38,456 nt of DNA from Agromyces sp. (GTDB lineage: Bacteria; Actinomycetota; Actinomycetes; Actinomycetales; Microbacteriaceae). Below the pieces are notes generated by a model. That model was not told where the DNA came from. It worked only from the letters and a program-made list of their open reading frames with translations, and did no database searches. Positions 1 to 38,456 of the stretch are shown piece by piece (within the stretch, counting starts at the first letter, position 1; each line of letters starts with the position of its first letter). The stretch covers positions 1 to 38,456 of the forward strand of contig DASUVU010000068.1 in the NCBI GenBank assembly GCA_036378815.1, in the 5' to 3' direction. The position numbers were made by a program, and so were the translations under genes.

Positions 1-63
1 AACGGAAGTGGGTGGTGCTGCGGCGGAGCGAGGCCGGCTCGAGCGGGGGCGGGGCCGGCGGGG

Positions 64-1578
64 TCACCCGATCGGCGGCGCCCCCTGCGGCGACGGCAGC
101 TCGACCTCGCTGACCATCTCGCCCGCGACCCGCGAGCGGCGCCGGCCGTAGAGCAGGTAGATCACGACGCCGATCGCGAGCCACACGAGGAACCGCACCC
201 ACGTGAGGGTCGTGAGGTTCAGCATGAGCCAGACGCACAGCGCGGCCGAGAGGATCGGCAGCACGGGCGACCACGGCACGCGGAACCCGCGCGGGAGGTC
301 GGGCCGCGTGCGGCGCAGCACGACGATGCCGAGGCTCACGAGCACGAAGGCCGAGAGCGTGCCGATGTTGATCATCTCCTCGAGGAGCCCCACATCGGTG
401 AACGCCGCCACGAGCGCGATCACGGTGCCGCCGATGATCTGGATGCGCGCCGGCGTCTTGGTGTGCTCGGTGGTCTTCGACAGCCAGCGCGGCAGCAGTC
501 CGTCGCGGCTGAGGGCGAACACGATGCGCGAGAGCCCGAGCAGCAGCACCATGATGACGGTCGTGAGGCCGGCGATCGCGCCGAGCGAGATGACCGCCGA
601 CGCCCAGTCCTGCCCGACGAGCCGGAAGGCCGTGGCGAGCGACGGCGTCTCCTCCGCGGCGAGCTGCGTGTACGACACCATGCCCGTCATCACGATCGAG
701 ACGAGCACGTAGAGGACCGTGACGATCGCGAGCCCGAGGAAGATGCCGCGCGGCAGGCGCTTCTGCGGCTCGCGGACCTCCTCGGCGCTCGTCGCCACGA
801 CGTCGAAGCCGATGAAGGCGAAGAACACGAGCGACGCGGCCGACAGCATGCCGAAGATGCCGTACTGCGCGGGAGCGGCGCCGGTCAGCCAGGCGAACAG
901 CGACTGCGTCCAGGCATCCGATGCCCCGCCCTCGGTCGGCACGGCCTCGGGAATGAACGGTGTGAAGTTCGCGGCGTTGATGAAGAAGAAGCCGACGACG
1001 ATCACGAAGACGACGATCAGGACCTTGATGATCGTGAACACCGCGCCCACGCGCGACGTGAGCTTCGTGCCAGCCACGAGCAGCGCCGTGAACAGCGCGA
1101 CGATGAGGAAGGCCGGCCAGCTCACCTGCAGGCCGCCGATCTCGATCGTGGCCGGGAACGGGATGCCGAAGGCGAGCAGCGCTTCGCCGAGGTAGACGCC
1201 CCAGTACTTCGCGAGCACGGCCGCGCCGGTGAACATCTCGAGGATGAGGTCCCAGCCGATGATCCAGGCGAGCAGCTCGCCCATCGTCGCGTACGTGAAC
1301 GTGTACGCGCTGCCCGCGACGGGCACCGTCGACGCGAACTCGGCGTAGCACATGATCGCGAGACCGCAGGTGATCCCCGCGAGGATGAACGAGAGGATCA
1401 CGCTCGGCCCCGCGAAGTTCGCGGCCGCCTGCGCGCCGACGGAGAAGATGCCCGCACCGACGGCGACCGCGATGCCCATGAGGGCGAGGTCCCACGTGCC
1501 GAGCGACCGCTTGAGGCTGCGTTCCCGGTCGACGGAGTCCGCCATCGAGGCCTCGACTGACTTGACTCGAAGGTTCAC
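64..1578 (-). CDS. APC-family amino acid permease (cationic amino acid transporter/YfnA-like)
   Basis: Many hydrophobic segments; GxxVGAGIF, CYAEFAS..PVAGSAY, FFAFIGFD..ATSAEE motifs. Start refined to GTG 1578 after a GGGGGAG RBS. Confidence 0.9.
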   Translation of the reverse strand: MNLRVKSVEASMADSVDRERSLKRSLGTWDLALMGIAVAVGAGIFSVGAQAAANFAGPSVILSFILAGITCGLAIMCYAEFASTVPVAGSAYTFTYATMGELLAWIIGWDLILEMFTGAAVLAKYWGVYLGEALLAFGIPFPATIEIGGLQVSWPAFLIVALFTALLVAGTKLTSRVGAVFTIIKVLIVVFVIVVGFFFINAANFTPFIPEAVPTEGGASDAWTQSLFAWLTGAAPAQYGIFGMLSAASLVFFAFIGFDVVATSAEEVREPQKRLPRGIFLGLAIVTVLYVLVSIVMTGMVSYTQLAAEETPSLATAFRLVGQDWASAVISLGAIAGLTTVIMVLLLGLSRIVFALSRDGLLPRWLSKTTEHTKTPARIQIIGGTVIALVAAFTDVGLLEEMINIGTLSAFVLVSLGIVVLRRTRPDLPRGFRVPWSPVLPILSAALCVWLMLNLTTLTWVRFLVWLAIGVVIYLLYGRRRSRVAGEMVSEVELPSPQGAPPIG

Positions 1579-1651
1579 CACTCCCCCTGCCCGCGGCACC
1601 GACCCCCGCGGCAGCCGCCGTCCCAGCGTACGCGTTTCGCAGATGTCCGAC

Positions 1652-1673
1652 CATGACGTCGTCTGACGTCATG
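1652..1673. promoter_or_regulatory. Inverted repeat CATGACGTC-N4-GACGTCATG, candidate operator between divergent promoters
   Basis: Perfect 9-bp arms; lies between a minus-strand TACGCT (1625-1630) and a plus-strand CAGCAT (1709-1714). Confidence 0.5.
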
Positions 1674-1720
1674 TTTCGCGCGCGGTCGCGCGCCACGCGG
1701 CATCCGTGCAGCATGTGGGC

Positions 1721-3118
1721 ATGCCTCGAGACCACGCCATCCGCCAGATCCGGTTCAACGCGTTCGACATGAACTGCGTCGCCCACCAGTCATCCGGACT
1801 GTGGCGCCATCCGCTCGACCAGTCGGACCGGTACACCGACCTCTCGTACTGGACCGAGCTCGCGAAGCTCCTCGAACGCGGCACGTTCGACGGCATCTTC
1901 ATCGCCGACGTGCTCGGCACCTACGACGTCTACGGAGGCAGCAACGAGGCGGCGATCCGCAACGGCGCCCAGGTGCCGGTGTCCGACCCGCTGCTGCTCG
2001 TCTCGGCCATGGCCCTCGTGACCGAGCACCTGGGCTTCGGCATCACCGCCGGCACCGCGTACGAGCACCCGTACCCGTTCGCGCGGCGCATGTCGACGCT
2101 CGACCACCTCACCAAGGGCCGCGTGGGCTGGAACGTGGTGACGGGCTACCTTCCGAGCGCGGCGCGCAACATGGGCCACGAGGACCAGCTCGAGCACGAC
2201 GACCGCTACGACCACGCCGACGAGTACCTCGAGGTCCTGTACAAGCTGTGGGAGGGCTCCTGGGAGGACGATGCGGTGCTGCGCGACCGCGAGACGGGCG
2301 TGTTCGCCGATCCGTCGAAGGTGCACGAGATCGGGCACCGGGGAACGCACTTCACGGTCCCCGGCATCCACATCTCCGAGCCGTCACCGCAGCGGTCGCC
2401 GGTCATCTACCAGGCGGGCGCGTCGCCTCGGGGCGTCGCGTTCGCGGCCGAGAACGCCGAGGCGATCTTCGTCGCGGCACCCACCAAGGAGGTGCTGCGC
2501 TCGACCGTGTCGCGGATCCGGGATGCGCTCGAGGCGGCCGGGCGCGACCGGTACTCGGCCCGCATCTACACCCTCGTGACGATCATCACCGACGAGACGC
2601 CCGAGCAGGCTCGGGCGAAGCACGCCGACTTCCTCTCGTATGCCAGCGAGGAGGGTGCGCTCGTCTTCATGAGCGGCTGGATGGGCATCGACCTGTCGAA
2701 GTACGACCTCGACGAGCCGGTCGGGAACGTCGAGTCGAACGCGATCCGCTCGGTGATCGCGAACTACGAGGAATCCGCCCGGAACGGCGAGGTCTTCACC
2801 GTGCGCGACATCGCCCGCGGCGGCGCGATCGGCGGCCTCGGGCCGACCCTCGTCGGCTCGGCCGTCGAGGTGGCCGACGAGCTGCAGGAGTGGGTCGAGT
2901 ACACCGACGTCGACGGATTCAACCTCGCCTACGCCATCACGCCCGGCACCTTCGAGGACATCGTGGAGTTCGTCATCCCCGAGCTGCGTCGCCGGGGCGC
3001 CTACCCGACCGAGTACGCCGAGGGCACCCTGCGGAACAAGCTGCACGGGCGCGGCGACCGCCTGCCCGAGGAGCACCGCGGCGCGCGCCATCGACTCGCC
3101 GGGGTGCGCGAGCGATGA
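1721..3118 (+). CDS. LLM-class flavin-dependent monooxygenase (NtaA/DszA/SnaA family)
   Basis: LLERGTFDGIFIADVLG, TLDHLTKGRVGWNVVT, LWEGSWEDDA, PVIYQAGAS, VDGFNL, VIPELRRRG motifs. ATG 1721 lies 6 nt after CAGCAT. Confidence 0.9.
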   Translation: MPRDHAIRQIRFNAFDMNCVAHQSSGLWRHPLDQSDRYTDLSYWTELAKLLERGTFDGIFIADVLGTYDVYGGSNEAAIRNGAQVPVSDPLLLVSAMALVTEHLGFGITAGTAYEHPYPFARRMSTLDHLTKGRVGWNVVTGYLPSAARNMGHEDQLEHDDRYDHADEYLEVLYKLWEGSWEDDAVLRDRETGVFADPSKVHEIGHRGTHFTVPGIHISEPSPQRSPVIYQAGASPRGVAFAAENAEAIFVAAPTKEVLRSTVSRIRDALEAAGRDRYSARIYTLVTIITDETPEQARAKHADFLSYASEEGALVFMSGWMGIDLSKYDLDEPVGNVESNAIRSVIANYEESARNGEVFTVRDIARGGAIGGLGPTLVGSAVEVADELQEWVEYTDVDGFNLAYAITPGTFEDIVEFVIPELRRRGAYPTEYAEGTLRNKLHGRGDRLPEEHRGARHRLAGVRER

Positions 3119-3642
3119 CGATGGGTGGCGCCGTCACGGCGTGGGAGACGGCGGACGCGCAGAACTTCGCGTCGCTGTTCCGCGCCCAGCCGGGCGGAGT
3201 CGCCGTGATCACCGCCGATGACGGAAGCGGGCCCGTGGCGCTCACGGCGACGAGCGTCTCATCGGTGAGCGTCGCGCCCCCCATGCTCGTGCTGTCGGCC
3301 TCGGATCGCTCATCGGCGGCACCCACGATCGTCGCAGCCGAGACGCTCGTCGTGCACTTCATCGACGTCTGCGACCTGGAGCTCGCCAAGCTCGCCGCGA
3401 CGAGCGGCGCCGACCGCTTCGGCGACCCTCGCCGGTGGTCGAGGCTGCCGACCGGCGAACCGATCTACGACTCCGTCGCCCGAAAGGTGCGAGTCCGCAC
3501 GATCGAGCGGATCCGCGCCGGGGGTGCGACCGTGCTCATCGCCCGGGCACTCGACGTGCACTCGACGATCGCACCCGACTCGCATCCGCTGGTCTACCAC
3601 GATCGCGCGTGGCGCGACCTCGGCGACAGCTACGTGATCTGA
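3115..3642 (+). CDS. Flavin reductase family protein (likely monooxygenase partner)
   Basis: ATGA overlap with upstream stop; FRAQPGGVAVIT, TATSVSSVS..PP, DRF and PLVYHDR motifs. It is the C-terminal part of track ORF 1801..3642. Confidence 0.85.
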   Translation: MTMGGAVTAWETADAQNFASLFRAQPGGVAVITADDGSGPVALTATSVSSVSVAPPMLVLSASDRSSAAPTIVAAETLVVHFIDVCDLELAKLAATSGADRFGDPRRWSRLPTGEPIYDSVARKVRVRTIERIRAGGATVLIARALDVHSTIAPDSHPLVYHDRAWRDLGDSYVI

Positions 3643-3664
3643 GCCGGCCCAGCCGAGGGCCGCC

Positions 3665-5095
3665 TCAATGGACGATGTGCATCGCCCTCGCGGCATCCGT
3701 CAGCGAGGCCGTCAGCGACGGGTAGACCGGGAACGCCTCTGCGAACTCGTCGACGGTCATCCGGTGCTCGACGGCCAGCGAGAGCGGGAGCATGAGCTCC
3801 GACGCCTTCGGCGCGACGATGACGCCGCCGATGATCGCGCCCGATCCGTTCGACGCGAACAGCTTCACGAAGCCCTCTCGAATGCCCATCATCTTGGCGC
3901 GCGGATTCGACGACAGCGGCAGTTCGTAGATCACGCCCGGGACGAGACCCTCCTCGATCTCGCGCTGCGTCCAGCCGACGGTGGCGATCTCGGGCTGCGT
4001 GAAGATGTTCGAGCTGATGTTGCGCTCGGTGGGCGGGTCGACGACGTCACCCATGGCGTGGAACACGGCCGTGCGGCCCTGCATGAAGGCGACGGAGGCG
4101 AGCGGGATGAACGTGGTGCAGTCGCCGGCGGCGTAGATGTTCGGCATCGAGGTGCGGGCCACGCGATTCACGCGGATGTGGCCGCTCTCGTTGAGCTGCA
4201 CGCCGGCCTCCTCGAGTCCGAGGTCGGCCGTGTTCGGCACCGAGCCGACCGCCATGAGGCAGTGGCTGCCGCGCACCTCGCGACCGTCGGTGAGCGTCGC
4301 GACGACCGAGTCGCCGTCGCGCACCACGGAGTCCGCGCGCGACTTCTTCAGCACCTTCATCCCGTTGCGCTTGAAGACCCGCTCGAGCACGGCTGCCGCA
4401 TCCGCGTCCTCCCCGGGCAGCACCTGGTCGCGGCTCGAGATGAGCGTGACCTTCGAGCCGAGTGCGCGGTACGCCGAGGCGAACTCCGCGCCGGTCACGC
4501 CGGACCCGACGACGATGAGGTGCTCGGGAATCTGGGGCAGGTCGTAGAGCTGCGTCCAGGTGAGGATGCGCTCGCCGTCGGGCACCGCGGTGGGCAGCAC
4601 GCGCGGCGACGCGCCGACCGAGATCACCAGCGTGTCGGCCTCGATCCGGTCGAAGTCGGTGCCGCCCTTGCCGGTCGCCACGATGATGGCGTTCGGGCCG
4701 TCGAGCCGGCCCTCACCGTGCACGAGACGGACGCCGGCGTCGAGGAGGTTCGAGCGCATGTCCTCCGACTGCTGCGCGGCGAGCCCCAGCAACCGCTTGT
4801 TCACCGCGGCGAGATTGATCGCGACGTTCGGCTTGATCGGCTTGCCTCCCTCGCCCTTGGCGTAGAACTGCACGCCGAGATCGGCCGCCTCCTTCACCGC
4901 GTTCGAGGCCTCGGCGGTGGCGATGAGCGACTTCGAGGGCACGACGTCGGTCAGCACCGCCGATCCGCCCACTCCGGCACGCTCGATGAGCGTGACGTCG
5001 GCGCCGAGCCGGGCGCCCGAGAGCGCCGCCTCGTATCCCCCGGGTCCTCCTCCGAGGACGGCGATCCGTTGCGTGCGGGCGAACTCGTAGGCCAT
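3665..5095 (-). CDS. lpdA: NAD(P)H-quinone dehydrogenase (LpdA-type flavoprotein disulfide reductase homolog)
   Basis: GGGPGG FAD motif, GSGVTGAEFA, AAGDC; lacks the redox CxxxxC and HPTxxE; lpdA/punA divergent arrangement typical of actinobacteria. Confidence 0.85.
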   Translation of the reverse strand: MAYEFARTQRIAVLGGGPGGYEAALSGARLGADVTLIERAGVGGSAVLTDVVPSKSLIATAEASNAVKEAADLGVQFYAKGEGGKPIKPNVAINLAAVNKRLLGLAAQQSEDMRSNLLDAGVRLVHGEGRLDGPNAIIVATGKGGTDFDRIEADTLVISVGASPRVLPTAVPDGERILTWTQLYDLPQIPEHLIVVGSGVTGAEFASAYRALGSKVTLISSRDQVLPGEDADAAAVLERVFKRNGMKVLKKSRADSVVRDGDSVVATLTDGREVRGSHCLMAVGSVPNTADLGLEEAGVQLNESGHIRVNRVARTSMPNIYAAGDCTTFIPLASVAFMQGRTAVFHAMGDVVDPPTERNISSNIFTQPEIATVGWTQREIEEGLVPGVIYELPLSSNPRAKMMGIREGFVKLFASNGSGAIIGGVIVAPKASELMLPLSLAVEHRMTVDEFAEAFPVYPSLTASLTDAARAMHIVH

Positions 5096-5180
5096 GCTCA
5101 CATTCTGTCGTATCGGTGCCTCGGGCCAGCACGTGAGCGGACGCCTGCGTCGACATCCGCCCCCTCATTAGAGTGGTGGG

Positions 5181-6008
5181 ATGCACGCAGCCAATCCGCT
5201 CGACGACCCCGCCGCGAATCCCTTCGAGATCGCCGCCGACGCGGCATCCGCCATCGCCGAGCTGACCGGTGTCGAGCGCCACGACATCGCGCTCACGCTG
5301 GGCAGCGGCTGGGGCCGCGCGGCCGACGTGATCGGCGAGACGACCCACACCATCGCCGCCGCCGACGTGCCCGGCTTCTCGAAGCCGGCGCTCGAGGGCC
5401 ACGTGGGCACGCTGCGCTCGATCGCCCTGCCGAACGGCAAGCGCGCCCTCGTCATCGGCGCCCGCACGCACTACTACGAGGGCCACGGCGTGCGCCGGGT
5501 CGTGCACTCGGTGCGCACGGCCGCCGCCGCGGGTGCGACCACGATGATCCTCACGAACGGCGCCGGCGGCATCCGCGAGACCTGGACGCCGGGCACGCCG
5601 GTGCTGATCCGCGATCACATCAACCTCACCGCCGACTCGCCGCTCGAGGGCGCGACGTTCGTCGACCTGACCGACCTGTACTCAGCGCGCCTGCGCGCAC
5701 TCGCGCGTTCGATCGAGCCGTCGCTCGACGAGGGCGTCTACGTGCAGTTCCGCGGTCCGCACTACGAGACACCGGCCGAGGTGCAGATGGCCAAGGCCAT
5801 CGGAGGCGACATCGTCGGGATGTCGACGGCGCTCGAGGCCATCGCTGCGCGCCAGGCGGGCATGGAGGTGCTCGGGATGTCGCTCATCACCAATCTCGCC
5901 GCGGGCATCCAGACGACGCCGCTCAGCCACGAGGAGGTCATCGAGGCGGGACGCGCCGCCGAACCGGTGATCTCCGCGCTCCTGGCCAAGATCGTGGCTG
6001 CGCTGTAG
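5181..6008 (+). CDS. punA: Purine-nucleoside phosphorylase
   Basis: LGSGWG, RTHYYEG, LTNGAGG, GPHYETPAE, VGMSTALE, TNLAAG, LSHEEV. Confidence 0.95.
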   Translation: MHAANPLDDPAANPFEIAADAASAIAELTGVERHDIALTLGSGWGRAADVIGETTHTIAAADVPGFSKPALEGHVGTLRSIALPNGKRALVIGARTHYYEGHGVRRVVHSVRTAAAAGATTMILTNGAGGIRETWTPGTPVLIRDHINLTADSPLEGATFVDLTDLYSARLRALARSIEPSLDEGVYVQFRGPHYETPAEVQMAKAIGGDIVGMSTALEAIAARQAGMEVLGMSLITNLAAGIQTTPLSHEEVIEAGRAAEPVISALLAKIVAAL

Positions 6009-6019
6009 GAGGCGGACGG

Positions 6020-7729
6020 ATGTCGCAGACGAACCCCTCCAGCGCAGATCGGCTCGCCCTCGCCGAGGCGTGGATCGCCCAGGATCCCGACCCCGAGACG
6101 CGCGCCGAACTCGCCGCGCTCGTCGAGGGCGCTCGCAGCGGCGACGACGCCGCGACCGCCGAGCTCGCCGACCGGTTCGACACGCGGCTCGCGTTCGGCA
6201 CCGCGGGCCTCCGCGGGGCCATCGCGGCCGGCCCCAACCGCATGAACCGCGTGCTCGTCGCCCAAGCCGCCGCCGGCATCGCCGCCTACCTGCTCGAGCG
6301 CGCGACCGACGGCGAGGCGCCCTCCGTGGTGATCGGGTACGACGGACGCAAGAACTCCGCCGTGTTCGCCCGCGACTCCGCCGAGGTGATGGCGGGCGCA
6401 GGACTGCGAGCGGTGCTCCTTCCCCGGCTCCTGCCGACCCCGGTGCTGGCCTTCGCCGTGCGCCACCTCGACGTGTCGGCGGGCGTCATGGTGACCGCAT
6501 CACACAACCCGCCGAACGACAACGGGTACAAGGTCTACCTCGGCGGCGACGACCGGGGTTCGCAGATCGTGGCACCCGCCGATGCCGAGATCGCCGCCCA
6601 CATCCAGCGGGTGGCCGACTCCACCGCGGTGCCCGACCTGGCCCGCGGCGAGTTCGAGACGGCCGACGAGTCCATCGTCGACGAGTACGTCCGCCGCACC
6701 GCGCTCGTGGCCGACCCACCCACGGCACAGCCCCGCGTCGTCTACACCGCCATGCACGGCGTCGGGTGGGAGACCGCGGCGCGCGTGCTCGCCGCGGCGG
6801 GATTCGACGCCCCGTCGCTCGTCGAGTCGCAGATCTCGCCCGACCCCGCGTTCCCCACGGTGGCCTTCCCGAATCCCGAGGAGCCGGGCGCGATGGACCT
6901 CGCATTCCAGCGCGCCCGCGAGGTCGGGGCGGAGCTCATCCTCGCCAACGACCCAGACGCCGACCGGCTCGCAGTGGCCATTCCCGATGCGGCGGCGCCC
7001 GAGGGCTTCCGGCGCCTGAGCGGCAACGAGGTCGGCCTCCTGCTCGGCTGGCGGAACGCTCGCCGGGTGCAGGCCGGCACCATGGGCGAACGAGGTCCCG
7101 ACGGTACGCTCGCGTGCTCGATCGTCTCGTCCCCCGGGCTCGAGGCCGTCGCCCACGCCTACAATCTCGACTTCGAGGCGACGCTCACGGGCTTCAAGTG
7201 GATCTCGCGGGCGCCCGGGCTCGTGTTCGGGTTCGAGGAGGCCCTCGGCTACCTCGTGAACCCCGACACCGTCCGTGACAAGGACGGGATCTCGGCGGCG
7301 GTGGCGTTCCTGTCGCTGGCCGCCGAGCTGAAGGCCCAGGGTCGAGCACTCGCCGACCACCTCGACGAGTTCGTCGAACGATTCGGATGCTTCGCGTCAT
7401 CCCAGATCTCGCTGCGGGTCACCGACCTGTCGCGGATCGGCGAGATCATGGCGCGGCTGCGTGCCGAGCCGCCCGCCGAGGTCGGCGGCATCCGTGTCGA
7501 GCGCATCGAGGACCTCGCCGACGGGTTCGGCGCGCTTCCGCCGTCCGACGTGCTGCGGATCGTGCTCGAGGGCGGCGGCCGGGTCATGGTCCGTCCGAGC
7601 GGGACGGAACCGAAGCTCAAGGTCTACATCGATGCGGTCGCCGATCAGGGCACGGTCGCCGAGCGGCGCGCCGCGGCATCCGCTGCCATCGCCTCGCTCG
7701 ATGCGGGCATGCGCGACCTCACCGCCTGA
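6020..7729 (+). CDS. Phospho-sugar mutase (alpha-D-phosphohexomutase family; possible phosphopentomutase)
   Basis: FGTAGLRG, TASHNP phosphoserine loop, DPDADR metal loop, GFEEALG, RPSGTEPKLKVY; AGGAGG RBS before ATG 6020. Confidence 0.92.
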   Translation: MSQTNPSSADRLALAEAWIAQDPDPETRAELAALVEGARSGDDAATAELADRFDTRLAFGTAGLRGAIAAGPNRMNRVLVAQAAAGIAAYLLERATDGEAPSVVIGYDGRKNSAVFARDSAEVMAGAGLRAVLLPRLLPTPVLAFAVRHLDVSAGVMVTASHNPPNDNGYKVYLGGDDRGSQIVAPADAEIAAHIQRVADSTAVPDLARGEFETADESIVDEYVRRTALVADPPTAQPRVVYTAMHGVGWETAARVLAAAGFDAPSLVESQISPDPAFPTVAFPNPEEPGAMDLAFQRAREVGAELILANDPDADRLAVAIPDAAAPEGFRRLSGNEVGLLLGWRNARRVQAGTMGERGPDGTLACSIVSSPGLEAVAHAYNLDFEATLTGFKWISRAPGLVFGFEEALGYLVNPDTVRDKDGISAAVAFLSLAAELKAQGRALADHLDEFVERFGCFASSQISLRVTDLSRIGEIMARLRAEPPAEVGGIRVERIEDLADGFGALPPSDVLRIVLEGGGRVMVRPSGTEPKLKVYIDAVADQGTVAERRAAASAAIASLDAGMRDLTA

Positions 7730-7749
7730 CGGCGACGTCGCCGACGCCC

Positions 7750-8226
7750 TCAGGCAGGGGACGCGTGACGATCGGTCGGCGCGCTGAGGCCCAGGATCTC
7801 GCGGATCTCGTCAGCCGACGTCGCCCGGGCGATGCGACCGACGATGCCGCCGTCGTTGAACGCATTCGCGAGCCTGGCGACGGATGCCACGTGCTCCTCG
7901 GCGTTCGAGGCGGCGAGCCCCACGACCACTCGTACCGGGTCGTTGTGGGGATGGCCGAACGGGACGGCCCTGGCGAGCGTGACGACGGCGATGCCTTCGC
8001 GACGCACGTCGACTCCGGGACGGGCGTGCGCGAGCGCGAGCCCGGGCGCGACCACGACGTAGGCGCCGAACTCCTCGATCACGGCGATCATGCGGTCGGC
8101 ATACTCCGACCGCGTCGAACCCGAGCGCATCAGCGCACGGCCGACCTCGCGGACCGCGGCGCGCCAGTCGTCGACGTGCGCACCGAGCACCACGGCAGTG
8201 TCGGCAAGGGGCGGGAGGTCGGTCAT
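7750..8226 (-). CDS. PTS EIIA component (fructose/mannitol/ascorbate-type EIIA domain)
   Basis: DWRAAV, G.YVVVAPGLALAHARP (phospho-acceptor His), VPFGHPHNDPV. Confidence 0.85.
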   Translation of the reverse strand: MTDLPPLADTAVVLGAHVDDWRAAVREVGRALMRSGSTRSEYADRMIAVIEEFGAYVVVAPGLALAHARPGVDVRREGIAVVTLARAVPFGHPHNDPVRVVVGLAASNAEEHVASVARLANAFNDGGIVGRIARATSADEIREILGLSAPTDRHASPA

Positions 8227-8278
8227 CGGGTTCCGTTCGGGGGCGGCGTCGATCGCGGCGGAATCTCGGGCGGCACGA

Positions 8279-9400
8279 TCAGGCTTCGTCGAAGCCGTCC
8301 TGGATGAGCTCGGCGAGCTCCTCCCGGTCGTCGAGCGGCAGGAAGGCGCAGGCGGCGGCGTTGAGCTGGAAGACCTCGAGATCGTCGAGATCGTAGCCGA
8401 AGGCGTCGCTCAGGAGGGCGAGCTCGCGGGTCAGGCTCGTGCCGCTCTGCAGGCGGTTGTCGGGGTTCACCGTCACGCGGAAACCGAGCTGGTAGAGCAG
8501 GTCGAAGGGGTGGTCGACGAGCTCGTCGCCCCACGCGGCGATCGCGCCCGTCTGGAGGTTCGAGGAGGGGCTCGTCTCGAGGGCGATCTCGCGGTCGCGC
8601 ACCCACTGCGCGACCGGGCCGAGCGAGACGTAGGTGTTGTCGTCGTCCTGACGCTCGATGACGAGGTCTTCGGCGACGCGGACGCCGTGCCCGAGTCGGA
8701 GGGCCCGCCCGTCGAACAACGCGCTGCGGATCGATTCGAGGCCGTCGGCCTCGCCCGCGTGCACCGTGACGGGGAGGAACTGACTCGCGAGGTAGTCGAA
8801 CGCGGTGCGGTGCCGGCCCGCCAGGAATCCCGCCTCGGGGCCCGCGAGGTCGAAGCCGACGACGCCGCGGTCGCGGTGGCGCACGGCCAGCTCGGCGATC
8901 TCGAGGCCGCGGTCGGCGTGGCGCATGGCCGTGACCAGCTGGCCGACGCGGATCGCGTGGCCCTGGTGCCGGACGTCGTCGATGCCCTCCTCGATGCCGG
9001 CCTGCACGGCCTCCACCGCCTCGTCGAGGCTGAGTCCTCGGGTGAGGTGCTGCTCGGGTGCCCAGCGGATCTCGCCGTAGATGACACCGTCGGCGCCGAG
9101 GTCCTGCACGAACTCCCGGGCGACGCGCTGCAGGCCCGCGCGCGTCTGCATGACCGACGTCGTGAGGTCGAAGGTCTTCAGGTACTCGACGAGCGAGCCC
9201 GAGTTCGACTGCGTGCCGAACCATGCCGTGAGGCCCTCGGCGTCGCTCGCCGGAACCTCGAGCGAGATCTCGTCAGCGAGTTCGATGAGCGTCTGCGGCC
9301 GGAGCCCGCCGTCGAGGTGGTCGTGCAGGGACACCTTGGGAAGTGACCGCAGGTCGGTGCCGTCGCCCTCGAGCCGGTACTCCGTGGGATTCGTGTTCAC
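8279..9400 (-). CDS. add: Adenosine deaminase
   Basis: LPKVSLHDHLDGG, GFDLAGPE, TVHAGE, RLGHG, PSSNLQT, NPDN; GTG 9400 lies 7 nt after TATCGT. Confidence 0.93.
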   Translation of the reverse strand: MNTNPTEYRLEGDGTDLRSLPKVSLHDHLDGGLRPQTLIELADEISLEVPASDAEGLTAWFGTQSNSGSLVEYLKTFDLTTSVMQTRAGLQRVAREFVQDLGADGVIYGEIRWAPEQHLTRGLSLDEAVEAVQAGIEEGIDDVRHQGHAIRVGQLVTAMRHADRGLEIAELAVRHRDRGVVGFDLAGPEAGFLAGRHRTAFDYLASQFLPVTVHAGEADGLESIRSALFDGRALRLGHGVRVAEDLVIERQDDDNTYVSLGPVAQWVRDREIALETSPSSNLQTGAIAAWGDELVDHPFDLLYQLGFRVTVNPDNRLQSGTSLTRELALLSDAFGYDLDDLEVFQLNAAACAFLPLDDREELAELIQDGFDEA

Positions 9401-9434
9401 GTGGTCCACGATAGCGGCGGCCCTCGCGATCGTC

Positions 9435-10736
9435 CTACCGGCCGATGCGGTCGACGATGAGCGGGCCGCCGCCCTCGACCGCGTCACCGGGATCGCCGAT
9501 GCGGTAGGCGCCCTCGACGGCCTCGAGCGCACGCGCGAAGCGGGCGGGCTCGTCGGCGTGGAGGGTGAAGAGCGGATCTCCCGCACGTACCTCGTCGCCG
9601 GGCTTCGCGTGCAGGTCGATGCCCGCGGCGTGCTGCACGGGGTCCTCCTTGCGTGCGCGCCCCGCACCGAGCCGCCACGCCGCGATGCCGAACGGCAGGG
9701 CCTCCTGGGCCACGAGGACCCCGTCGCGCTCGGCGGTCACGACGTGCTGTTCACGCGCCACGGGGAGCGGAGCGTCGGGATCGCCGCCCTGGGCCCGGAT
9801 GGCGCGGCGCCACGTGTCCATGGCGCGACCGTCGTCGAGCGCCGCCTCCACGTCGGCGTCGTGGACGCCCGCGAGCGAGAGCATCTCGCGCGCGAGCTCC
9901 ACGGTCAGCTCGCGGACGTCTGCTGGACCACCGCCGGCCAGCACCTCGAGGGACTCGCGCACCTCGTTCGCGTTGCCGATCGTGCGGCCCAGCGGCACGT
10001 TCATGTTCGTGATGAGCGCTGAGGTCGCCACGCCGGCGTCCTCGCCGAGCTCGACCATGGTGCGCGCGAGCTCACGCGACCGGTCGATGTCCTGCAGGAA
10101 CGCGCCCGAACCGAACTTGACGTCGAGCACGAGCGCGCCGGTTCCCTCGGCGATCTTCTTCGACATGATCGACGACGCGATGAGGGGAATCGCCTCGACG
10201 GTTCCGGTGGTGTCGCGCAGCGCGTAGAGCTTCTTGTCGGCGGGCGCGAGTCCGGATCCGGCCGCGCAGATGACCCCGCCGACGTCGCGGAGCTGGGCGA
10301 ACATCTCGTCGTTGGTGAGCTCGGCCCGCCACCCCGGGATCGACTCGAGCTTGTCGAGCGTTCCGCCCGTGTGACCGAGCCCGCGGCCCGACAGCTGCGG
10401 CACGGCGACGCCGAACGTCGCGACGAGCGGCATCAGCGGCAGGGTGATCTTGTCGCCCACGCCACCGGTCGAGTGCTTGTCGGTGGTCGGCTTGCCGAGA
10501 CCAGAGAAGTCCATCCGCTCACCCGAGGCGATCATCGCCATCGTCATGTCGCGGATCTCTCGGCGCGACATGCCGTTGAGGAAGATCGCCATGGTCATCG
10601 CCGACATCTGCTCGTCGGCCACGTACCCGCGGGTGTAGGCGTCGATGAGCCAGTCGATCTCGGCCGTCTCGAGCTCGTGTCCGTCGCGCTTCGCGCGGAT
10701 CAGGTCGACCGCATCGAACGCCTCGACCGCGCTCAC
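9435..10736 (-). CDS. deoA: Thymidine/pyrimidine-nucleoside phosphorylase
   Basis: DKHSTGGVGDK, SGRGLGHTGGTLDKLESIPG, SSIMSKKIAEG, LDVKFGSGAF; GTGA overlap with the cdd stop. Confidence 0.95.
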   Translation of the reverse strand: MSAVEAFDAVDLIRAKRDGHELETAEIDWLIDAYTRGYVADEQMSAMTMAIFLNGMSRREIRDMTMAMIASGERMDFSGLGKPTTDKHSTGGVGDKITLPLMPLVATFGVAVPQLSGRGLGHTGGTLDKLESIPGWRAELTNDEMFAQLRDVGGVICAAGSGLAPADKKLYALRDTTGTVEAIPLIASSIMSKKIAEGTGALVLDVKFGSGAFLQDIDRSRELARTMVELGEDAGVATSALITNMNVPLGRTIGNANEVRESLEVLAGGGPADVRELTVELAREMLSLAGVHDADVEAALDDGRAMDTWRRAIRAQGGDPDAPLPVAREQHVVTAERDGVLVAQEALPFGIAAWRLGAGRARKEDPVQHAAGIDLHAKPGDEVRAGDPLFTLHADEPARFARALEAVEGAYRIGDPGDAVEGGGPLIVDRIGR

Positions 10737-11152
10737 GCGTGGCCTCCGCGGAACTCCTCGAGCTGGCGCGGGCCGAAGGCATCGGGCAGCACCTCGTCGA
10801 TCGTCTTGATGCCCGAGACGGTTTCGAGCAGCATCCCCTCGGCCGAGTGCTCGTAGAGCAGCTGTCGGCAGCGACCGCACGGCATCAGCGTGTTGCCGTG
10901 CCCGTCGACGCAGGAGAATGCCACGAGCTTGCCGCCCCCCGACATGACGAGCGCCGACACCAGGGAGCACTCGGCGCACAGCGTCACGCCGTACGACGCG
11001 TTCTCGACATTGCAGCCGCTCACGACGCGGCCGTCGTCGACGATGGCCGCCGCACCGACCGGGAACTCGGAATACGGCACGTACGCCTTGGCCATCGCCT
11101 CACGGGCTCGCTCGCGAAGCGACGGCCAGTCGATCGCATCCGTTGCGGTCAT
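10733..11152 (-). CDS. cdd: Cytidine deaminase
   Basis: AYVPYSEFPVGAA, GCNVENASYG..LCAE, PCGRCRQ zinc motif. Confidence 0.95.
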   Translation of the reverse strand: MTATDAIDWPSLRERAREAMAKAYVPYSEFPVGAAAIVDDGRVVSGCNVENASYGVTLCAECSLVSALVMSGGGKLVAFSCVDGHGNTLMPCGRCRQLLYEHSAEGMLLETVSGIKTIDEVLPDAFGPRQLEEFRGGHA

Positions 11153-11177
11153 GGTGCTCCCCCGTTCGGGATGGTTC

Positions 11178-11202
11178 CGGATGCCCCGAAGCGGGGCATC
11201 CG
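11178..11202. repeat. Intergenic hairpin built from inverted GGATGCC-motif copies
   Basis: CGGATGCCCCG-AAG-CGGGGCATCCG, 11-bp perfect stem directly after the permease stop codon. Confidence 0.75.
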
Positions 11203-11203
11203 C

Positions 11204-12493
11204 TCAGGACTTGATGTACGGCTTGCCGTCGGCGGCGGGTGGCCGCGACCTGCCGACGAAGCCGGCGACCGCGAAGATCGTCACGACGTAGGGCAGCATC
11301 AACATGAACTCGCTCGGCACCGGCGAGCCGATCACCGACAGCGTGTTCTGCAGGTTCGAGGCGAAGCCGAACAGCAGGGCGGCCAGCGTGGCCTTGATGG
11401 GATCCCACTGTCCGAAGATCACCGCCGCGAGGGCGATGAAGCCCGCGCCTGCGGTCATCTCCTTGTTGAACGCGATGCCCGAGCCGATGGTGAAGAACGT
11501 GCCACCGAGACCCGCGATCGCGCCGGCGAGCGCCACGTTCCAGAACCGGGTGCGATTCACGTTGATGCCCACCGTGTCGGCGGCCTGCGGGTGCTCGCCG
11601 ACGGCTCGGACCCGGAGGCCCCAGCGCGTGTAGAACAGGCCGAAGAACACCAGCGCCACGGCGATGTACATGAGGTAGACGATGATCGTCTGCCGGAACA
11701 GGACGGGACCGATGATCGGGATCTCGCTGAGGATCGGGATCGGCAGGCGATCGAAGCGCGGCGGCGTGTTCAGCGTGGCGGCGTTCGGTGCGAGCACCTG
11801 CGAGAAGAAGAAGCTCGTGAGGCCGATGACCAGCACGTTCAGCACGACACCGACGATGATCTGGTCGACGAAGTACTTGATCGAGAACGCCGCGAGCACC
11901 ATGCCGACGAGCATGCCGGCGACCATGGCGGCGATGAGCCCGAGCCAGGGCTGACCGGTCACCGAGGCGACGACGGCGGCCGTGAATGCGCCGGCCAGGA
12001 GCTGGCCCTCGATCGCGATGTTCACGACGCCTGCCCGCTCGCCGATCACGCCCGCCAGGGCACCGAAGATCAGCGGCACCGCGAGGCTCAGCGATCCGAA
12101 CAGCAGGCCGATCATCGGGAGGGACGATCCGGCACCGGCCCAGGTGAGGAAGCCGAACATGAAGAGGATCGCGAACACGACGACGAGCCAGAGCGGCACG
12201 CGACGCTTCGACCGGACGAGCAGCACCGAGTACAACGTCGCCACGGCGAGGAGCGCCACGACCGCCCAGAGGGTCTGCAGGGCCGGCACGACGAGGTTCG
12301 GCACCTGGATGACATCGGACTCCAGCGACCACCGGTAGGTCGTCTCGCCGTCGCGGGGCGCGAAGACCGCGAGCGCGAGCGCGGCGAGCGTGAAGATGGC
12401 GAAGGCGATCGGCGCCTTCCAGCTCGTGACGACCGTCGTGTCGAGCTGCACTGCCTGCGGCGACACGTCGTGGTGTTCAGCGGTCCTGGTCAC
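11204..12493 (-). CDS. ABC transporter permease (nucleoside/BMP-type, NupC-like)
   Basis: GERAGVVNIAIEG, GLRVRAVGEHP.AADTVGINV, GFIALAAVIFG.W.P, PPAADGKPY; GTGA overlap start. Confidence 0.9.
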   Translation of the reverse strand: MTRTAEHHDVSPQAVQLDTTVVTSWKAPIAFAIFTLAALALAVFAPRDGETTYRWSLESDVIQVPNLVVPALQTLWAVVALLAVATLYSVLLVRSKRRVPLWLVVVFAILFMFGFLTWAGAGSSLPMIGLLFGSLSLAVPLIFGALAGVIGERAGVVNIAIEGQLLAGAFTAAVVASVTGQPWLGLIAAMVAGMLVGMVLAAFSIKYFVDQIIVGVVLNVLVIGLTSFFFSQVLAPNAATLNTPPRFDRLPIPILSEIPIIGPVLFRQTIIVYLMYIAVALVFFGLFYTRWGLRVRAVGEHPQAADTVGINVNRTRFWNVALAGAIAGLGGTFFTIGSGIAFNKEMTAGAGFIALAAVIFGQWDPIKATLAALLFGFASNLQNTLSVIGSPVPSEFMLMLPYVVTIFAVAGFVGRSRPPAADGKPYIKS

Positions 12494-13869
12494 TTCGCCT
12501 CCACCTCCTTCTTGGCGGCCTTGCGAGGTCGTTTCGGCTTCGCGTCGGGATCGGGCAGGCGGAAGATCGTGCGAACGAGCGGCGGCGCAGCGATGAAGAG
12601 GACGATGAGGGACTGCACGACGAGCACGATCTCGACCGGCACGCCCTCGGCCGCCTGCATCGAGAAGCCGCCCGCCTTGAAGGCGCCGAAGAGGATGCCG
12701 GCGGCGAAGGTGCCCCACGGCGTCGAACGACCGAGCAGGGCCACCGTGATCGCGTCGAAGCCGATTCCCGCGTCGATGCCGGCCGTGAAGCCGGTGGTGA
12801 CCGTTCCGAGCACCTGGCTCACGCCGGCGAGCCCCAGCAGCGCCCCGCTGATGAGCATCGCGTAGATGTACATGCCCTTGACGTTGACACCGGCCACCCG
12901 AGCTGCGTTGGGATTGATGCCGACCGCGCGGAACTTGAATCCGAGGCTCGACCGATTGAGGATCCACCACACGAGGATCGTCGCGGCCACCGCGAGGAGG
13001 AACCCGAGATGCAGGTTGAACTGGGGTCCGAGCAGCGCGGGGAAGATGGCGGTCTCCTTCATCGCCGGGGTCTTCGGGTTGGACGAGCCTGGCGCCTGGA
13101 GGAGGCCCGGCGTGCGCAGGAGCCACGACACGAGGTAGAAGGCGACGTAGTTGAGCATGATCGTGACGATCACCTCGTGCGCGCCGGTACGCGCCTTCAG
13201 CACGCCCGCGATACCCGCCCAGAGCGCGCCGCCGATGAGGCCGCCGACCAGGGCGACGAGCATGTGCAGGCCCCAGGGCAGGTCGAAGCCGAAGGCGATC
13301 CATCCCGCGACGGATGCCGCGATGAGCATCTGGCCCCGACCACCGATGTTGAACATGCCCACGCGGAACGCGAGGGCGACGCCGAGGCCTCCGGCGATGA
13401 GGGGGGTCGCGAAGGTGAGCGTCTCGGTGAGCGGCCGGATGCCGGCCACGAACGTGTCGCGTCGGAAGTTGTAGATCGAGCCCTGGAAGAGGGCCGAGTA
13501 CGCACCCGCCACGGAGTCCCAGATGGCGCCGAGCATGTCAGCGGGGCGCGAGAAGAAGTACACGCTCGTCTCCTGCACGCGCTCATCGGTGAACGCGATC
13601 ATGACCGCGCCCACGATCAGCGCGAGGATGACGGAGAGCACCGAGATGAGGGCGTTGCCCGTGGTGATCTGGCGCAGCATGGTGTGCCACCTCGACGGCG
13701 GCGGGCCCTCTGGCCCGGCCGGGCCGCCGGGACCGGTGGCCGTCGCGCGGGCGTCGTCGGTCGCGGCGCCGGTCGCGGGCGAGGCCGCTCCGGGCTCCTC
13801 GATCGCGACGTCGGGGTCGAGGTTCGTCGCTCGGGAGGCGTCGCCCCTCGGCTGGGTGGGGTCGCTCAT
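12490..13869 (-). CDS. ABC transporter permease (nucleoside/BMP-type, NupB-like)
   Basis: FRVGMFNIGGRGQ, GAHEVIVTIMLNY, GFDAITVALLG. Confidence 0.9.
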   Translation of the reverse strand: MSDPTQPRGDASRATNLDPDVAIEEPGAASPATGAATDDARATATGPGGPAGPEGPPPSRWHTMLRQITTGNALISVLSVILALIVGAVMIAFTDERVQETSVYFFSRPADMLGAIWDSVAGAYSALFQGSIYNFRRDTFVAGIRPLTETLTFATPLIAGGLGVALAFRVGMFNIGGRGQMLIAASVAGWIAFGFDLPWGLHMLVALVGGLIGGALWAGIAGVLKARTGAHEVIVTIMLNYVAFYLVSWLLRTPGLLQAPGSSNPKTPAMKETAIFPALLGPQFNLHLGFLLAVAATILVWWILNRSSLGFKFRAVGINPNAARVAGVNVKGMYIYAMLISGALLGLAGVSQVLGTVTTGFTAGIDAGIGFDAITVALLGRSTPWGTFAAGILFGAFKAGGFSMQAAEGVPVEIVLVVQSLIVLFIAAPPLVRTIFRLPDPDAKPKRPRKAAKKEVEAK

Positions 13870-15383
13870 GCGGCGGCTCCTTCTGCGGGGGATTCTCCGG
13901 CCATCATGAGGCCGAGGACATCGCGGGGGGTGTCGCCGGGAACGATGCCGACGATCCGGCCCCGGTACATGACCATGATGCGGTCGGCGAGGGCGGCGAC
14001 CTCGTCGAGTTCGGTCGAGACCACCACGACTGGCACGCCGCTGTCGCGCGCCTCGACGATGCGCTTGTGGATGAACTCGCTCGAGCCGACGTCGACGCCG
14101 CGCGTGGGCTGGGCTGCGACGAGCAGGCGCAGCTCACGGCTCAGCTCGCGCGCGAGCACGACCTTCTGCTGGTTGCCGCCCGAGAGCCGCTGCACGTACT
14201 CGTCGATGCCCTGCGTGCGGATGTCGAACTCCTCGACCTTCTCGCGCGCGAAGTCGGCGAGCACGCGACCCTGGAGGTTCCCGGCGCGCACGAAGGGCGG
14301 GCCCTCGCTGCGGTCGAGCATGAGGTTCTCGGCGATCGTGAACTCCCCGACGAGACCGTCTTCGGTGCGGTCCTCGGGAACGAAGCCGACGCCGGATTCG
14401 AGGATCTTGCGCACGCTGGACCCGTTCAGCTCGATGCCGTCGAGGTTGATGGAGCCCTGCACCCGGTGCTGGAGCCCGACGAGCGCCTCGGTCAGCTCGG
14501 TCTGCCCGTTGCCCTGCACGCCGGCGACGGCGAGGATCTCACCCCGTCGCACGGTGAAGCTGACGTCGTTGACGACGAGCTGGCCGAGCGGGTCGATGAC
14601 CGTGAGGTTCTGCACCACGAGGGCGTCGTCACCGAGTTTCGGCTCCTCTTTCTGGACGGTCAGCTCGACCGACCGGCCCACCATCATCGACGCGAGCTCG
14701 GCGTTCGACGCGGTCGGCTCGGCCTCGCCGACCACCTTGCCCAGCCGGATCACGGTGATGCGGTCGGCCACTGCGCGCACCTCGCGCAGCTTGTGCGTGA
14801 TGAACACGATCGAGGTGCCGGAGTCCTTGAGCTGGCGCATCATGCCCATCAGCTCGTCGGTCTCCTGCGGCGTGAGCACGGCGGTCGGCTCGTCGAACAC
14901 GAGCACGCGCGCGTCGCGTGAGAGCGCCTTGATGATCTCGACGCGCTGCTGGATGCCGACCGGCAGGTCCTCGACGATCGCGTCGGGATCGACGTGGAAC
15001 CCGAATCGGCCGGAGATCTCGTTCACCTTGGCGCGCGCCGTGGCGAGGTCGAGCACCCCGACCGCCTTCGTGGACTCGTTGCCGAGCATGACGTTCTCGG
15101 CGACCGTGAACACGGGGATGAGCATGAAGTGCTGGTGCACCATGCCGATGCCGGCGGCCATGGCATCGCCGGGCCCCTCGAAGTGCTGCACCTCGCCGTC
15201 GAGGAGCACTTCGCCCTCGTCGGCTTGATACAGGCCGTAGAGCACGTTCATGAGCGTCGACTTGCCTGCGCCGTTCTCACCGAGGAGGGCGTGGATCTCG
15301 CCGGCCTCCACGGTGAGGTCGATGTGGTCGTTGGCGACCAAGCTGCCGAATCGCTTCGTGATGCCGCGAAGTTCGAGCTTCAT
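13866..15383 (-). CDS. ABC transporter ATP-binding protein, two fused ATPase domains (CUT2, NupA-like)
   Basis: GENGAGKST Walker A, FDEPTAVL, LSGGNQQK, QPTRGVDVG; ATG 15383 lies 7 nt after TAGGAT. Confidence 0.93.
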   Translation of the reverse strand: MKLELRGITKRFGSLVANDHIDLTVEAGEIHALLGENGAGKSTLMNVLYGLYQADEGEVLLDGEVQHFEGPGDAMAAGIGMVHQHFMLIPVFTVAENVMLGNESTKAVGVLDLATARAKVNEISGRFGFHVDPDAIVEDLPVGIQQRVEIIKALSRDARVLVFDEPTAVLTPQETDELMGMMRQLKDSGTSIVFITHKLREVRAVADRITVIRLGKVVGEAEPTASNAELASMMVGRSVELTVQKEEPKLGDDALVVQNLTVIDPLGQLVVNDVSFTVRRGEILAVAGVQGNGQTELTEALVGLQHRVQGSINLDGIELNGSSVRKILESGVGFVPEDRTEDGLVGEFTIAENLMLDRSEGPPFVRAGNLQGRVLADFAREKVEEFDIRTQGIDEYVQRLSGGNQQKVVLARELSRELRLLVAAQPTRGVDVGSSEFIHKRIVEARDSGVPVVVVSTELDEVAALADRIMVMYRGRIVGIVPGDTPRDVLGLMMAGESPAEGAAA

Positions 15384-15500
15384 GTCCCCGATCCTAGTGA
15401 GATGGCCGCATCGTCGGTGATGCTGCACGAATGTCGAGCACCACGGATGGCGCGTGCTCGGATGTTGCGCGAAGCGCGCTGATTCGCGCTCGGCATGGAA

Positions 15501-15532
15501 CCGGGGAGGCCGGCGAACGCCGACCTCCCCGG
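15501..15532 (-). terminator. Stem-loop downstream of the BMP lipoprotein gene (terminator or mRNA stabiliser)
   Basis: CCGGGGAGG-CCGGCG-AA-CGCCGA-CCTCCCCGG long stem about 15 nt after the stop. Confidence 0.65.
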
Positions 15533-15546
15533 ACCGAGGTGGGTCC

Positions 15547-16644
15547 TTACTCGGAGAGGTAGGACGTGACCTTGACGTCGCCGGCGATGATCGCTTCCTT
15601 CAGCGCGTCGAGTTCGCCCTGCAGCTCGGCGGGGACCTTCGACTCGAAGTCGTGGAACGGCGCGATGCCGACACCATCGTTCTCGAGCGTGCCGATGAAC
15701 GGCGTGGGGTCGAAGTCGCCCTCGCCCGCAGCGAGCACGGCCTCTTCGGTGCCGACGGCGATGCCCTTGAGGATCGACGTGAGCATGAGGTCGGCGACCG
15801 ACGGGTCGGTGACCGTGAAGTCGGCGTCCACGCCGATCATGGCGATCTCACGGCCGGCCTCGCGGATGGCCGCGGCAGCCGACTGGTAGATCGGGCCGCC
15901 GACGGGCAGCAGCACGTCGACGTTCTGGTCGATCAGGCTCTGCGCGACCTGTCGGGCGGTGTCGTTGGCCTCGAAGCCACCGGTGAAGAGGCCGTCGGTG
16001 CCGTCCCAGCCGAGCACCTGCACGGCGGTGCCCTTCTCGGTGTTGTGGTAGTCGACGCCCTGCTTGAAGCCGTCCATGAAGATGGAGACCGTCGGGAAGT
16101 TCATGCCGCCGAAGGTGCCGACGACGCCGGTCTTCGAGTACGCCGCTGCGGCGTATCCGGCGAGGAAGGCGGCCTGCGCCGTGTCGAAGAGGATCGGCTT
16201 GATGTTCGGCGCGTCGATCTCGCCGTCGAAGTCGTTGTCGGCCGCGTCGTCGATGATGACGTAGTTGATGTCGGGGTTGGCGAGCGCCGACTCGACCGTT
16301 GCCGCCGAGAGCGCGAAGCCGACCGTGACGATCAGGTTGCAGCCCTGGTCGACCAGGTTGGTGAGGTTGGGCGCGTAATCGGTCTCAGCGTCGGACTGCA
16401 CGGTGATCGGCTCGACGCCGAGCTCGTCTGCCGCGCTCGTGAGCCCCTCGAAGCCCGACTGGTTGAACGACTTGTCGTCGAATCCGCCGGCGTCGGAGAC
16501 CATGCACGGGAGGAAGTCGCTGGCGGCTCCCCCATCGGTGGCGTTATCGGTCTCCTCGGGAGCCGCTGCGCACCCGGCGAGCAGAATGGCTGCGCCGAAC
16601 ATCGCGAGGCCGCCGAGGGCGGCCTTCCTGGTCGTGACCTTCAC
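15547..16644 (-). CDS. BMP-family ABC substrate-binding lipoprotein (nucleoside-binding type)
   Basis: Lipobox LLAGC; GGFDDKSFNQ, VTVGF, AAFLAGYAAA, IGVDAD; GGAGG-N5-GTG start. Confidence 0.92.
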   Translation of the reverse strand: MKVTTRKAALGGLAMFGAAILLAGCAAAPEETDNATDGGAASDFLPCMVSDAGGFDDKSFNQSGFEGLTSAADELGVEPITVQSDAETDYAPNLTNLVDQGCNLIVTVGFALSAATVESALANPDINYVIIDDAADNDFDGEIDAPNIKPILFDTAQAAFLAGYAAAAYSKTGVVGTFGGMNFPTVSIFMDGFKQGVDYHNTEKGTAVQVLGWDGTDGLFTGGFEANDTARQVAQSLIDQNVDVLLPVGGPIYQSAAAAIREAGREIAMIGVDADFTVTDPSVADLMLTSILKGIAVGTEEAVLAAGEGDFDPTPFIGTLENDGVGIAPFHDFESKVPAELQGELDALKEAIIAGDVKVTSYLSE

Positions 16645-16767
16645 TGTGTCCTCCAAAGAACTCGCCCCAACCCTCGTGGGACCCGGGTGTCACGTTACCC
16701 AAAGTTGCGTTCGCCGCTCAGGTGTCGGGCGAATGCGACATCCAATGGTTATCAAGACGCGATGTTC

Positions 16768-16781
16768 TGCTCATATGAGCA
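16768..16781. promoter_or_regulatory. Perfect palindrome TGCTCATATGAGCA, candidate operator upstream of the nucleoside ABC operon
   Basis: 14-bp AT-rich palindrome in the intergenic region; candidate minus-strand -10 TAACGT at 16692-16697. Confidence 0.5.
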
Positions 16782-16810
16782 TGCCCGGGCTCCCCCGAAC
16801 GGGGGTGACG

Positions 16811-17872
16811 TCAGGGAGCCGACGGCGACTCGACGACGATCTCGCCCGAGATGATCGCCTGTCGCAGTCCTTCGATCTCGCCGTCGAGAGCGGGCGACAC
16901 GAGCGGAGCGAGGTCGTGGTACGGCGCGATCTCGACGCCGCCGTTCTCGAGCGTGCCGACGTAGGGCTCGTTCGAGAACGATCCGTCCTGCACCGCGCCG
17001 ACGATCTCGACCATCGCGTCCTGGGTGTTCTTCAGCACGCTCGTGAGCAGCACGGGCCGGAACTCGGCCGCGAGCGACTCGTAGCCGTCGCTGTCGACCC
17101 AGATCACCGAGACACCGCCGCGCTCGAGGGCCGCGGCCGTGGCGCCCTCGCCGACCTGGCCGGCGACCGGCAGGATGACGTCGGCGCCCTGGTCGATGAG
17201 GCTCTCGGACAGCGCCTTCCCCTTGTTGATGTCCTCGAAGTCGCCGGTGAACGCTCCGTCCTGCGCCGCCTTGTCCCAGCCGAGCACGCGAACCGCGGTG
17301 CCGTGCACCTCGTTGTACTTGGCGACGCCGTCGACGAATCCGTCCATGAACAGCGTCACGGGCGGCTGGTTGCCGCCGCCGAAGGTCGCGACGACCCCGG
17401 TCTTCGAGACGCCGGCGGCCAGGTAGCCGGCAAGGTACGTCGCCTGCGCGGTGTCGAAGATCACCGGCTTCACGTTGTCGGCCTCGACCACCTCGTCGAC
17501 GATGGCGAACGCGAGGTCGGGGTTGGACTCAGCCTGGGACAGGGTCGCGTCGGCGAGCTCGAAGCCGACCGTGACGATCAGCTCGCAGCCGGATTCGACG
17601 GCCTGCGCCACGTTCGGGGCGAGGTCGGTCTCGCCGGTCGAGACGATGGCCTCGGCCTCGACCCCGAGCTCGTCCTCGGCCTGCTGGAGGCCCTCCCAGC
17701 TCGCCTGGTTGAACGAGCGGTCCTCGAGGCCGCCCGAGTTCGTCACCATCCGAACGCACGAGTCGCTCGCCGCCTCGGTCGAGCCGCCCTCGGGCGCGGG
17801 TCCGCAACCCACGAGCATGACGGATGCCGCGACGAGCACCGTTCCGTAACCGAACCACCGACGCACCGACAT
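16811..17872 (-). CDS. Second BMP-family substrate-binding lipoprotein (paralog)
   Basis: Lipobox MLVGC; GGLEDRSFNQ, KPVIFDTAQATYLAGYLAA, FMDGF, GTLENGGVEIAPYHD; clearly homologous to 15547..16644. Confidence 0.9.
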   Translation of the reverse strand: MSVRRWFGYGTVLVAASVMLVGCGPAPEGGSTEAASDSCVRMVTNSGGLEDRSFNQASWEGLQQAEDELGVEAEAIVSTGETDLAPNVAQAVESGCELIVTVGFELADATLSQAESNPDLAFAIVDEVVEADNVKPVIFDTAQATYLAGYLAAGVSKTGVVATFGGGNQPPVTLFMDGFVDGVAKYNEVHGTAVRVLGWDKAAQDGAFTGDFEDINKGKALSESLIDQGADVILPVAGQVGEGATAAALERGGVSVIWVDSDGYESLAAEFRPVLLTSVLKNTQDAMVEIVGAVQDGSFSNEPYVGTLENGGVEIAPYHDLAPLVSPALDGEIEGLRQAIISGEIVVESPSAP

Positions 17873-17913
17873 CCGCCGCCCCGTTCTCTCGCGTGCTCCC
17901 AGTCTGGTACAGC

Positions 17914-19038
17914 TCAGAGCACGTCGTTGGATCCGCCGAGCCGGAGGGCGTCGACGACCGCCTTGACCCGCTGGGCGTGCTCGCTCGTCGTGACGAGGAG
18001 CGCGTCGGGCGTGTCCACCACGACGATATCGTGCACGCCGATGAGGCTGATCACCCGATCCGACCGACTCACGACGATCCCGCTCGAGGCATCGGCGAGC
18101 ACCCGGGCGTTCTCGCCGAGGATGGCGAGCTCGCCCGAGCGACCGGCGGTGTTGAGCTTCGCGAGGGACGCGAAGTCGCCGACGTCGTCCCACTGGAAGT
18201 GACCGCGGATGACCGCGAGGCGGCCGGCCGCGGCGGCGGGCTCGGCGACCGAGTAGTCGATCGCGATCTTCTCGAGGGTCGGCCAGATGCGATCGACGGC
18301 GGGCCCGCGAGTCGTGGCGTCGTCCCAGGCGGCGGCGAGCTCGAGCAGGCCCGCGTGCAGCTCGGGCCTGGTGCGTGCGAGCTCCTCGAGCAGGGTCGAC
18401 GCCCTGGCGATGAACATGCCCGCGTTCCAGAGGTGGTCGCCGCCTTCGACGTAGCGCCGCGCGGTCTCGAGATCGGGCTTCTCCACGAAGTTCGAGACCG
18501 CCTCGACGCGGTCGGCACCGGGCACCTCGATCGGGCCGCCGCACTCGATGTAGCCGAACCCGACGGCCGGTTCGGTCGGCGTGATCCCGATCGTCGCGAT
18601 GTATCCGGCCTGCGCCGCGGCCACCGCGTCCGCCACCGCCGACCGGAACAGCGCATCGCCCGAGATGACGTGGTCGGCCGCGAACGAGCCGATCACCACG
18701 CCCGGTTCGCGGCGCTCGAGGATGGCGGCGGCCAGCCCGATCGCGGCCGTCGAATCACGCGGCTCGCTCTCGAGGACGATGTTCGCGTCCGCCAGCTCGG
18801 GCAGCTGCGCCTCGACGGCCGCGCGGTGGGCGCGGCCGGTGACGACCATGATGCGCTCGGAGCCCGAGAGGGGGACGAGCCGGTCCCACGTGTCCTTGAG
18901 CAGGGTCTGTCCGGAACCCGTCAGGTCGTGCAGGAACTTCGGCGCGTCAGCGCGCGAGAGGGGCCACAGCCGCGACCCGACACCGCCGGCCGGGATGACA
19001 CTGTAGAAGCCGTCGAGCGGCGCGGTGGGAACGGGCAT
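17914..19038 (-). CDS. manC: Mannose-1-phosphate guanylyltransferase
   Basis: IPAGGVGSRLWPLSR...PK, EPRDSTAAI, FVEKP, WNAGMF, IDYSVAE, WDDVG; ATG 19038 lies 7 nt after TATCCT. Confidence 0.92.
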   Translation of the reverse strand: MPVPTAPLDGFYSVIPAGGVGSRLWPLSRADAPKFLHDLTGSGQTLLKDTWDRLVPLSGSERIMVVTGRAHRAAVEAQLPELADANIVLESEPRDSTAAIGLAAAILERREPGVVIGSFAADHVISGDALFRSAVADAVAAAQAGYIATIGITPTEPAVGFGYIECGGPIEVPGADRVEAVSNFVEKPDLETARRYVEGGDHLWNAGMFIARASTLLEELARTRPELHAGLLELAAAWDDATTRGPAVDRIWPTLEKIAIDYSVAEPAAAAGRLAVIRGHFQWDDVGDFASLAKLNTAGRSGELAILGENARVLADASSGIVVSRSDRVISLIGVHDIVVVDTPDALLVTTSEHAQRVKAVVDALRLGGSNDVL

Positions 19039-19217
19039 GCGTCCGAGGATAGCCGTCGAGCCTCCGCGGCATCCGTTCGCTTTCGTCTGTCTCGACGTCG
19101 AGAGAGTTCGACCGCCCGTCGCCGCGGCGGCCGGAACCCGGCGATAGACTCTCATCGGGCTGCGCGCCCTCGTGCCCGGAAGTCACGGGCGATCCACACA
19201 GCCAGGGAGGGTTGTTC

Positions 19218-19640
19218 ATGCCAGAGACCTCGGCAGGAACCCTGACCGCACCCACGAAGCCTGTGAAGCAGCGGCCCGGCGGCACGCTCTATCGCGGTCG
19301 CGAGGGCATGTGGTCGTGGGTGCTCCACCGCATCACCGGTGTCGCCATCTTCTTCTTCCTCCTGGTGCACGTGCTCGACACGGCCCTCGTGCGGGTGAGC
19401 CCAGAGGCGTACAACGCCGTGATCGGCACCTACCAGACGCCGATCATGGGCCTCGGCGAGGTCGCGCTCGTCGGAGCGGTCGTGTTCCACGCGTTCAACG
19501 GCCTGCGCATCATCCTCGTCGACTTCTGGTCGTGGGCCACGCGCAACCAGAAGGTGCTGTTCTACGTCGTGATCGCCCTCTGGGTCCTCACGATGCTCGC
19601 CTTCGTGCCGCGGCACCTCATGAACGTCTTCAGCCACTAG
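19218..19640 (+). CDS. sdhC: Succinate dehydrogenase cytochrome b556 subunit
   Basis: YRGREGMWSWVLHRITG, FHAFNGLRIILVD; GGAGG RBS; candidate -10 TAGACT at 19145-19150. Confidence 0.93.
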   Translation: MPETSAGTLTAPTKPVKQRPGGTLYRGREGMWSWVLHRITGVAIFFFLLVHVLDTALVRVSPEAYNAVIGTYQTPIMGLGEVALVGAVVFHAFNGLRIILVDFWSWATRNQKVLFYVVIALWVLTMLAFVPRHLMNVFSH

Positions 19641-19654
19641 AACGGGGAGCGACT

Positions 19655-20104
19655 GTGACCACCACCATCGAATCCCCGCGCACCCCCGCCCGGCCCGCGC
19701 CCAAGCGCGGCGTCAACTGGGAGAAGTGGGGCTGGATCTACATGCGCGCCTCGGGCGTCGTGCTGATCGTCCTCATCTTCGGGCACCTCTTCACGAACCT
19801 CATGGTCGGCGAGGGCGTGAAGGCCATCGACTTCGGCTTCGTGGGCGGCAAGTGGGCCGACCCGTTCTGGCAGTGGTGGGACGTGCTGATGCTCTGGCTC
19901 GCCCTCATCCACGGCGCCAACGGCATGCGCACCCTCGTCAACGACTACACGAGCCCCGGCGTGGTGCAGAAGGTGCTGAAGGGCGGCCTGTTCGCCGCGG
20001 CGGCCGTGCTCATCGTGCTCGGCACCCTCGTGGTGTTCACCTTCGACCCGTGCCCCGCCGGCTCCCCCGCCGACCTGCTCCCCTCGTTCTGCGAAGCCGC
20101 CTAG
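19655..20104 (+). CDS. sdhD: Succinate dehydrogenase membrane anchor subunit
   Basis: [25 protein letters not shown]; GGGGAG RBS before GTG 19655. Confidence 0.9.
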
Positions 20105-20111
20105 GAGATCC

Positions 20112-21920
20112 GTGAAGTCCGAGAACGCCCACGTCGAGACGAAGGTCGTCGACGGCGTCCATTACCACCAGTACGACATCGTCATCGTCGGCGCCGGCGG
20201 CGCCGGCATGCGGGCGGCCATCCAGGCGGGCCCCGGTGCGAGGACGGCCGTCATCTCGAAGCTCTATCCCACCCGTTCGCACACCGGCGCAGCGCAGGGC
20301 GGCATGGCCGCGGCCCTGGCGAATGTCGAGGAGGACAGCTGGGAGTGGCACACCTTCGACACGGTCAAGGGCGGCGACTACCTCGTCGACCAGGACGCCG
20401 CCGAGATCCTCGCGAAAGAGGCGATCGACGCGGTCATCGACCTCGAGAACATGGGCCTGCCGTTCAACCGCACGCCCGAGGGCAAGATCGACCAGCGCCG
20501 GTTCGGCGGTCACACGCGTGACCACGGCAAGGCGCCGGTGCGCCGCGCGTGCTACGCCGCCGACCGCACGGGCCACATGATCCTGCAGACGCTGTTCCAG
20601 AACTGCGTGAGGCTCGGCATCGAGTTCTACAACGAGTACTACGCGCTCGACCTCGTGATGACCGAGGTCGACGGCGTCGAGCAGCCGTCGGGCATCGTCG
20701 CCTACGAGCTCGCCACCGGCGAGTTGCACGTCTTCCAGGCGAAGGCGATCATCTTCGCGACGGGCGGCTTCGGCAAGATCTACAAGACCACGTCCAACGC
20801 GCACACGCTGACGGGCGACGGCGTCGGCATCATCTGGCGCAAGGGCCTCCCCCTCGAGGACATGGAGTTCTTCCAGTTCCACCCGACCGGGCTCGCCGGC
20901 CTCGGCATCCTGCTGACCGAGGGCGCTCGCGGCGAGGGCGCGATCCTGCGCAATGCGAGCGGCGAGCGCTTCATGGAGCGCTATGCGCCGACCATCAAAG
21001 ACCTGGCACCGCGCGACATCGTCGCCCGCTGCATGGTGCAGGAGGTCGCCGAGGGTCGCGGCGCCGGCCCCCACAAGGACTACGTGCTGTTGGACTGCAC
21101 CCACCTCGGCGCCGAGGTGCTCGAGACGAAGCTGCCCGACATCACGGAGTTCGCACGCACCTACCTGGGAGTCGACCCGGTCTACGAGCCGGTGCCGGTC
21201 ATGCCGACCGCCCACTACGCGATGGGCGGCATCCCGACGAACGTCGCTGCCGAGGTGCTGCGCGACAACGACACCGTCGTCCCCGGCCTCTACGCCGCCG
21301 GCGAGTGCGCCTGCGTCTCGGTGCACGGCTCCAACCGCCTCGGCACGAACTCGCTGCTCGACATCAACGTGTTCGGCAAGCGCGCCGGCGACAATGCGGT
21401 CGAGTACGTGAAGACCGCCGACTGGGTGCCGCTCCCGCCCGACCCGGCGAAGTCCGTGCGCGAGGCCCTCGACCGCCTGCGCAACTCGCCCGGCACCGAG
21501 CGCATCGCGGCGATCCGCAAGGAGCTCCAAGACGAGATGGACCGGAACGCCCAGGTGTTCCGCACCGACGAGTCCCTCGCCCACGTGACCGAGGTCATCG
21601 CGGGCCTCCGCGAGCGCTACCTCAACGTCGCCGTGCAGGACAAGGGCAAGCGGTTCAACACCGACCTGCTCGAGGCGGTGGAGCTCGGCTTCCTGCTCGA
21701 CCTCGCCGAGGTCGTCGTCTTCTCGGCCCGCAACCGGAAGGAGAGCCGGGGCGGCCACATGCGCGACGACTTCCCGAACCGCGACGACGAGGCGTACATG
21801 AAGCACACGATGGCCTACCTCTCGGGCGATCCGCACTCGTCGCACGCCGAAGACCACATCCGGCTCGACTGGAAACCCGTGACCATCACCCGTTACCAGC
21901 CGATGGAGAGGAAGTACTGA
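20112..21920 (+). CDS. sdhA: Succinate dehydrogenase flavoprotein subunit
   Basis: [16 protein letters not shown] covalent-FAD His, [30 protein letters not shown]. Confidence 0.97.
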
Positions 21921-21921
21921 C

Positions 21922-22677
21922 GTGTCCACCGCAATCCTCGAGGCGCAGCCCGACACGGCGATCCGCTCCTTCACCGTCACGTTCCTCATCCGCCGGTTCG
22001 ACCCCGACGTCGACACCGAGCCTCGCTGGGAGGACTTCGACGTCGAGATGTTCCCGACCGACCGCGTGCTCGACGCGCTGCACAAGATCAAGTGGGAACA
22101 GGACGGCTCGCTGACCTTCCGCCGCTCGTGCGCACACGGCATCTGCGGCTCCGACGCGATGCGCATCAACGGGCGCAACCGCCTGGCCTGCAAGACCCTC
22201 ATCAAGGACCTCGACATCTCGAAGCCCATCTACGTCGAGGCCATCAAGGGCCTGCCCCTCGAGAAGGACCTCGTCGTCGACATGGAGCCGTTCTTCGCGA
22301 GCTACCGCGAGGTGCAGCCGTTCCTCATCGCCAACTCGAAGCCCGAGCCCGGCAAGGAGCGCATCCAGTCGATCGCCAAGCGCGAGATCTTCGACGACAC
22401 GACGAAGTGCATCCTCTGCGCGGCATGCACCTCGAGCTGCCCCGTGTTCTGGACCGACGGGCAGTACTTCGGGCCGGCGGCGATCGTCAACGCGCACCGG
22501 TTCATCTTCGACGATCGCGACGATGCGGCATCCGTTCGCCTCGACATCCTGAACGACAAGGAGGGCGTGTGGCGCTGCCGTACGACCTTCAACTGCACCG
22601 ACGCGTGCCCGCGCGGCATCGAGGTCACGAAGGCCATCTCCGAGGTGAAGCAGGCGATCCTGCGCGGCCAGCCCTGA
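21922..22677 (+). CDS. sdhB: Succinate dehydrogenase iron-sulfur subunit
   Basis: RRSCAHGICGSD, CILCAACTSSCP, CRTTFNCTDACP. Confidence 0.97.
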   Translation: MSTAILEAQPDTAIRSFTVTFLIRRFDPDVDTEPRWEDFDVEMFPTDRVLDALHKIKWEQDGSLTFRRSCAHGICGSDAMRINGRNRLACKTLIKDLDISKPIYVEAIKGLPLEKDLVVDMEPFFASYREVQPFLIANSKPEPGKERIQSIAKREIFDDTTKCILCAACTSSCPVFWTDGQYFGPAAIVNAHRFIFDDRDDAASVRLDILNDKEGVWRCRTTFNCTDACPRGIEVTKAISEVKQAILRGQP

Positions 22678-22684
22678 CGGCGAG

Positions 22685-22716
22685 CGGATGCCGCGGCATC
22701 CGGTGACGCGGATGCC
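22685..22716. repeat. 18-bp palindrome CGGATGCCGCGGCATCCG plus a third variant copy after sdhB
   Basis: Two overlapping inverted copies of the 10-mer at 22685-22702 and CGGATGCC at 22709-22716. Confidence 0.8.
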
Positions 22717-22742
22717 CCCGGAGCCCTCGCTACGCTGAGAGC

Positions 22743-23993
22743 GTGAGCGAGCGCACTCCGCCTCCGGACGCCCCGCCCGACCCGGCGGTCGACGAGCCGG
22801 CCGTCGGCGAGACCGGGGTTCGCGAGCGATTCGATGCGCTCAGCCAGCCGATCCGCGACCGGCTCGAGGAGCCCATCTCGCGAGTGTCGACGATCACCCG
22901 CAAGACGATGGCGCTGTTCCCGGTGCGGGTCTGGCGGCATTTCCTGGCCCGCAACGGCTTCCTGCTGTCGTCGGGCATGAGCTACCAGGCCCTGTTCGCG
23001 ATCTTCGCCGCGGTCTACGTCGTGTTCGCGGTCGCCGGCATCTGGCTGACGGGCGACCCCGACACGCTCGATGCGTTCGTCACGCTGTTGAACACGTATG
23101 CACCGGGACTCATCGGGGACAACGGCATCATCACGACCGACGACCTCACCGAGATCGCCACCTCCAGCACGAGCCTCTTCGGGCTGACGGGAGCGGTGGC
23201 CCTCGTCGGCCTGATCTGGACGGCCATCGGCTGGGTCACGTACTCGCGATTGGCGGTGCGAAGCATCTTCGGGCTGCCGAAAGACATGCGCGCCTACGCC
23301 CTGCTGAAGGCGCGCGACTTCGTCGCGGCCCTCGTGTTCGGAACGGCACTCCTGATCGCGGCGGTGCTGTCGGCGATGACGACCTCCTTCTTCGGGTGGT
23401 TGACCGATCTGACCGGGATCGACCCGGCGTCGGGCTGGTCGACGTTCCTCCTCCAGGCGGGCGGCTTCGCCGTGGTGTTCGCCATCGACACGCTCGCCCT
23501 CGCGGTGCTCTTCCGGTTCCTGTCGGGCGCGGCCATGCCGTGGCGCCGGATGTGGGTCGGATCGCTGCTCGGATCGGCAGCCCTCACGGTGCTGCAGCTG
23601 ATCAGCGGATTCCTGGTGTCCCGGGTGAGCACCAATCCGCTGCTCGCGACGTTCACCGTGTTCATCGGACTGCTGCTGTGGTTCCGCCTCGTGAGCATCG
23701 TGATCCTGGTCGCCGCGAGCTGGGTCGCGGTCGAGGCATCCGACCACAACGAGTCGCTCCGTCGGGTCACGCCCGAGGAGCTCCTCGCCGAGCAGCGGGA
23801 GCGCGAGCAGAAGGCGCTCGTCACGGCTGCGCAGGTGCGGGTGCGCCAGGCACGTACGGCGCTGGCCGATGCGAGGTGGTGGGAGCGGATTCCGGCGCGC
23901 CGGAGGCTCGCCCGTGCCGAGGAGGAGCTCGAGCGGGCGGAGGCGGCCTCGAGGCCCCCGACGACGGGATCCAGCGTCGGCGGGCTCCCATAG
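22743..23993 (+). CDS. YihY/BrkB-family inner membrane protein
   Basis: GMSYQALFAIFAA, GLIWTAIGW, LLLWFRL; about 6 TM segments; TACGCT-N6-GTG start. Confidence 0.85.
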   Translation: MSERTPPPDAPPDPAVDEPAVGETGVRERFDALSQPIRDRLEEPISRVSTITRKTMALFPVRVWRHFLARNGFLLSSGMSYQALFAIFAAVYVVFAVAGIWLTGDPDTLDAFVTLLNTYAPGLIGDNGIITTDDLTEIATSSTSLFGLTGAVALVGLIWTAIGWVTYSRLAVRSIFGLPKDMRAYALLKARDFVAALVFGTALLIAAVLSAMTTSFFGWLTDLTGIDPASGWSTFLLQAGGFAVVFAIDTLALAVLFRFLSGAAMPWRRMWVGSLLGSAALTVLQLISGFLVSRVSTNPLLATFTVFIGLLLWFRLVSIVILVAASWVAVEASDHNESLRRVTPEELLAEQREREQKALVTAAQVRVRQARTALADARWWERIPARRRLARAEEELERAEAASRPPTTGSSVGGLP

Positions 23994-24003
23994 GATCGAA
24001 GGC

Positions 24004-24843
24004 ATGCCCTCCGCCAAACCCCTCCGTGTCGCCAGCGTCAACGTGAACGGAGTACGGGCGGCGTTCCGTCGCGGCATGGGCGACTGGCTCGCCGGCCGCG
24101 ACGTCGACATCCTCGCGATGCAGGAGGTCCGCGCCTCCACCGAAGACCTGCAGGCCCTCCTCGGTGAGGAGTGGGACCTGCTGCACGATCCGGCGACCGC
24201 GAAGGGTCGCGCCGGCGTCGCGATCGCGAGCCGCAACCGCGCGAGCATCCACCGCGTCGAGCTCGGCGCACCCGACTTCGACAGCGCGGGGCGATGGCTC
24301 GAGGCCGACTACGAGGTCGGCGATCGTGTCGTCACGGTCGTCAGCGCGTACGTGCACTCCGGTGAGGCCGACACGCCCAAGCAGGTCGAGAAGTACCGCT
24401 TCCTCGACGCGATGGAGGCGCGACTGCCCGAGCTCGCCGCGCACTCCGAGCTCGCGCTCGTGGTGGGCGACCTCAATGTCGGCCACCGCACGCTGGACAT
24501 CCGCAACTGGAAGGGCAACGTCAAGCGCGCAGGCTTCCTCCCCGACGAACGCGCGTACTTCGACCGGTTCGTCGGCGCCGAGGATGCCGACGGATACAAC
24601 CGCGGTGCCGGCCTGGGCTGGGTCGACATCGGCCGTCGCTTCGCAGGCGAGGTCGAGGGGCCGTACTCCTGGTGGTCGTGGCGTGGCAAGGCGTTCGACA
24701 ACGACACCGGATGGCGCATCGATTACCACCTGGCCACGGCGACGCTCGCCGACGCCGTCGTCGCGTACTCGATCGACCGCGCCGACACCTACGACGCCCG
24801 ATGGTCCGACCACGCTCCCGTGGTCGTCGACTACGCCATCTGA
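24004..24843 (+). CDS. xth: Exodeoxyribonuclease III / AP endonuclease
   Basis: SVNVNGVRA, MQEVR, GDLNVGH, YSWWSWR, GWRIDY, SDHAPV. Confidence 0.93.
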   Translation: MPSAKPLRVASVNVNGVRAAFRRGMGDWLAGRDVDILAMQEVRASTEDLQALLGEEWDLLHDPATAKGRAGVAIASRNRASIHRVELGAPDFDSAGRWLEADYEVGDRVVTVVSAYVHSGEADTPKQVEKYRFLDAMEARLPELAAHSELALVVGDLNVGHRTLDIRNWKGNVKRAGFLPDERAYFDRFVGAEDADGYNRGAGLGWVDIGRRFAGEVEGPYSWWSWRGKAFDNDTGWRIDYHLATATLADAVVAYSIDRADTYDARWSDHAPVVVDYAI

Positions 24844-25881
<1,038 letters not shown>

Positions 25882-25882
25882 C

Positions 25883-26461
25883 GTGCGCCCCGTGGCACTG
25901 CGCACGGCGCGTCTCGTGCTCGACCTGCCGACGCTCGACGACGCCGATCTCGTGACGCACTACTGCCAGGACCCGGTGTTCGAGCGGTACCTCACCACAC
26001 CGTGGCCGTACACTCGCGCCGACGCCGAGGAGTTCCTCGGCACGCACGTTCCCGAGGCCTGGGCCACGGGCGCCGAGCTCACGTGGGCGGTCAGGGATGC
26101 CGAGGGCGGTCCCCTCCTCGGCGTGATCAGCGTTCGCGAGACCCAACACGAGCTTGGGTTCTGGATGGGTGAGGAGCACCGCGGCACGGGGTTCATGAGC
26201 GAGGCGGCGACGGCGGTCGTCGAGTGGACGCTCGGGGGCGGCATCCGCGGCGCCGGCAGCGTGCTCTGGCGGGCCGTCGAGGGCAACGTGGCGTCGGCGA
26301 AGGTCGCCCGCGCCGCCGGCTTCCGGCGGATCCAGCCCGACCGCCCCACCGTGCCCACCCGCGACGGCGGCACTCTTCCGGCTTGGTACGGCGTGCGTGA
26401 AGCGACGCCCGACCCGAGGGCGCGCGACAGCTGGAACGACATCCTGGGCGCCCACGCCTGA
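25883..26461 (+). CDS. GNAT acetyltransferase (RimJ/RimL-like)
   Basis: LRTARLVL, ELGFW...HRGTGFMSEA (motif A), GNVASAKVARAAGF; GTG immediately after the trpS stop. Confidence 0.85.
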   Translation: MRPVALRTARLVLDLPTLDDADLVTHYCQDPVFERYLTTPWPYTRADAEEFLGTHVPEAWATGAELTWAVRDAEGGPLLGVISVRETQHELGFWMGEEHRGTGFMSEAATAVVEWTLGGGIRGAGSVLWRAVEGNVASAKVARAAGFRRIQPDRPTVPTRDGGTLPAWYGVREATPDPRARDSWNDILGAHA

Positions 26462-26665
26462 GCACGACGTGAGGACCACCGACATCAGAATGGGCCGGAC
26501 GCACCCCCATGCGCCCGACCCGTGGTGACAGCGTAATGCGCGGGCCGCTCGAAGCCCGCCTTGCGAGCCGGTGTGCCGTGACCGGCCGAGATGCGATCGA
26601 GCATCGGGAGCGGCTACGGTGACACTGGCCGTCCCGCCGGATGGCGTACCACCGAACGGACAGAC

Positions 26666-27904
26666 GTGATCGACACCACCCCCGCTGCCGGGCGCACTGC
26701 CATCCACCCGGCCCCCGACGACATTCCCGATCTCGCGGTCGCAGGGGCGACGCCTTCGAAGCGACCGGGTGGTCGCGGCATCCGGCTGATCATCATCGCG
26801 CTCGCCGCGATCGGCGCGCTGGCGGGGGGCTACCTCGTCCATCACGCCCTGTCGACCGAGCTCTATCGCGGTGCCTTCGAACAGCTCGACGAGGCGAATG
26901 CCGAGGTGATCGCGAACGCGGCCGACTACCAGCGGTCGCTGCGCACTTCGGGTGTCGCGGCCAAGCAGGCCGAGGCGCTCGAGGGCGCCATCGTCGCCGG
27001 ATACGCGCGGCCACAGGATGTTGAGGCGTTCCTCGCCGCAAGTGACGCGCTCGCGGCGGCCCTCGACGACGCGGCATCCGCCGAGCCTGCCGAGATCGCC
27101 GAATTCGCCGCACCGGCGGCGGTCGACTCGCCCGCGTGGGACAGGTACGCGGATGCGGCGACGATGCTCGAGCTCGCGACGGCTCGCGACGACGAGGCCG
27201 CCATGTTCGAGGACGCCGCCGATCCGCTGTTCGAGGCGAGGGCCGAGAACCAGGAGGCGGTGGAGTCCCTGTTCGCGGGGGCGCTGGAGATCGCGGCGGC
27301 CGAGCTGCAGGCGAACTCATCGGCGACCCAGCGCACGCGGATCCCCGTGCAGAAGATCGTCGAGGGCACGGCCGACGACACGGGCATGCCCTCCCATTCC
27401 GCGGCGTCGTTCACGTCGCTCGTGCAGGCCATCGACGCGTTGCGGGCCTCGCATGCGGCCGAGGAGGCGCGCAAGCTGGAGCCCGACTACGCGGTGCGCG
27501 CCGAGATCGAGGCGTTCGCCCGTTCCATCGCGGCGGGCGTCGCACTCGACTTCGTGTGGGCATACGAGGTCAACGGCCTGTCCAGCGACGAGTGGTACTC
27601 GGGGACGGCCGAGTTCTGGCCGACCGACGGCGGCTGGGGCGAGATCAACCTCACGCACAGCGTCTCGGACTACTGGGCCGACGACCCCAACGCCAAGGCG
27701 GTGGTCGTGCACGAGGTCGGCCACACCCAGGTGGTGCGGCCTGCGTGCGAGCCGCTGTTCACCGGCCCCGAGTTCGGCGGCGACCACGAGATGTGGGCCA
27801 CCGCATGGGCGATCGGCATGGGTCACGACCTGCCCGGTGCGGGAATCGAGGCCTACGGGCGACCGACCGACGCCCAGATCGCCGTCGCGTCGCAGTGCCG
27901 CTGA
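26666..27904 (+). CDS. Membrane-anchored hypothetical protein with C-terminal HExxH (putative zinc metallopeptidase) domain
   Basis: One N-terminal TM (LIIIALAAIGALAGGYLV), Ala/Glu-rich helical middle, VVVHEVGH followed by EMWATAWA. Start uncertain. Confidence 0.6.
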   Translation: MIDTTPAAGRTAIHPAPDDIPDLAVAGATPSKRPGGRGIRLIIIALAAIGALAGGYLVHHALSTELYRGAFEQLDEANAEVIANAADYQRSLRTSGVAAKQAEALEGAIVAGYARPQDVEAFLAASDALAAALDDAASAEPAEIAEFAAPAAVDSPAWDRYADAATMLELATARDDEAAMFEDAADPLFEARAENQEAVESLFAGALEIAAAELQANSSATQRTRIPVQKIVEGTADDTGMPSHSAASFTSLVQAIDALRASHAAEEARKLEPDYAVRAEIEAFARSIAAGVALDFVWAYEVNGLSSDEWYSGTAEFWPTDGGWGEINLTHSVSDYWADDPNAKAVVVHEVGHTQVVRPACEPLFTGPEFGGDHEMWATAWAIGMGHDLPGAGIEAYGRPTDAQIAVASQCR

Positions 27905-27964
27905 GCCTCCCGCGCCACGGGAATAACCCGGGCGTCTGCGCGTTGGCCTAGAATCAAGACAGAA

Positions 27965-28108
27965 AACGTGCTCCGGGGTCGGTGTAATTCCGAACCGGCG
28001 GTGATAGTCCGCGAGCTGCGAGCGCGAGGCCGACAGGCCCTGCGCGAGCGGTCGAACCGGTGGAATTCCGGTACCGACGGTGAAAGTCCGGATGGGAGGC
28101 GGCACGTG
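27965..28108 (+). ncRNA. FMN riboswitch (RFN element)
   Basis: ACGTGCTCCGGGGTCGGTGTAATTCCGAACCGGCGGTGATAGTCCGCGA...CCGGTGGAATTCCGGTACCGACGGTGAAAGTCCGGATGGGAG..GCACGT matches the RFN consensus; TAGAAT -10 at 27949-27954; directly upstream of ribD. Confidence 0.95.
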
Positions 28109-28179
28109 TCGGCCATGTCGCGCATGGCAGACCATCGGCATCGTCGAGCACCCCCGGAGCCCTGAGACAGGACGACCGG

Positions 28180-29286
28180 ATGACGAGCGACGTGCACACG
28201 ATGACGGATGCCGCCACGATGCGCAGAGCCCTCGAACTCGCGACCCGTGGTCCGTCGAAGGGCGTGAATCCCCGAGTGGGGTGCGTCATCGTCTCCTCGC
28301 ACGGAGACGTGCTGGCCGAGGGCTGGCACCGCGGAGCGGGCACCGCGCACGCCGAGGTCGACGCGCTCTCGCGCCTCGCGCCCGGCGCGGCCGAAGGTGC
28401 CACCGTCGTCGTGACGCTCGAGCCCTGCAACCACACGGGTCGCACGGGCCCCTGCGCCCAGGCCCTCATCGAAGCCGGGGTCGCACGAGTCGTGTATGCG
28501 GTCGCAGATCCCGGCGCCGACTCGGCGGGCGGTGCCGATCGGCTGCGCGCGGCGGGCGTCGAGGTCACCCCCGGCGTGCTGGGCGACGAGGCCGAGGCAT
28601 TCCTCGGCGACTGGCTCTTCGCGGCGCGTCAGGGGCGGCCGCGGGTGACGGTCAAGTGGGCCGCGAGCCTCGACGGACGGGCCGCGGCATCCGACGGTTC
28701 GAGCCGGTGGATCACCGGTCCTGCCGCGCGCGCCGACGTGCATCGCCGGCGTGCCGCCGCCGACGCGATCGCGGTCGGCACCGGCACGATCTTCGCCGAC
28801 GACCCCGCCCTCACCGCGCGCGATCCGGGTGGGGAGTTCTTCGACTCGCAGCCGGTTCCGGTCGTCTTCGGTCGCCGCCCGGTTCCGGCGGATGCCGCGG
28901 TCACGCGTCATCCGCACGCCCCGATCCTGCTCGAGGGCGCCGATCTCGTTCGCGACCTCGGGGAACTGCAGCAGCGCGGCATCCGCTCGCTCTTCATCGA
29001 GGGCGGGCCGACGCTCGCCAGCGCGTTCATCTCCGCCGGCCTCGTCGACGAGCTGCTCGTGTACGTCGCGCCCATGCTGCTCGGCGGGTCGCGACTCGCG
29101 ATCGGCGACCTCGGCGTCGCGAACATCGCAGACGCCCGGCACTTCGACTTCGCCGCCATCGAGCGGCTCGGCGACGACCTCCTCGTCGTCGCTCACCCAG
29201 TCTCGAGCCGCGCTGCGCGCTCCTCGACCAGCACAACAGAAGGACGCGCTGCGCGCTCCTCGACCGACAGAACCGAAGGGAACTGA
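28180..29286 (+). CDS. ribD: Bifunctional riboflavin deaminase/reductase RibD
   Basis: NPRVGC, HAEVDA, TLEPCNHTGRTGPC, KWAASLDG, SRWIT, IEGGP. Confidence 0.95.
   Translation: MTSDVHTMTDAATMRRALELATRGPSKGVNPRVGCVIVSSHGDVLAEGWHRGAGTAHAEVDALSRLAPGAAEGATVVVTLEPCNHTGRTGPCAQALIEAGVARVVYAVADPGADSAGGADRLRAAGVEVTPGVLGDEAEAFLGDWLFAARQGRPRVTVKWAASLDGRAAASDGSSRWITGPAARADVHRRRAAADAIAVGTGTIFADDPALTARDPGGEFFDSQPVPVVFGRRPVPADAAVTRHPHAPILLEGADLVRDLGELQQRGIRSLFIEGGPTLASAFISAGLVDELLVYVAPMLLGGSRLAIGDLGVANIADARHFDFAAIERLGDDLLVVAHPVSSRAARSSTSTTEGRAARSSTDRTEGN
29209..29280 (+). repeat. 36-bp tandem duplication at the ribD 3' end
   Basis: CGCGCTGCGCGCTCCTCGACC identical at 29209-29229 and 29245-29265, followed by similar tails (AGCACAACAGAAGGA / GACAGAACCGAAGGG). 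Confidence 0.85.
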
Positions 29287-29288
29287 CG

Positions 29289-30023
29289 ATGTTCACCGGA
29301 ATCATCGAGGAGCTCGGCTCCATCACGCGCGTCGAACGCAGCGCGGACGCCGCACGGATCACCGTGCGCGGACCGATTGCGGTCGAGGGCGTGAAGCATG
29401 GCGATTCCATCGCCGTCTCGGGGGTGTGCCTCACCGTCGTCGACTTCGATGCAGAGACCTTCACCGCCGACGTGATGGCGCAGACGCTGGCCATGTCGAC
29501 GCTCGCGGACGCGCGCGAGGGCCTGCGGGTGAACCTGGAACGTGCCGCGCTGGTGGGCGATCGCCTCGGCGGCCACATCGTGCAGGGCCACATCGACGGC
29601 ACGGCGCGCGTGCTCGAGGTGCGACCCGGCGAAGCGTGGCGCGTCATCCGGTTCTCGCTCGACGAGGCGCACGCTCCGCTCGTCGTCGACAAGGGCTCCA
29701 TCGCGGTCGACGGGGTCTCCCTGACCGTGAGCGCCCTCGGCGACGAGCCCGACGGCTCGTGGTTCGAGGTGTCGCTGATTCCCGAGACCCTCACCGCCAC
29801 GACGCTCGGCGAACTCGAGGTGGGTGATCTCGTGAACATCGAGACCGACATCGTCGCCCGTCACGTCGAGCGGATGCTGCGGCTGGACGCGCATCGCTCG
29901 CTGCCGTCGTCGGTGGCGGGTTTCGAGACGCCATCGGTCGCTGAACCCATCGAAGCGGCGGCTCCGCAACCTGCGGCAGCGACTCCGCACTCCCCCGCTT
30001 CCGACGCAAGGAGCCTCGCATGA
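29289..30023 (+). CDS. ribE: Riboflavin synthase (alpha chain)
   Basis: MFTGIIEE N-terminus, GDSIAVSGVCLTV, VNLERA, GGHIVQGHID, KGSIAVDGVSLTV, VNIETD. Confidence 0.95.
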   Translation: MFTGIIEELGSITRVERSADAARITVRGPIAVEGVKHGDSIAVSGVCLTVVDFDAETFTADVMAQTLAMSTLADAREGLRVNLERAALVGDRLGGHIVQGHIDGTARVLEVRPGEAWRVIRFSLDEAHAPLVVDKGSIAVDGVSLTVSALGDEPDGSWFEVSLIPETLTATTLGELEVGDLVNIETDIVARHVERMLRLDAHRSLPSSVAGFETPSVAEPIEAAAPQPAAATPHSPASDARSLA

Positions 30024-31354
30024 GCCTCGCCACGATCCCCGAAGTGCTCGACGCGCTGCGCGCAGGCAAGCCCGTCATCGTCGCCGACGACGAGGCCCGA
30101 GAGAACGAGGGCGACGCGATCATGGCGGCCGAGTTCGCCACGCAGGAGTGGATCGCGTGGATGGTGCGCCACACGAGCGGCTTCCTCTGCGCTCCCATGC
30201 CGGCCGAGGTCGCCGACCGCCTCGAACTCCCGCTGATGACCGAGCGGAACGAAGACGTCCGAGGAACGGCGTACACCATCTCGGTCGACGCCGCCGACCG
30301 GAACTCGACGGGCATCAGCGCCGCCGAGCGCGCCCACACCCTGCGCGTCCTGGCCGACCCCGACTCCGGTCCCGAGCACCTCATCCGCCCGGGCCACGTG
30401 CTGCCACTGCGCGCGGTCGACGGCGGCGTGCGGGAGCGCGCCGGGCACACCGAGGCCGCCGTCGACCTGCTCCGCCTCGCGGGCCTCTCCCCCGTCGGGG
30501 TGATCGCCGAGATCGTCGAGGACGACGGCGAGATGATGCGCCTGCCGGGGCTGATCGAGCTCGGCGAGCGCGCGGGACTCCCGGTCACGACCGTGGCGGC
30601 GCTCATCGACTGGCTTCGCGAGCGGCATGGCGGGTTGGACCTCGCGACGCCGACCGGTGCGACCGCCTCGGTACCCGAGTCGTCCCTCGTGGCGTTCGAA
30701 GTCGAGACCGAGCTGCCGACCGAGCACGGCGTCTTCCGGGTGCGCGCCTACCGCGACCGCCGTACCGGCGCCGACCACGTCGCGATCATCGCGGGCGAGC
30801 CGGCGGCGGATCCGCGCGGCGCGATCGTCCGCGTGCACTCCGAGTGCCTCACCGGTGAGGCCTTCGGATCGCTCAAGTGCGAGTGCGGGCCCCAGCTCGA
30901 CGCCGCGCTCGAGGCGATCCAGGACGAGGGCGGCGTGGTCATCTACCTGCGCGGCCACGAGGGCCGGGGCATCGGCCTCATCAACAAGCTGCGTGCATAC
31001 CGACTGCAGGAGGACGGCCTCGACACGCTCGACGCCAACCTCGCGCTCGGGCTCCCGATCGACGCCCGCGACTACAGCGCCGCGACCGCGATCCTCGCGG
31101 ACCTCGGCATCGACACGGTGCGGCTGCTCACGAACAACCCCGAGAAGGTCCGCCAGCTCGAGGCCCGCGGCATCCGTGTCTCCGAGCGCGTGCCGCTGGT
31201 CGTCGGCGTCGGAGCCGGCAACGCCGGATACCTCCAGACCAAGCGCGCCCGCATGGGGCACGCGATCGACGATCGGCAACTGGCCGACACCTCGACGGAG
31301 CTCAGCGGAACGGCCGCTGATCCCGAGACCATCCTGGAAGGACACGCATCGTGA
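30020..31354 (+). CDS. ribBA: Bifunctional DHBP synthase / GTP cyclohydrolase II
   Basis: [31 protein letters not shown]; RVHSECLTG...KCECG, EGRGIGL.NK, LLTNNP.K. Confidence 0.95.
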
Positions 31355-31821
31355 GCGGCAAGGGCTCCCCCGACCTCGACATCGACGGCACCGACATCCG
31401 GGTGGTGATCGTCGCGGGCAGCTGGCACGAGGAGATCTCGAACGGGCTGATCGCGGGCGCGACGCGCGCCCTCGAGGCATCCGGTGCGTCGCACGAGCTC
31501 ATCCGGGTGCCCGGGAGCTTCGAGCTGCCCGTGGTCAGCAAGGCGGCCCTCGAATTGGGCGCCGACGCGGTCGTCGCCCTCGGGGTGATCATCCGAGGCG
31601 GCACGCCGCACTTCGAGTACGTCTCAGCGGCGGCGACCGACGGCCTCACGCGGGTGGCGCTCGACACGGGCAAGCCGGTCGGCTTCGGGGTGCTCACGCT
31701 CGACGACGAGCAGCAGGGGCTCGACCGTGCCGGCCTCCCGGGCTCGAAGGAGGACAAGGGCCGCGAGGCGGCCGAGGCGGCGATCGCCACGGTGCGCGCG
31801 CTGCGCAGCCTGACCGGATGA
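31351..31821 (+). CDS. ribH: 6,7-dimethyl-8-ribityllumazine synthase
   Basis: [34 protein letters not shown]. Confidence 0.95.
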
Positions 31822-31909
31822 GCCCGCGGCATCCGTCGTTCGATTGATTCCGGCCCGACCCCCGGCCGTCGGCTGGCGCCGAGGCTCTCGCGGCTCCTAG
31901 GCTCGGGGC

Positions 31910-32266
31910 ATGGACATCCTTCGCATCATCCTCCTGATCCTGCACTTCGTCGGCCTCTCGATGCTCCTCGGGGGCTTCCTCGTGCAGGCGAAGGCCGTCG
32001 CACAGGGCAAGGGCACAGTGGTGCGGGCGATGATCGACGGCGCGCTCACCCAGTTGATCACCGGGCTCCTCCTCGTCGCGACCATCGAGATGGGCGACCT
32101 GGGCGACGTGAACAACGTGAAGATCGGCGTGAAACTCGTCATCGCGATCGTCATCACGGTGCTCGTCTTCATGTACCGCAAGAGGACCCCGGCGCCGTCG
32201 TGGGCGCTGTGGACGATCGGCGGGCTGACGCTCGCGAACGTCATCATCGCGGTCGCGTGGCGATGA
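31910..32266 (+). CDS. Small integral membrane protein (about 4 TM), function unknown
   Basis: Four hydrophobic segments, LHFVG and KIGVKL motifs, strong codon bias, TAGGCT-N6-ATG. Confidence 0.75.
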   Translation: MDILRIILLILHFVGLSMLLGGFLVQAKAVAQGKGTVVRAMIDGALTQLITGLLLVATIEMGDLGDVNNVKIGVKLVIAIVITVLVFMYRKRTPAPSWALWTIGGLTLANVIIAVAWR

Positions 32267-32291
32267 GGGGGTCGGGCATCCGGTTTCCGGA

Positions 32292-32313
32292 TCGTATACG
32301 ACAGGCGTAAACT
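32292..32313 (+). promoter_or_regulatory. Candidate MFS promoter: palindrome TCGTATACGA plus -10 TAAACT
   Basis: Palindrome at 32292-32301, 6 nt upstream of TAAACT (32308-32313). Confidence 0.5.
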
Positions 32314-32415
32314 TGTCCGGTTGCCACAAGCGACCGTTCCTCGATCCGCACGCCGACCCCGTCCGACCGACGTCCCCGTGCGGCTCCATCGATTCAACGG
32401 AGCCTTCCGCACGAC

Positions 32416-33840
32416 ATGTCCTCTCCAGATACCTCGACCTCTCCGGCGGCAACCGCAGCACCCGCCAACCCGCGCAGCCGGGTCGTACTCGCCAGCCTCA
32501 TCGGCACGACCATCGAGTTCTACGACTTCTACGTCTACGCCACCGCGGCGGTGCTCGTCTTCCCGCACCTGTTCTTCCCGACCGGTGACCCGACGACGGC
32601 CCTGCTGTCGTCGTTCGCGATCTTCGGTGCCGCCATGGTGGCCCGCCCCCTCGGCGCGATCTTCTTCGGCCACCTCGGCGACAAGCACGGCCGCAAGGCC
32701 ACCCTCGTCGGCGCGCTGCTCACCATGGGAATCGCGACGTTCCTCATCGGCGTGCTGCCTACCTACGCCCTCGTCGGCTGGTTCGCCCCGCTGCTGCTCG
32801 TCATCCTCCGCCTCGCGCAGGGCTTCGCGCTCGGCGGCGAGTGGTCGGGCGCGGCGCTCGTGGCGACCGAGAACGCTCCCGCGGGCAAGCGCGCCTGGTA
32901 CGGCACGTTCCCGCAGCTCGGCGCCCCGCTCGGCTTCATCATCGCGAACGGCCTCTTCCTGATCATCGCCGCGATGCTCCCGTCGGACGACCCGACCCGG
33001 CCGTCGCAGGCGTTCCTCGACTGGGGTTGGCGCATCCCATTCCTGTTCTCGATCGTCATGGTGGCGGTCGGCCTGTGGGTCCGACTGCGGCTCGTGGAGT
33101 CGGCGGCGTTCTCGAAGGCGTCGAAGGAGGGCAGGCTCGCGAAGCTGCCGCTCGCCACGGTCTTCCGCAAGTACTGGAAGCAGCTCATCCTCGGAACGTT
33201 CTTCATGCTCGCCACGTACGTGCTCTTCTACCTCATGACCACGTTCTCGCTCAGCTACGGACGCGCAGCCGTCGAACCGACCGACGGGTCGCTGCCCGGA
33301 CTCGGGTACTCGTACAACACATTCGTGCTGATGCTGATCGCCGGTGTCGTGTTCTTCGGCATCTTCACCCTCGTGTCGGGGCCGTGGGCCGACCGCTGGG
33401 GCCGCCGCAAGACCCTCATCTGGGTGACGGTCGGCATCATCGCGTTCGGCCTCGCCTGGGTGCCGCTGCTCGGTGCGGGCTTCATCGGCGTCATGGCCTG
33501 GCTCATCATCGGCTTCACCCTCATGGGACTGACGTTCGGACCGATGGGCGCACTCCTGCCCGAGCTGTTCCCCACGAACGTGCGGTACACCGGCTCGGGC
33601 ATCTCGTACAACGTGTCGTCGATCCTCGGCGCGGCGGTCGCACCGTTCATCGCGGTCGCGCTGTGGCAGGCCGGCGACGGCAGCCCCTTCTGGGTCGGCG
33701 TGTACCTCGCGGGCTCCGCGGTCCTCACGCTCATCGCCCTCCTGCTCTCCACGGAGACGAAGGACGTCGACTACGACGCTCCGGGCGACGACGCCGAGAA
33801 CCAGCTCGCCGAGGGCCGGGCCGAGGCCGCGGCGCTCTGA
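32416..33840 (+). CDS. MFS transporter, metabolite:H+ symporter (ShiA/YhjE-like)
   Basis: GTTIEFYDFYVY, RPLGAIFFGHLGDKHGRK, RLAQGFALGGEWSGA, WGWRIPFL, ELFPTNVRYTG. Confidence 0.92.
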   Translation: MSSPDTSTSPAATAAPANPRSRVVLASLIGTTIEFYDFYVYATAAVLVFPHLFFPTGDPTTALLSSFAIFGAAMVARPLGAIFFGHLGDKHGRKATLVGALLTMGIATFLIGVLPTYALVGWFAPLLLVILRLAQGFALGGEWSGAALVATENAPAGKRAWYGTFPQLGAPLGFIIANGLFLIIAAMLPSDDPTRPSQAFLDWGWRIPFLFSIVMVAVGLWVRLRLVESAAFSKASKEGRLAKLPLATVFRKYWKQLILGTFFMLATYVLFYLMTTFSLSYGRAAVEPTDGSLPGLGYSYNTFVLMLIAGVVFFGIFTLVSGPWADRWGRRKTLIWVTVGIIAFGLAWVPLLGAGFIGVMAWLIIGFTLMGLTFGPMGALLPELFPTNVRYTGSGISYNVSSILGAAVAPFIAVALWQAGDGSPFWVGVYLAGSAVLTLIALLLSTETKDVDYDAPGDDAENQLAEGRAEAAAL

Positions 33841-33861
33841 GGATCGGACCGCTCGCCCACG

Positions 33862-33913
33862 AGGGCGGATGCAGGGCGGATGCCGCGACCGACGGGTTCG
33901 CGGCATCCGCCCT
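33862..33913 (+). terminator. 16-bp stem-loop after the MFS gene made from inverted 10-mer copies
   Basis: AGGGCGGATGCCGCGA (33873-33888) pairs with TCGCGGCATCCGCCCT (33898-33913); AGGGCGGATGC is also directly repeated at 33862. Confidence 0.75.
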
Positions 33914-34058
33914 CGCGCCGTCATGATCGAGATCCTCGAGACGTCTCGAGACCCCTTCTCGACGTGCGGCCCCCGGCGTAGCATGGCCCGCGACAGGGGC
34001 CGCCGAGTCATCCGCCGGCAGTCGTCGACGCTCGGCCGCCCGGGACGGCGAGCGAGTG

Positions 34059-34484
34059 ATGAACATGACGATGGACATGATGAAGGGCGCCATGTCGTCG
34101 TCGGACATGCCCATGAAGGACATGGACCCGTCGATGATGCAGGAGTGTATCGAGGCCGTCTCAGCGTGCTCGCAGGCGTGCATCATGTGCGCCGACGCTG
34201 ATGCGGGCGAGGGCATGGGTCGATGCGCCGGGCTCTGCGCGAACTGCGCCGACGTCTGCGACACCATGGTGCGCATGCTGCTCCGCATGAACGGCATGGA
34301 CATGCAGGTCACCATGTCGATGATGCAGACGACGGTCATGATGTGCCGGGCCTGCTCGGCGGAGTGCATGAAGCACGCGGAGATGAGCGAGCACTGCCGC
34401 ATGTGCGCCATGGCCTGCGATCAGGCGGTCATGGCCATGGAGAAGATGATGGGCGCGATGAGGGAGTCGATGCCCACGGCCTGA
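34059..34484 (+). CDS. Met/Cys-rich four-helix-bundle protein, copper-storage-protein (Csp/DUF326)-like
   Basis: Repeated CxxxCxxC helices (CSQACIMC, CAGLCANCADVC, CRACSAEC, HCRMCAMAC) and KHAEMSEHC, as in Csp3; no signal peptide. Confidence 0.8.
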   Translation: MNMTMDMMKGAMSSSDMPMKDMDPSMMQECIEAVSACSQACIMCADADAGEGMGRCAGLCANCADVCDTMVRMLLRMNGMDMQVTMSMMQTTVMMCRACSAECMKHAEMSEHCRMCAMACDQAVMAMEKMMGAMRESMPTA

Positions 34485-34494
34485 GTCGCCGGAT

Positions 34495-34848
34495 TCAGGC
34501 GTCGGCGACGCTCCAGCGTGAGCCGCCGAGTGCCAGCACGCCGTACACCTCGTGCAGCGCGACGGGCTCGCCGGGGCGAAGCGCGCCTCGGAATGCGTCG
34601 TGGTGCCAGACGCGGTGCACGTCCCCGCCATCGAATTCGGCGAGGGTGGCGAAACCGTCGTCGTCGACATTCGCGACGATCGCGTCGATCCACCTGCTCG
34701 GGGTGGCCGCCGCGAGCCGCTCCTGCATCGGGTGCACGCCGTGTCCGGGGCGTCGACTCTCGCACGTCGCCGCCGTCTCGCAGCCGCGCATGCCCATGAC
34801 CTCGCCCGTGCGGGGCTCGGTGGCGGCGTGCGGCTCGCGGTACGGCAT
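34495..34848 (-). CDS. Hypothetical protein (117 aa) with Cys/His motifs
   Basis: GAGGAG RBS before ATG 34848; C-terminal part of track ORF 34495..35556; fills the gap between csp-like gene and psuG. Confidence 0.65.
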   Translation of the reverse strand: MPYREPHAATEPRTGEVMGMRGCETAATCESRRPGHGVHPMQERLAAATPSRWIDAIVANVDDDGFATLAEFDGGDVHRVWHHDAFRGALRPGEPVALHEVYGVLALGGSRWSVADA

Positions 34849-34999
34849 GAGGACTCCTCGGTCTCGGATGCCGCAACGATACGCGCGTGGCATCCGGATG
34901 TCGCTGCGGCACGTCACACATCGAAACACTCGCCGACGCCTTGGTCGTGGCCTCGACCCGGGCAGCGGGCCAACCCGGACGCCGTCGTAGCATGACCTC

Positions 35000-35917
35000 A
35001 TGCAGACCACTCCGCCCGCGATCCGGGTCTCCGACGAGGTGCGCTCCGCGGTCGACGAGGGTCGTCCGGTCCTCGCACTCGAGTCCACGATCCTGACCCA
35101 CGGGCTGCCCCGGCCCCGCAACCTCGAGGTGGCGCTCACGTCCGAAGCCCAGGTGCGCGACACCGGCGTGGTCCCGGCGACGATCGGCGTCGTCGACGGC
35201 GTGCCGGTCGTCGGGCTCACTCGGGCGGAGATCGAGCGGCTCTGCACGTCGGCCGAGGTCGTGAAGGTCAGCGTGCGCGACCTCCCGATCGTGCGAGCGC
35301 AACGCAGGGACGGCGGCACCACGGTGGCCGCCACCGCGTGGCTGGCGCACCGCTGCGGCATCCGGGTCATGTCCACCGGGGGCCTCGGCGGCGTGCACCG
35401 CGGCGCCGCCGAGACGTTCGACGAGTCGGCCGACCTCACGACCCTCGCCGCGACGCCCATCACGCTGGTGAGCGCGGGGGTGAAGTCCATCCTCGACATC
35501 GGCGCGACGCTCGAACGCCTCGAGACCCTGAACATCCCGGTGGTGGGCTTCCGCACGAACCGGTACCCGGGCTTCTACGTCGCCGACTCGGGGTTCGGCC
35601 TCGACTACCGGATCGAGAGCCCGGCGGATGCCGCAGAGCTCGCGCGAGCCCGCGACGAGCTGGGTCTCCCGGGCGCCGTGCTCGTCGCCAACCCCGTGGA
35701 CGCGGCGAAGCAGCTCGACCCCGAGTTCCACGACCGCGTCCTCGGGGAGGCGCTGGCTGCGGCATCCGACGCTGGAATCAGCGGCCACGACACGACCCCG
35801 TTCCTGCTCGACCACGTGCAGCGGGCCACGGGCGGACGGAGCCTCGAGGTGAACCTCGAGGTGTACCGGGGCAACGTCGCCCTCGGCGCGGAGATCGCAC
35901 GTGCCGTCGCCGCGTGA
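35000..35917 (+). CDS. psuG: Pseudouridine-5'-phosphate glycosidase
   Basis: ALESTILTHGLP.P.N, PATIG, GTTVAAT, TGGLGGVHRG, DESADL, GVKSILDI..TLERLET, TPFLL, SLEVN. Confidence 0.93.
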   Translation: MQTTPPAIRVSDEVRSAVDEGRPVLALESTILTHGLPRPRNLEVALTSEAQVRDTGVVPATIGVVDGVPVVGLTRAEIERLCTSAEVVKVSVRDLPIVRAQRRDGGTTVAATAWLAHRCGIRVMSTGGLGGVHRGAAETFDESADLTTLAATPITLVSAGVKSILDIGATLERLETLNIPVVGFRTNRYPGFYVADSGFGLDYRIESPADAAELARARDELGLPGAVLVANPVDAAKQLDPEFHDRVLGEALAAASDAGISGHDTTPFLLDHVQRATGGRSLEVNLEVYRGNVALGAEIARAVAA

Positions 35918-35921
35918 CCCG

Positions 35922-36800
35922 GTGCTGGCCGTGGTCGGCGACCTCGTCGAGGACATCGTGGTGTGGGCGGGCGAACCGGTCCGCTCCGCCACCGACACTG
36001 CCGCACGGGTCTTCCGAGCCCGCGGCGGCAGCGGCGCGAACGTGGCAGCCCTGGCCGCTCCCCACGTCTCGGCCCGGTTCATCGGCAGGGTCGGGGCTGA
36101 TGCCGCGGGCGAAGCGCTCGTCGCCGACCTCGCCGCGCTCGGGGTCGACGTCCGGGCGCAGCGCGACGGTCGCACCGGAACGGTCGTGCTGCTCGTCGAC
36201 GCGGAGGGCGAACGCACGATGTTCCCCGACCGCGCCGCCGCGGCCCGGCTCGAACGGGTCGACGACGCCTGGCTCGACGACGTCGCGTGGCTGCACCTCC
36301 CCGCCTACGGGTTCGAGCTGGAGCCGATGCGGAGCGAGATCGTGCGGCTCGCCGGGGTCGCGCACTCGGCCGGCGCGCGCGTGTCGGTGGATGCGTCGTC
36401 GACCGGCCTGCTCGCCGCGCTCGGCGTCGACCGTGCGCTCGGGCTGATCCGACGCATGGCTCCCGACGTGCTCTTCGCCAACGAGGACGAGGCCGCGCAG
36501 CTCGCGCTCACGGGTGGTGGCACGGTCGCGGCATCCGTCGCCCCCGTCGTGGTGATCAAGCACGGACCGCTGCCGACGGACGTCGTCGACGCGGGCGAGC
36601 TGGTCGCGCGCGTGGACGTGCCGCCCGTCGCCGACATCCGCGACCTCACCGGGGCGGGCGATGCGTTCGCGGCCGGGTTCCTCGCGGCCACCCTCGATGG
36701 GGCGGATGCCGCGACCGCGTGTGTCGCCGGGCACGCCCTCGCGGCATCCGTGCTCGCGAACCCCGGCGCGCACGCGACGCCGACCACCACCCCGCGCTGA
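35922..36800 (+). CDS. PfkB/ribokinase-family kinase (probable pseudouridine kinase by context)
   Basis: GGSGANVA, GRVGAD..G, FANEDEA, DLTGAGDAFAAG; start may be 35901 or 35922. Confidence 0.88.
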   Translation: MLAVVGDLVEDIVVWAGEPVRSATDTAARVFRARGGSGANVAALAAPHVSARFIGRVGADAAGEALVADLAALGVDVRAQRDGRTGTVVLLVDAEGERTMFPDRAAAARLERVDDAWLDDVAWLHLPAYGFELEPMRSEIVRLAGVAHSAGARVSVDASSTGLLAALGVDRALGLIRRMAPDVLFANEDEAAQLALTGGGTVAASVAPVVVIKHGPLPTDVVDAGELVARVDVPPVADIRDLTGAGDAFAAGFLAATLDGADAATACVAGHALAASVLANPGAHATPTTTPR

Positions 36801-36821
36801 CGACGAGCGCCGTCGCGCGAG

Positions 36822-37652
36822 TCAGACGAGACGCAGCTCGGCGTCGATCGCCGCTGCCGTCGCGAGCAGCCTCGGCAGGTATTCCGCCGTGACGTGTTCG
36901 ACCGTGTCGCGGGTCGCGCTCGTCGACACGTTGACGGCCGCGACGACGGAGCCGTCGCGCCCGTGCACGGGCGCCGCCACGGAACGCAGGCCGGGCTCGA
37001 GCTCGCCGTCGACGAGCGCCCACCCCTGCTCGCGCACTCGGGCGAGCTCGCCGCGCATCGCCTCCGCATCGGTCACCGTTCGCGCGGTGAGGGCGGAGAG
37101 GTCGGATGCCTCCAGCACGCCGATCGCGTCGGACTCGGGCAGCCCGGCGAGCAGGACCCGTCCCATGCTCGTGGCGTACGCGGGGAACCGGGTCCCGATC
37201 GTGATCCGCACGCTCATGATCCGGCGCGTGGGCACGCGGGCGATGTAGACGATGTCGGTGCCATCGAGCACGGCCGCCGAGACCGACTCGTCGACGCCGC
37301 GCGACAGCCGCTCGAGGTGCGGCTGGACGATCTCGGGCAGCGACAGGGCCGACAGGTAGCTGAATCCGAGCTCGAGCACGCGCGGCGTGAGTGCGAACCG
37401 CGCGCCGGCCGCGGAACCGGAGCCGGTCCCACCCGACGCGCGCACGTATCCCAGCGTCTCGAGCGTGCGCAGGAAGCGCCGTGCCGCGGCTCGGGGCATG
37501 TCCGCCCGGCGCGCGACCTCGCTGAGGCCGAGCTCGGGGTGGTCGGCGTCGAACGCGCGGATGACCGCCAGCCCGCGGGCGAGGGACTGCACGAAGTCGC
37601 CCGGCGCCGCGTGCGTCGCGAGGTCGACGGATGCCTCGTCCATCGCGCTCAC
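36822..37652 (-). CDS. IclR-family transcriptional regulator (PcaR/PobR-like)
   Basis: FVQSLARGLAVIRAF, RAAARRFLRTL, LTPRVLELGFSYL, GTRFPAYATSMGRVLLA, ELEPGLRSVAAP. Confidence 0.9.
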   Translation of the reverse strand: MSAMDEASVDLATHAAPGDFVQSLARGLAVIRAFDADHPELGLSEVARRADMPRAAARRFLRTLETLGYVRASGGTGSGSAAGARFALTPRVLELGFSYLSALSLPEIVQPHLERLSRGVDESVSAAVLDGTDIVYIARVPTRRIMSVRITIGTRFPAYATSMGRVLLAGLPESDAIGVLEASDLSALTARTVTDAEAMRGELARVREQGWALVDGELEPGLRSVAAPVHGRDGSVVAAVNVSTSATRDTVEHVTAEYLPRLLATAAAIDAELRLV

Positions 37653-37661
37653 GCCGTGCCC

Positions 37662-38456
37662 CTATCGCTCGAGGACGACGGCGAGCCCCTGGCCCACGCC
37701 GATGCAGATGGCGGCGACCGCCACACCGCCGCCGCGCCGCTTCAGCTCATGCGCCGCGTGCCCGACGATACGGCCGCCCGAGGCGCCGAGCGGGTGTCCG
37801 ATCGCGAGCGCGCCGCCGTGGATGTTGACGCGCTCGGGGTCGAGGTCGGGCCAGCCCTGGAGGTCGGCGAGCGACTGCGACGCGAAGGCCTCGTTGAGCT
37901 CGACGAGGTCGACGTCCGCCCAGGTCTTCCCCGCGCGCGCCAGCGCCTTGTTCGCGGCCTCGATGGGGGCGAGCGGGAACACGTCGGGATCGACGGCGTG
38001 CGCGGCCCGACCGGCGATCCGAGCGAGCGGCTCGCCCGGCAGCACGCCTTCGCCGGCAAGCAGCACCGCCGAGGCGCCATCGTTGATCGGCGAGGAGTTG
38101 CCGGCGGTCACGGTGCCGTCGCCGTCGGGTGCGAAGAGCGCCCTCAGACCCGCGAGCTTCTCCATCGACGTGTCGTCGCGGATGCCCTCGTCGCGTGCGA
38201 GCTCGGCACCTGGGACCTGCACGATCTCGCCGTCGTAGATGCCGTCGGCCCATGCCTTCGCGGCGAGCCGGTGCGAGCGCACGGCGAACTCGTCCTGCGC
38301 CTCGCGCGAGATGCCCCATTCCCGAGCGACCTTCTCAGCCGATTCGCCATTGCTGATCGTCCAGTGCTTCGGGAAGGCCGGGTTCACCATTCGCCAGCCG
38401 ATGGAGGTGTTCCAGAGCGTCTGGTTGCCGACCGACGGCCAGGCTCGCGAGGACTT
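37662..38456 (-). CDS. Thiolase (acetyl-CoA acyltransferase, PcaF-like), 5' part outside the window
   Basis: TAGNSSPINDGA, ELNEAFA, GGALAIGHPLGASG, ICIGVGQG; frame stays open to the window edge. Confidence 0.92.
   Translation of the reverse strand, partial: KSSRAWPSVGNQTLWNTSIGWRMVNPAFPKHWTISNGESAEKVAREWGISREAQDEFAVRSHRLAAKAWADGIYDGEIVQVPGAELARDEGIRDDTSMEKLAGLRALFAPDGDGTVTAGNSSPINDGASAVLLAGEGVLPGEPLARIAGRAAHAVDPDVFPLAPIEAANKALARAGKTWADVDLVELNEAFASQSLADLQGWPDLDPERVNIHGGALAIGHPLGASGGRIVGHAAHELKRRGGGVAVAAICIGVGQGLAVVLER

Follow-up and report, generated by a model that had tools for sequence, protein, structure and literature searches.

A highly iterated GGA-centred word of Agromyces with the genomic signature of a DNA uptake sequence

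The genome studied here is that of a soil bacterium of the Microbacteriaceae, whose best named matches are to Agromyces. The decamer GCGGCATCCG is its commonest 10-mer, with 1,656 copies in 2.63 Mb, that is, about one per 1.6 kb on both strands. Its genomic signature matches that of the uptake sequences of Neisseria and Haemophilus. Judging from genome sequences, we see roughly an even chance (probability about 0.5) that the consensus (C)GNGRCATCCG is a DNA uptake sequence that is kept by drive and bound by a putative protein of the Tad-pilus/ComEA/ComEC machinery. To our knowledge, Neisseriaceae and Pasteurellaceae are the only families with established sequence-specific DNA uptake; it has been proposed for cyanobacterial HIP1, and we know of none in monoderms. 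Our literature search found GCGGCATCCG in no paper and no account of Microbacteriaceae undergoing natural transformation.

An over-represented, non-polar word

The word was noticed in a stretch of 38,456 nucleotides (the window), for which the original prediction listed 30 copies; all 21 plus-strand and nine minus-strand coordinates proved exact. The strong excess over chance stands as well: dinucleotide shuffles give a mean of 0.79 and at most 5, where base composition had been taken to predict about 0.4. Likewise, the 43 copies of the 8-mer core GGCATCCG were recovered, with 4.3 expected here instead of about 3. Using the gene calls made here, we found 22 of the 30 decamers within genes, in the three claimed reading frames Ala-Ala-Ser (AAS), Asp-Ala-Ala (DAA) and Gly-Ile-Arg (GIR), and 15 of these 22 use GCA or GAT codons, as had been reported.

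The AAS frame is used on the plus strand in the genes for a nucleoside phosphorylase (5241..5250; GCG GCA TCC), a phosphohexomutase (7673..7682), ribD (28684..28693), an Indigoidine_A-family protein (35759..35768) and a PfkB kinase (36528..36537), and in the unnamed ORF 26666-27904 (27071..27080); on the minus strand it occurs in ORF 12490-13869(-) of an ABC operon (13311..13320) and in the BMP-type binding protein gene 16811-17872(-) (17821..17830). GIR is encoded, always on the plus strand, in the nucleoside phosphorylase (5566..5575; GGC ATC CGC), phosphohexomutase (7485..7494), GNAT acetyltransferase (26238..26247), ribD (28976..28985), ribBA (31167..31176) and Indigoidine_A-family (35355..35364) genes and in the unnamed ORF (26775..26784). 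Minus-strand copies encode DAA in ribD (28205..28214 and 28889..28898) and in the Indigoidine_A-family gene (35625..35634), and a plus-strand copy lies antisense in the oxidoreductase gene 3665-5095(-) (3690..3699; ACG GAT GCC GCG, TDAA). In sdhB (22525..22534, plus strand) the codons are GAT GCG GCA TCC GTT, just as predicted. Further plus-strand copies are found at the beginning of an ORF for a luciferase-like monooxygenase, which the copy directly precedes or overlaps (1697..1706), between a divergent nucleotidyltransferase gene and the sdh operon (19066..19075, intergenic), and in the intergenic region 4 nt past the stop of ORF 31351-31821 (31826..31835).

The enrichment is not confined to the window. 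Over the whole genome the decamer is 34-fold above an order-1 Markov model, and in coding sequences, which hold 76% of the copies, 1,262 occurrences compare with 94-107 under a synonymous shuffle (12-fold) and 222-245 under a dicodon model (5.5-fold). The word thus survives the codon-shuffled and dicodon nulls, which speaks against a codon-context artefact. The CATCC core is strict and the flanks are tolerant: single changes within CATCC bring the count to 0.26-1.6 times the null and flank changes to 2-19 times, with one G>C exception at 1.0. T-rich flanking tracts are absent; on the 3' side of the core, A/T is only weakly in excess. The word itself is non-palindromic, and among palindromic 6-mers with a substantial count none was enriched in G000. 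A second 7-mer class, A-R-NNN-Y-T, was set aside as presumably reflecting a pattern of amino acids (E/Q/K-x-L/F).

Short over-represented chromosomal words that are read by DNA-processing proteins include Chi and KOPS/AIMS, which are polar. In contrast, the leading/lagging counts of our decamer were 114/109 in G018 and 65/62 in G017 (18 of 20 sampled windows each), while GGGGGAG was polar in the same windows (58/5 and 43/3). The replichore comparison therefore excludes a Chi- or KOPS-like polarity and agrees with a DUS-like signal. Apparent runs of plus-strand matches in G198, G255, G182 and G102 proved to be an artefact of listing forward hits first; in G182 the plus-strand matches are spread across the whole chromosome. 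The gaps between motifs have a mean of 652 bp and an SD of 652 bp, as in Poisson (exponential) spacing, and the origin-proximal half was 1.3-fold richer on two chromosomes (255 vs 193 and 187 vs 141). Every genomic test run agrees with the genome-wide, non-polar signal of DUS/USS/HIP1 type that had been proposed.

Codons, hairpins and the origin of the word

About 1,650 exact copies of the word are maintained in spite of codon preference; its main reading frames use rare codons. As anticipated for synonymous sites, GAT at orthologous positions was retained more often inside the motif (36/68 and 39/71) than outside (55/355 and 88/400); in genera with another dialect the figures were 5/34 inside and 43/230 outside. 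GCA TCC encodes 47% of AAS tripeptides, compared with 2/152 in other genera. Amino acids are affected as well: in the proteome AAS is inflated 1.63-fold, DAA 1.67-fold and RHP 2.8-fold, and RMP is also inflated; the reversed peptides stay near 1. Motif density is lower in the most conserved genes, and contigs with polysaccharide and catabolic genes show a mild depletion. Genes without a homolog in G000, which is only 69% complete, are undepleted, with 1.12 and 0.90 copies per kb.

Inverted pairs of the word are found in 66 of 1,120 post-stop regions, where a rough estimate expects about 14, and in 53 of the 334 such regions with a helix of at least 9 bp. In the window, the 8-mer cores CGGATGCCCC...GGGGCATCCG (11178..11202) form a hairpin right after the stop of the ABC permease gene 11204-12451(-), with a fold z of -2.8. 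The overlapping palindrome CGGATGCCGCGGCATCCG (22685..22716; decamers at 22685 on the minus and 22693 on the plus strand, 8-mer core at 22709) directly follows the sdhB stop. A perfect 16-bp inverted repeat (33873..33913; decamers at 33877, minus, and 33900, plus) gives a terminator-like hairpin (fold z -6.6) after the stop of an MFS transporter gene. An intergenic decamer (34865, minus) is paired with an 8-mer core (34889, plus; 34865..34896), and a pair with 19-nt arms (36703..36750) lies within the PfkB kinase gene, at its 3' end, its members at 36703 (minus) and 36741 (plus) encoding DAA and AAS. These sequence features show that the word is reused in hairpins after stop codons, where it may serve in termination.

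Hairpins, and an intergenic density 2.5 times the genic one, would suit a remnant of a REP or MITE family. This origin is largely refuted, as are a polar signal, a restriction site and an artefact of codon context, and we regard the whole group as very improbable. For REP/MITE the coding share of the copies is too high, and the sites hold little information beyond about 12 bases, so the word is not the body of such an element. Alignment gaps among congeners occur at about 10% of word sites and 6-7% of control sites, so insertion is not the main route of origin. The comparison shows that the word arises by point substitution.

The same non-polar, random and substitution-born pattern would also be predicted if a recombination or repair enzyme, acting in end resection, strand exchange or mismatch cleavage, favoured the strand that bears the word and gene conversion in the course of repair or transformation fixed it inside the cell, with no bias at the surface. 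The origin-proximal excess suits any process that scales with copy number, and a surface reader was not found (see below). We nevertheless consider such an intracellular drive unlikely, since Chi-type sites are polar and our word is not, C-to-T variants of the word reveal no specific, Vsr-like loss (0.7-1.2 times the null), the word brings in A/T in opposition to the GC bias, and a candidate enzyme was not found.

Dialects among relatives and candidate readers

The word is enriched in 24/24 congeners and 57/94 other genera. Most of the remaining ones sampled have variant words around GGA, the dialect words being GGATGCC, GGATGCG, CGGATCC, GCAGGATC, TCCGGATC, GCGGATC and GGAGGCG; in other families there is a sister word, though a weaker one. 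Within the genus g50 the dialect switches from GGATGCC (G157) to GGATCC (G276). No dialect word was seen in three of ten low-count lineages sampled, and the word was undetectable in G174, G075, genus g49 and small aquatic genomes. A plasmid of Cnuibacter had 0 copies in the 50 kb covered of its 215 kb, which is uninformative without the dialect of the host.

Could an abundant protein that organises the chromosome or its topology bind the word, with direct selection keeping many sites? The scattered, non-polar and maintained sites, their mild origin-proximal gradient and the few copies in phages (nine in 278 kb of six Microbacterium phages) fit this idea. However, selection strong enough to change amino acids could hardly be kept up at every one of about 3,400 degenerate sites, the sites follow Poisson and not even spacing, and fast dialect switches, even within g50, would be costly if the protein were essential. 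We judge this explanation quite improbable.

The word contains GGATG and GCATC, and a connection with a methyltransferase, of type IIS or otherwise, had been suggested; our searches gave it no support. The same six phages do not avoid the word (1.3-1.5 times the null) but avoid GGATCC (0.12 times). FokI_D1 was above cut-off in 0/5 genomes; its three weak matches (E 0.015-0.35) all fall where a single ORF begins, one that has a helicase-like Walker A motif, and were treated as noise. The AlwI domain was found in 0/12 genomes in a search without a positive control. The D12, C5 and N6_Mtase families were each present in one of five motif-rich genomes. A conserved methyltransferase might still mark the word as in HIP1, with methyl-directed repair or methylation-dependent uptake maintaining it. 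A beta-class adenine methyltransferase (G000:C69:3109-4008) is conserved family-wide, with PF01555 matches in 45/45 genomes and, among 18 translated loci, 17 that are orthologous at 65-85% identity; GGA is common to all dialects, and HIP1 boosts transformation in a way that depends on methylation (PMC13756078). Yet the enzyme is nearly invariant across genomes with differing words or none, is present in G027 of another family, where no word was seen, and was not found in G147 and G025, which both have words. Moreover, the word is non-palindromic and bare GGATG is enriched only 1.3-fold. We judge a HIP1-like role, too, quite improbable.

In support of the preferred uptake reading, competence genes are present; among the methyltransferases searched for, none was seen to track the word. 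We found comEC in 54/54 genomes, adjoined by comEA in 23 of 24 aligned comEC loci, dprA in 5/5 and a CpaF-type ATPase above cut-off in 44/45. Two tad loci are conserved; in G000 a single one was found, lacking the ATPase owing to a contig break. Transformation of Micrococcus luteus requires this comEC/comEA/dprA/CpaF-type/tad set (PMC4322843). These genes do not discriminate, because they are family-wide and occur also in the genomes without a detectable word.

PilB/PilT pili were not found, among the matches listed, in the motif-rich congeners G005, G012, G016, G017, G018 and G023. Nor was a ComP-like reader, the Tad minor pilins being small and mostly acidic. An arginine in the ComEA hairpin was rejected as reader: its association was perfect in 11 genomes and weak family-wide (37/54 vs 20/40 genera; p 0.09 by Fisher's test and p 0.011 by the Mann-Whitney test, uncorrected for the tree), and the residue also occurs in genera depleted of the word. 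ComEC was set aside as well, its dialect-separating columns sitting in variable regions, and holA had no column separating the dialects. Among 7-24 sequences of ComEA, ComEC and the Tad pilins, no residue covaried convincingly with dialect. We infer that GCGGCATCCG is recognized by a protein, as originally proposed.

Comparison with known systems and meaning

The DUS of Neisseriaceae, read by the minor pilin ComP, shares with our word a length of about 10-12 bp, a non-palindromic form, thousands of copies on both strands and within genes, inverted and overlapping pairs, and family-wide dialects around a short invariant core (PMC3630211). The core is GGA here and CTG there (PMC3630211), and in our case the host is a monoderm whose pili are of the Tad type, the flanks are more degenerate, and a search for a ComP-like reader found none.

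Short critical cores are described for both USS (PMC3458573) and DUS (PMC3630211), and the Pasteurellaceae USS shares with our word such a core with tolerant flanks (PMC3458573), post-stop hairpins with preferred orientation (PMC1852404), fewer sites in the most conserved genes and inflated tripeptides, USS roughly doubling theirs (PMC2817400). In contrast, USS frames follow preferred codons and USS are depleted in genes without homologs (PMC2817400), whereas the main Agromyces frames use rare codons and genes without a homolog in the incomplete G000 are undepleted; the T-rich tracts of USS have only the weak A/T excess as a counterpart. HIP1 (GCGATCGC) is similarly iterated, conserved, non-polar, present in coding frames and a wide clade, and proposed to be linked to uptake, but is a quasi-periodic palindromic octamer (PMC13756078), unlike our Poisson-spaced word, which none of the methyltransferases searched for was seen to track.

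The density of the word, the rare codons that it forces and the variant words of related genera suggest that it likely tags a cell's own DNA for uptake. These bacteria would take up DNA of their kin, better-matching fragments would be taken up or integrated more often, and recombination would fix changes that bring a sequence closer to the word, as far as the encoded protein allows (molecular drive); changes of the reader would give rise to dialects. More tentatively, Microbacteriaceae and, more weakly, several other families of the order might possess a DNA-uptake-sequence system that is independent of the two others, the third of its kind and the first among Gram-positives. A putative Tad/ComEA/ComEC receptor would recognize words centred on GGA, namely GGATGYC in Agromyces, GGACGNCG in the other families and dialects with GGATC or GGAGG elsewhere. 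Its drive would have rewritten codons and tripeptides in numerous genera and would set up barriers to gene flow between them.

The claim can be tested directly through the matrix, the dialects and the within-genus switch between G157 and G276, and the word could improve the efficiency with which Agromyces and Microbacterium, both hard to engineer, are transformed. Should the cause instead be a repair enzyme or a nucleoid protein, a hitherto unknown force would still shape about half of the AAS and DAA codon choices. If the signal is related to uptake, it would mean that Tad-type machinery has a DNA reader of a novel type, and if the family-wide dialect signal holds, it would imply long-term natural transformation in high-GC Gram-positives.

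Enrichment and shape of the word in Agromyces

The 10-mer GCGGCATCCG occurs 30 times in the window, at every position listed in the original prediction, whereas shuffles give 0.79 copies, and the 43 copies claimed for the 8-mer GGCATCCG were counted as such against 4.3 expected. Independent gene calling placed 22 of the 30 copies of the word inside genes, 15 of these with GCA or GAT codons, in agreement with the earlier estimates. The window contains ordinary housekeeping genes of nucleoside metabolism, sdh, trpS and riboflavin genes. Three of its ORFs (26666-27904, 31910-32266 and 34495-34848) have no Pfam match, and the first of them carries two copies of the word. No description of the motif was found in a search of mostly open-access main texts on the motif itself and on uptake, overrepresentation, competence and methylomes in Microbacteriaceae and its genera, and a term search of PMC5217419 turned up neither motifs nor competence; k-mer or REBASE tables in supplements may list the word.

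Members of the SdhB cluster bear the names Microbacterium, Leifsonia and Agromyces, and a methyltransferase of the source genome G000 has its best named matches in Agromyces, with identities of up to 89%, from which the genome is assigned to Agromyces. In G000 (2.63 Mb in 407 contigs, 69% complete) the word is the commonest 10-mer, with 1,656 copies or 0.63 per kb, which exceeds Markov expectations 62-fold (order-0), 34-fold (order-1) and 4.7-fold (order-5). Coding sequences hold 1,262 copies, intergenic regions 374 and gene edges 20; the coding copies compare with 94-107 under a synonymous shuffle, 222-245 under a dicodon model and 31-35 under a codon-order null. Markov and codon-aware nulls had been proposed as a check, and the enrichment persists under all of them. 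The chief coding frames are GCG GCA TCC (489) and GAT GCC GC (514), even though GCA encodes just 7.6% of alanine residues and GAT 17% of aspartates.

Single substitutions inside CATCC of the 11-mer CGCGGCATCCG reduce it to 0.26-1.6 times the null, while flank substitutions leave it 2-19 times enriched, with the exception of one G>C change (1.0 times). From this strict core and these tolerant flanks, the motif is therefore (C)GNGRCATCCG; G000 contains 3,406 sites of its degenerate 9-mer form GNGRCATCC. Beyond about 12 bases around the word there is little information, with a weak A/T excess immediately 3' of the core. CTAG (0.28 times) as well as TACGTA, AAGCTT and AACGTT (0.2-0.3 times) are depleted in the same genome.

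All 24 congeners searched carry the word, with 376-2,802 copies each, and 16 genomes from other families have 6-73. The feature is real, strong and clade-wide.

Dialects within the family and phage sequences

Word counts vary widely over 250 genomes of the family, and GCATCCG reaches at least three times its reversed control in 57 of 94 genera, each represented by one genome. Ten low-count lineages were sampled at 50-130 kb each, and seven of them have other top words: GGATGCG in genome G147, CGGATCC in G078 and G276, GCAGGATC in G137, TCCGGATC in G180, GCGGATC in G095, and GGAGGCG in G163 and G160, which represent two genera but a single word class. In samples of this size, G174, G075 and genus g49 showed no clear word. 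GGA is common to all these dialect words, and the users of GGATC do not form one group in ComEC or holA trees.

Outside Microbacteriaceae, GGACGSCG exceeds its reversed control 3-6-fold in the majority of genomes sampled from four families (f2, f8, f12 and f13); in G000 the ratio is 1.07. Its density is up to 2.3 per kb across samples from these families and part of f14. Words of the type GGACGNCG are top-ranked in 147 kb from three of the four families, at about twice the strict codon null, and are not enriched between genes in this sample; nothing comparable was found in genome G027. The sister word GGACGNCG could belong to this system or arise from codon context, and we regard it as no more than a lead.

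Six Microbacterium phages carry 9 copies of the word in 278 kb, and the core is neither gained nor avoided in them (1.3-1.5 times, against 1.4 for a control word). GGATCC is strongly avoided in these phages (L127-L132; 5 observed versus 43 expected, 0.12 times). This points to hosts with a defence that cuts GGATCC, the hexamer that G078 and G276 carry as their enriched dialect.

Placement along chromosomes and in inverted pairs

Strand placement was counted in two complete congeners, G018 and G017, each sampled as 20 segments of 20 kb, with the terminus assumed opposite dnaA and two segments per genome near origin or terminus left out. The word has leading/lagging counts of 114/109 and 65/62, and GGGGGAG has 58/5 and 43/3 in the same segments. 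Chi and KOPS are polar words. The word, free of leading-strand bias where GGGGGAG is biased, is therefore not Chi- or KOPS-like; of the two outcomes posed in the original prediction, the unbiased, DUS-like one was found in both congeners. That the word is a repeat, a polar signal or an artefact is thus very improbable, given also its persistence under the nulls. GGGGGAG / CGGGGGAG itself is strongly polar (L001-L040), enriched family-wide, also in G160, G174, G075, G078, G180 and G031, and is likely a KOPS-type word that orients FtsK.

Close inverted pairs of the word are in excess. Of 1,120 post-stop regions, 66 contain such a pair, where a rough estimate predicts about 14, and so do 53 of the 334 post-stop regions with a helix of at least 9 bp. 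For three of five inverted pairs in the window the fold is more stable than in shuffles (z -2.8 to -6.6), while for the other two it is not (z -1.3 and -1.5).

The spacing of sites follows an exponential distribution (mean 652, SD 652 bp; chi2/df 1.13, 205 contigs), and the origin-proximal half of the G018 and G017 chromosomes is 1.3 times denser in the word (255 vs 193, p 0.004; 187 vs 141, p 0.013). We consider it unlikely that a chromosome-binding protein under direct selection explains the word. The word is 35-45% less dense in genes whose identity to G000 orthologs reaches 90% or more, and its density falls to about half in genes of the highest codon-score quintile. Genes without a G000 match are not depleted, contrary to the USS pattern of Pasteurellaceae (PMC2817400), a comparison blurred by the incompleteness of G000 (69%).

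Competence genes, maintenance and the preferred reading

We found comEC in 54 of 54 genomes and dprA in five of five, and comEA adjoins comEC; 44 of 45 genomes have a CpaF-type ATPase that scores above the threshold, and there are two conserved tad loci. Micrococcus luteus depends on this gene set for transformation (PMC4322843). Of the two tad loci, the 69% complete assembly of G000 yielded one, on contig C105 and lacking its ATPase; the other was not recovered. Being universal, the competence genes allow the uptake model without being proof of it. Many Agromyces (L135, L138; G018, G017) have a third, longer tad-like locus with flp, tadE, tadG and cpaB-like genes, and no such locus was detected in several other genera rich in the motif. 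In G180, about 40 kb separate a comEA-type pattern from comEC (L059; G180:C1:303465), whose open frame, at 574 aa, is short; additional dprA fragments are present, and the competence locus of this genome is possibly rearranged.

Several candidates for a reader or cause failed, namely a conserved methyltransferase, three further methyltransferase families, FokI/AlwI domains, PilB/PilT pili, a ComEA arginine, ComEC residues and Tad minor pilins. Methylation-directed maintenance of the word, in the manner of HIP1 (PMC13756078), appears quite unlikely. A beta-class adenine DNA methyltransferase (L107:3109-4008, contig C69 of G000) has a DPPF motif and M.RsrI as closest solved relative; it shows 65-85% identity throughout Microbacteriaceae and two other families, and its neighbourhood at the G000 locus contains no recognisable restriction partner.

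Orthologs were compared in 207 and 199 gene pairs between G000 and G018 and G017. Among sites with unchanged amino acids, 97 of 132 and 95 of 152, respectively, retain the core, against an identity of 46-47% in control 7-mers. Motif sites retain GAT in 53-55% of cases versus 15-22% elsewhere and GCA in 25-34% versus 7-12%, so that core and codons are kept above controls in congeners, a synonymous-site conservation for which the original prediction had proposed to look. In genera with other dialects, GAT is retained at 5 of 34 motif sites versus 43 of 230 elsewhere. Alignment gaps are few (about 10% at word sites versus 6-7% at controls), which indicates that copies originate mainly by substitution. 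Moreover, the encoded tripeptides are in excess (AAS 1.63, DAA 1.67, RHP 2.8 and RMP 2.6 times; the other genera, pooled, give 0.85, 1.10, 1.5 and 1.7), and motif codons are used by 47% of AAS and 48% of DAA, compared with 2/152 and 12/217 in the pooled genera. A bias of intracellular recombination or repair might also maintain such sites, and we regard this as possible, if somewhat improbable.

The genomic traits of the word are like those of the DUS of Neisseriaceae (PMC3630211), but we do not assign it to that class. Overall, we favour, at roughly even odds, uptake-biased transformation drive as the source of the observed genomic footprint: Agromyces would be competent, its uptake would be biased by a putative reader of the word, and this drive would maintain the word, as with DUS and USS (PMC3458573, PMC1852404).
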